Shown: positions 1 to 64,000 of the stretch, piece by piece | How positions within the stretch are numbered: the stretch's first letter is position 1 | Layout: every line of letters starts with the position of its first letter | Assembly: GCF_039654945.1 (NCBI RefSeq) | Contig: NW_027361771.1 | Location: 40,114,001 to 40,178,000 of the forward strand | Direction: 5' to 3' | DNA length: 64,000 nucleotides | Source of the DNA: Dendrobates tinctorius | Lineage: Eukaryota | Translations under genes and position numbers: made by a program | Notes under the pieces: generated by a model | What the model was told of the DNA's origin: nothing | The model's input: only the letters and a program-made list of their open reading frames with translations | Database searches by the model: none

Positions 1-85
1 GTCATTCGTCACCCATACGCTGAGATATACTTTCATTTATACACTGCCAGGAGTATGCGCACAGTCCTCCATATAGTGACAATAC

Positions 86-182
86 CTTGGCAAAACGATT
101 ACTGCCAGTACGTTCCTTATGGAGGTTGTAGTCCAGCAGTCTTTGACAGAGCCCTTCTGTGACTTCTATCAGGCGGATATCA
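86..182 (-). CDS. CNPY3: CNPY3 coding exon 3 ([32 protein letters not shown]); gene continues past the left window edge
   Basis: Minus-strand translation closely resembles CNPY3/PRAT4A (human [32 protein letters not shown], recalled). Acceptor ttttcag and donor AAG|gtattg are present, and phase 2 matches the previous exon. Confidence 0.95.
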
Positions 183-470
183 CTGAAAAAAGAGAAAAGA
201 CAGAAATGTAATTATTATTTTGGAGAGTAGACATGTGGTAAAATGTCCAAGAATGAGGTCTCCAGCTCTACTGACAAAAATGAACAAAGAGGCAGTACCC
301 ATCCCAGACTGTAGGGCGGCAGCATACTGCCACATGTGGTAGTCCCAGAAAGAGTGAAGAGCGAAGCTCTGCCATGCAGGAAATAACCCGCTACGGCGGC
401 ATACTGTACCATGCATCACAGATGAAGCTCATGGAATCTACTACCGGAAGTACAGAAATGGAGAACTCAC

Positions 471-600
471 GAATTAGTGTACTTGATCTTGTTTTGTTTC
501 TTGTCCCCGTCAAGAAACCCATAGCGTGTATCAATAACTTCCCGTGTCCGGGACGTCTCTTCAAATGAGGATTTCAGCTCCAGGGCAACATACTTACAGA
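471..600 (-). CDS. CNPY3: CNPY3 coding exon 2 ([44 protein letters not shown])
   Basis: Acceptor ctcttgcag, donor TC|gtgagt, phase 1 in and phase 2 out. The VCKYVAxELKS motif fits CNPY3 rather than CNPY4. Confidence 0.95.
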
Positions 601-688
601 CTGCAAGAGAGAAACGTAGCGCTTATTTAACTAGCCGGCAATAGCAGACCGGACGGCACAGCAATCAAGCCGATTCTCAAATCCCTGC

Positions 689-957
689 TTAGGGCCTGTG
701 CACAGATCAAAAAACCTGAAGGGTTTCCTGATGCCAGCAAAGTGAATGAGAATCCTGAAGCCGCATGCACACAGAGCAGCTTCTACTGCAGATTTCACTC
801 ATACTGATGGGTGGGTAAAAATCTGCACCAAAAAGGATGTAAAAAATGCGGCAAAAAAGGCATCAAAACTGCACCTATTTTACACAGAGTTTTTCCTGCC
901 AAGAGATCAAGAAGTGGTGCAGAAATTTCTGCAGAAAAACGTGTGCACCTAGCCTTA
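689..957. mobile_element. PIF/Harbinger-type MITE
   Basis: tta-gggcctgtgcaca...tgtgcacctagcc-tta: imperfect TIRs with a TTA target duplication. Confidence 0.55.
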
Positions 958-3509
958 TTGGAGTTCAATGACCTCAGCACGTTGCAGCTATCACCAAGCA
1001 CCTGCTGTGTACAGCAGTCAACCTGACAAGATGGAGCTGCAGTGGAAAACATGGGGAGTACAGATGTGAGAGGTTTTAGGTGCCATTATTTTGTACATAT
1101 GCATTATTGCTGCCTTTAATTAAAGTTTATTTGGGGGGAAAACATTAAAGCGGTTCTCCAGTACTTTAAGATTAATGGCCTATCCTCTGATGGGGGTGCG
1201 ACACCTGGGACCCTCGCAGATCAGCTGGAGGATGTTATCACAGCACCGCTCCAACAACTGCCTTTTTATGCCACAAGCAGTCAGGACAATGTTTGCATTT
1301 CTGACATGTACAAACAAAAGCTAAATAACAGCAAAAAAAATGATATTAAACCTCCATCCATACCTATATGCACAAATTGCATAAATTTGTATATCAGTGG
1401 ACGCTTTATTTGTGATACATTGTACTTTACGTTAAGTTGGGGTGAATATGTTTTTAATTTATTAAAAAACAAAAACTGAGATATATAAAAGAAACTGGAA
1501 AAATTGCCACTGTTCAAACTTTCGATGTGTCTGCTCGTCATTTCAAAAAATGCTATTAATCTGCAGGCTAATAGCACCTTAACCTGCAAAGTGACCCCAT
1601 ATTTGCAGGGTTATAGCGTTTGGGGACATCACAGGTTTCCTTGAAAGCGTTAGCCATAGCCACACAAAAATAGTTAATAACTGACAGTTCCCATATGTCT
1701 GCTTTATGTTGGCATCGATTTTATCGTTCATTTATTTTGGTGTACATTGGATTGCTTATAAGTTTAGCAGCAATTTTTCCACATTTTTAAGAAATGTTAA
1801 AGAAACCTATTTTTTTTTCAAAGACCAATTTAGTTCTAAAGTGTCTTTGAGGGGGTCTGTATTTTATCCCCTCACCCACCCCAAAAAAAAAAATTTGACT
1901 ATTTTAAAAAGTTCATTTTTTGGTATTTATTAAGTATGTTAACCTTATAGGAGCTTCACATGAACTAATGCAAAGTAGATTTTTTTAAATTTTTTCATTC
2001 TATTATTTTTCCATTAAAATAAGGCTTTTAGCCCCTAGAAGGAGGAATAAGAGAAAAAGCTCACTGAAATCTGCTATCCAATTTCTCCCGAATACGGGAA
2101 GGCCATATATGTGACAGGCGCCATGTTGCATTTATGCCCCCGAGGAACCAGAACAGCAAAACCTACCAAAGACAGACCTACTTTGGAAACTATACCCCTT
2201 AAAGAGAGAAGGGAGCATTATAACTCCACATAGATTTTTATGGCATTGGGCAATAAAATTGAAAATTATATTTCAAAAATACTTTGTTTTGCTGATATTT
2301 TTCCCCAGAAAGAATCAGAGAAAAAAATACTGCAATTCGTTATGCAATTATAACAACAGCTCACAGTTTTCAGTCGCCATATTGGATATGCAGAGCTCCT
2401 GAGGTACCAGAGAAGTGAAAAACCCCATATGTGACCCCAATTTTGGAAAATACACCCCCATTTTAACCCACAGGTTTTCTTTACCGCTGTGCTGTGAAAA
2501 TTAAAAATTGTTTTAAAAAAATCTTTCACTTTTACAATGAACAAACAAAAAAATGTACCCTGTAATTAATGACACAATTTCACCATAGAATACTCCATAT
2601 GTGGTTGTATACTACTGCTTGGGTGCACAGCAGGGCTCAGAAGGGAAGGGGCTCCGTTAGAGAACAACATTATGAAGGTGACGTGACCAGAATGTAGCAA
2701 TCCGGGCTTTTTTTTAACTTTCAGAGAATCTCAATTAAAACAAACCCTAGATGACTGCTGTGGCTGCAATATAGGCCAAGATATAGCCATTAGTAGCCGG
2801 GACATTTCTCACCTCACATGTCCTGGGCCAACAGTAGTCATCCAGCAAGTACATATGAAACACATCCTTGGCAGAGATCGGTGTAAAGCCGGGTGCCCAC
2901 GATCCGGCACCAGCAGCGCTTTGGAAACTGCACGTGTTCGCTGGGTCCTAAGTGTTGCCGTCTATTGAACGCAGGGACCTCATGTGTTCTCTGAACTGCG
3001 TGGATCACCGCGTTCAATACATTCTATTGATGTAATTTCTCTTGTGGTGACTAATATCTCCACAAGTGAAATTGACATGCTCTGGAAAGACACGCCGGTG
3101 ATCTGCGGGCATCTGTGGATGCATAGTGGGCATGGGGTTTCTTGAAATCCCATCTATCACCTGCCTATGGCTCCATTCCATTCATTGTCTTTGGAACTGG
3201 GTGAAGAAGCCGAGTGCTGCACTCTGCTAACTCCAGCAATCCCGTAGAGAAGGAATGCAGTGCAGTGCAGTCCATTCCAACAGAGCCCTGCTCTACGGAT
3301 TAACGGAGATCCTTGTGGATGGATACCCACTCACAAAGAAGTTTGTGCAGGTGGCAACTATAAATGTTGCAAGTAACCCTTTAAATGGACTTTGGTCTGC
3401 CTACTCATATATGATTTGGGCACAAATCACAGGGATTCCCTACAACATTAAAAATAAAATCTCTTTGTCCCAGAAGTAAATAGCTTCTTTTTTTCTAACA
3501 ACTACATAC

Positions 3510-3600
3510 CTTCACATTTATTGGGAAGATGTACCCATTCATTGTCCACTGCATCTGCCAGTCTGACACTGAGGGGAAGAATGAGGAGCAGGATCCACAT
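3510..3600 (-). CDS. CNPY3: CNPY3 coding exon 1: signal peptide MWILLLILPLSVRLADA followed by VDNEWVHLPNKCE
   Basis: ATG at 3600-3598, hydrophobic signal peptide, WVxLPxKCE motif, donor GAAG|gtatgt. An acceptor (tttacag) at 3612-3610 implies an upstream non-coding exon. Confidence 0.93.
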
Positions 3601-4389
3601 AGCTGAGGCCTGTAAAGACACAAGTGACTGATAAGGCATAGGCTGTGAGGATGAACGGAAGACAATACTGCAACCCTTCCCCCTGTAACCTACACAACCA
3701 ACATCCGTAATGTAAAGCAGCACTGCAACATGCCCAAAGCCCCCCATGCACAGCTCCGATAAATGAAGAGTTGTGGAGGGGAAAACTGGGGCATGGGAAG
3801 TTCCCTAGGCAAGTGTACGTCCCAGTGTGAGGTCAGAGGGTGGCTGTAAGCACTAGACAAACTCACTGTTTGTGTCCGGGCCCACCAAACAATTCATGTG
3901 TATGGGGGTGTCCAGACTTTCCCCGACAGCAGAACACACAGCAGAGAAGGCTCAGGCAAGTTAGATGTCAACATACCCAATTGTAAGTTCCCAGAGTAGA
4001 ATAGCCATGGCGGGTTATCCCCACTCCCTTTGTTGAGCATACATGGACGCTAAGCTGATGCATGCTTCTGCTGTCCGGCATAGGACCTCTTTGCATCACT
4101 ACTCCATGTGGGCGCGCACACTTTTTCTTGGATTTTCTGAATATTATTTTTAGATTCTGCCTCTCACAGTTGAAGTGTACCTACGATAAGAATTGTAGCT
4201 GGAAAAACATCACACTTTCATCCTAGATGCCAATACAGCTGAAAGTAATGATAGACCGTCAGCTCACATTTCCCCTCTGCGTCTGATGTCTCATTACACC
4301 TCAACCGCTGTACCGAGATATGCAGGGGATCTGAAGACACCATGAAGAGACCGGAGCAGTAGGGGAACGGAAAGAGGTGAGCATTTTTT

Positions 4390-5710
4390 TTTCTATGTGG
4401 GCCCTATTATACTGTAGAGAGCACTATGTGGGGCCAACAGACATTAAAGAAGGCAATGCAGGGCACCGTTATACTGTACAGAGCACTATGTGGGGCTATT
4501 ATACTATTTGTAAAGCTATGCAGGGGGGCCACTGTCGCGCACAGCCCTATACGGGGCTATTATACTGTATGGAGCACTATGTGGGGCCATTATACTTTAT
4601 GGAAGGCAATACAGGGCCCCGTTATAGTGTATAGAGGACTACGTGGAACTATTATACTGTATAGAGCACTATGTGGTGCCATTGTACTGTATGGAGCACT
4701 ATGTGGAGCCATTGTACTGTATGGAGCACTATGTGGGACCATTTTACTGTATGGCGCACTATGTGGGGACATTATACTGTATGGAGCACTATGTGGGGCC
4801 ATTGTACTGTATGGAGCACTATGTGGGGCCATTGTACTGTATGGAGCACTATGTGGAGCCACTGTACTGTATGGAGCACTATGTGGGGCCATTGTACTGT
4901 ATGGAGCACTATGTGGGACCATTATACTGTATGGCGCACTATGTGGGGACATTATACTGTATGGAGCACTATGTGGGGCCATTATACTGTATGGAGCACT
5001 ATGTGGGGCCACTGTACTGTATGGAGCACTATGTGGAGCCACTGTACTGTATGGAGCACTATGTGGGGACATTGTACTGTATGGAGCACTATGTGGGGCC
5101 ATTATACTGTATGGAGCACTATGTGGGGCCATTGTACTGTATGGAGCACTATGTGGAGCCATTGTACTGTATGGAGCACTATGTGGAGCCATTGTACTGT
5201 ATGGAGCACTATATGGGACCATTATACTGTATGGCGCACTATGTGGGGACATTATACTGTATGGAGCACTATGTGGGGCCATGGTACTGTATGGAGCACA
5301 ATATAGGGCCATTATACTGTATGGAGCACAATATAGGGCCATTATACTTTATGGAAGGCAATGCAAGGCCCCGTTATAGTGTATGGAGGACTATGTGGGG
5401 CCATTATACTGTATGGAGCACTATGTGTAGCCATTGTACTGTATGGAGCACTATGTGGGAGGACTGTACTGTATGGAGCACTATGTGGGAGGAATGTACT
5501 GTATGGTGCACTATGTGGGGACATTATACTTTATGGAAGACAATGCAGGGCCCCATTATAGTGTTAGGAGGACTATGTGGGGCAATTATACTTTATGAAG
5601 GGCATTGCAGGGCCCCGTTCTACTGTATGGAGGACCATGTGGGGCCCATTATACCGTATAGAGCACTTTTTGTGGCCATTATACAGTATGGAACGCTGTG
5701 TGGGGATTAC
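4390..5710. repeat. 30-bp minisatellite, consensus ATTRTACTGTATGGAGCACTATGTGGGGCC
   Basis: 23 in-register units at 4651-5340 with degenerate flanking units. Confidence 0.97.
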
Positions 5711-5992
5711 AGTTGGAGAATCATAGTGTTATAGGGTCACCATTCTTTGTCGGAGGATTTAGGGAGGGGAGTACAGTAGGGTCGTCATACCATGCGGATG
5801 AAGGGTACTGTGGCAGAATTCACTGTTGGGATATCATACTGTGTTTGGGGGAAATTTAGTTTGCATCATAGTTTATTATCTGTATTATTTAGCCTTTCGT
5901 ATGACATATTTAAATTAGGCCATATGCTTTTTCCTGCTCTTACATGAAACATTATTCCAATATTTTATTCTAAGATCTATTTATTTAAAATA

Positions 5993-6565
5993 TACCATAT
6001 TTTTCGGATTATATGATGCCCTATTTTTCCCCCCAAATTTGGGGGAAAATGTGTCTGCGTCTTATAATCTGAATTGTAGCTGTGGTGGCGTGGGGTCCCA
6101 GGGTTGCTGCCGGAAGCTTCTGGCAATGGCAGAGGCCGGAGTCGGACGCTGGCTGTGGGCCTCAGACTGGTACAATGAGGTGTTCGTTGGTGTGGGGGCT
6201 TTGCTGACATTTTGTGAAAGCCTGGAGTCCCGTACTTCCCATACTCTTCTATGCGGTGGACTCCTGGAAAAAGGCCGCCGGAGGAACTGAGATCTCATTT
6301 GTGCACATGCCGCCTCGAGCGGCCATTTTCCCGGAGTCCACCGCATAGAAGAGTATGGAAAGTGCAGGGCTCCGGGCTTTCACAAAATGTTGATGCCTGC
6401 AGCCATGGCACAACTACTGCCGCCTTCGAACACCCCGTCCTAGCACCTTGGAGCCCGCAGCATCTCCTGACTAGGCCACCTGGGACTCCGCTCCACCACT
6501 GCTGCCCCTCACGCATCATTTTCTAAAAACAAACATTTTTTTCCGATTTTCCTCCTCAAAATTTG
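5993..6565. mobile_element. Tc1/mariner (pogo-like) MITE with internal ~190-bp palindrome
   Basis: TA-CCATATTTTTCGG start, the same terminus as the DIRS-split copy at 13701/20268. Inverted arms at ~6205-6290 and ~6305-6392. Confidence 0.6.
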
Positions 6566-7339
6566 TTGTATGTGGAGACGGGAAGGGACTTTTCCCTAAT
6601 ATAGTGAATGTCGGACGTCTGAAACAAGCCTAAAGCCATGTGCACACGGTCAGTTTTTTACCTCAGTTTGTGTAAGCCAAATCAGGAGTGGGTGATAAAT
6701 CCAGTAGTGGTGACGTGTTTCTCTTATACTTTTACTCTGACTGTCCCACTCCTGGTTTTGGCTTACAAATACTGAGGTAAAATACTGACAATGTGAACGT
6801 GGCCCAAGAGCGTGCTGTGCTCACTACACGTTAGTGGTTTCCAGACCATGATGATGTGCACTGTGGTTTATATGAAGATGGAGTCAAGATTTCTTCTTTT
6901 AAAGGGAATGTGTCATCAGAAAATGGCTTATTGTTGTTGGCTATTGACAAACATGAAAAAGAAATATATGTAGCACAAAACCCCGGTCATTTTCTTATGA
7001 TACATTGCTACTAACCCGGAGGCGATGGCCGCACAAGAGGGGGGCTTACTATGGATGGGACCGACACTACTTCTGGGTATCATCAGAGTCACAGCCTTTT
7101 CACAGAACAGCAGGGCATGTGCACCATGCTTGTAACCATGGCAACTGGGCCCCACCACCTTATATCATCAGGGTGGGAGATCAATGCGCCAGACTGGGCT
7201 GTCCAGTGCACAGTACCCAGAAGCATGTCATTACAGGTAACCTGTACAGTGTGAAGCCGCCTACTCTACAGCACAAAATGGCTGGCCGTGCATGGAATGA
7301 GTAGTACCGAGTATACCCGCCGCTATACATCCTCCTCAC

Positions 7340-7380
7340 CTCATTCAGCGGTCTCTCTCTCCGGTAACTTCCGTTTTCTG
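7340..7380 (-). other. CNPY3: Putative non-coding first exon of CNPY3
   Basis: Minus-strand donor GAG|gtgagg at 7339 within a CpG-rich promoter-like segment. The 5' boundary is approximate. Confidence 0.5.
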
Positions 7381-7600
7381 CTGTCACGTGGGGTAGGAGC
7401 CAATCCTAGAGCGCGCCGTGTTCTCTATTCACTTGGCTCCCTTTCTGTTCCAAGGCGTAATACAAGACATATCCGCTAGGGGCCGCTCAGAATATATTTT
7501 CAGAGACGATTTCTGACAAAAATCTCCCTGGAAAGTCCCAGGTAACTCCGCCCCATTATGTCATTGAGTCATGTGACCCAGGACTATATAAGCAGCTGTA
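7360..7600. promoter_or_regulatory. Putative bidirectional promoter for CNPY3 (-) and the TMEM176-like gene (+)
   Basis: ETS ACTTCCG ~7367, E-box CACGTG 7385-7390, CCAAT 7400-7404, NF-kB GGAAAGTCCC (reverse complement GGGACTTTCC) 7530-7539, GC box CCGCCC ~7548, AP-1 TGAGTCA 7565-7571 overlapping TCATGTGA (MiT/TFE M-box), TATATAAG 7585-7592. Outward-facing donors lie on both sides. Confidence 0.65.
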
Positions 7601-7614
7601 CAGGATTTTTTAGT

Positions 7615-7646
7615 AGTCGACGTCGTTGCGCAGTTTTGTGGAGAAG
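7615..7646 (+). other. Putative non-coding first exon of the TMEM176-like gene
   Basis: Begins ~30 nt after the TATA box and ends at a strong donor AAG|gtgagg (7647). The ATG exon has an acceptor at 20938, which requires an upstream exon. Confidence 0.55.
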
Positions 7647-8139
7647 GTGAGGGTGCAGCTCTGCTGAAGGTACTGAGGCGCCATAGCGCGGGGTGCTGGC
7701 TCGCTCGCAGGGCCCAGCTGTACATTGTGGGCTGGAGGGAGGGGGAGGTGTTCAGCGTCTATGGATAGTAGTGGACTTAAAGGGGTGGTCTGTTATTTGG
7801 ATGACCTCCTTGGTAAATGCTTGGGTGACATAAGATAAGCATCTAGTCCTCTGCGTGTCGCTGTCACATTCTATTATGTTAACGCTGCAGCCAATCGTGG
7901 TCACTGATGGGCTGCAGTTTGTCAATACTTGTCAGAGTAGATGTGCTCTCTATATGGGGTCTGCAGCCCATCCCCGACTTCTGATTGTTGTCATGTGAGC
8001 GCCACGGACCGTGCCGCAAACGTTGCTGGGGCGAGGCAGTGTAATGTGGGGGGGGATGATGATCTTACAAATGGGACACTGCTTACCAATGCTGTTCGGC
8101 GGATGATCGCAGCGTCCAAAATGCTATGTTATTCTCATT

Positions 8140-8402
8140 TGCACAAGGAAAGACTAGAAGCAATGGGATGAAACTGAATGGGAGGAGACACAAATTAGAT
8201 ATTAGAAAAAACTTTTTGACAGAGTGATCAGTGAGTGGAACAGGCTGCCACGAGAAGTGGTGAGTTCTCCTTCAATGGAAGTCTTCAAACAGAGGCTGGA
8301 CAGACATCTGTCTGGGATGATTTAGTGAATCCTGCTTTGAGCAGGGGGTTGGACCAGATGGCCCAGGAGGTCCCTTCCATCTCTACCATTCTATGATTCT
8401 AT
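8140..8402 (+). mobile_element. CR1 LINE 3' end (5'-truncated)
   Basis: Encodes RTRSNGMKL...WNRLPREVVSSPSMEVFKQRLDRHL (CR1 ORF2 C-terminus), followed by the CR1 3'UTR and an (ATTCTATG)n tail. Confidence 0.92.
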
Positions 8403-9307
8403 ACAATGGATGTGATTAATAGAAATCCATGCCCACTCTGCTTCTTTACGCTGGTGTAAGTTTCCGAGCCGCAGCAGGTCAAGTTCTCTCTTCTGTGCAG
8501 ACCCCAAGGCACTCGGGAAGAGCCGGGCAAAGTGCCTGAATTGGTGCATCTGATGTGATTCGCCAATTCTGGGGCGGCTGCCGGCTGGGAAGGGTCCAAT
8601 AACTGTAGACCTTTCCACCCCAATAATATAAGTCCCCAGCTGTCTGCTTTTCCTTGGCTGGTTATCAAGAATGTCACTTTTTTTAACATTTATTGGGTTA
8701 CTACAATTACGCAAGGCACTAATAAATCTCATGAATATCTATCTATACTTTACAAAAACGCAAGTGAGTGGAGGCGTGGAATTCATATGGAAATTCACCT
8801 GCGGCAAAGCCTGAGCAAACACTGATGGTGTGCACGTACCCTTCTACTCATTGCTGTCCTTTCAGAAAGTTTTCAGCAGGCGGATTATCACCAGAGGCAG
8901 GATTACTGTAAGGTAATGTGTATAAGACAAGATCCAGCGATCCCAGTAGGTGAGGTCACTGGGGTGCGGACCCCACTCCCCCTCCCGTGACAGTGACCTT
9001 TGCACAGGCTATTGTATACACTACAATATAAAAGATGGCGTCAGAGTCTGCATTATTGCTCCATGCATGTGTTGTGACTGCAGTAAAACAATAAGTCACT
9101 GATTTCTCGATTCCCTTTTAATTACACTACTTCCTTGATGAATATATTGATAAAGCCGCAGGGAGCGGCCGAGGTGCCAATAAAAACTGTTTTCATTGTT
9201 TGTTGAACAGTCGGTCATTTGTTTTTCGAAGGGAGCGGCAGCTTCACCCATAAAATGGAGCTGCGGGTGGTAAGGGTAGGACCAAACGTGTGGTTTGTGA
9301 AAAGCAG

Positions 9308-9934
9308 ATGTCCCATTATGGCGACTGGTGCAGATCTCCGTGGTCAGTTCCTTGCCAAACTACAATGTCCCATTATGGCGACTGGTGCAGATCTCCGTGG
9401 TCAGCTCCTTGCCAAACTACAATGTCCCATTATGGCGACTGGTGCAGATCTCTGTGGTCAGCTCCTTGCCAAACTACAATGTCCCATTATGGCGACTGGT
9501 GCAGATCTCCGTGGTCAGCTCCTTGCCAAACTACAATGTCCCATTATGGCGACTGGTGCAGATCTCTGTGGTCAGCTCCTTGCCAAACTACAATGTCCCA
9601 TCATGGCGACTGGTGCAGATCTCCGTGGTCAGCTCCTTGCCAAACTACAATGTCCCATTATGGCGACTGGTGCAGATCTCCGTGGTCAGCTCCTTGCCAA
9701 ACTACAATGTCCCATCATGGCGACTGGTGCAGATCTCCGTGGTCAGCTCCTTGCCAAACTACAATGTCCCATTATGGCGACTGGTGCAGATCTCCGTGGT
9801 CAGCTCCTTGCCAAACTACAATGTCCCATTATGGCGACTGGTGCAGATCTCCGTGGTCAGCTCCTTGCCAAACTACAATGTCCCATTATGGCGACTGGTG
9901 CAGATCTCCGTGGTCAGCTCCTTGCCAAACTACA
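9308..9934. repeat. 57-bp minisatellite, 11 near-identical copies
   Basis: Unit ATGTCCCATTATGGCGACTGGTGCAGATCTCCGTGGTCAGCTCCTTGCCAAACTACA, with only a few variant sites. Confidence 0.98.
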
Positions 9935-10179
9935 AGTTATCACCTATTAGGTGAAACACTTCCTGCAACGGAATACCACCGTAAAATGTTTCTGCACCCT
10001 AATAATAATTTGAACTTAGATATTCTGATACTGAAATAGCACAGAAAGAGGACTTAAAAATCCTCCAATAATAGAAAACAGCAGAAAGGTTTACCCGTCC
10101 AGGCCTCCAGACAAATGCATCAGGATGCAGTGGACCATATAATTAAGCTGGCAACACAGGTGCAAGAATACTGATGAGA

Positions 10180-10447
10180 CAACCGCTCACAGCCTACCAA
10201 TACATGGAGGGGGCGGTTGCCTGGTATGTTGATGCACAATAAAAAACTTGTATGCAGCGCTGTTCACACTATGGCTATGCACAGCATCCAGGCCAGCCTA
10301 GTAGTGACACCCTTCTAATAGCTCATGCGGGCTGTCCCAGCGCTATAAAAAATGCATGCCATGTGAACAGACGCCGCAGTTTTTTATTGTGCATTAACAT
10401 ACCAGGCAGCCGCCCCCTCCCTGTATTGGTAGGCTGTGAGCGGTTGT
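10180..10447. repeat. Imperfect ~270-bp palindrome (MITE interior)
   Basis: aaccgctcacagcctaccaataca... mirrored by ...tgtattggtaggctgtgagcggtt. Confidence 0.75.
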
Positions 10448-11024
10448 TTCATCGGTCGCTGATTGGCTGCAGGGCTCGCGTAGCATAGTAATGTCATGCA
10501 AGCCTCTGGATGTTCGCTGACATCACTGGACAGCGCTAGTAAAGGAGGTGTGTTTTAGTGGATAAGCTCTTTGCCTGTAAAATATTTAAAAAAAAAAAAA
10601 AATTGTAAATCTGCCCATAATTGGTATAGTTTAGGTCTGCAATGACCTGAACTATAAAAATACCATGTTATTTACCTACATGTTGAACATTGCTAAGAAA
10701 AAAAAATGGTAGATTTTTTTTTTTTTTTTTTGTTCATATAGGGGGAAAAAAAGTATATATAGGACATCAGACTGAATTCCTGTTTCTGTGGAATATTCAG
10801 ACATGTCTCAACATGCACAGAAAGCTCTCTCTAAGGGCTCATACTCCTCTGCGAGGAAAACAGCCGCGTGCAATCCGATAGGTCAGATTGCTCTCTGACC
10901 AATAGTAATCTGAGTCACAGCTCATCTGTGATATATATTTTTTTCCCTTCTCTCTCACATCGGGACGAGAAAAAAAATCGTAAAATAGTACAAACACAAT
11001 AAACTTGATAAACAAGTATCACTC

Positions 11025-11538
11025 TTAACCCTTTCACGACACTTGACGTGCTATACCATCCATGTGCCCTGGGCCTAAATGCCCTTGGACGGTATAGTAC
11101 GTCATGTGCGATCAGCCGCGCTCATGGGGGGTGTCAGCTGATTCTCGCAGCTTACACCCGGCACTTTAACCCCCAAAACATGATCGCAGCATTCCAGGAG
11201 CAGGCAGAGGGGTTGTCAGCTCTGACAGCCCCTCTGCCTTTGGATTGGAGACCCCGCATTATGACGACATCCGGGTCTCCAGGCCTGAGAGACTTCCTGT
11301 CATGCGCAGTGCATGTCAGGAAGTCTCTCAGGTTAGTGCATAGAAGCTGCAGCGCTGACAGTAAAAGTACACATATTTAGTATCGTCGCGGCCGTAACGA
11401 CCCGACCTATAATACTGTCCCACTTAGTGAACACCATTAAAAAAAGGCAAAATAAACCAATGCTTTATCATCATACCGCCGAACAAAAAGTGGAATAACA
11501 CGCGATCAACAAGATAGGTGTAAATAAACGTGGTAAAT

Positions 11539-11574
<36 letters not shown>

Positions 11575-12181
11575 ATTCCTGTGTAGCACCTGAAGGGTTA
11601 ATAAACTTCTTAACTGTGGTTTTGAGCTCCTTGAGGGGTGCAGTTTTTAGAATGGTGTCACTTTTGGGTATTTCCTGGGTATTTTCTATCAAATAGACCC
11701 CTCAAAGTAACTTCAAATGTGATGAGATCCCTTAAAAAAAAAAAAAAAAAAAAAAAAATGGTTTTGTAAACTTTGTTGTAAAAATGAGAAATCGCTGATA
11801 AAATTTTAACCCTTAACTTCGTAGCAAAAAAAATTTTAGTTCCAAAATTGTGCTGATGTAAAGTAAACATGTGGTAAATGTTACTTAAGTATTTCATGTG
11901 ACATATTTCTGTGATTTAAGGGCATAAAAATTCAACGTTGGAAAGTTGTGAAATTTTCAAAGTTTTTGCCAAATTTCTGTTTTTTTTCACAAACACAAGT
12001 TATATCAAAGAAATTTTACCACTAACATGAAGTACAATATGTCATGAGAAAACATTGTCAGAATCACCGGGATCCATGGAAGCGTTCCAGAGTTATTACC
12101 TCATAAAGGGACAGTGGTCAGAATTGTAAAAATTGGCCCGGTCATGAACGTGCAAACCAACCTCGGGAGTAAAGGTGTTAA
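11025..12181. mobile_element. TTAA-flanked non-autonomous element (piggyBac-like)
   Basis: ttaa-ccctttcacgac...gtaaaggtg-ttaa. The 3' ~90 bp recur almost identically at 22021-22097. Confidence 0.6.
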
Positions 12182-13150
12182 CGTTTATATAGTCCTATAC
12201 CTGCCAAGGTAGTCAATGCCAAACAAAGTTATTAAATTTGTCCAGATTAAGATTTTCGCAAAGACTGGTGACACGTTATTAAATACAGGGATTATATCAA
12301 AACTAGTATTGGTTGTATCTCTATGTCCTCAACATGCAATATTTAAAGAGCCAGAAATATAGCCAAACTGTCTAGTACACTTATTCTGAGTAGGTCTGCA
12401 GATGCCACCCCATCTTTCCCATATATTTATAAACTTTTATTGAGTTCCTTTTAATGTAAGTACCTCTCTCCAAGCAATTGGTATTATTAATTTTAGCTTT
12501 CCATTCCTCCAATATTGGGGGATTACATTCTAACCAGTGCAATGTTAACAACTTCCTGGCCAGAAAAAGCAGACTGATATTAATAGGCTAGGAAGGGACC
12601 ATGCATTTTGGCCCCCTCCCAGACTAAAAACATCAGCTCTCAGCCACCCCAGAAAAGGCGCACCCATAAGATCGCCAATTCTGGCACTTAGACTCGCTCT
12701 TCCCACTTGCCCTGATGGGGTGATAGTTGGGTGGTTGAGGTCACTGTTGTCAGGTGACATCAAGCCCAGGAGTTAGTATTGGAGAGGCATCTATAAGACT
12801 GACACCCCCCCCCCTCCCCATTACTAACCCCGTAGTGGTATTATAAAAAATAAAAAATGCACACGCCCTGAATAAAGTCATTTATTTGAAATAATGACAG
12901 ACTCCTTTTAATGAATCTACATTTACCAAAAACACGTATACTTGCGTCAACACCCAATCTACTGAAGCCAATGTCTCCTGTAACATAATTAAAATAAAAC
13001 ACCATATTTCTCACCTATCCGATGTGAAGATAATCCATTTGTCCTGCGATGCATATAGCTCTGCTACATCTAGATGGCAGGTTGCATAATGCGACTATAC
13101 AGCCTGCCATCCAGCAGAGACACTGAGCTGCACTGCAGCGATTCTTCCTC

Positions 13151-13608
13151 TTAGGCTGGAGTCACACACAATGAATTAAAAATCGGTCCCATTTTAACAG
13201 TACGAAATCGCACAAAGAATTCTTGTCCAGGGATCCATCTGTCATCCCATTTTCCGGCGAGATTTTATTCGCATCAAATTGACATCCAATGCCAATGCCT
13301 GATGCCCTATCCTGTAGACCTGGAGAAGTCTTGCGATTTAATCGCAAGTCACACGTGTGGTGCGTTTTCAGTGCATTTTTTAATCGCATTCATAGACTTG
13401 CATTGGCGAATCCGATCTGAAAATCTGTGACAATCGTAGCATGCTGCGATTGTCTCGGTCCGAGGAACGGATCCGATAAAAAAACGCATGATGGGAGCAG
13501 CAATATAGAATAACATTGGGACGAATGCCATGCAATTTTTCTTTATCTTTTTTTTTTTTTCCCCGCGTTGCATTCGTCCGATTTTATCGCTAGTGTGACT
13601 CCGGCCTT
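13151..13608. mobile_element. PIF/Harbinger-type MITE
   Basis: tta-ggctggagtcacac...gtgtgactccggcc-tta. Confidence 0.75.
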
Positions 13609-13707
13609 AGATGCTATTCTGAAGGCTGTAGTAGTTACATGACCTTGTTTATGCATGGAGACAAAGGGCTCAGAGCGTAGAAGTAGAACTGAGAGATAAG
13701 TACCATA

Positions 13708-16700
13708 TTTCTTTATCGCCTTATTGGGGGACACAGATTACCATGGGTGTATGCTGCTGCTGCTAGGAGGCTGACACTATGCAAAACAAGAAAATTAGCT
13801 CCTCCCCGGCAGTATACACCCACCGACAGGCACTAGGCACCTCAGTGTGTGCTTAGTGTCTGTAGGAGGCGGACCGGGATCTTCCCAGATCCGCACTTAA
13901 CCTTAGATTTCTAGTAGAACTTTTTAATTCTGTCTTTTGTTTTGCAGGTTCAAGTCGGGAAACAGGGTGTAAATTTCACCCTGCTTTCCCACATCAAGCG
14001 GCTGAGCGAGCAGTATGGCATATCCCACATCGCACCTCTCAGTACGCTGGCAGGACTTTTTTTTCCATATCACCTTCTGGTGCTATGGCTTGTGGACAGG
14101 TGGCTGGTCCTTGCCAAATCCCCCTCCTCACCCCTCTCTTGGAACAGGGCTGAGAGGAAGACGGCGGGCGCAAAGGGTTACGCAGTTTTCTCCTGGATGT
14201 GGATAAAGAGGACCCCCCTCAGTGGCTTGCTCTCTTCCGGTGAGCCCTGTGATCATCCTCTTCAGGGACGTCAGGTAAGTGCCTGTACAATCCCTCCAGC
14301 CCCCGCATTATCTGCAATGAATCCATCAACAGCATCTACAGACTCTGCGTTCAAATCTCCTGCCACGCGCCTACACAGCCGCTCGTTCGCTCCTCTCTTC
14401 CAAAGGGGAACGTAGGATTGTTCACACTATTCCAGGGTGGGAGATACAGCAGCGAATCTATCAGCCGAGCTGAGGGTACCTTTATATCGGCGGCATTCCT
14501 CCTCCATTTGTCTGCACAGGGCTGCGGCATTCACTTTCACTTTCTATTCAGCTTCCTCAGCGCGCTCCCTCCTCCTTCTCTGAGCGCGCTTTCTTCGCGT
14601 GTTTATTAGCCCATCACAGGGCTCCTTTCTTTTTTGATATGCCAGCTCCCCTCTGTACCGTGCCCTCCCTGACGCAGTTAACCAATCGCGGCTCAGCCGC
14701 CAAGCTCCGCCCCCCCACGTCATCCAGCATTCTCATCCTGCGCTGTTTGGGGGACACCTCAGCGTTTTTGGCTGCTCGCCTGAATTCCGGTAGGCTCTGC
14801 TCTGACGCAAAGAATTAGCTCCCCTCTGCAGTTCTCTATCCCTAAGGCCATTCAGCGCAGTGTACTTATGCACAATCCTTCAAGGGATCTCTGTTTCAGG
14901 CCCACCGCTACACATTACGCCTGCGCATGCTGTAAAAAGAAGTGGGCATCGGGTCAGTCGTCCCCCTTCTGCCTTTCCTGCAGTCCTCCAACTATGTCTG
15001 CATCTCAGGAGCACCCCGAGCCTCGGTCTGAAAACACCCCCCCCCCCCCGTTGTAATGTCTCAGTCAGTCTCTGACTTGACTAAGGTTTCTCAGTCGCTG
15101 GTCCAGGTCTTAGAACGATTGCCTCAGCTAGCTACAGCCACCTGCGCACCGACCGCCTCGCAGGGTGAGTCGTCTGCACCTGACCGCGACCTTCAGAGGG
15201 ACAGACCGGGCAGGAGTTCTAGGAAGCGAGTTCTGTCCGGCTCGTCTTCCAGTTCGCTAGGGCCGGCTGCCTCACCCAGGTGTCCTTCTACTTCATCTGA
15301 GGACGGCCCTAGGTCAAACGACGATTCCCATTCTGAATCTAGTTCAGAATCAGATACCATATCCAAAACACGGAATATGGTCGATAGTCTCCTTTCTGAT
15401 ATCTTCCAAACCCTGGAAATTAAGCAGGATAAGACCCCGCCCCAGGAAGCTCCGTTCCATTTAAACGAGCAAGGCCCCCATCCCGAACCTTTCCAAACCA
15501 CAAAGAGTTCGATGCTACTCTAACCAAACATTGGGAGCACCCTGAGCAACGCTTCTCAGGCCGCAGGTACTTAGATGTCCTGTACCCCTTTGATGTAGAG
15601 CTTAAGGATCCAACAAATGGATCAAAGCCCCTGAAGTGGATCCTCCCGTCTCTCGCATAGCCTCTAAGACGGTTCTATCTCTCCCGGACGGGGCATCGCT
15701 TAAGGATCCAACAGACAGGCAGATAGAAGCTCTGGCTAAGTCTATTTTCGAGGCATCCGGCGCCTCTCTGTCCTATTTTCGCCTCCTCCTGGGTCGCGAA
15801 AGTCATTTCAGCTTGGGCAAAAATTCTTCGCAGAGGCATCTTAGCGGCTGCTCCTCAGGACGAGTTGGCAGATCTAGCAGATCAAATTAATCATGCGGGA
15901 AAATACCTTTTAGCCGCCTCTTTAGATGCGGCTGGGTGCGTGGCAAGGGCTAACAGCAACATAGTGGCAGTACGCCGAGTCCTCTGGCTAAAGTCATGGA
16001 ATGCGGATACCACTTCAAAAAAGTCGCTTACCAACTTACCGTTCCATGGTTCTAGGCTCTTTGGAGCCAAGCTGGATCAAATAATCTCTGATGCCACTGG
16101 TGGTAAAAGCACCTCTCTCCCCCAGTCTCGACCAAAACGTTTTTTCAACAGAAAGGGATTCCGGCCGTTTAGGTCCTTTCGCCCCTTCTCGTCCACAGAG
16201 AGATCTACCCAGCAAGATAGGCCTTCCGCCTCTAGGGAGCGTGAACAGAAAAAACGATCTTACAAACCCGCTCCCCGCTGGAGATCTAGAGGACAATATT
16301 CTAGGTCTTCAGGTGCCCATTCCGGTAGGTTCTCCTCCAAGTGACGGGTCACCCCCACCTGGAAGTTTTTCCAGGGTGGGAGGCAGACTTTCCTTTTTCG
16401 TGGACGCTTGGCTGTCGGTGGTCGACGACGCTTGGGTCAGGGAAATCATCGCGTCCGGTTACAAGATCGAATTTGCTTCCCCACCAAACAGACGTTTTTT
16501 CCTGTCTCGACCTCCAAGACAGCGGTCCCACATTCCAGGATTCTTTCAAGCCGTATCTTCCCTTCTTTCAGCCGGAGTGATTGTTCCCGTTCCCTCAAAC
16601 GAACGGTTTTCAGGGTTCTACTCAAATCTCTTCGTAGTCCCGAAGAAAGACTGCTCTCTGCGGCCAATCCTGGACCTCAAATTGATCAATCGCCATGTGA

Positions 16701-18585
16701 AGATTCTTCACTTCAAAATGGAGTCTCTTCGGTCGGTGATGGCTTCGATGGAACACGGAGAATTCCTCTGCTCTGTGGACATACGGGATGCCTATCTTCA
16801 CATCCCTGTTTGCTTGCAGCATCAGAAGTATCTTCTGCCTTCAGCCTAGCCTCCGCTCCCCGTGTTTTCACGAAGGTGATGGCGACGGTCATGGCCATCC
16901 TTCGATCCAAGGGGATTCTCATCCCTTATTTGTACGATCTCTTGATCAAGGGCTCGTCCCGTCAGGACTGCCTTCAGAGTCTTCAGATAACCCTGGATAC
17001 TCTTGGCCGTCTCGGATGGTTAGTCAACAGAAAAATCCATTCTAAGTCCCACTCAGCGTCTGACCTTCCTAGGCATGGAATTCGACACGAATCTGGCCCG
17101 GGTGTTTCTGCCGAGGGAAAAATTTGCGTCTGTCCAAAGGTATTCGAGTCCTCAAACGACCAGCGCCCATTCCCCTTCGATTCTGCATGAAAGTTCTGGG
17201 GAGGATGGTGGCTTCCTTGGAAGCAGTGCCCTTTGCACAGTTTCATATTCGCCCTCTCCAGCTGTTCCTCCTATCAGCCTGGGACAAGACGACGTTGGCC
17301 TTGGACCGCCCCATTCTCCTCCCTCTCAAAGTGAGGCAATCCCTGACTTGGTGGGCAATGCCTGTGTCAGTCCTCCAAGGGAGGTCCTTTCTTCCGCTCC
17401 ACTGGCAAGTCATCACCACCGATGCCAGTCTTCTAGGTTTGGGAGCGGTTTTCCATCAGAGAACGGCCCAGGGCCGCTGGAATTCACAAGAAGTTCTTCT
17501 CCCTATCAATCTCCTCGAGATCAGGGCAATCTTCTTCGCCCTTCTTCACTGGCAACCTCTCCTCGTCGGCAAGCCGATCCGTATTCAGCCGGAAAACGCC
17601 ACGGCCGTGGCCTACATAAACTATCAGGGCGGCACGCGCAGCCACCAAGTCATGTCAGAAGTGGCCAGGATTCTGCGCTGGGCGGAACGTTACGTCCCAG
17701 CAATCTCCGCCATTCACATTCCAGGGGTGGAAAACTGGGCAGCCGACTTTGAGTCGTCAAGGCCTAGCGTCAGGTGAATGGTCTCTTCACCCCACAGTCT
17801 TCGATCAGATATGCCAGCGCTGTAGCTCTCCGGATGTCGATCTCATGGCATCGCGAATGAACCACAAAGTTCAGTGCTTCGTGTCCAGGTCCAGGGACCC
17901 TCTAGCCGTCGCTTGCGACGCCCTAGTAATTCCGTGGTCCCAGTTCCATCTTCCTTACCTGTTCCCACCACTTGCCTTGATCCCAAGAGTAGTCAAGAAG
18001 ATAAAATCGGAAGGCGTTCTGGTGATTCTAGTGGTTCCAGATTGGCCAAGAAGGCCTTGGTATGCGGAGCTGTCAACATGCTCACGGACGTTCCCTGGAG
18101 GCTTCCAGATCGTCCAGACCTTCTCTCGCAAGGCACCCTTTACCACGAGAATTCTCGGTCTCTGAATTTAACGGCATGGCCATTGAGGCCGCAATCTTAA
18201 GGCTACTTTCACACATCCGGTGTGTGGGGTCCGGCGGCGTGCGGCGAAAAGCCGGGCCGCCGGATCCGGCCTGCAGCCGTGACACCGGATGTGTGTGCGG
18301 CGAGACGATACGGCTCAGACATTATTAAAGGAACCGCAGGACGAGGTGGATAGAGGCAGCCGATGACAGACAGCTGCTGAAAGGGAGGTGAGGGGAGGGG
18401 GGGTGGAGAGAGAGAGACATGGGGGGTTAACACTTAGTGTCCAGGCGAGAGAATCTCTCTCTTGCCGGCCACTTGTGGGGTTAACCCCACAGAGAGATCT
18501 CTCCCTCTCACCCAGACACTGTGAGTGTTAACCCCACAAGTGCCCGGCGAGAGAGATCTCTTACAAGTGTCCGGGTGACAGAGAG

Positions 18586-18674
<89 letters not shown>

Positions 18675-20267
18675 CACTTGTGGGGTTAACATTCACAGAG
18701 TCCGGGCATGCGCTGCGGAAAAAGCCGGTCCGGCGCTGACAAACGTTGCAGGGAACGTTTTTTGCAGATGCCGGATGGCTAATTTATGCCGTGTCCGGCA
18801 ACAACCGGACACGACGCATAACCATCCGGCACGATGCGGCGCCCATGAAAGCTTATGGGACAAAACCGGATCCGGTGCTGGATCCGGTTATGAAAAATTT
18901 CGCCGCATCGTGCCGGATGTGTGAAAGAGGCCTAAGAGTCGGGTTTGTCCAACCAGGTGATTCAGACAATGATCAAAGCCAGAAAACCAGCCACTTCCCG
19001 CATTTACCATCGGTACTGGAAGGCTTTTTTCCGTTGGTGCGACGATAAGAAAGTATTTCCAATGTCCTTTTCCATTCCGTCCATACTGGGTTTTCTTCAA
19101 TCCGGCTTGGATTTGGGTCTGTCTCTCAGTACCCTCAAGGGACAGGTCTCCGCCCTATCGATTCTCTTCCAAACAGAGCTCGCTTCCTTGTCTCAGGTTA
19201 AGATCTTTCTCCAAGGGGTCGCCCACGTGGCTCCCCCTCATCATTCGCCGATAGACCCGTGGGATCTCAATCTCGTCCTTAGCGTTCTTCAAAAGACGCC
19301 GTTTGAGCCTATCCAGGACATTTCGCTTTCCCTTCTCTCATGGAAGGTAACCTTTTTGATTGCCATCACGTCCATCAGAAGAGTCTCTGAGCTGGCGGCA
19401 TTATCATGTCGATCCCCTTACCTGGTTCTCCATCAGGATAAGGTCGTCCTCAGGCCTGTTCCTTTTCTTCCGAAGGTGGTGTCCTCTTTGCACATCAATG
19501 AGGATATCGTGCTGCCATCCTTTTGTCCTGTTCCTTCTCACCCTCTTGAGAAGTCACTCCACAACCTGGACGTAGTTAGAGCATTGCGTGTTTCTCGCCA
19601 GAACCTCTTCATTTCGGCAGTCTGACTCGTTGCTGATCATCTCTGAAGGTCGCCGGAAAGGGCTTCCAAATCCACGATCGCTCGCTGGATTCGTTCTACC
19701 ATTCTGGAAGCGTACCAACTACAGGAAAAACGGCCCCCTCCGGGAGTGAGAGCTCACTCCACCCGGGCCGTGGCGGCGTCGTGGGCCGTTCGTCACCAGG
19801 CCTCAGCTTTACAAATTTGCAGGGCCGCTACCTGGTCATCCTTACACACATTTGCGAGGTTCTACAGGGTTCATACCCAGGCCTCGGCTGATGCAGTTGT
19901 TGGTAGGAAGGTTCTGCAGGCGGCGGTGGCACACCAACCGACCTAAGCTCTTCCTGTTCTGTTCGTTCCTTATTGCTGTTCCCGCCTTTGGGACTGCTTT
20001 GGAACGTCCCATGGTAATCTGTGTCCCCCAATAAGGCGATAAAGAAAGATGGATTTTTGGTTCTTACCGTAAAATCTTTCTTGGAGCCTTCATTGGGGGA
20101 CACAGCACCCTCCCTGTTTAAGTTGTACCGTGTTAGGTCCTTGAGTCCCTTGTTGGGTTGTTTTGCATAGTGTCAGCCTCCTAGCAGCATACACCCATGG
20201 TAATCTGTGTCCCCCAATGAAGGCTCCAAGAAAGAGATTTTACGGTAAGAACCAAAAATCCATCTTT
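13708..20267 (+). mobile_element. DIRS1-type retrotransposon copy 1, full length but frameshifted
   Basis: Left ITR from 13708. gag ~14868-16344 (CxxC...CxxC). RT (LRPILDLK, DIRDAYLHIP). RNase H (TTDAS). Methyltransferase-like domain (DLMAS, YLFPP). Tyrosine recombinase (SIRRVSEL, HSTRA, FY) to 19946. ICR 20009-20105. Right ITR plus extension ~20160-20267. TTT at both junctions. Confidence 0.95.
18201..18932. mobile_element. Harbinger-type MITE inserted in the YR 5' end of DIRS copy 1; contains (CT)n at ~18587-18671
   Basis: TAA target duplication at 18198-18200 and 18933-18935. TIRs ggctactttcacacatccgg / ccggatgtgtgaaagaggcc. Confidence 0.88.
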
Positions 20268-20947
20268 TTCGGACTAGAAGACAACCTTTTTTTACAAAAA
20301 TTTGGGAAAATGGGTGGCATCTTATAGTCCAAATGTAGCTTACTGGGAGGACTGCGACAGAGGTCAGATGATGCTTCGAGTCCCAGGCTGATAGGAGGGG
20401 GTGTTCAGCGGGGCAGGGACTCAAGCGTCCCTGCCTCATAGAGAGAAGTGATGCTCGGGTTAGATGAGCTGCTGCCAGATTGTGCATTGCGGACCAATTT
20501 ACACGGACATCTGAATGTGCCCTAAGGCCATGTGCACACGTTGAGTGTCTGGACTTTTTTTTTTGTTTGTTTTCCGTATTTGTAGCCAAATCCAGGAATG
20601 GGTAAGAAATACAGAAGTGGTGACACTTTTTACTTTTCCTCTGTAAACCAAAACCAGGAGTGAAACAATCAAATGGTGAGCGTGGCCCAAGATGGACTTC
20701 CAGAACATTGAGGGATCACATTACAGCTGTCTATCAGTCTATGGATGGGGAAGGTAGTTATTTGTCACTTACCAGCTCAGAGAGAACTGAAATTGTAGTG
20801 ATGGAGCCTGCAGAGGCGCCCAGTGGGGAGTGCAGGATATAAGTCATATAAGAGACAGAATTAGTGTTATTCATCATGTACACACTCTCTGTTTTTCTGA
20901 AATGTTACCTGAATTTTTTTTTTTTTTTTTTTTTGCAGTCTGACACC

Positions 20948-21151
20948 ATGAATATCAGCACCGTAAAGACTGAAAATGGAAAAGTCTCCTGTGAGACCGC
21001 AGAGGGAACTGTGGTGCACATTAATATTAACCAGCGATCTTCCTTGGACTGCTTGCTGGACACCTTCCGTTTCTTCCGGGACATGAGGAAAAGTGGAGAA
21101 AAGACCAAGCCCTCCAGTACACCTGCTTCTGCAGCACACCTAGGGTTTGGG
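20948..21151 (+). CDS. TMEM176: TMEM176-like (CD20/MS4A superfamily) coding exon 1, 68 aa
   Basis: Acceptor (T)nGCAG at 20938, Kozak ACCATG, VVHININQRSSL resembling the TMEM176 N-terminal (H)IxIHIHQES motif, donor GGG|gtaaag in phase 0. A versus B orthology cannot be resolved. Confidence 0.8.
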
Positions 21152-21439
21152 GTAAAGAGTTTGTTTTTGTTATACTACTGTTGTAATAGTCGGTTTTTCC
21201 CAAATTGTGTTGCATAAAAAAAAAAAAAACATGTCTATCTCCAGAAGAAGCCTCTTGTATAGTCTACAGAACCTATGTTCTTGGTTTATGGCTTGTATTA
21301 ATCATTAATCTGTACTATAGTCAACCATATTGTTCTGATACTAGCATTTGCTTTACAGGATTTAAAATTGAGACAAGAAATCTCGTAAAAAAAATTTTCT
21401 CAGACTACTCAAGTAGCTTCTACATGTAGGTACAGTCTT

Positions 21440-21650
21440 CACGTTTATCAGGGACACCATCTTTGGTGAGAACAGTGGGTTCACTAATCAACCCTGGCCA
21501 TTAAAAGGGAATGTTACCCCAAAAAATAAAAAAAATTGTGTTTTTTTTTTTTTTTTTTTTTTTTAGGGCACATTCCCTTTTAATGGCCAAGGTTGATTAG
21601 TGAACCCACTGTTCTCACCAAAGATGGCCTCCCTGATGAGCATGAAGCAG
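21440..21650. repeat. Near-perfect hairpin with ~95-bp arms and A/T-tract centre
   Basis: ccatctttggtgagaacagtgggttcactaatcaacc... mirrored by ...ggttgattagtgaacccactgttctcaccaaagatgg. Confidence 0.85.
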
Positions 21651-21879
21651 GGTGGCTGCCAATCCAGGAGATGCGGTTGGATGTGTACAGTGGCTGCCAT
21701 ATTTGAGGTGTGTAAGTGTTGTACTCGTACAATTAAACACCAGCAAGTGAAAATTGCATCCCCCAGTGGCTGAAGCAAAAAAAAATACATTAAATACAAT
21801 GATGATTTTTTTTTTTTTTTTTAATTAAAAATAGTGGATTTTCATAGGTAATTAATACAAAAATCATGGTACCTTCCCT

Positions 21880-22771
21880 TTAACCCCTTTTCGGTTTTGA
21901 GCATAATAGTACTCTCACCTCGTAATCCCTCCGTTTGATTTGGGCTCCGGCGCTGAGCGCACATCTTTCCCAACACGTGTCAGCTGTTTTGAATAGCTGA
22001 CATGTGCCTATAACAGCCACGTTTCAGAGTTATAACCTCATAAAGGGACAGTGGTCAGAATTGTAAAAATTGGCCCGGTCATGAACGTGCAAACCACCCT
22101 TGGGGCTTAAGGGGTTAAAAATATTTAAAAAAAATATATAGAAGTTCAAATCTCCCCCCCCTTTCACCACATTCAAAATAAAATTTTAAAAATCAAACGG
22201 CATGAGAAAACAATTAACTCCAGAATTACTTTTTTTTTTTTTTGGTCGCCGCTACATTACAATAACAGGCGATCAGAAGATTGTATCTGCACCAAAATGG
22301 TAATAAAAACGACAGCTTGGCGCGCAAAAAATAAGCCCTTACCTAGCCCCAAATCACAAAAAATGGAGACGCTACGGGTATCGGAATATGGCACTTTTTT
22401 TTTTTTTTTTTACTAAAGTTGGGAAAAAATTTTCACCACTTAGATAAAAAAAAAAAAGAACCTAGACATGTTTGGTGTCTATGAACTTGTAATGACCTAG
22501 AGAATCATAATAGCAGGTCAGTTTTAGCATTTAGTGAACATGGTGGTAAAAAAAAGCAAAGCAAAAAAACAACTGTGGGATTTTGCAATTTAAAAGGAAA
22601 TTTTTTTCCCAGTACATGATATGTTAAAAGCAAGATGTCGTTCAAAAGTACAGCTTGTTCCATAAAAAAACAAGCCCTCACACAGTCATATTGACAGAAA
22701 AATATAAAAGTTATGGCTCTGGGAAGACAGGGAGCAAAAAATGAAACTACCTCCGGATGTTAAGGGGTTAA
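21880..22771. mobile_element. Composite TTAA-bounded piggyBac-like MITE fragments
   Basis: ttaacccc start; aggggttaa ends at ~22098 and ~22771; shares sequence with 11025-12181. Confidence 0.5.
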
Positions 22772-23470
22772 AAGAAACATGCAGAATTTGACCCCCCGCG
22801 TCCCCTCCCCTCCCCCCCCCCCCCCCCCCAAAAAAAAAAAACATTCAGTAGCCCAAAAAGTAATAAAACAGATGGGTGTGTCCATTGTAAATGAGAGCAG
22901 AAATCTACTTCAGTGAATAGCTGGCATGTATTTCCACTTCTCATGCAGCTCTTTGAGGCTGCCATGCCCAAGTCATAAGGAGGCATGTGTTTTCTTATTG
23001 CATCTTTCTCCTCTTAAAGTGATATTAATGGTCTATCCTCTGGACATGTGATTGGTGGCACTTCCTATCAGCTGTGGCAGGACAGCTCAGCTCTGTTCAC
23101 TGTGTAGTGGTTATTCTCAGGTGTTGCTGCTCGGCTCCTGTTCCCTTTTACTCAGGAGCGGACAACAGACATCTTGTACAGAGCACTGCATTCCCAGCCC
23201 CATACATTGTACATCAGGCCACTGCAGGTGATCATATGGGTTGCTGGAACCCTCACCCAGTTCATATTGATAACCAGCGTAATGATAGACATTCACTATC
23301 TGAGTCCTTGAAAACCCCCTTTAACGTTGCTACAACTTGTTGAACTGAAATAACCGCATCAGATTTACCTATGGTTCAGTCTACATTTAAGCCCAATTTG
23401 GTACTAAGTGACTATGTATGATCATTCTGATATAGCGCACATATGTAACTGTGTGTTCCCTTTAATCTAG

Positions 23471-23584
23471 GTTGCCTATATTTCTTTGGGTGTGGTCTCT
23501 GTCATGTTGGCCATTATTGTCTGTCTTGCTCAGATAGATTATGGGATCTTCTACAGTGGAGCCCACTTCTGGGTGGGATTTCCG
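23471..23584 (+). CDS. TMEM176: TMEM176-like exon 2 (VAYISLGVVSVMLAIIVCLAQIDYGIFYSGAHFWVGFP): TM1 and start of TM2
   Basis: AG/GT bounded, 114 nt, phase 0. SGAHFWVG matches the CD20-family GxPFWxG motif. Confidence 0.88.
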
Positions 23585-24140
23585 GTAAGTATCACTAAAT
23601 TTCCACCTGTGGCTTTTCTGGATCTGGCCTGACCTCTATTGGGGTTGGTACTATAAATGTTGAAATCTGCTTTCCCTAATTTGTCCCTATAGTTCACAAA
23701 AAAATACATATAATTGTGGTAGGATTCTTTGTTCCTTTTTGTAAACTTTATATGGACAAAAAAAACTTGCGCTTGTCGTACAAGCTGCCTGTAGATATAT
23801 TAGACTATAATGGTGGCCTTCTACAATAACTTTGACTAAAATCTTAGAATGGGGGACTTGTTTCCCTTAGCAGCCAAACTGTAACTTAAATTACCTTGGC
23901 TTTATTTTTCCCGATTTCTTATTCAGGTGGGTGTACTGCACGCTGGTCACCGCGGGGGTTCTTGGCCATACTTATATCAATTAAAACTCTTTTAAGAGGT
24001 TGTGCCATCAAAAAGAACCCTTAACCATTTGCCGCTTCAAGACTGCTCTTGTCTGCCGGAAGTAGAGCTGGTCTTATGGATCCTCCTCTATAACTTACAT
24101 ATGCTGTAATAGGGCACGTGGACAGGTGCGATAATCACTT

Positions 24141-24288
24141 TAAGGCCGGGGTCACGCTTGCACTCGGGACTGGAGTGTCCGGCTGCATGTATTTCCATGC
24201 AGCTGAGCGCTTCGGTCCGAGTGCCGGCAGCAGGGTATTGAGATGCGGGACTCCGAGCGAGTGTCTTGCAAGTGTGATCCCGGCCTAA
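24141..24288. mobile_element. Small Harbinger-type MITE
   Basis: taa-ggccggggtcacgcttgc...gcaagtgtgatcccggcc-taa. Confidence 0.75.
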
Positions 24289-24589
24289 GGGACAGCCTTT
24301 TGGTATTGAAAATTTGAGGACTTTTTACTGACTTCATTTTCACAATGCCACCTTTAACTGCAATATTGTGCCCTAATTCATGAGACACCCACAATATAAT
24401 TCTGATGCCCAGGTTATAGTATTTAACATCCACTGTCTCCCAGGATGGTATGCCTGTATTATCTTCTATTCCCTAGTTTTGTGTTTCCTGTTAAAAAAAA
24501 AAAATAGTTCTTGGAAATCTCATTTCCTACCTTGTTGATTTGGAAAATCCAAAAAAAAATTAATTTTCCTATCTTCTATCTCTTCACAG

Positions 24590-24646
24590 TTCATTGTATC
24601 TGGGATACTGAATCTTGTAGCCTATAAGTTTCCAAAAACATTCTGG
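24590..24646 (+). CDS. TMEM176: TMEM176-like exon 3 (FIVSGILNLVAYKFPKTFW)
   Basis: Acceptor ttcacag, donor TGG|gtaagt, 57 nt, phase 0. FIxSG motif of CD20-family TM2. Confidence 0.88.
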
Positions 24647-25062
24647 GTAAGTTGTGACTAGAACATCCCCTGCCTTAGCCAATAATGTAGAGCAGCTTTA
24701 TGGAGTGGGCTCAGGAGCAGAGTCTGCTCTACACAAGGCAGATGCCAGACTTGTTGCGCAGCTGACATCTGCCTGTAATGGCAGTGGCTGGAGTGAGCTG
24801 CTGTTGACCCGTTTAAATGTTGCTGTAAATCACTGACGGCGGCATTTAAACTACATGATTCTGCCTGGCGTCTATTTCTGAATACCCATGGTGTGCCGAT
24901 GGGTTGTCTTGGCAGCCAGAGACTTGCTGAGACCAATATTAGAAATACCGTATATTTTGTTAGGCTGGAGATCACAGGTTCTAGAGAGAACATCACAGTT
25001 CCACCTTTTAAGAGACCACTGCAAAATTTTCATTTTGTTTGATTTTTCTCTTTATAGGTATA

Positions 25063-25200
25063 CTAGCTGAAGAGCCCGGCGTTGTCTGGGCATAGTAACT
25101 AACTGTGGTTAGTTATAACAAATTATAATTATTCTCTATCCCATAGTTCTGTGCCCATATACCCATCATACATATCCTCCATCCAATAGTCCCATGCTGT
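25063..25200 (-). mobile_element. Helitron 3' terminus fragment
   Basis: Minus strand reads CCCAGACAACGCCGGG (subterminal hairpin) ... CAGCTAG|T, the canonical Helitron CTAG end followed by T. The far boundary is uncertain. Confidence 0.55.
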
Positions 25201-25994
25201 GCGGCTCTGTGTGCGGCCATTGATGATGCGATTTTCTGTCATGTGTTCTCTGCTCCTTTTGGGCAGACAATGGCTGGGAACTTATGTTCCCGGGGATGCT
25301 AGATTTCTCCCACCCGGTCAGTGTCTGCTGAGGTGTTGTGGAGTGGGGAAACTGTTGCTCATAGCAACCAATCACAGCTCAGCTTCTTCTCAACAGCTCT
25401 GGTGAAATGAAAGATGCTTAGTGATTGAAATTGCTCCTTCATTCTATAAACTACTGACAACATGTCTTCGAATTTCCAAGCACTAAATTTTGTATTTATT
25501 TTCAGAAAATGAGAAATGGTCAAAAGAACAAAAAAATGCAGTGCTTGCAGACCTCAAATACTAAGAAAACAAATTCATAATCATTTAGAAACAACAATAC
25601 TAATGTTTTAACTCAAGAAGGGTTCAGAAATCAATATTTTGTGGAATAACCATGATTTTTAATCACCGCTTTCATGTGTCTTGGTGTGCTTTCCACTTGT
25701 CTTTCACACTGCTTTTGGGTGACCTTATGCCACTCCTGGTACAAAAATTTAAGCAGTTCTTCTTTGAAGGTTTGTGACTATCCATCTTCCTCTTGATTAC
25801 ATTCCAGAGGCTTTCAATGGGGTTCAGGTCTGGAGACTGGACTGGCCATGACAGGGATTTGATGTGGTGGTCCTTCATCCACACATTGATTGACTTTGCT
25901 GTGTGGCATGGCGCATTGTCCTGCTGGAAAAATCGGTCCAGAGTTGGGGAACATTGCCTGAACAGAAGGAATCCACTGTTTTTCCAGGATAAAC

Positions 25995-28199
25995 AAGGGG
26001 GGTACCCTGGGTAAACAGAGCGTCCAAGATAGTCACAACTGATGCCACCTGGACACCCTGTGGCATCAGAATGCCTGGTCTCAGGAAGAAAGAAGCCTGT
26101 TGTCGAACGTCTGGGAGCTCCTAGCTGTCAAGAGGGCATTGAAGGGACTGTTACCATATCTACAGGGACATATGAGGGTTTTGTCGGACAATCAAGCTGC
26201 AGTAGCCTACATTAATCGCCAAGGGGGCACTCGTTCTCGTCCGCTAATGGAGGTAACAAAGAATTCTGGCACTTGCAGAAAGACCTTTCCTTTCATTATT
26301 GGCCCTGCATATCCGTGGAAAAGACTATTTGAAAGCAGACTTCCTAAGTCGCAACCAGCTAAGAGGGAGAATGGTCCCTAAAAAGATCAGTGTTCAACCA
26401 GATTATGGACACGTGATGTTGCCCCCAGATAGACCTATTTGCCTCAAGGGACAACAGGAGGGTCCAGAAATGATGTTCCTTAAGCCCAGCAGACAGACCG
26501 TATGCAGTAGATGTCTTCAAGATAGTGGTCACCAGGACTCCTCTATGCCTTCCCTACAATTTGCCTCATACCTTCAGTCGTAAGGAAAATCAGAGAGGAC
26601 AGGGCCAGAATAATCATAATAGCTCCGTTTTGGCCAAAGAGGCCTTGGTTCTACTGGCTGAGGGCAATGTCGGTGACGGATCTGTGTGTCCTCCCGGAGG
26701 ACCAAGATCTCTTGTCACAGGAGCCCTTCTTTCATCCTCAGATGTCCGGGCTGCATTTAACAGCCTGGAATTTGAGAGGGCACTTCTAGAAAGGAAGGGT
26801 TTCTCAGCAAGGTTAATCCTCCACTCTGCAGTGCTCAGTAGCAGAAAGCCAGTAACCACTAGAATTTATGGGAAGATCTGGAAAAAAATGTTATCCTTCT
26901 CAGGACTGGTACGGGAGAGAGAGTTCCCGTTAGTGGCCATACTTGAGTTTCTACAGAAAGGGCTAGAGCTCGGCTTAGCAGTTAGTACCCTTAAAGTGCA
27001 GATTTCAGCCCTTGGGGAGCGTTATATAATTGTGACCTGGCAAATGATAGATGGGTGGCCAGATTCATTAGGGCCTGTAATAGAGCTACCTCTGTTCCAT
27101 CTCCTACGCCTCCTCCATGGGATCTGTATTTGGTGTTATCATTGGCAGAGAGTCCCTTTGAGCCATTAGACTCCATTTCAGAAAGAGTGATTTACATTGA
27201 AAACAGCCTTATTGGTTGCACTCACTTCAGCCCATAGGGTAGGTGATTTTACAGGCATTGTGAGCAGACCCTCCCTATACACAGGTCATGAAGGATAGGA
27301 TAGTGTTGAGATTAGACCCGGATTACCTCCCCAAGGTGGTGTCAAAGTTCCACAGAACTCAGGAAATGGTCCTACCATCATTCTGCCCTAATCCGAGAAA
27401 CCAGAAAGAGGAAAGACTGCATTCCCTAGATGTTAGGAGGTGTCTTCTATGTTATTTAAAGATAACAGAACCCTGGAGTAAGCAGGGAGCCCTGTTTGTG
27501 TCCTTTCAGGGGTCGAGGAAAGGCCTTAAAGTGTCCAAACGGACTTATAGCTAGGTGGGTGAGAGACACCATAAAGATAGCTTATGTTAGTGCAGGCATA
27601 GCTATTCCTGAAGGTCTGAAAACCCATTCCACGACAGCCATGGTGACATCCTGATCATAGAGAGCAAATGCCTCCATCGACCAAATTTGTAAGGCAGCTA
27701 CTAGGTCCTCTCCTTCTACTTTCTTCAGACACTATAGATTAGATCTGTCTGCTTCCTCTGACCTCACATTCGGGAGAAGAGTGCTACAGGCTGTGGTACC
27801 TCCCTAAAACTACATATCTCTGTAATTCTCTCGTGGTGCCGTCATGGGTGACTGAAAAGCACGGGGTATTACTTACCTGGTAATGTGTTTTTTCGTAACC
27901 CATGACGGCACCCTTATTTTCCTTCCCTATTTTATAGATCACCTTTTTATTCTGTGCATCGTCATAATCAGACACACCCTTGGGGGGTTGGTAGATAGAA
28001 TTCTAATGTATAAATGAATGTATTATTTTGAGTGGACACTAATCCGCGGAGTTCCTCTCATGCTCTCTAAAACAACTGATGCGGAGAGAGGAGCTGCCCT
28101 CTTTATCTTGAAGGTTTCCTGTACTTGAATGGCGGATCTCTTGTGGTGCCGTCATGGGTTACGAAAAAACACATTACCAGGTATGTAATACCCATGTTT
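25995..28199 (+). mobile_element. DIRS1-type copy 2, 5'-truncated (RNase H, MT, YR, ICR, right ITR)
   Basis: TTDA, SDN...AYINRQGGTRS, APFWPKRPW and YR LPKVV/SLDVRR motifs. ICR ~27830-27912. Right ITR to ~28199. Confidence 0.9.
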
Positions 28200-28738
28200 T
28201 TGAACTCTTCCTGAGTTAAAACATTAGTAATGTTGTTTGTAAATGATCATGAACTTGTTTTCTTAGCATTATTTGAGGTCTGCAAGCACTGAATTTTTGT
28301 TATTTTGATAATTTCTCATTTTCTGAAAATAAAAAATTTAGTGATTGAAAATTCAAAGGCATGTCAGTTTATAGAATAAAAGAGCAATTTACATTTTACT
28401 GAAAAAAATATATACCTATAAAGAGAAAAATCAGACAAAATAAAAATTTTGCAGTGGTCTCTTAATTTTTGCTAGAGCTAGCTATAATATATTCAGTAAT
28501 TCCTTTGGCAGAAAAAGCCCTCGACACAGCTATGGCAGAGGAGAAATAAAAAGCTGCATGACTGTATGGCTCTTTGATGATAAAGTGGGGGGGCTGTAGG
28601 GAGGTAAAAGCCTAAAAATTGTCTGTGCCATTAAGGGGTTAGCTTTTTTTCCTGAATGCATTAAGTTGACTATCACTTTCTTATTGTAAGTTCTAATGCT
28701 GACTGCTTGCTCTTTTCTCATGTTTTCTACCCATATAG

Positions 28739-28978
28739 AAGACTGTTGCCTTCATTTCCATTGTGGTCAACCTTGGTGTGTCTATTGGTGGCATGGTCGT
28801 GGCAGTTAGTGATATACCCCGTTTAAACTGGTATAGAAACGAACAAGTCTGCGACAATCTGCTTAAGGCATCTAATGACTACTACTACAGAACAACACAG
28901 CCTCCAAGATACTACAATAGATACGAGTCGTATAACTATGATTTGCGCACATGCAAAGATGCATTCCAAAATTTGAAG
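28739..28978 (+). CDS. TMEM176: TMEM176-like exon 4: TM3 plus Tyr-rich luminal loop bracketed by two Cys
   Basis: Open 240 nt (KTVAFISIVVNLGVSIGGMVV...VCDNLL...RTCKDAFQNLK). Ends at a non-canonical GC donor, AAG|gcaagt. Confidence 0.82.
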
Positions 28979-30598
28979 GCAAGTGCTTGTTTTTGGTTAA
29001 TACTTCTGATATTCACAAGAGAGCTGCTGTAATATATCTGCTTGGAAATGTCAAAAAATGTTTACCGTATATACTCTACTATAAGCCGAGATTTTCAGCC
29101 CATTTTCTCTAGCAGCCTTCCACGACAGCATAGGAGGTTATCTCCACGCCCTAATGGGGGACAGGAAGCACAAGAGGTTAAAAGGTCCCTCCCACCTCCC
29201 TCTCACCTGTGTCTTTCCTGTCCCCCATGGGGCATGGAGAGGTTATCGGTTTGCTGTGTGGCCGGCTGCGGCAGCGTACCTGGATGATCTGGCCAGGCAG
29301 TGGTGGTCGGCGGCGCTGCCTCCCCTCCTCCGGACTGCTCCCGTCTTCTTCGGAACTCGGGACCTTCCTGGCCCACCCGCGCTCCCCTAGAGGGAGTAAA
29401 GCAGGCCAATGATCCCCGACCGGAGGCCTCCCACAGCCCTCCGGTCTCTCCTCCTCCTCCTGCTGCGCTGTCGGCGACCTGGAAGTGATGCCATGGCGGC
29501 CCCTGTTCTGCTGATAGCGCATGGCGCTCGCCAGCCGTGCTGTGCCTGCCCCAGGACCCAAAGGAGGGGGAGAAACAGAGAACCAGCGCTGAGGGCGGGG
29601 TTAACCCTTTATTAACCCGCCGGAAGAAGCCGACAGGTAAGGTAAATCCCCTGTCAGCATGGACGGTTCTGCCTGCCTGCATCTGCAGAGCCCAGCGCTG
29701 CCCCAGCCAGTGTAAGTGTTACTTGGGGTGGGTCCCTAGTGGTGCGATCCGGGTATAGAGGTCCTCAAAATACTTCCCCCCCCCCCCCCCTTTTATAGGG
29801 AGAAAAGTCTGCCCACAAAAGCACCAATACCACCAGCGAACCAGCTAAATGTCCCATATGTAGCGCAAAACTCCCCTCAAATTGGAGGAAAAAATTGTGT
29901 CAGACATGCACGGACGGGGTAGTCAGGTCTGAGCACCCGTCATTGATTGACGAAATCCGCAGCCTGGTCACTCAACAGGTTCAGACCTCTCGGGCTGCCC
30001 TGCCCCCTCCACCACTCCCTCTGACTGTGGGCTCACCTTCCCCAAAGAAGCGGAAAATTCAGATAGAGGATTCGGAGTCCAAGTCAGAACATTCCTTCAA
30101 CTCAGGTTCTGAAAATTGGGAACAACCAGGGACCTCTAAATCAGCTGAAAATAGGAGATACCGCTTTTCCGCGGAATATGTGGAGGAGTTGGTCAGTGTG
30201 GTACGTGCCACCATAGGACTAGAGGATGAACCAGTCCCTCAATCAGCACAGGACCGAATGTTTGGGTTCCCAGTACATGGGAGCATAGTAGATATGATCT
30301 CCCAGGAATGGGAATACCCAGAAGCGCTATTCAGCTCCTTCGGAACTCGCGCATAGATTCCCCCTGGAGGGAGAGGCATTTAAATGGGACATCCTGAAAG
30401 TTGATGTTCAGGTGGCAAAGGTAGTGAAGAATACGGTCCTTCCATTTGATGATGTATCCCAGCTTAGAGACCCGATGGACCGTAAAGCAGAGAGTCTCCT
30501 AAGGAAAGCCTGGGAAACCTCTGCCTTAAAATCAGGAATTGCTTCCACATGTGTGTCCAGGTCCCTCTTCCAATGGATACAGGAGCTAGAGAATCATA

Positions 30599-33500
30599 TT
30601 TTACTCTTCGCCACAACAGCACCCACTTGGAGAGAGGGATCCGCCCATAGGAACAGGAAACCTACAGAGATAAGAGGGCGGTCCACCTCTCTTCAGTTGG
30701 TTTCCTGTTCCTACGGGAACCACAGGATTCGCTACATACAGTCTTACCTCGGTCAAGGAACCGCCTGTGCAGTATCTGCGGGAACGGCAGGGGTTCCGGT
30801 CTGGAAGCAGCCACGGGGGAGTGCTGGCATCCGGCTCCCTCCTTATCTGATACAGCAGCGCGAGCAGAAATGCCGGTGCCGGGTGAAGCCGACCGGGGGT
30901 TCCCCTGCAGAGTTACACGCCACCGGGATTGCGGGAGGATCCATCTCGGTCCGTGTAGGAGCGCAGGAACGGGAGGTGAGGACGGTGACCTCCGGTGTCC
31001 CCAAGGCTTCAGCGTCCAGGAGGACGCACATGCAGCGCCGACAGGAAGGGGTAAGGAGGAACTTCCGGGTTACCGGAGGTTCCTCAGCTCAGGGCGCACA
31101 CGCGGCTGCAGGGGAGATTTCGCGAGCGCAGAGGCATGTAGAAGCGCTCCCCGCCCCCTCCAAAGGAAAAAAAAAAAAAAAAGGGAGACTATTTAATGTG
31201 CAGAGCGCCGGCGGTGGTATTCTGGGCCGGGCGCATACTAATTAGCCGCAAGCAGGCGCACCTGGAGGGGGAGGTGTCAATCTAAGGAAGGGGCTTACAA
31301 AAGGCCGGGGGTGATATGGGTATGGCGCAATATAGCGGCAGCCAAGGATCACTCACGCCGAGGTTCCTCGGATAGAAGCCACGCCAACAAGCCTCCTTCT
31401 CAGCCTCCTGAACCGGTACCTACAGCTTCTCTGGGTGAGTGGATGACTCTCTGCCTATCAAGCTGATATATATCTCTTTCTCTCTCTCTCCCCCTCTCCC
31501 TCGCTACGTCTCCACCTCAGGCTAAGAGAAAGTAAAAATCAAAAAATGTGTCCTTTGTACACGCCCCCTACCAGACTTGTACACAAAAAGGCTGTGCAAA
31601 AAATGCATTAATGAAACAGCAAAGCAGGCGTCAACATCAGCCACAGACATAAGGGCTATAATAAGAGAAGAATTACAGGCCCTAACCCAGTCCAGCATAC
31701 CTATAAATACTAAGGCTAACAAGCCAACTACGGTTAGCATAGAGACTGATGAGGACGAAGTGATACTGATACTTCCAATGCATCCACATCATCATCTTCC
31801 TCAGATATGGAGGGGCGTTCGTGTTTTCCTCTAGATAACATAGACAACTTGGTGAAATCCGTGAGGAACACCATGGGGTGCACAGAGGCAAAAGAGCTGC
31901 AAACGACACAAGAAACTGTTTGCGGGGCTAACAGGAAAAGGAGAGTTTTTCCTGTTATACCAGCTATAAAAGCTCTGGTTAAGAAGGAATGGGAGAAGCA
32001 GGACCAGAGAGGTTATCTTCCCTCGGCCTCAAAAAGAAGGTACCCCTTCAGCGACGAAGGACTGTCCTCATGGTCTAAGGTCCCGAAAGTGGACGCAGCA
32101 GTCGCCTCCGCCTCCAAGCGATTGGCCTTACCAGTGGAGGACGCAGGGGTTCTAAAAGACCCACTTGACCAAAAAGCTGATGGCTCATTAAAAAGGGCAT
32201 GGGAGGCGGCTACCGGCACGTTTAAACCGGCAATAGCTAGTACTTGCACAGCTCGTTCTATGCTGGTCTGGATTGATCAACTAGACCAGCAGATAGACCA
32301 AAAGATCTCCAGAGACAAGCTACGAGCCGCTATACCACTGATCCGTGGCGCAGCGGCATATATAGCAGATGCTTCGGCGGATTCATTACGCATGGCAGCC
32401 AGAACAGCACGCTTAGTTAATAACGCCAGACGCAGCCTATGGCTTAAAAGCTGGAGAAGTGACACCCAATCCAAGGCAAAGCTTTGTGCCATTCCTTGCG
32501 AGGGTGAGTTCTTGTTTGGAAAAGCCTTAGATGAAATCTTAACTAAGGCAAAGGAAAGGGGAAAAAAGGGTTCCCTAACCCCTCTCTCCCATTTTATGGG
32601 TTTAGGAGACGACCATTTGGTAGAAGGAGACCAGCAGAAAATCAAAATCGCTGGGCCACGAAGGAAGAAAAAGGCAAAGGTGCCATGTTTGGAGGATCCT
32701 CCTTCCGCAGGGACAAGAGCAAAGGAGCCAGACCCTCCAGAAGGAGGGAGACTAAAAAATTTTCTTCAGGAATGGGAGAAGGTTACAGCCAACCCTTGGG
32801 TTCTGGGCATTGTTAGAGAAGGGTTAAAGATAGAGTTCCATCACGTACCCCGTAACTCAGTTATCATAACATCTTTCTGCTCACAAATCCAACAGCGGGC
32901 CCTGGAGGCTGAGATTTTGAGTGTGTTGGACAAAAAAGTTTTGGTCCATGTGCCTAAAGGGCAGGAAGGGAGAGTATTTTATTCCCCTCCCTTCCTGATA
33001 CCTAAGCCTGATACCTAAGTTGTCTGGCGTGGCACGTCGTGGTACAGGCCGTATTTCAGAAAATACCATCTTGGATGTCCTTGCTTGAAGCCTAATTCCC
33101 TGAAATCATTAAGGACCTTTCACCTACCTCTAACTTTGTCAGTTGTGCCAATGTGCACCGTGATCGCTGGATCCTCACCAGCCCCTCCCAGCAATCTGTC
33201 AACCTGATCAGCAATGTGTCTGACTTGAGCGCCAGAGTTACAAAGATTGAATCTGGATGACTGTATCAGAGGATCAGAAGAGGAGGGAGGAAGCACAACC
33301 GTGGACAAAAAAAAAAAAAAAACGTTTGAAAGCACGAACCTACCCTCAGAGACCTGCAGCCACCAAGAAAAAGGACTAGAACTAGTGCGAAACGCTTAGG
33401 AAGGAATAAAGAAATAAAGAAGTACTTTGTTGCAACATCTTGCATCTCAGATAATTTTGTGGACTCAGCAGCGCGGACTGTGGCACACCTTGCTTCCCAT

Positions 33501-36230
33501 ATTCTCTGGCAGTTTTTCCACATTGGAGTGGTCGGTGGAGGTCCTGCAGCAGCTGATACTGTGTTAAGTTTTCAAGCCAGTTGTGGGTCACACAACTGGA
33601 ATAGGTGAGTGGAATTGCAATACACCACTCGCATTGTAGTGTCACTAGTGATAGGGCACTATTGCTCCTCTTGTTCCCCCACCCTTTTTGTATTGATACA
33701 GTAAAGGGCAGGAAAGGGGAGAGTATTTTATTTCCCTCTCTTCCTGATACCTAAGCCAGATGGCTCACTCAGGACAATAATCAACCTGAGGAAGCTAAAT
33801 TCATTTATAATAAACCATAAATTTAAGATGGAATCCATAAGATCTACGATTAAGCTCCTCTTCCCCAATTGTATGATGGCAGGTTTGGATCTGAAATATG
33901 CTTATCTTCCCATCCATTACAGATATCAGAAATACCTCAGAGTGGCGGTATTCCTCGATGGCACCATACAACATCTCCAATTCACAGCCATGCCATTCGG
34001 CCTTTCCATCACACCGCGAGTCTTAACAAAGGTGATGCTGGAGGTGATGGCTTTTTTACGCCAAAAGGACACACTGATAGTACCCTATCTGGATGACTTT
34101 TTGATAATAGGAAACTCAACTCGGCAATGTAATAAACGAGTTGCTGATGCAATCTTATCCCTACAGGCTCTAGGTTGGATAATAAACTTCAAGAAGTCCA
34201 CAATCGAGCCGCAATCCGTTCAGTCCTTCCTTGGTCTCCAACTAGACTCCATAAATCGAAAATGTCTGCCACAGGTAAAAATTTCAGTGATTTAAAATAA
34301 AGGTCAGGTCAGCAATAGACAGGCCACACATATCCTTAAGGGATGCAATGTCCCTCCTGGGGTCCCTGACTTCCTGCATTCCGGCAGTTCGATGGGCACA
34401 GTTCTACATGAGGTAATTACAGCATCAAATTCTCTTACAAGAGACCCATGACCGTGGGAATTTGACAAAGAAAATTACCTTATCCCAGACGGTCCTAACC
34501 TCCCTAGCATGGTGGCTAGAGGATGATAATTTATCGGGGGGAGTACCATGGGTGATAACACCCTCCCATATAATTACTACTGATGCCAGCCCCACAGGAT
34601 GGGGGGCTCATATGGGAGGCACCTTCACAAAGGGCCTATGGGATATAAGTGAAGATCAGGATTCTTCAAACTTGAAAGAGCTAAAGGCGATTAGTCACGC
34701 ATTATATCATTTTCTTCCACAGTTACGAGGGGAAAACGGGAGAACCCTTTCAGACAACACCACAGTGGTCGCATATATGAACAGGCAAGGCGGGACTCGA
34801 TCAGTCGCCTTAATGTCTTCCGCAAGAAAGATCTTGTCCTTAGCCGAAAAACACTTTTTGTCTCTCTCGGCTCTCCATATAAGAGGGAGAGACAATTCGG
34901 AAGCAGACTTTCTAAGCCGCCATACTCTACGGCAAGGAGAGTGGTGCCTGAGCCAGCAGATATTCACACACATCGTGTCACTATGGCGTCTTCCCCAGAT
35001 AGATCTCTTCGCCACCAGGAAAAACAGGCAGGTGCGAAGATTCGCCTCTTTGAACGTGACAGTCTGGAAATTCTGGATGCCCTCCAAGCCCCATGGCGGT
35101 TCAAACTAGCATATGCATTTCCCCCTATCATACTATTGCCGCAGGTGATCAGGAAGATCAGGGCAGAAAAGGCACGAATAATCTTGATAGCGCCATTCTG
35201 ACCCAGGAGGCCATGGTTTTCTTGCCTCCAGACAATGACAGACCCTTGGGTACTTCCTTCAATCCTCAAGCTCCTCTCGCAGGGGCCATTCTTCCATCCT
35301 CAAGTGGACAACCTCCACTTGACGGTTTGGAACTTGAAAGGGAAATGTTGATGGCAAGAGGATTCACGGAAGGGTTAGTCAATACTCTCCTACAGAGTCG
35401 AAAATTAACAACGACAAAAATTTACACCAGGATATGGAGGAAAATCCTAGAGTTCCACACAGCTCCCGACTCTAGAGAAATTCCGATAACATTGATCCTA
35501 GAGTTTCTACTAAAAGGGAAAGAGTTGGCACTACCTGTTAACACACTGAAAGTCCAGGTGTCTGCTCTAGGAGCCCTCTATAGTTATAATGTGGCAGGCA
35601 ATAGATGGGTAGCCAGATTCATCTCGGCCTGTGAGCGGAGCGAACCGGTACACATACCTAGAGTTCCTCCTTGGGACTTGAATCTCGTACTAGAGGCCCT
35701 TACACGTTCCCCCTTTTGAGCCATTAGACTCGATATCCTTTAAACACCTATCTCTCAAGACAGTACTACTATTTGCACTAACCTCAGCTAGAAGAGTTAG
35801 CGACATACAAGCACTCTCAATAGAACCCCCTTTTCTATTGACATTCCAGGATCATCTAATATTAAAACCAGACCCCTCATACCTACCAAAAGTAGCAGGG
35901 AAGTTTCATAGGTCACGAGATTCACCTCCCCTCACTTTTTAGTAACCCTTCTACTCCAGAAGAAAAGTTTCATACACTAGACGTTAGAAGAGCAGTATTA
36001 CAATACATCGAGAGGTCTAGCAGCTGGAGGAAGAGTAGGGCTCTATTTCCTTTCAGGGCCAAAAGAAGGGATATGAGGTCACAAGGGGTACCCTGTCTCG
36101 ATGGATCAGAGACGCGATCAGTCTGGCATACTCCATGAGCAATGAAAATCCTCCGGATGGTATCGGCACATTCCGCCAGAGCTATAGCTTCATCATGGGC
36201 AGAGAGGGGAGACGTCGCAATAGTCTATAT
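30599..36230 (+). mobile_element. DIRS1-type copy 3b, nested in the gag of 3a and 3'-truncated
   Basis: A new left terminus, ttttactcttcgccacaacagcac, interrupts the 3a gag at WIQELENHI. Own gag ~31520-32730, RT YLDDFL, RNase H TTDAS, MT DLFAT/YAFPP. YR ends before its C-terminal Tyr. Confidence 0.88.
33019..33260 (-). mobile_element. CR1 ORF1 esterase-like fragment within the RT of DIRS 3b
   Basis: GAQVRHIADQVDRLLGGAGEDPAITVHIGTTD matches the CR1 ORF1 SGNH-esterase block VHxGTND. Confidence 0.75.
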
Positions 36231-39200
36231 ATAATGCTGCAACTTGGTCAACTTCCTGAGCAGAAGATGTATCCAGCCTGGCGAGTGGAGTCTGAATGGA
36301 AGAATCTTTCAGAAGCTGGTGAACAGGTGGGGTCTTCCGGAGGTGGATCTCCTAGCATCGAGCAAAAATACTCAAGTAGGAAATTGCTTCTCCCTGAACC
36401 CCAGGGACAAATCCTTGGGCGTAGACGCCTTTGCCCACAAGTGGGTGTTTCATCTAGCGTACGCCTTCCCGCCAATTCCAATCCTTGCCGCAACCCTGAG
36501 GAAGATCCGAGAAGATCAAACCCAGACCATCCTGGTAGCTCCGCTATGGCCGAAGAGGAGCTGGTATTCTCTAATTACAGTGCTCCAGGTAGACGGGCTG
36601 TTCCTCCTACCCCTGGAGGATGACCTCCTCCTGCAGGGCCCTCTACATCACCCAAACCTTCGGGGAATGAAGCTAGTGGCCTGGTTACTGAGACCCAGAT
36701 CTTGAAGGCCAGGGGTCTATCAGAGGCCGTAATAGAAACCCTTCAGAAATCTCGGAAACCTGGCACCAATGCTATATAAAACAAAATATGGAAAAAAAAT
36801 TTCCTCATGGTGTCTGCCAAATTTGCCTGACCCAGAAAACCCTACCATCTCCTGTATCCTGGATTTCTTACAGAGGGTGCTTAAGCTAGGTTTAAAGCCT
36901 AGCACACTGAAGGTACAGGTATCGGCCTTAAGCTCTGTTTGACCGTGACTTGGCCAGCCACAGATGGATAAAAAGATTCATGACGACAGCCACTAGGTTA
37001 CATCCAAAAAAACAAGTAGTCATTCCACCATGGGACTTGAATGTGGTGCTTAAAGGGCTCACTCAACCACCCTTTGAGCCCTTAGCATCTTGTACTTCTC
37101 AGCTCCTCTCCTGTAAAGCAGCCTTCCTTATAGCAATAACTTCAGCAAGGTGTGTAGGAGAGCTCCAGGTTCTTTCTATTAGGGAGCCCTACCTAACCAT
37201 TAGGGACGATTCCATAGTTCTCTCCCTCGATCCATCTTTTCTACCAAAGGTTGTGTCTGACATCCATAGGTCGCAGAATATAATTCTTCCCTCGTTTTGT
37301 CAAAACCCAGCGAACCCTAAAGAGGTGTTTCATACGCTGGACGTAAGACGCATAATTCTTCACTATTTAGAGTATACCGAACCCTACAGAATCGACCACA
37401 ACCTATTCATCTTAATTGTAAAGTGCTGCGGAATATGTTGGCGCTATATAAATAAAAATTATTATTTATTATTATTCATCCATGTGTCCAGTCCAAACAA
37501 AGGGAAGAAGGTGGCAAAGAATACTATTGCCAATTGGATTAAAAAAAGCCATCTCTGAGGCATACCTAGCGCAGAACATCACACCCCCTACAGGGATCAA
37601 GGCGAATTCAACACGATCTACCTCTACCTCATGGGCTGAGAGGGCAGGCGCATCATCAGAGCAGATTTGTAGGGCAGCAACTTGGTCCTCCTTGCATATC
37701 TTTTACTACCTTTACTAAACATTACAGGTTGGACCATGTGTCCAACAGGGATTTAGTCTTTGGCCGAAAGGTTCTTCAGGCCGTTGTATCCCTCCCCCCC
37801 CCCCCCCCCCCCCCAAGTCACTGATGAGAGGGAGGTTGGAGGGACCTTTTAACCTCTCGTGCTTCCTGTCCCCCATTAGGGCGTGGAGACAACCTCCTAT
37901 GCTGTCGTAGAAGGTTTCTAGACACCGAATTACCGGTGAGTCAAACTCTATTTTTTTGGGGCTGAAAGTCCCTCTCAGGTTATATTCAAGTCATATACAC
38001 CAGGGGGTCGGAGGGGAGAGCGGGGGTGTCAGGTCATACTTGCCCGTCCTGGCACGGTCTCTGCAAGCCCCCAGCTTCTCCGCGATCTCCCTTCCTTCAG
38101 CGGTCACATGGTACCGCTCATTAAAACTCATAAATATGCACATATTCATGCGTTTAATGAGTGGTACCACGTTACCGCTGAAGGGAGATCGCGGAGAAGC
38201 TAGGGGCTGCAGAGACCGTGCCAGGACGGGTAAGTATAGCGATACTCACCTGTCTGGGGTCCATCGCTGCTTGCTGCTCTCTGGCACGTTATCTGTCAGT
38301 GACGTTCAGACAGCAGAGGGCACGGTGACGTGGTTAGTGCGCGCCGCGACCCCTGCAGTCTGAACATCACCGACAGATGACGTGCCAGACAGCAGCAATC
38401 AGCGATGGACCGGGGTACAGGTGAATATCTCAGGTGCCAGCAGTGACACCGGCACCTGGCCCCAGCGACGGAGAGGTGAGTGTGTCATAATTTTTTTTTT
38501 TTTTTTATTTATTATTTTTTTTTTTTTTAAATGCGGCAGCACATGGGGGCAGCATATGGGGCATATTCTATGGAACATTTTATGGAGCAGCATATGGGGC
38601 ATATTCTATGGAGCATCTTATGGGGGCATTATTAACCTTTTGTACAGCATTATATGGGGTGTATTTTGTATGGAGCATCTTATGGGGCCCATCATGAACT
38701 GTATGGAGCATTATATGGGACTCCTGATTCAATATGGATATTCAAAAACATTTAACCTACTGATGTCTCAATTAATTTTACTTTTATTGGTATCTATTTT
38801 TATTTTTGAAATTTACCAGTAGCTGCTGTATTTTCCACCCTAGGCTTATACTCAAGTCAATAAGTTTTCCCAGTTTTTTGTGGCAAAATTAGGGGGGGGG
38901 GTCGGCTTATACTCTAGTGTGTGTATATATGGTAATTAGTTTTGCTAAATATCAGTTTATAGTTATCTGAATTTCACACCCAATTAAGTAATAATTTTAT
39001 CGTATATCCTATTGATTTATGTGCTGTATTGCCAATATATTATGCAGTGCTGTTAAGAGTGATACTACTGTCATCTCGTACAAACGCATATAATTGGGCC
39101 AAATATATAGGAAGCCAATTAACAACATATTGGTGTGTTTTTACGTTGGGGAGCCCAAAGGAAACCCACACAAATACAAGAAAGTCTTTAAACTGTGTTA

Positions 39201-39682
39201 ACCACTGAGCCATCATGAGACCCAAAAATATGAGCAGGAGTCAAAAATTATCTAGAAGTGATCAAATAGGTGATGGTCCAAACCAGCAACTGGGTTCATT
39301 GACATGCTCAATGGTTTCATGGGCAGGCGTCCGGCACCTTCTTCATGGCTGCCACTTGTGAAGTTCTTTGAATTTCTCTTTTCATTCATACACACCTCTT
39401 CACAACAAAACACCTCTCTCCTTACTGTGCACAAAGTCTCCAATAAATATTGGCACCACACACCCTTAGACCCTCCAAAAATCACTGCACGGTGCTGGTT
39501 TGTGCAAATCACATGTGGGGCAGCCACATAAATGTACTGTGCCAGTAACCTGTTCTAACCTGGAGTAATGTCCATCACCATGCACCATAATCGACTTCAT
39601 TATAATATTTGAGGCCTTCACATGAAATCTACACACCCCCATATGCCATAATTCACCCCAAGCATAACACAGCAGGAAGCCA

Positions 39683-39722
<40 letters not shown>

Positions 39723-41227
39723 GATAAATTTTTTATTTAACCAAATTCAAGGTACAAAACAATAGAACAAAAATCGCAATGAAAACATTAACAGTGGTCA
39801 TTAGTTTCAGAAATTCCCTCCCCATTACATACAAGAGCAGCAAATAATGCATGGTATAACCTAAGTTCAGGGTCGTCATCTCTCCTCCCAAGGTGTCCAG
39901 TGTCTCAAATATTCTTATGCCTTTTCTCAACATAAATGTCTTTTTTCCATATTCACAATAGTCACTGTCTGGAAAAATTCCCTCAACGTCGACGGATCTT
40001 CATTTATCCAGTATCTTGCGATCAGTTTTCACGCAATATATAATAATCTAGCTATAGCCACCTTATATTTATTATGTACCTGGACCTCCTCCACATATCC
40101 CAGTATACACACCACAGGATCCCTCTCAATCCTACAACCATATGCTCCTCCTATGGCATTAAGCACCGCCGTCCAATATGAGTTCAGATTTGGACACTGA
40201 CTTAACATATGGAGAATTCCAGCCCCCTCCATTCGTCACCGAGGACACTCAGAAGTCTGTCCCAGACCCGCTGTATACAGCCGTTCAGGAGTCCTATATA
40301 CTCTATGGAGTACATATATCTGTGAGCCTGCCTGGTTCATTGGGGTATATATTCCATAATCCCTTCCCATTTATCTTCCTCTATCCTACCCAACTCCTCC
40401 TCTTATTTTCCCTGTGCTCTAATAGAATAGTTATTTAAAAAAGTATGCATTAGATCCTTATACATGCCCGACACTACCCCTTTTGTTCCCCCCTCTGCAC
40501 AGACCTAATCAATCAATATATCCTTGTGAATTTCCATATTCATTGTCTTACACTGAGTAACATAAGCATTCCTAAACTGCCCATATTGAAATCTGCAGAC
40601 CTCCGGTAGCCCATAATCTTCCTGCAACTTTCCAAAGGGCACCAGTCCCTGCGCGTCCTGCACCTGAACCATGTACTGTATTCCCAGTCTCATCCAATTT
40701 TTAAAATTCTCCCATTTTAACAAATTCCGGTAGAGTCTCGTTTTGCCATATCGGGGAAAAATTTAAGTGTTCCAAACCCCCTAATCTTTTTAATTGCCTC
40801 CCAGACTTTATGTATCAGAGCTAAAGTAGGATAATCAAACCCAACTTCCTGCCTCCAACCCCTGAACCAAGGGGATCCCTCCCCATCACCTGAACCAAGA
40901 CCCTTTGTAATGAACCACCCCAGACACAACCCTCCACCCCCTCATCTGTTGGCCCTGAGCAGCTAAATAGTAAATCCAAGGGTTCGGAAGCGCCAGTCCA
41001 CCTCCATCCTTGGGCCTCTGCAATATCTCAAGTGTGATCCTTGGCTGCTTTTTTTTCCCACACAAGATCCCTAAATATAGAGTCAATAGTACAAAACCAC
41101 CGCCCAGGGAACCAGATAGGGGCATTTTGCAAGAAGTATAGCAGTTGGGGCATCAAAATCATCTTAATCAGATTAATTCTTCCCACTACTGAAAGATACA
41201 GTTTACATTATGCCCCTACTTTACTCC

Positions 41228-41595
41228 TTTTTCATATAACTTTATTGAACATTTTTGTCAATAAAATAGAATGGATGGGTTAGGGGAGGATATAGTAGAA
41301 AGAAGTTGCTGTACGGGAACAGTACAATGGAAAGTATTGGAGGGAAAGGGGATAACTAAACACTTAACAGTAGTGTTTATAACCTATAATGAAGTTAATA
41401 GTTACTGTTGTTTCTTAAAGATAAATATAACGTATCCTGAGTAGCTGTAAATGAATAGCTATAAATTGAGGAGAGACCTATTTAGCACATGTTCAGGGAG
41501 CAAAGCTGTTGCAGGATTCCCATCTCTTGAGAGAGGGTGCATAGTAATTGTTAGCATTTGCATGGGCTTTTTCATATGAGTTGTGGAGTGACATT
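41228..41595 (-). mobile_element. Short L1 3'-end insertion in L1-A
   Basis: 13-bp TSD cctactttactcc (41215-41227, 41596-41608). AATAAA plus a short A tail on the minus strand. ORF2 C-terminus-like YEK...KRWES. Confidence 0.8.
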
Positions 41596-42290
41596 CCTAC
41601 TTTACTCCTAAACTTACTCCGCAGTGGAATAAGATTCAAATCTGCATAGCTTGAAATCGGAAGTGCCACCTGAATGCCCAGGTATTTAAACTGTAGCACC
41701 ACTGCCAACCTACTACCCTCCCCCGACACTGGCAAATCAACAACACAATCATCTACAGCCATGACACTGGATTTTTCCCAGGTAATTTCTAATCCCGATA
41801 TAGACCCAAATGTTTTGATAATTTCCATTGCTCTAAACAACGACTCTCCGAAATCCTCCAAAAAAAGCAAAACATCACCTGCATACAATGACACTTTTTC
41901 CTCTACCAAGCCATATCTGCACCCTATAACCGAAGCCATCCTCCTAATAGTCTGCGTCAGGGGCTCCACTGCCAAAGCAAAAAAGTAGCGGGGACAGCAG
42001 ACACCCCTGCCTAGTCCCCCTATGAAGCGCAAAACTCCCAGACATTTGCCCGTTAACTCTGACCCTAGCGGTCGGTGAAGTATATAGCAACCGTATCCAT
42101 GAAATTAAGGTCGGCCCAAAACCAAAGCGTTCCAACACCCTCCAAAGATACTGCCACTCAACACTACCAAACGCTTTACGCGCGTCCAATGATACCACAA
42201 CCTTACTGCCCCTATTGTCCGACGGCAGCTGCAATTTCAGAAAGTCTACCCAATTTCAGAAAAAGTCTACGCAAATTAATCGCTGTAGAC

Positions 42291-45200
42291 TTTTCCCTTC
42301 ACCCATGACAGCACCACCTGAGAGAGGGATCCGCCCCGCCAGGACAGGAACCTACTGAGACATAAGGGGCGGCACCTCTCCCCCGCTTCAGTTGGGTTCC
42401 TGTCCTGGAAGGAATCCCACTGTGGCGGTGCCTGTCATGGGCGAAGAGAAAGATAAAGACCCAGGCCCGTCCCGGCGTGGGAAGAACAGGTAGCATACCT
42501 GTAGCGCCGGCCGTCGGGTCCTGGAAGCGCAGTCCCTGGGGCTCCGGGTTCGTGCGGGTGTGGATGGGATCCCGGTGGCTCCGGGAAGCCCCCACCGCGC
42601 CACCCTCCCCTCGCGCACGCCGCATCTCGATCCCCGTGGTAGGGGAGAGACGCTGGCGTCTTCCGGCCGGTGACGTCAGCGGCGCTTGGAATGCTGGGTG
42701 CGCCGGCTGACGTCAGCAGAAGGCGACGGTGTAATGGCGCCGGGTGCGACGCCGGCTTTCTGAAGCGCTGGGCCGCCGGTTGCAGGGGGGAGGGGAGGAA
42801 GACGCTCACCAGGCGGAGGCATGCAATTTAGAAGGAGGAAGACAGCTGTAGATCGGCGGTGCAAAATGGAGTCCGAGCAGGAACGTTCAGCGTCCCTGCC
42901 TCCCTCACAGCCCTCTGGCAGAAAGCATGGAAGCCATTCAAGCAGCAGTCGCCCCAGCCGCAGGTCGGGGCACTCCTCAAGGTCCAAACAGCGCGGGTCA
43001 GGTGCTCCGACGCAGCCTCCAAGTCCGGTACCCTTGATTTACGGGTGGTGAGTGATCTTCGTGAATGTTAGCAGTATATTAATAGAGGTTTTCTATTGTA
43101 TGCTTCACCCTGTAGGAAAAGCCCAGAAAAGCGGGAAGCAAGAAGAACAATAGGGATTGTGCTATATGTAAATCTCCCCTAGCAAGAGACTGGCAAAAAG
43201 ATCTCTGTGCTTCGTGCATTCAGCGGACTATGGCGGAGGAAGCGCCTAGTTTCGCAGCCAATCTAATATCTGCCCTCAGGTCAGAAATGGAAGGCTCAAT
43301 TAAGTCCTTATTGAAAAAAGGGGAAAAAAAAGCAGGAAGGATTTCCCTAGTTCCCCCTCAGATTCCGCGTCAGTATCATCTCAGGCGGAAAAATCATCCT
43401 CCTCAGATAGTGACACAGGGGGTAAGCCATGTTTCCCTGTAGAAGATACAGATGCCCTCCTAAAGGCCATTAGAACCACAATGGGCCTACAGGAAGAAAG
43501 GGCGGCTAAAACCCTAGAGGACGTCATGTTTGGGGGGCTTCAGGAGAGGAAAAAACGAACCTTTCCAGTAAACGCGAAAATCCAGGCGCTTATTGAGAGA
43601 GTGGAAAAAGCCTGAAAAATCGGGGGCCCTTCCATCCGATACGATACCCCTTTGAATACAAGGATACAGAGATATGTGACAAAGTCCCAAAAATAGATGC
43701 AGCGGTGTCCAGGTCTTCCAAAAGGTCGGCCCTGCCCTTGGAAGACGCAGGGGTTCTTAGAGACCCGCTGGACAAAAAAGCGGACTCATATTTGAGGCAC
43801 GCATGGGAAGCGACAGCAGGAGGTCTAAAGCCGGCGATAGCGGGCACCTGCACGGCACGCTCCCTCATGATCTGGCTGCAGCAGTTAGAAGAGAAGCTGG
43901 CGTCAAGGGTCCCAAGAGAGAAGATCTTATCAGACATGTATCTCTTGCACGGGGCAGCGGCTTTTTTGGCAGATACCTCGGCGGACTCTATGCGATTGAC
44001 AGCCAGAGCAGCGTCACTATCAAATGCTGCTAGACGCGCGTTATGGCTTAAGGGCTGTCCGGGTGACCTTCAGTCCAAGGCCAAATTGTGCTCTCTCCCC
44101 TGCGATGGTCGATTCCTGTTCAGCAAGAACTTGGACGATATTCTGGAGTAAGCAGGCGATAAGAAAAAAGGCTTCCCCAGATTCCCTATGGATCAGAGGA
44201 GACAGCCCTTTCGGAGGGGGAGATTCAATAGAGGGCGTCCTCCCGCTGACAGAAGAAGATGGGAGGATAAAAGGAAGAAAGAATCAGGGTTTGTTTGGTG
44301 GAGGCACCTCCACCTCAAAAAAGTCACCACAATGACGCCAGTATTCCAGTAGGAGGGAGATTGGCACTCTTTTTCCAGGCCTGGGAAAAGATCTCCTCCA
44401 ATACCTGGATTCTGAGCATCCTAAAAGACCTGAAAATCCCCTTTATTCGTCAGCCAAAACCCGTGGTCGTCATCACACCTATCAGGAAGATGATCGAAGA
44501 ACAACTGGCCTTAGAAACAGAAATCCTGAGCCTGATAGACAAGCGGGTACTGTCCGAGGTGCCACGCTTACAGGAAGGAAAGGGGTTTTATTCACCCCTT
44601 TTTCTAATAAAAAAACCGGATCAGTCGTTCAGGACAATCATAAATCTCAGACGCCTCAATCTATGGATAAGGAACACGACCTTCAGGATGGAATCGGTAA
44701 CTACGGCAGTGAAGCTGCTACATCAAGATTGCTTCATGGCCGTAGTCGATTTAAAGGATGCGTATTACCACATCCCTATCATCCAGATTACCAGAAATAC
44801 CTGAGGGTAGCGCTTTATATTCAGGGCACACTAAGGCACTTTCAGTTCAGGGCTCTTCCGTTTGGCATATCCATAGCCCCGAGGGTCTTCACCAAGGTCA
44901 TAGCGGAAGTGACAGCTTTTCTCCGGATTCACGATACGGTCATAATACCATACCTGGACGATTTTCTTATAGTGGGCAGTTCAGAGGACCACTGTACAGC
45001 ACAGTTGACTCGGGTGATCAACACCTTGCAAGAGTTAGGGTGGATAGTCAATTTCAAAAAATCAAAATTACAACCCCTAAAGAAACAGACCTTCCTAGGA
45101 TTTATACTGGACTCAGAAAGGCAAGAGTGTCTGCTCCCAGAGTCCAAGATAGAGAAGGTGCGAAATCTGGCCTTGGCGGGCCGGAACCAACCATGTATGA

Positions 45201-48080
45201 CATTAAGAAAAGCAATGTCCCTACTAGGTACCCTAACATCCTGTATTCCGGCGGTCAGGTGGGCTCAATTTCACACCTGGCAACTCCAGGGGGAGATACT
45301 AAGAGCACAAAGATCGCTAAGAGGGCGTTTGGAAGGAAAGCTGGAGCTTTCCTTAAAAACCAGAGACTCTCTCAACTGGTGGTTGAACGAGACAAATCTG
45401 ACCTTAGGAATACCATGGGACAGACAGGCGACAGATATAATTTTAACAGATGCAAGCTCCTTGGGGTGGGGGGCACACCTAAGGGGCCTCATAGGTCAGG
45501 GTTCCTGGACACCTCAAGAAAGGAAGGCATCCTCCAACCTGAGAGAACTGTGGGCAGTGGGCAAGGCCCTAAGCCACTTCATTCCGCTACTCCAGGGTCG
45601 AGATGTACGCATCATGTCAGACAACAAGGTAGCAGTGGCATACATCAACCACCAAGGAGGGACAAGATCACACTCCTTAATGGAAGCAGCAACAGACATT
45701 CTGAGCAGTGCAGAGGAACACCTACACTCCGTGACAGCCCTACACATAAAAGGGGCAGAAAACAGAGGCAGATTTCCTGAGTCGCAATACCCTGAGGCAA
45801 GGAGAATGGGCGCTAAACCGGTCCATCTTTCAAAACATAACTCAGCTTTGGGGGGAACCGGTGATAGACCTCTTTGCAAACAAGCACAACAGGCAAACAG
45901 AAAGGTTCTGCTCTCTAAACCCGAGGGAAAATCCATGGGCAGTGGACTCGTTGCACATCCAGTGGAACTTCAGACTGGCTTACGCGTTCCCCCCCCCCCC
46001 CCCTGTAGCTCTGATCCCAACTGTGGTAAGAAAAATCAGAAACGATCAAGCCAGGGTGATTCTAATAGCTCCATTTTGGCCAAAAAGGCCCTGGTTCGCT
46101 CTGCTACGGAAGATGTCCCTCTCCGATCCATGGGTTCTGCCAGAAATCCCGGACCTACTAGCTCAGGGTCCAATATTGCACGCTCAGGTCAAAGGATTCC
46201 ATCTGACGGCGTGGAATTTGAAAGGTCGCTTTTAATGGATAGGGGGTTCTCCCCTGGGCTGGTGGCCACTCTGCTAAAAAGCAGGAAACCGGTGACTACT
46301 AGGGCCTCTTTCACACTTCAGTTTTTTGCATCAGTTATAATCCGCCAAAAAGGCGGACAAGCGGATCCGTTCTCAACTGACGTGAACGGATGGCACAGGA
46401 TCCGTTTTCAGACGGATCCTGAAAATGAAGAAATTTAAAGGAATCGCTGGCGAGAGAGAGTGAATTTTTTTTTCTTGTTTTGTCCGGCACCCAGAAAGAA
46501 ATTCGGGTTAAAGCAGTGTCTGCAGGATCCACCAGAGAAAAAAACGTTACAAGCTCCGTTTTGAAATCTTTGAGGATGGTGACGGACAGCAACTTTTGGC
46601 GGATCCTCACAAAAAACGGATGCAATGGACAGCAATCCGTCACAATCCGCCATTAATGCAAGTCAATGGGAAAAAAACGGATCCTCAAAAAAAAATTGAG
46701 GATCCGTTTCTTTTTCAAAACCTGGCGGATTGTGACTGATTGTAAAAAACGGAAGTGTGAAAGAGGCCTAACATCTACGGCAGAACATGGGATAAGTTCC
46801 TACAGTTCTTGGGTAAGCCGTTAGGAAAAGAACCCCCGATTAGTGCCATCCTAGAGTTCTTACAATCTGGGTTGCAGATGGGGTTAGCAGTAAACACACT
46901 TAAGGTTCAGGTGTCGGCACTAGGGGCGCTCTACAATTGCAAACTGGCATCAGATAGGTGGATAGCCAGATTTATTAAATCCTGCCACAGAGCTAGGCCT
47001 ATTCCAATACCCAGAATAGCCCCCTGGGATTTAAACCTGGTGTTAGAAGCCCTTACAAAAGATCCGTATGAGCCATTACATCAGCTACCCCTAAAGTTTT
47101 TGACCCTAAAAACGATCCTGTTAGTAGCCCTCACATCAGCCCGCAGGATAAGCGACTTACTGGCTCTCTCAGTAAATCCTCCTTTTACGCAAGCTTTTCA
47201 GGATAGGGTAGTGTTAAGAACAGACCCCAGTTATCTGCCCAAGGTAGTATCAGATTTCCATCGGGGTCAGGAAATTGTCCTTCCATCCTTTTGCGAAAAT
47301 CCAAAAAATCTGGGGGAGGAAAAATTCCATAGTCTGGATGTTAAAAGAGCTCTTGTAGAATATATATCTGCCACTAGCCAGTGGAGGAGGTCACAGTCCC
47401 TATTCGTAGCTTTTCAGGGTGCCAGGAAAGGCTATGGGGTTTCAAAAGGGACTATTGCTAGATGGATTAGGGAAGCCATTAGTGTAGCCTATTCAGCTAG
47501 TGGTATCCCGATTCCTGACGGCATCAAGGCTCATTCCACCAGAGCCGTGGCGACCTCCTGGGCTGAAAAGGCAGAGGTATCAATCGAACAGATTTGTAAG
47601 GCCGCTACCTGGGCCTCACCTTCAACCTTCTTTAAGCACTATAGATTAAATCTATCCTCCTATGCTGACTTAACCTTTGGTAGAAGGGTGCTGCAAGCGG
47701 TGGTCCCTCCCTAAGGTGTTTCGAAGTCTCCAAAAATCTCTCAGGTGGTGCTGTCATAGGTGAAGGGAAAACCACCATGGTTACTTACCGGTAGCCGGTT
47801 TTTTCCGGAACCCATGACAGCACCCGTACATTCCTCCCCCTTTTTCACTGTATGGGTGTGCACAATTAGTAGGGTGTTTTGAGTGATTGTGGTGTTGGAT
47901 TAAACATATAACTAACCGGGAAGTCCTCTCAATGCTCTGTAACCCAACTGAAGCGGGGGAGAGGTGCCGCCCCTTATGTCTTAGTAGGTTCCTGTCCTGG
48001 CGGGGCGTATCCCTCTCTCAGGTGGTGCTGTCATGGGTTCCGGGAAAAACCGGCTACCGGTAAGTAACCATGGTGGGTTT
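42291..48080 (+). mobile_element. DIRS1-type copy 4, full length and best preserved
   Basis: Left ITR 42291-42398 matches right ITR 47941-48040. ICR ~47738-47825. gag, RT (DLKDAYYHIP, YLDDFL), RNase H (TDAS), MT (DLFA, YAFPP), and YR with TSARRISD, HSTRA and FKHY. Inserted at a T-run in L1-A ORF2. Confidence 0.96.
46303..46768. mobile_element. Harbinger-type MITE in the YR 5' end of DIRS copy 4
   Basis: Perfect TIRs ggcctctttcacactt / aagtgtgaaagaggcc with tag/taa flanks. Removal restores RKPVTT-NIYGRTW in frame. Confidence 0.9.
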
Positions 48081-49155
48081 TTTTGGCATAAATCCGGATT
48101 GCTCCGGATGGACAAGATCCTGAACCACACTCTCCAAACGGCTAGCCAAAATCTTTATATCCACCGTCAGCAACGAGATGGGCCTATAAGATTCTGCCAA
48201 CCCCGTATCTCTTCCCTCTTTCGGCATGACCACCACCACCGCCTCCCTCATGGATGCTGGTAATTCACCCTCCCGAAGAACCTCTTCAAAACCCTTTTGC
48301 AGTCTGGGTGTTACCATCTCAATTAATTGTTTGTACATTTCACTCCGGACACCATCTGCCCCCGGGGACCTATTATTAGACATAGATATAATAGCCATTT
48401 CAATCTCCTCTTTTGTTAAGGGCAACTCCAGTCTCCCCCTATCACTGTCTTTATTACTCAGGAGCCCTGCCTCCTGAAGAAAAACCTCTATGTCCCCAAA
48501 TGAGTCCCCCCGATCCCTCCGTGTTCCCCACCTCCCTTCCCTCATCAGTCTTCAATTTATATTCATAAGATGATTCCCTCTGCGCCGCTAACACCACTGA
48601 CAACAGATGCCCCACTTTTTCACCATCATAAAACTGCGTTTTCTGGAAGGCCCTCTTCCTCTCTGCTTTCCTCAAATACACCTTAACCTCTTCCTGTGCA
48701 CCCCTTAGCCTACTCTGATTTTCTGCTAACGGGTCCAGTACCATATCCCTCTCCAAGGTTTCTATTTTCCTGTCTTCTAGCTGAGATTTCGACTTACACC
48801 TGGAAATCTCTTGAAACAAAAGACCCCATAGGACCGCTTTCATAGCGTCCCACACCACCGGACTATCAGCACTCCCTTCATTAATCTGCCAATACTCTTC
48901 CAATTCTTCCTTTATAATATTCATATCAATATATTCCAGCCACACTGGGTTCAACTTCCACCTCCCTTTCCAATCTCCCCCCCCTCCCATCCGTCTAATG
49001 GACAATTCTGTAAGCTTATGGTCCGAAATCACCCTTGGGAGGTATTCCACTCCACAGACCATTTGTGTCGTTAGCTCATTTCCCAGTGCCATATCTATTC
49101 GTGAGAGAGACCCATGCGTCGCAGAATAGCAAGAGTAGCACACCACATTCTCATT

Positions 49156-52100
49156 ATTTTTTTTTTTTTTTTTTTTAAACTCGTTTATTAAACCATAAGC
49201 AGTTTTACAATACATACATTCAGTGCAAAATGTTAAACCTAGTACAAAATAGATATGTACAATTAGCATGAAGACATGAGGCATAATATGTGCATCAACT
49301 GTATGTAAATAAAGCAGACATAATATCAATTGAATCACAATGGTGTTATGTTATTGTACCAATAATAGAACCTGCCTGGCTTCTAAACTCTACCGACATC
49401 TACTAAAACATTAACTATTCTGCAGCCTACTTCTATATAGCAAGCAGTTTATTGTGCGACATCTCCGCTCTGCAAGGTAAAGTGAGAGGAGTTCCATCTC
49501 TCCCAAATCTTTTTAAATTTACCTGGGCACCCTCTATTCTGATAGTGTCCTTTCATATGGGATAATCGAATTTACGAGAGTGATCCAGGACCCAAGAGAA
49601 GGAGGTGAATTCCCCATCCATCGTAGTGCCAGTATCTTTCGTGCCATGAACAGTGTCTCCCGTAAAAAAATCCCAACATAATGACCCCACGTCTCCTCAT
49701 CCCACACTCCAAACAGACATATCAGCGGTTCGAGGGGAACAGGCGTTTGTAGCAAGGATGTTAATAACGACGTCACCCCTCTCCAGAATTGCACAACAAC
49801 AGGACAGCACCAGATCATATGAATAAAGTCTGCATCCATTGAATGACATCTCAAACATCCCGATGACGGATATCGGCACATCTTAAAGAGTCGAATTGGG
49901 GTCAAATATGATTAATAATATACAATTGTATCATCCTGTTGTTGGCAGACGGAGACACCCAGATTGGTGACTCCAGAATTTCTTCCCATTCCTCATCCCG
50001 TGTATCAGGAATGAGCCTCTCCCATTTCTTAACGGAGTCTATGGCACATTCTGTCCCCACTGACAACATATATGTATATAGAGAGGAGATGAGACCTTGA
50101 GGGCCCTGTGACTTGAGGATCCCTATCAAGGGCAGAGACGAAATGGCATCACTCATATCTAAATTTCTCATATGCGATTGAAAAGCTGACCTTAGTTGTA
50201 GATAACGGAAAAACTGGGCTCTCGGGACACCGCGATTGACTTGTAATTGCTCAAAGGATATTAAAGTACCATGATCGTATAGATCACCCATCGTAGAGAG
50301 ACACCGTATTGAACCCAGAACTCGGCAGACGGATGTTCACGCAGCATCGGGAGGTAGTCATTATTCCACAGGGGCATTTCAGCTATAACATCGCCAAATC
50401 CAACCACCCCCTTAATCTGTCTCCATATTGATCGTGCCAGACGGAGCAGAGGCAGCAGTCTCGGGACATTTATTTTCCTAATTTCTAAAATACCTAGTGG
50501 GCAACTAGTCCCTGCAGCATGAAGAAGATGACTCTCAGAATTCGGGAGGTGGCCTCCAGGCATCCATGTACTTAAGGCCTTGGCCTGTCCAGCTAGATAA
50601 TATAAAAAGAAATTGGGTAATGCTGCCCCCCCTCCCCTCTTGGGTCTCTGTAGAGTGGTCAACTTTAGTTTAGGCCTGGCTTTCCCCCAATAAAGGATGT
50701 GATTTGGGAATTTAAATGAGCAAAAAAGGATTTGGGCACCACCACCGCACTATGTTGAAGAAAGTAGTTAAGCTTGGGGAGTAATATCATTTTAATTAAA
50801 TTAATATGTCCGGCTACAGACAATGGAAGCTTACCCCAGCTCGCAAATTTACCCCTGACCTTCTCCAGCAGTGGTTGTATATTGAGTTGTAGATCAAATT
50901 TACTGCCCTTAGAGATATGAACCCCCAAATATTTGAAACTAGTCACGATGGGCAGCAGGGAGAGAGTCTCAAGTCGTGGCATTGGAGCATGGGAAAGAGG
51001 CATCAAAGCAGATTTATCCCAATTTATGTAAAGGCCAGAATATTTACTAAATTTATTTATGGTAATAATCACTCTTGTCAGGGTTTCCTCTGCTTTGTCC
51101 ATAGATATCACCATATCATCAGCGTGTAAGCCTATGGTATCCGTCCGACCCACTATCTCTATACCAGCGATATCAGGGGATAGTCTTATACGAATTGCCA
51201 GCGCCTCAATAGCGAGAACAAGGGCCGGGGAAAGAGGACACCCCTGACGGGTTCCCCTATGCAATGAAAATGATTCAGATATGGAGCTATTTACGATGAC
51301 CCAGTCATCGATGTCATGTATAAGACATTGACCCAGTTTTGGAATCTTTCGCCAAATCCATATCTCTGCAAACATGCACAGAGAAAAGGCCATTCAAGTG
51401 AGTCAAAGGCCTTGGCCGCATCTAGTGATGCCAATGCCCATTCATTATCCGATACCAGAGAACTATATTGGGCCACTGACTGGACACGTCTGATATTTGT
51501 GGAAGTGCTCTTACCCGGCATAAAACCCGTCTGATCAGGGTGTACAAGATCCAATATAACGGTATTTACTCTTTTGGCTAAAATTTTTGTAAAACTTTTA
51601 TAATCCACATTTACTAGTGATATAGGCCTATACGATCCACAATCCAAAGGGTCCTTCCCCTCCTTTTTTAGAACTATTATATTGGCCTCATAAAAAGACC
51701 TCCGGCATGCATCCCCCCCTCCCAAATCCCACGAAACACTGTCAACAAAAGAGGCGCCAGTATATCTTGATATTTTCTATATAACTCCACAGGGAATCCA
51801 TCCGGCCCAGGGGCCTTTCCGGAGGCCATGCCTTGTATGGCATCCTCTACCTCCTCCAGAGTAAACTCAACATCCATATAGGCCTGTTGGGAAGGACTTA
51901 GCGTGGGAAACTCTATATCTAACAAATAGTCCAAACACTCTGGGCCATCCACATCTGTCTTAGAATTGTACAATGAGCCATAATAGTCAGAAAAGCACTT
52001 TAGTATCTCCTCAGTTGAGGAGACCAACGTACCATCTGAATCACGGATCTGTAGAATTGTGTTGGTTGCATTGTGCTGTCGTACTAAGTAGGCCAGAAAC

Positions 52101-55095
52101 TTACTCGCCTGATTCCCCATCTCAAAATAAGACTGCCGGGCAAAAAATAATTTACGTTTCGTCTTGGTGTCCGTGTATTGAGCATATAACCTTTGAGCGG
52201 TCAGCCATTCTATCCTATTACTGTTAGATTGATCCGATATATAGGCTGCCTCCGAGTCTTTCAGACGTCGCTCCATCTCGCCATCCTCCTCCGATCTCAC
52301 TCGCTTAATGTGAGAAATTGTAGAGGATAAACAACCCCGTAAATAGGCTTTAAGAGCATCCCAAAATACATTAATATTTCGGGGTGGGACGAGACGAAGC
52401 AACGTAGCTGATCTATTGTTCTATCAGGGGGTGTTATCAACTTCAGCCAAAAAGGGTTCAGCTTCCATGCCATTCTGTTAGTCAATGGCCCATATTTAAG
52501 TTTGAGAATGACTGGACTATGATCCGAAACTCCCCTGCTCCCGTGTTTAATGTCCTCCACCCACGCCGCCAAACCGCTTTATCCAAAAATGTAGTCTATG
52601 CGAGACAGAGAGCGTTTAGTGGAGGAATGGCAAGTGTATTCCCTCGTCTCTGGATGGTGCACTCTCCATAGATCTAGCCACCCACTACCCGCCATGAATT
52701 GTGACAGTTGGGATGAGCCCGGGGGGGGGTGAACCCCACCCTGTACTCCATCACCCAGCCTCAATTTATCAAGATGGCTATACATGACCAGATTAAAATC
52801 TCCCATACAGATGACCTGTGCGTCTGGGTAACTTAAAGCGAAGCTCAATGCCCTCTGGAGAATTGATATATTAGCCGGAGGGGGATTGTAAATACAAAGG
52901 ATGACATATTTCCGAGAGTCAATCAGAGCATGAACAAACAAACAAATCGTCCCTCTGGGTCTCTCCGGGCTTCCCTGACCTCCCACCGAACATCCTTATG
53001 AATTAACAGAGAAACTCCCCTTGAGTAGCTGGTGTGAAAAGACTGCATAAACCATTGCACCCACGGCTTCTGCACCCACCGAACTGTATCCCTGGTCAGG
53101 TGCGTCTCCACTAGGGCCAATATGTGAGGACGGCAATGTCTGACCTGTGAGAATACCTTAATTTTCTTGCGAGGGATTTTTATGCCCCTCACATTCCAGG
53201 TCATACAAATCAGCTCAGAACCCATTACCATCCATTCAAATATGGTGTATAATGGCGCCCAAGCCAGGTGCAGAGAGTCCACACAGATAGCAGAATTTGA
53301 CGTAGGCTGCAGCCTCTATCTAAACAACAACAAACATAAAAAAAAATTTTAAAAAAGAAAAAGTAAAAGCAATGCAGGAACCTAGTAACATAGGCGTACA
53401 GTCTTACGCCCCCAACAGAAAATGAATAAGGGGATACCATCACTGAGCACAGTGTCCGGTATAGCTGGTATCTGAGAACTCGCCGGGAGAGCTCCAATTA
53501 GACCTTTGGTTGAAAGGATCCGAAATAAGTCGCCGCATTGGGACTCCCTCGCCGGGGATCCCCCAAGGGACCGCAGCCATTCAGTCGCCTCCGCCGGATC
53601 CGTAAAAAATACAGAAGAACCCTCATGGACAACTCGGAGCCGGGCTGGATATATCATAGAATATACAATGTTCCTGTCTCTGAGCCGCTTCTTGACCTCG
53701 AAGAACTGCGCCCGCTGTTTCTGCAGCTCCACGGAGAAGTCCGGAAAGATGGAAATGACAACATTATTGAATTTAATAGGACTTTTCAGGCGCGCCAGGC
53801 GTAAGATGGTGTCTCTGTCCTTGCAGTTGAGCAGGCATGCCAGGAATGGTCGAGGTGGGGCCCCTGGAGGCAGGGGTCTGGTAGGGACCCTGTGAGCTCT
53901 TTCAACGGCGAATGAGGAGAATTCGTCCCCTAAGGAGGTCTTAAGCCAATCCTCTAGAAACTGCTCAGGATGCTGACCCTCCGAGCGCTCAGGCAGCCCA
54001 ACTATACGTATATTATTCCTGCGCATTCTGTTTTCTAAATCATCCGCCTTTTGCTTCCAGGCATTCATGGAGCCCGCCACCTTCGTTAATTTAGCCTCCA
54101 TAGGTGTAATGGTATCTTCCACCCTGGACACCCTCGTTTCCACCTCCGTAATGCGTCCCTTCATGGCCTGCATATCCTGACGGAGTCTCCCCACCTCCGT
54201 ATAAACATCCTCAATTTTCTCTGTCAGGGATGTCCTGGTCAATGAGAGAGCCTGCATCAACTGCGCAGACGCTTGTTTAAGGGTCAATTCTTCCTGATCC
54301 GTCTCCTCCTCTCCCCCAGAAGGGCGATTTTTGCGTTGAACTTGAGAGGATGTGCTCCTACTGTGCCGCGCACTTTCAGCGGGGTCAGGTCTAGCAAACT
54401 CCTTTAATTTTTCCGCCGCTCCCGGCCCCTTAAGTCGGCTCATGATTGTCTGCAGTGCGGCTGATAAAACAAATTAAGGTGTGCAATCCAGGTATTGCCC
54501 ACTACAGATGGGTATCACAGCGGGCTGGTAACAGTTAATTGTGAATCAAGCTACAGAGGGACATTTGAGGGATTACCAGGGCAGCAGCTAGGTACAGTCC
54601 AGATGATCTTTATGGTCCGGGGAGGGGGTCCAACAGAGGCAGCTGCAGTGGGGGAGGGTGCACAAAGCCTCCCTTAATAATGGCGCCAGCCGGCAGTGAG
54701 TGGATGGGCAGAGAGGGATACCGCGCAGGGGCCTGTTTCCCAGGGCACTCACCTCGCGCTCCCCCGGATTGTCAATCAAATCTCCTCTCTCCCCGGCGGC
54801 GGTGCAGCAGTGGGAAGCCGGCGCTGCAGCTCTCAGCAGTTGAGCTGCGCGCCCAAGATGGCCACCGCCTCGTGGGAGAACCAGCCGCCCACTCTTATCT
54901 CCCCCGTCGCCCGCTCTCAGGATCCGTCTCCCGACCTGCCACAAAGCGCCCAAGGGGTCCCAGCGTCCGAGGGAGGTCCAGCCAGCAGCAGGTGAACCGC
55001 CAGAAAAAGGTCTAGGGACCAGGATATGGCAGGATTATGCGGAGCTCTCCTCACCAGCGTCCTCTCCCTCTCACGGCATAGCCACGCCCCCCCCT
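49156..55095 (-). mobile_element. Full-length L1 (L1-B, ~5.9 kb): 5'UTR, ORF1, frameshifted ORF2, 3'UTR, poly(A)
   Basis: 13-bp TSD ccacattctcatt (49143-49155, 55096-55108). G-rich 5' end. ORF2 from ~53230 (TWNVRG, GDFN, SRIDY, YRPISL, LDAAKAFD, QGCPLSP, HADD, CLRC). Confidence 0.96.
53382..54443 (-). CDS. L1 ORF1p of L1-B (coiled coil, RRM, CTD); apparently open
   Basis: DDLENRMRRNNIRIVGLPE, VERAHR, IFPDFS, YPARL motifs. The C-terminal ~50 aa may be read-through. Confidence 0.9.
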   Translation of the reverse strand: MSRLKGPGAAEKLKEFARPDPAESARHSRSTSSQVQRKNRPSGGEEETDQEELTLKQASAQLMQALSLTRTSLTEKIEDVYTEVGRLRQDMQAMKGRITEVETRVSRVEDTITPMEAKLTKVAGSMNAWKQKADDLENRMRRNNIRIVGLPERSEGQHPEQFLEDWLKTSLGDEFSSFAVERAHRVPTRPLPPGAPPRPFLACLLNCKDRDTILRLARLKSPIKFNNVVISIFPDFSVELQKQRAQFFEVKKRLRDRNIVYSMIYPARLRVVHEGSSVFFTDPAEATEWLRSLGGSPARESQCGDLFRILSTKGLIGALPASSQIPAIPDTVLSDGIPLFIFCWGRKTVRLCY

Positions 55096-55385
55096 CCACA
55101 TTCTCATTTCTCACCCTCCACAGGTCCGTCATTCCAATCTCTTTAATATAATTCCCAAATGCCGTCAATTTCCTAATGCTTTTACCTGCACTCTGTTTGT
55201 CTACCCCACCCCTCTTCTATAACATTATTGAAATCACCAATAATGGGTAATGGTAATCCCGTATCTCGCTTAAATAATTCCATAACCTCACATAACTTTT
55301 TCCTGCTATATGGCAGTGGTATGTACATAGCTACTATACATAGTGATTGCCCATAGATTTTACAAACAACAAAAATATACTGTCC

Positions 55386-55532
55386 GGGGAGAGGCGGGGG
55401 GGAGGGTTATATTTGGGGAAAAAATGCCGTCTAATGTTAATAATATTGCATAAATGTTCTTCTGTTATGTTATTGGACACTATATGTATACTTTGTATTA
55501 CACTCAATAAAGACGGTTAAAAAAAAAAAAAA
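55386..55532 (+). mobile_element. Short retroelement 3' end (AATAAA plus poly A) inserted in the L1-A endonuclease region
   Basis: Flanked by repeated tactgtcc (55378-55385, 55537-55544). Confidence 0.6.
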
Positions 55533-55637
55533 TATCTACTGTCCTTCACTATCAACATCAATAGCCATTTTTTATGTCATGTTTCAGAAAGCAGCTAAGA
55601 CTTTTCTCATAGTTTTTGTTTTTCCTCTCCTTTCCAG

Positions 55638-55754
55638 CTATTGCAAAGTTGTCTGGTCTATATGAGCTTGCTGATTATGATCTGGGGTCACTGCCTCGCC
55701 ATTCTCTATATTGGCTGTAGAGTAAAGTCATGCTGCAGTTCCTGTAAAGTGGAG
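55638..55754 (+). CDS. TMEM176: TMEM176-like exon 5: TM4 plus Cys cluster (LLQSCLVYMSLLIMIWGHCLAILYIGCRVKSCCSSCKVE)
   Basis: Strong polypyrimidine tract with CAG, donor GAG|gtaagt, 117 nt, phase 0. Supplies the fourth TM helix. Confidence 0.82.
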
Positions 55755-56144
55755 GTAAGTGATTTAATGGCTTATTTCTACCGTGTGCGATGATCCTGCA
55801 AATAGCAGATTATTCTAACCAGCTGTAGGACTCTGATGCCGAACATAAAAATCTCTAACTTGTTGGTGGGGGGCAATATCACCGTAAATATCCCTTTACA
55901 TAGGGTGGGACTAACACTCTCCATATAGCCAATTGATTATCCCAAAGAGAACAGATCTAACACTATAGCTTGTAGACAAAGTGCCCTAAAGCTTGTGAAA
56001 AAATCTAACTGGGTGAATGACCCAGGCAAAGAAGGGAAATCGCAGATAACCAGGGTCCCATCTTTCTACCAAGGTCACCACTCCTAGATAAAGGACAATA
56101 ATATGAGAATACAAAAAAAATCCTCATAGCTACCAGATCGCCAC

Positions 56145-56190
56145 CACCTTGATGCGTTTCTCCATTATCATACTGGTTCATCTGGAGGTG
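56145..56190 (-). ncRNA. Degenerate minimal type I hammerhead ribozyme
   Basis: Minus strand reads cacctc CAGATGA acca...tgga GAAA cgc ATC aaggtg, with U4>A in the core and a stem III CpG change. Confidence 0.55.
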
Positions 56191-56463
56191 TATAGAGGGT
56201 GTTCCGTCATGTAAAGCTTATCAGGGTAGTGACACATGGATGTGTGCAATTGGTCTCTATATATTCTCAAGGTACCTAATAGTGTTTTTATCTGTTTTGT
56301 TTTAAATCGGGTTATTGAGTAACCCAAAATAATACAAAGAGACGAGCATAGCACTCAACATCCACCCACCCTGAACAAAACAATTTTCAGTAACACAGGT
56401 TTCATAGCGCAAAAACTAGTAAATGTCAGTTGAGTTTTACCAGAAATGACTAACTCTGCTTTA

Positions 56464-57129
56464 GGCTATGTGCACACGCTGCGGTTTTTGCTGCGGATCC
56501 GGCTGCTGCAGTTCTGCAGACAGTGTACAGTAGTATGTAAATCTATGTGATTTACAATCTGCTGTGCACATGATGCAGATTTTTAACTGCGGAAAAGCTG
56601 CGGTTTTGAATCCGCAGAAAGAATTGACATGTCACTAGAGTTGAGCGACTTTGGTTGGATCGGGTTTCATGAAACAAAATTTGAGTTAGATGAAACTGGT
56701 CCGACTAGGGCAAAAAAAAAAAAAAAAAAAAGTTGGGAGTTTCGTCCGAAACCCGACCCCAATGCAAGTTAATGGGGAATAAAAGTCGGCATTGAGTGGA
56801 TGAGTGTCATCCGCTCAATGCCGACTTTTTTTCCCCACTGACTTGCATTGGGGTTGGGTTTCGGACAAAACTCCCGACCTTTTTTTTTTTTTTTCCCGAC
56901 CTTTGCCCTAGTCGGACCAGTTTCATCCGACTCAAATTTTGTTTCATGAAACCCGATCCAACCAAAGTCGCTCAACTCTACATGTCACTACTTTTCTGCA
57001 GATTCTGCTGCGATTTACCATCTCCTCCATTGTAGAGGTGATAAACCACAGGGGAAAACCGCAGGTAAAACCGTAGGTCATTTTACCTGCGGTTCCGCAG
57101 ATACAAATCCGCAGCGTGTGCACATAGCC
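56464..57129. mobile_element. Harbinger-type MITE containing a nested hAT MITE
   Basis: tta-ggctatgtgcacacgctgcgg...ccgcagcgtgtgcacatagcc-tta. Confidence 0.9.
56636..56980. mobile_element. hAT-type MITE, near-perfect 345-bp palindrome
   Basis: 8-bp TSD catgtcac (56628-56635, 56981-56988) and TAG...CTA termini. Confidence 0.92.
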
Positions 57130-57369
57130 TTACAACGCCAACCTCCAGTCCTCGGGACCAGTTTATTGTCGACCAATAACATTCCCTTCATCAAATATTA
57201 CAATAATCGTGCATGTTTAGAGAGCCATGTATTTCTTTAGGTGCAATTAAAAATGAACCACATTAAAATTATCCCATTTATATGCTCCTAGAAGAATTTT
57301 ATATTATTTAGGTTAGGAGAACTAATTCTCAAAAGATTCTAATCCTAAGGCATTTAGCCAGGGGTTTAC

Positions 57370-58050
57370 GATGTACATTACTTTCCATAATATTATTGAC
57401 CTTGTTAATTCTCTACACACAGGGGAAGGCAATCAATTTCCCGGCTGCATAAAGAAGTCCAGCAATTGTTTTCCCGTTCATCTGCAAAAGTTTCATCCAC
57501 ATAGCCTAGATTACATGAAATGGGGTCTCTATATCCTGTCACCTCCAAACATATATAGGGCCTCTCTATCCTGTCACACAAGTGCAGGCAGGTCCACATC
57601 ATGTTCAGGAGGTCTGCCCCCTCGGCAGCACACCTATGGCATGTGGAATCCCCACCCAGACCAGCCTTAAACATCCATACTGGTGTTTTGTATACTATAT
57701 ATTGGGTATAAAGTTGCAACATTATCTGTGTTGTCTTTGGGATAATCAAATAGTTAGTCCCCCCCCCCCCCCCTCATGTAAGGTGATATTTATTGGTTAT
57801 TTTGATTTAGCTTCTGTCCCCATTATGTTGGGGATTTTTGTAAGGGAGGTTCACATTTGCATGTACAGGGCTTCCTGAGGCCATTATATCGTGCCAACCT
57901 TTGCAGTCCAGCTAAGGTTCATTTTGTTGATGGAGAGTTTCCTCCTTCGCCTTGCCCCTCTTGCTTTCTTGCTCTATATAGTGTATTGGATATTGACTTT
58001 GACCTCCACACCCTAAGGCCAAGTACCTTTGTTTTGAGAAATAATTGCTG
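57370..58050 (-). mobile_element. Decayed L1 ORF2 C-terminal fragment
   Basis: CHRC...ADLLNMMWTC cysteine-rich domain and RDPISCNLG motif. Confidence 0.7.
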
Positions 58051-58055
58051 CATGT

Positions 58056-58296
58056 TTAACCCCTTCACGACATGCGCCTTACATGTACGCCGCATGTCTG
58101 GTCCCCCCCCCCCCCCTTGATGTGGGCTGCGGTGCTGAGCCCACCTTTCTTTTCCAGCACTTGTCAGCTGTTTTTCTATTTACGGTGTTTACCGATCTGG
58201 TTAATTACACACACACACACACACACACGTCATGACCGGAGGTATTTTCATTTTTGCGTTTTCATTTTTAGCTCCCGTCATTCCCAGGGCAATAAC

Positions 58297-58327
<31 letters not shown>

Positions 58328-58780
58328 TTTTTTTTATTGACCCGGCGATTCTGAACGCGGCGATACCAAATGTGTGTGTTTTTATTTTATTTTGAGTAAG
58401 GTGAAGGGGTGATTTGAACTTATGTTTTTAAAAATATAAAAATTATTTCTTTTTGCTTTTTGGCATGCTTCAATAATCTCCATGGGAGACTAGAAGCTGC
58501 CACAACCCAATCGGCCCTGCTACATACAGGCGATGGTCAGATCACCTCTATGTAGTAGAATTGCTCACTTACTATGAGCGCCGACCCCTGGGTTTCACTT
58601 GCAGCAATCCGGCACGGACAACCATAGAGGTCTCCAGGAGACTCAATGTTGTCATGCCAACACACCGGTGACCCGCGATCACATGATGCGGGTCACTGGT
58701 GAGCACATTTATGGCCGGAAGTGCTTGTTAAATGCCGCTGTCAGTTTGACAGCAGCAGTTAACTAGTTAAAAGGTTAATA
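58056..58780. mobile_element. TTAA-flanked piggyBac-like MITE
   Basis: ttaaccccttcacgac start (as at 11025) and ...aaaggttaa end. Confidence 0.55.
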
Positions 58781-59409
58781 TGTTGGTGACCAAATACACT
58801 GTGAACAGTGTACAAACCTATACCTACACTGTGCATTAGCACAGTCCACTATTGTAAAAGGGTTGCTAAGCGTAGTCTAGTCTTCCTTTCTGGTCCCTAT
58901 TCCCGCACACTATATAGTATGCACAGGGATTCACAGTAGTTGGTATTATGGTAAAATTATGTGTGCAAAATATGTATGTACACCAGGGCTGTGGAGTTGG
59001 AGTCAGTCGGTGTTCATTTTGGTGGAGTCGGTATAAATTGGACTAACTAGTAAAATATACAGGTGGGAAAAATAAGTATTTGATACACTGCCGATTTTTC
59101 AAGTTTTCACACCTACAAAGAATGTAGCGGTCTGTAATTTGTGGTAGCTACACTTCATCTTTTGAGAAACCGAATCTAAAGAATCTCACCTGGTGTGTTG
59201 GAAAGTGGGTAAATAGTATTGGGGTTGATGTCAGCTTTGTATTAGCAGCTGACATCAAGCCCAGAGGTTAGTAATGGAGAGGCATCTATAAGTCAGTCAT
59301 AAAAAATAAAAAACACCCAGAATAAAGTCCTTTAAAAAAAAAAAACGGGCGTCAATGTCTTTCAATTAACTTTAAAAAAAAAAAAAGCAAATACTCACCC
59401 TGACATCTA

Positions 59410-60120
59410 ATCCACTGAAGCCCATGTCTCCTGTAAAAGAAAGTGTTAAACCAACATAATCCTCACCTATCAGACGTGAAGGTAATCCTCAGATGCCGTT
59501 GTCCCCTGTAAAAGAGTAAACAAAATAACCATATTCCTCACCTCTCCAGCAAGAAGATAATCCAGTTGTCCCACACAGTCTAGCTCTGCTGCAACTAGTT
59601 GCCAGGCTGAACACTGGCACGGTGAGCTTTCAGCCTGGCAGCCACCAGATGCATTGAGCTGCGTGTCATAGCTCTGCATTCGTGCATCATGGTATCATGA
59701 GAAAGGTGAGCGGACTTCATAGTCTATGAACTGGTCACCTCACTAACATCACCACTAGGGCATGAGAAAGTTCTGAAGCTAGCGGTGACGTCATTGAGGT
59801 GAACAGAGTTGATCGGCAAAGTGCTCTGCTCACCTTATCCATGTCACCGCAAGACACACATGCTGTGCTATTATGCGCAGCTCAGTGTCTTTGCTGGTTG
59901 GCAGGCTGAACTCTCGCATCATGCCAACTTTCAGCCTGGAAACTAGATGTATCATCTCTACACTAATCAAGGGACAACTGGATTATCTTAGAGAGGTGAG
60001 GAATGGTTGTTTACTCTTACAGGGGGGATATTGGCATCAGAGGATTATGGTCATGTCTGGTAGGTGAGGATTATATTGGTTTATTTTAATTGATTTACAA
60101 GGGACTTGGGTTTCAGTGGC
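59410..60120. repeat. Long imperfect palindrome (~350-bp arms), MITE interior related to 12545-13140
   Basis: ccactgaagccca...cctcacct...gataatccagttgtccc mirrored by gggacaactggattatc...aggtgagg...tttcagtgg. Confidence 0.7.
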
Positions 60121-60250
60121 TTGGGTTTCTGTGGCTACTCTATAAGTGCAGTGTTTTTTTTTGTTTTTTTTTATAAATTGCATTCATCGGCTTTCAACGC
60201 AAGTGTGAGCGAGCCCTAAGGTGAGTATCTGCACATTGGGAGTGTAGCTA

Positions 60251-61838
<1,588 letters not shown>

Positions 61839-62271
61839 TAGGAGAGTCTCCCAGTAATAAAACTTAACCTTTAATCCTATTGATAAAATGGACAAAAAAC
61901 ATGACACATAATTCACATAAAGTGCTCGTGCAAAAACCAGTGCTCAATAATAAAAAATTGGCTTGATCTCACCAATAAGGACTCGCAGACTTCCACAGCA
62001 GGTTATCCTCTACATGTCACAGGAGTAGTAGGCCCTCAAACCTATGCCAAATTGGCTTACAGGTTATTACCTGTGACGTCACACGCCGTGGGTGGGTCTT
62101 GCATGTAAACCCTATAAGAATGGGGCTTTAGGAGTTGGGCTATCAAGGATTTAACTAGGTAGGGACACAGATGGTCACATCTAACAATAGGGATCCTGCC
62201 ACTGTCGGGATCCATAATGTGGACGGACATTTAATTTTTATCTTTGTTCCCACTGGATTTGATTCGAGTAA

Positions 62272-62318
62272 CTCCCCTGATGAATCCCCCAGTGACTGGT
62301 GAAGAAACTCGTAGGGAG
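62272..62318 (+). ncRNA. Minimal type I hammerhead ribozyme
   Basis: Stem I ctccc/gggag, CTGATGA core 62277-62283, stem II tc..ccag tga ctgg.ga, GAAA 62304-62307, minimal stem III AC-TC-GT, cleavage triplet GTA 62311-62313. Confidence 0.75.
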
Positions 62319-62913
62319 ACAAACTATTTTATTTGGTTGGTGGACTGTCCATAGCAGGGTTCACTTAGGGCCTGTCCTTGCCAGGACGGAAGCATTGCAA
62401 GGGACACGACGGGGAGCTTTATTGAGGGTACTCAATAGTGATGATATACAGCACACTTTGCTGACTTTCGAGTATCTGCACATTGCATCATGAATGCAGG
62501 TGGGGGTCTAATCTGGTCACTTCCTAGAGGATTTTGGCCTGGAGTCTGTATGCAGGGAGGTCTGGTTTTTAGTTGATATAAAGGGAGGTCTCCATTTTAT
62601 GTAACGTTCAATTCTTTGGCTAGTGCCACTTGTAGTACTTATTTTGGGGGGTATGCTGATGGGCATCACATTTCCTATTTGCAAATCAAATGCCATAGGG
62701 TGTATGTTATCTAAATTATTGAGGGGAAAAGTCGGCAAGTACGCCGTAGGTGATGTTCTTTTTTCACTGTTAGTGATATTTCTATCCACTGCATCGTGTA
62801 TCCCTTCACAAGTCTGAGTATTTAAGAGGGGTAATCATACTCTTCTTTACTGTACATGTAATATAACATGATCTTACAATAATGAAATCTAATACGTGTC
62901 TTTGCTTTTTCAG

Positions 62914-62976
62914 AGGGTTGAGAAGTACGATGAACTGCTAAAACCGGATCCATCTGATGACATCATCATTGCCTAA
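62914..62976 (+). CDS. TMEM176: TMEM176-like terminal coding exon (RVEKYDELLKPDPSDDIIIA*)
   Basis: Acceptor tttttcag, in-frame TAA, followed by T-rich 3'UTR-like sequence. Confidence 0.7.
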   Translation, partial: RVEKYDELLKPDPSDDIIIA

Positions 62977-63517
62977 GGCGGAGATCCTGGGCTCTGAACA
63001 GATTCTACTAATCATGGGCTAGATGGGTTTCATTACTTCTGATAGTGTGCCTCTTCTCTTACAGCCATTTACCCACTACTCCTGTCATTAGTCATTTCTT
63101 TGGTCCAATATTTCTTTAGTTTTCTAAATTTAGGTGATAAAAGTCCAGTCCAAAGCTGAAGTTTGTAGCACTGATGCTTGTTAGAATTGGCTTTTTGAAT
63201 ATTGACTACTGATGTCACTTTATACCCTGTATTCAGTATGGTTTAAACGCTGATGTGTTTGGTAGGTAGATCTTAAAGAAATGGTGCCTGTTTCTTCAAA
63301 TATTGCGTGTATTTGTGTTCTTAATTTTGGAAAATTTAATCTTTTCCTGGTATACTGTATTGTTTCGAGTGTGCCTCAGCTCTATCCCTGTGACTTTCCT
63401 CTAATTTACGTTGGTTCTTTACAATTCAATGATTTTATAGTGCCTTTCTGATATCTTGTGTTGGTTTGGGAAGTACCGTAGTTGAATATAAAATCAGACC
63501 CTACAAATACATTCTGT

Positions 63518-63675
63518 AAGGCTATGTGCCCACGATGAGTTTTTGGTGCCACACCAACAATGTGCTAAAAATGCACTCAAAAACACGATGACAGAAAATG
63601 CAAGAAACCTAATTTTTAGTTAATTGATGCAGAAAATCTACAACATTAAAAGCTCATTGTGGAAACATAGCCTGA
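63518..63675. mobile_element. Small Harbinger-type MITE
   Basis: taa-ggctatgtgcccacgatgag...ctcattgtggaaacatagcc-tga. Confidence 0.65.
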
Positions 63676-64000
63676 TGGTATGAAATCTCAAGCCACCACT
63701 AAGTGGCCTACAAGTATGCATTTTATGTGTAGGTGCTGGTGTTTCCAAAGAAGTGGGGAACATTGACGTCCTCGCATTAACAGCGGCATATCTGTCAACC
63801 TAAACAACATTCAGTACAGGATTCTCAACATAAAAATCGCCACCATTGCACCCTTACAGTCCACAGAATGTGATCCGGTCTACTACGAGTGACCCCTACA
63901 TCCTGTCATGGAATCTGGCAGCCCACCCTCTGTAAAGAACCGTAGTGTCCAATGATATATACTATATATAATCACTTCTGATCAATCACAATTGTTAATC

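Follow-up and report, generated by a model that had tools for sequence, protein, structure and literature searches.

The right ends of the DIRS1-like retrotransposons in a 64,000-nucleotide stretch of the Dendrobates tinctorius genome (hereafter the window) raise the question of whether a sequence resembling a splice donor, found near each of them, is a signal and, if so, what reads it. A first-pass annotation had proposed that these termini resemble exon boundaries, with donors at the right ends and acceptors at the left ends. DIRS1-like elements have a distinctive terminal architecture that comprises ITRs, a right extension (rE) and an ICR (Cappello 1985; Piednoël 2011, PMC3266345). Elements A, B and D of the window share this layout, with ITRs and an internal region complementary to both tips; within the ICR, the left tip in reverse complement comes first and the right end in reverse complement second. 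Right extensions in the window measure 27-30 nt and the ICR halves are ~35 and ~55 nt, while the elements start with TTT and lack a target duplication. Element C retains its ITRs without an ICR, having a poly-C run (~37795-37815) at the expected place. Element E, of which a search within the window recovered neither ICR nor right ITR, is represented by its left end only.

The coding content also conforms to the DIRS1-like class, as D and E together supply YR, RT/RNase H and gag-like ORFs. Element D gives domain matches to RVT_1 (4.7e-12) and RT_RNaseH and a weak match to Phage_integrase, and many amphibians and reptiles have DIRS-type homologues of the YR. Element E carries a LAP2alpha-type gag ORF (31807-33018; match to LAP2alpha, 1.6e-20) and RT sequence (33828-34295). 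It sits inside C and replaces the middle of that element. The right end at 37936 pairs with the left end at 29128, and not with that at 30619, to delimit C; 30619 marks the separate element E. Insertion of D took place at a T-run without target-site duplication and with a short shared trinucleotide, as revealed by an empty-site contig that joins 42292 to 48082 and reads gtagacTT[A]TTTggcata. Contigs aligned to D also carry a joint from 46298 to 46768 in all four of four runs, with a depth of >1000 over the high-copy insertion listed in Table 1.

Table 1. Positions of DIRS elements, their terminal parts and donor-like motifs in the window (slash, donor-like boundary).
Feature	Position	Strand	Description
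Element A	13708..20264	+	Degenerate ORFs; from inverted repeats, short-query BLAST and sequence
A, left ITR	13708-13789
A, left tip	13708..13736	+	Pyrimidine-rich start, then GGGGGACACAG; poor 3′ splice site, best score -1.6
A, ICR	20008-20105
A, mirrored motif copy	20062-20070		TCTTACCGT, in ICR
A, right ITR and extension	20158-20264
A, donor-like motif	20242..20250	+	ACG/GTAAGA; G+1 = 20245; in right extension; 8.6 bits
B, ICR	27827..27912	+	B is a 5′-truncated DIRS; from inverted repeats and short-query BLAST
B, ICR copy of motif	27871-27879		Reverse complement reads CAG/GTAAGT
B, donor-like motif	28178..28186	+	CAG/GTATGT; G+1 = 28181; 9.9 bits
B, right limit	28193
Element C	29102..37957	+	ITRs 29116-29205 and 37825-37914, 95%
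C, donor-like motif	37933..37941	+	CCG/GTGAGT; G+1 = 37936; 10.3 bits
E, left tip	30598..30619	+	ttttactcttcgccacaacag; E is a 3′-truncated DIRS
Element D	42291..48076	+	From inverted repeats, short-query BLAST, domains and empty-site contig
D, left ITR	42291-42398
D, left tip	42291..42311	+	ttttcccttcacccatgacag; CAG within core CATGACAGCACC; 3′ splice site 4.8 bits
D, RT/RNase H ORF	from 44663
D, high-copy insertion	46299..46767	.	469 bp; missing from most family copies
D, YR ORF	46809-47714
D, ICR	47737-47824
D, mirrored motif copy	47783-47791		ACTTACCGG, in ICR
D, right ITR and extension	47941-48076
D, donor-like motif	48057..48065	+	CCG/GTAAGT; G+1 = 48060; in 27-nt right extension 48050-48076; 10.5 bits

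A donor-like motif, G/GTRAGW, indeed occurs at all four right ends (Table 1), and in D no internal 9-mer scores as high as the terminal one. The motif had been placed 18-23 nt from the end. As measured from the ICR or the flank the distances are 20 nt in A, 13 nt in B, 22 nt in C and 17 nt in D, such that B falls closer to its end than was claimed. Likewise, the claim that the termini lie within ICR-mirrored segments is borne out for A, B and D but does not extend to C, which has lost its ICR, or to E, which has none in the window.

To place these four ends in a wider context, we drew on the window, nine genome loci and environmental contigs to assemble 19 right ends of DIRS1-like elements, ICR copies of such ends included, and scored them with 5′ splice site weight matrices typed from textbook frequencies rather than with MaxEntScan, so the scores are approximate. 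Fifteen families carry the motif on their sense strand at a distance of 10-36 nt from the right terminus; they represent frogs, a snake, a lizard, a sea cucumber and a scallop, together with environmental contigs. Nine-mers at 14 of 18 right ends score 8.4-11.1 bits and match MAG/GTRAGT with GT at +1 and +2, whereas only 0.06% of internal 9-mers reach at least 8 bits, which corresponds to a chance of ~2.3% per 45-nt segment. The probability that at least 10 of 12 ends would carry such a site by chance is 2e-15 if families are independent, although binomial figures of this kind overstate independence because the families share ancestry. Sites of at least 8 bits were found on the + strand of the right end in 10/12 elements and on its - strand in none, while left ends have none on the + strand and only two of 12 on the - strand, both from invertebrates with the motif in the ITR core. 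Therefore, the motif always faces outward. Representatives that depart from the common form include the lizard-type Hemicordylus element, where GTGAGT survives only in the ICR copy, and family Lgn37, which reads ACCG/GTAAGT.

An alignment anchored on the motif reveals how strictly each position is kept. G+1, T+2 and G+5 are invariant in 15/15 families. At +3, 13 families have A and two have G; A occupies +4 in 14 families and +7 in 10, G occupies -1 in 13, and +6 carries T in 11 families and A in the other four. A variable GT had been named beforehand as an outcome that would count against a splice-related origin, and the GT proved invariant. The logo agrees with the splice consensus from -1 to +7, with C rather than A at -2, and the tolerance profile of the motif positions is that of U1 pairing. 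By sequence, G/GTRAGW, often followed by A, is indistinguishable from a strong animal 5′ splice site. However, conservation is not confined to the U1 footprint, since -5 T, -3 C and -2 C are also conserved and track a TTACC·GGTAA palindrome instead of the splice consensus. Nor does the motif extend to every DIRS family: a fish-like family (L018, L024) and one other eukaryotic DIRS (L009) lack it and show a palindrome or hairpin where it would otherwise lie.

These patterns clearly point to a real terminal signal kept by selection. Chance or shared ancestry alone, which would leave the motif without function, is a very improbable explanation. All families do go back to one ancestor, and dead copies mutate the motif freely (GTATGT in B, ATGAGT in Hemicordylus, GTAAAT in L025 and CTAAGA in the ICR copy of L026); because the partner of each mutated copy, whether ICR or terminus, is intact, these changes post-date insertion. 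Against this account, the motif core holds 1.3-1.9 bits while columns past -6 and +9 are saturated at ~0 bits, with flanks that are unalignable between families, and the lineages compared split before vertebrates and echinoderms did.

The explanation we favor, tentatively and with somewhat less than even confidence, is that the motif is a selected cis-element read by a host factor, most likely the 5′ end of U1 snRNA, and that it marks the 3′ boundary of the element RNA. The proteins of these elements have diverged (37-62% identity for YR, 29-38% for RT), and the distance of the motif from the end and its setting vary, as it can lie in the right extension or the ITR core, and in a loop or a stem. 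A motif that is constant under these circumstances fits a linear sequence recognized by an unchanging host factor, and recognition by U1 is plausible. Transcripts that run through the right end would present the motif to a factor whose specificity is constant across phyla. U1 might bind without splicing and suppress nearby cleavage and polyadenylation, or the motif might be used as a donor, in which case read-through RNA would be spliced to an acceptor in host sequence downstream; with either route, what lies beyond the motif would be provided by the ICR when the cDNA ends are repaired. In 10/12 families, the interval from ICR to right end contains neither AATAAA nor ATTAAA, although this is weak evidence and compatible with chance.

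Binding without splicing has precedents among viruses. The major donors of HIV-1 and foamy virus suppress the poly(A) site of the 5′ LTR, a donor in the late 3′ UTR of BPV-1 inhibits polyadenylation, and unused or regulatory 5′ splice sites also include the negative regulator of splicing of RSV. Such viral donors near transcript ends act via U1 binding rather than productive splicing, as shown experimentally, and are single-stranded. DIRS1-like elements resemble them in having a consensus donor near the transcript end, but the candidate DIRS donor differs in having a complementary copy inside the element. The mirror may have a consequence for access. In a predicted full-length fold of the D sense RNA, the motif is enclosed in a perfect 53-bp duplex with its ICR copy, which is transcribed ~250 nt earlier, and this pairing would probably hinder U1, subject to competition during transcription.

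Base pairing of this kind, like ICR mirroring itself, would also suit a role in nucleic acid structure, and it is a real possibility, if a lesser one, that the motif is a replication signal for the element's own machinery and resembles a splice donor by coincidence. It could serve as the loop of a 3′ hairpin by which reverse transcription is primed or positioned, contribute to a plus-strand primer beside the purine tract of the right ITR, or, as the palindrome TTACC·GGTAA, be a DNA site bound by the N-terminal domain of the recombinase or by the methyltransferase-like domain of the element. Poulter and Goodwin proposed that Dictyostelium DIRS-1 mRNA has a 3′-terminal hairpin that acts as the primer for reverse transcription, and no primer is known according to the account in which their proposal is relayed (PMC7192593). 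As that account describes the hairpin, the likeness consists in a small stem positioned within a few nucleotides of the right end, as in 8/14 of our families, whereas here the loop rather than the stem is conserved, as a splice-donor consensus, and several families are stemless. The motif often falls within the palindrome or the loop of a small hairpin; in A, for example, arms GATTTT (20236-20241) and AAAATC (20255-20260) form a 6-bp helix (P 0.04). Summed over 14 families, flank complementarity amounts to 72 bp compared to 53.1 ± 3.3 in shuffles (P < 0.0005), with flank stems of 5-8 bp whose sequences differ from family to family, and this excess, although carried by 8 of the 14 families, speaks for a structural signal, as do the conserved palindrome partner at -6 to -2 and the retention of a palindrome or hairpin by families without the motif. 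On the other hand, single-sequence folding is weak (z mostly -0.2 to -1.9), 6/14 families have no stem, and the motif is in the loop for some families and in the stem for others. Moreover, the palindrome does not include G+5 and T+6, which rank with the best-conserved positions, drift would be expected in a site for proteins whose identity has fallen to 30-40%, and an arbitrary conserved 7-mer would resemble a strong sense-strand donor in only ~1% of cases.

The more ambitious proposal of the first-pass annotation is that the spliceosome sets both ends, with a left AG as acceptor and a right GT as donor, such that the element is a giant exon that is either joined to host transcripts by splicing or closed into a circular RNA by back-splicing, with the loss of 17-30 nt per end made good by the ICR. 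We consider this improbable. AGs are present where they were reported (13736, 29128, 30619 and 42311), and most tetrapod families have left tips rich in pyrimidines, but the 3′ splice site scores of left ends are ordinary: 4.8 bits for D, 4.2 for C and E and -1.6 for A, with ~1-5% of internal positions reaching such values. Only the Xenopus element scores strongly (9.5), and six families have no site, such that a pyrimidine tract before YAG does not score above background at the left tip. In most families 15-29 nt separate the first base from the AG (the sea cucumber, with 42 nt, is the sole exception), and a branch point at the usual 18-40 nt upstream would therefore have to come from host DNA. 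Conservation of the CAG is already explained because it belongs to a core, GACAGCACC, that is repeated four times in the ITRs and ICR halves, as is CATGACAGCACC in D. On sequence grounds, the pyrimidine-rich tip and CAG are no independent splice signal.

The geometry of splicing at both ends is nevertheless compatible with the ICR model, whose annealing steps would have sufficient homology to work with: the match to the ICR runs on for 10-16 nt inward of the left AG and for 35-39 nt before the right GT. There is also a precedent for exonization, in that DIRS1 gag was exapted as the LAP2alpha exon of TMPO and in ZNF451 (Abascal 2015, PMC4495291). The DIRS1 copy captured twice in mammals is inferred there to have carried a splice acceptor and a poly(A) signal, and element E has a gag of the LAP2alpha type; however, that acceptor is upstream of gag in an ancient copy and is not placed at the left tip, and no donor is mentioned (PMC4495291). 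Exons that form circular RNAs offer a similar picture, bounded by acceptor-like sequence upstream and donor-like sequence downstream and accompanied by long inverted repeats, but their repeats are in flanking introns, whereas those of DIRS are inside a candidate exon of ~5.7 kb with a weak acceptor. The predicted sequestration of the donor by the ICR also argues against this route. Contigs aligned to D, which are of unrecorded type with none on record as RNA, include no joint or loose end at 48059/48060 and no joint at 42311/42312. A back-joint from 48059 to 42312 is likewise absent among the joints reported from these contigs, where other back-joints are present.

A conserved motif within the right extension was not found in the searchable literature, which treats rE only as ICR-mirrored sequence, and no characterization of RNA 3′-end formation in animal DIRS families was found there. 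Malicki et al. (2020) note that no DIRS primer has been determined and that retrotransposition depends on the ICR at a step that follows first-strand cDNA synthesis (PMC7192593). A motif kept from echinoderms to frogs offers a concrete, mutable handle on how DIRS RNA is made or primed. If element proteins read it, their recognition site has been identified. If U1 reads it, a whole retrotransposon order would be tied to the host splicing machinery, and the existence of the right extension and its ICR mirror would be explained. A broader and more doubtful version of this idea is that, in DIRS1-like elements across bilaterians, the host U1 snRNP or spliceosome defines the 3′ end of the replicative RNA at the terminal donor and the ICR rebuilds the tip that is removed; were it true, splicing would create a retroelement end-replication problem that an internal template solves. 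In large amphibian genomes, where DIRS ends number in the thousands, strong donors that face outward would also be likely to give rise to chimeric transcripts with host genes.

Five DIRS1-like retrotransposons, here named A to E, occupy 13.7-48.1 kb of the window, and all five copies (13708-48076, 35 kb) share one strand. The internal region complementary to both tips (ICR) of elements A, B and D repeats the left tip and then the right end, each as its reverse complement. It thus corresponds, in reverse complement, to the circle junction, in agreement with the DIRS1 model in the literature (PMC3266345). Only these three elements retain such an ICR, so the first-pass annotation, which had placed the terminal features of all elements within ICR-mirrored segments, holds for A, B and D and not for the rest. 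Element C seems to have lost its ICR through a deletion that ran from a CCCTCCC-like sequence where the tyrosine recombinase (YR) ORF ends to another in the right inverted terminal repeat (ITR). A long poly-C run (37795-37815) lies in C exactly at the position expected for the ICR and spacer.

The host flanks of C (29085-29101 and 37958-37975) form an inverted repeat (ttttcagccc ... ggggctgaaa), and the insertion point of this element is therefore the centre of a palindromic sequence. For D, the empty target is seen in a contig of one public run, in which 42292 is followed directly by 48082; it is a T-run without target duplication, and this contig probably comes from another copy of the flanking LINE-like repeat. 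D also carries a 469-bp insertion (46299-46767), probably a SINE or MITE, that includes GA-rich microsatellite parts. Its depth is very high in each of the four public runs, and most copies of the D family lack it. An Rfam search of element D gave no match. Elsewhere in the window, two near-perfect hairpin palindromes look like MITEs.

Repeats and donor-like motifs in the window (a slash precedes G+1, the first base after the donor-like boundary)
Feature	Position	Strand	Remarks
DIRS A	13708-20264	+	full length, degenerate
DIRS B	ends 28193	+	5′-truncated copy
DIRS C	29102-37957	+	ITRs 95% identical; no ICR
DIRS E	left end 30598	+	inside C; LAP2alpha-type gag and reverse transcriptase (RT); own 3′ end missing
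DIRS D	42291-48076	+	RT/RNase H ORF, YR ORF; ITRs 95% identical; ICR intact
A donor-like 9-mer, ACG/GTAAGA	G+1 20245	+	20 nt from element end
B donor-like 9-mer, CAG/GTATGT	G+1 28181	+	13 nt from element end; ICR copy has GTAAGT
C donor-like 9-mer, CCG/GTGAGT	G+1 37936	+	22 nt from element end
D donor-like 9-mer, CCG/GTAAGT	G+1 48060	+	17 nt from element end
LINE-like element	48454-54443	-	RT ORF 50665-51393; coiled-coil ORF1-like ORF 53382-54443; D adjoins or sits within it
Tc1/mariner-type transposase remains	60610-61419	+	Sleeping Beauty-type HTH domains (Pfam)
Tc1/mariner-type transposase remains	about 25631-26500	-	by eye only
Tandem-repeat array	4393-5706
Tandem-repeat array	9308-9935		57-bp period, 98-99% identity
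Near-perfect hairpin palindrome	21437-21647		99-nt arms, 13-nt loop
Near-perfect hairpin palindrome	38258-38411		68-nt arms, 18-nt loop

The first-pass annotation had described the DIRS termini as exon-like boundaries, with a U1-type splice donor near each right end and an acceptor-like CAG after a pyrimidine tract at each left end. A check of the sequence found all of its coordinates correct. The ends pair differently at one place: the right end with its donor at 37936 and the left end with its AG at 29128 are both those of element C, and the left end with its AG at 30619 is that of E.

The right-end motif was compared among full DIRS elements from Xenopus tropicalis, Bufo bufo, Lithobates pipiens, the snake Ahaetulla, the lizard Hemicordylus, the sea cucumber Apostichopus, the scallop Mizuhopecten and one further eukaryote, to which several right ends from environmental and Logan contigs were added, with termini set from the ICR in every case. 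A sense-strand G/GTRAGW is present 10-36 nt from the right end in 15 families, where the hexamer is GTAAGT (nine families), GTAAGA (three), GTGAGT (two) or GTAGGA (one). Splice sites were scored with approximate weight matrices based on textbook frequencies. The motif reaches 8.4-11.1 bits on the 5′ splice-site matrix, where a score of at least 8 bits is attained by only 0.06% of internal 9-mers. Sites of this strength occur on the + strand of the right end in 10 of 12 full elements, compared with none of 12 on the opposite strand of the same end or on the + strand of the left end. On the - strand of the left end they occur in two of 12, the two invertebrates whose motif lies inside the ITR core. 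The motif therefore always faces outward. The donor-like character ascribed to the right ends thus exceeds chance expectation, and a conserved, outward-facing motif of the splice-donor type is a real feature of the DIRS right extension, the sequence beyond the right ITR that is mirrored in the ICR.

When the 15 families are aligned on the motif, G+1, T+2 and G+5 are invariant, and conservation is high at +3 (A in 13, G in two), +4 (A in 14) and -1 (G in 13). Position +6 is T in 11 families and A in four, +7 is A in ten, and more distant columns carry no information. The proteins of the same elements share only 37-62% (YR) and 29-38% (RT) identity. In dead copies with a mutated motif the partner copy, whether ICR or terminus, keeps it, and these mutations therefore postdate insertion. 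An example is the Hemicordylus element, located in sense orientation within a host gene that encodes NTF2 and RRM domains, whose terminal motif (locus position 11770) is mutated at -1/+1 to ACG/ATGAGT and whose ICR copy reads ACA/GTGAGT. These comparisons indicate that purifying selection maintains the motif in active DIRS lineages.

The Ahaetulla element has two ICR-like blocks within 11124-11736 of its locus, the normal ICR (11124-11214) and a longer block (11311-11487) that is the reverse complement of the full circle junction, comprising the whole 122-nt left ITR and 57 nt of the right end. The longer block may be the remnant of a replication product that formed aberrantly.

Left ends gave a different result, and the proposed acceptor is not convincing as more than a chance feature. 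On a simple 3′ splice-site matrix the Xenopus element alone is conspicuous (9.5 bits). Left ends of the window elements score at most 4.8 bits, a value found at roughly 1% of internal positions, so that a 45-nt tip would contain one chance hit about a quarter of the time; in six families this matrix found no candidate at the left tip. The CAG belongs to a core, GACAGCACC, present in each ITR and in each half of the ICR, and its conservation is already accounted for by the annealing steps of the ICR. The pyrimidine-rich tip is genuine in tetrapod families and simply complements a purine tract of the right ITR. A branch point for such an acceptor would usually fall in host DNA. The full two-ended model of splicing or back-splicing put forward in the first-pass annotation is accordingly improbable. 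A junction "mini-intron" running GT...AG over the circle junction was also rejected, because its 37-49 nt are too few for vertebrate spliceosomes. A search of public runs found the element in none recorded as RNA. Neither joint of D (48059/60 or 42311/12) was present among small contig sets of unknown type from four runs, a result that is uninformative on splicing.

Recognition of the right-end motif by U1 is somewhat less than an even prospect. Both the conserved positions and the variants tolerated there are those of U1 pairing, and G+5 and T+6 among them are not part of any local palindrome. Both sequence and outward orientation stay constant while distance from the end and setting (right extension or ITR core, loop or stem) vary. 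An unchanging host factor would also fit conservation across phyla better than the strongly diverged element proteins. However, internal sense-strand donors are not depleted (33 observed versus 37.5 ± 5.7 expected), and although canonical poly(A) hexamers are mostly missing by the right end, the region is short enough for this to arise by chance. Seven Logan contigs with an identical YR stop at the end of the ICR or within it, five at the same four-times-repeated core and two ~50 nt earlier; these stops resemble assembly breaks and were rejected as 3′ ends of transcripts.

Other observations speak against U1 and leave a replication signal that the element's own machinery reads as a tenable, if rather less than even, explanation. 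In about two thirds of families the motif sits in TTACC·GGTAA, which explains why position -5 is kept as T and positions -3 and -2 as C. Stems of 5-8 bp that differ in sequence flank it in 8 of 14 families, and summed flank complementarity is 72 bp versus 53.1 ± 3.3 bp in shuffled sequences, although single-sequence folding is weak. A fish-like family and one further locus (L009) lack the motif, yet have a palindrome or hairpin at the same position; in the fish-like elements a palindrome, GTTAC...GTAAC, spans the circle junction itself in place of the donor motif. Moreover, sense RNA reaching the right end is predicted to pair the motif with its ICR copy in a perfect 53-bp helix. Two structural variants were discarded: a GNRA-tetraloop reading of GTRA is ruled out by closing positions that are G and G, and inverted recombinase-type arms symmetric around the crossover showed no consistent pattern by eye.

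Full-text literature searches turned up no mention of a splice-donor or U1 motif at the ends of DIRS elements, and the motif is apparently undescribed in the searchable literature. The right extension and ICR halves have already been measured (PMC3266345), and a splice acceptor was inferred for a DIRS copy captured by TMPO and ZNF451 (PMC4495291). Published work describes the ICR as essential and names no established primer, although a 3′ hairpin was proposed for DIRS-1 (PMC7192593). The motif very probably serves a function in DIRS elements, and an absence of function is highly improbable.
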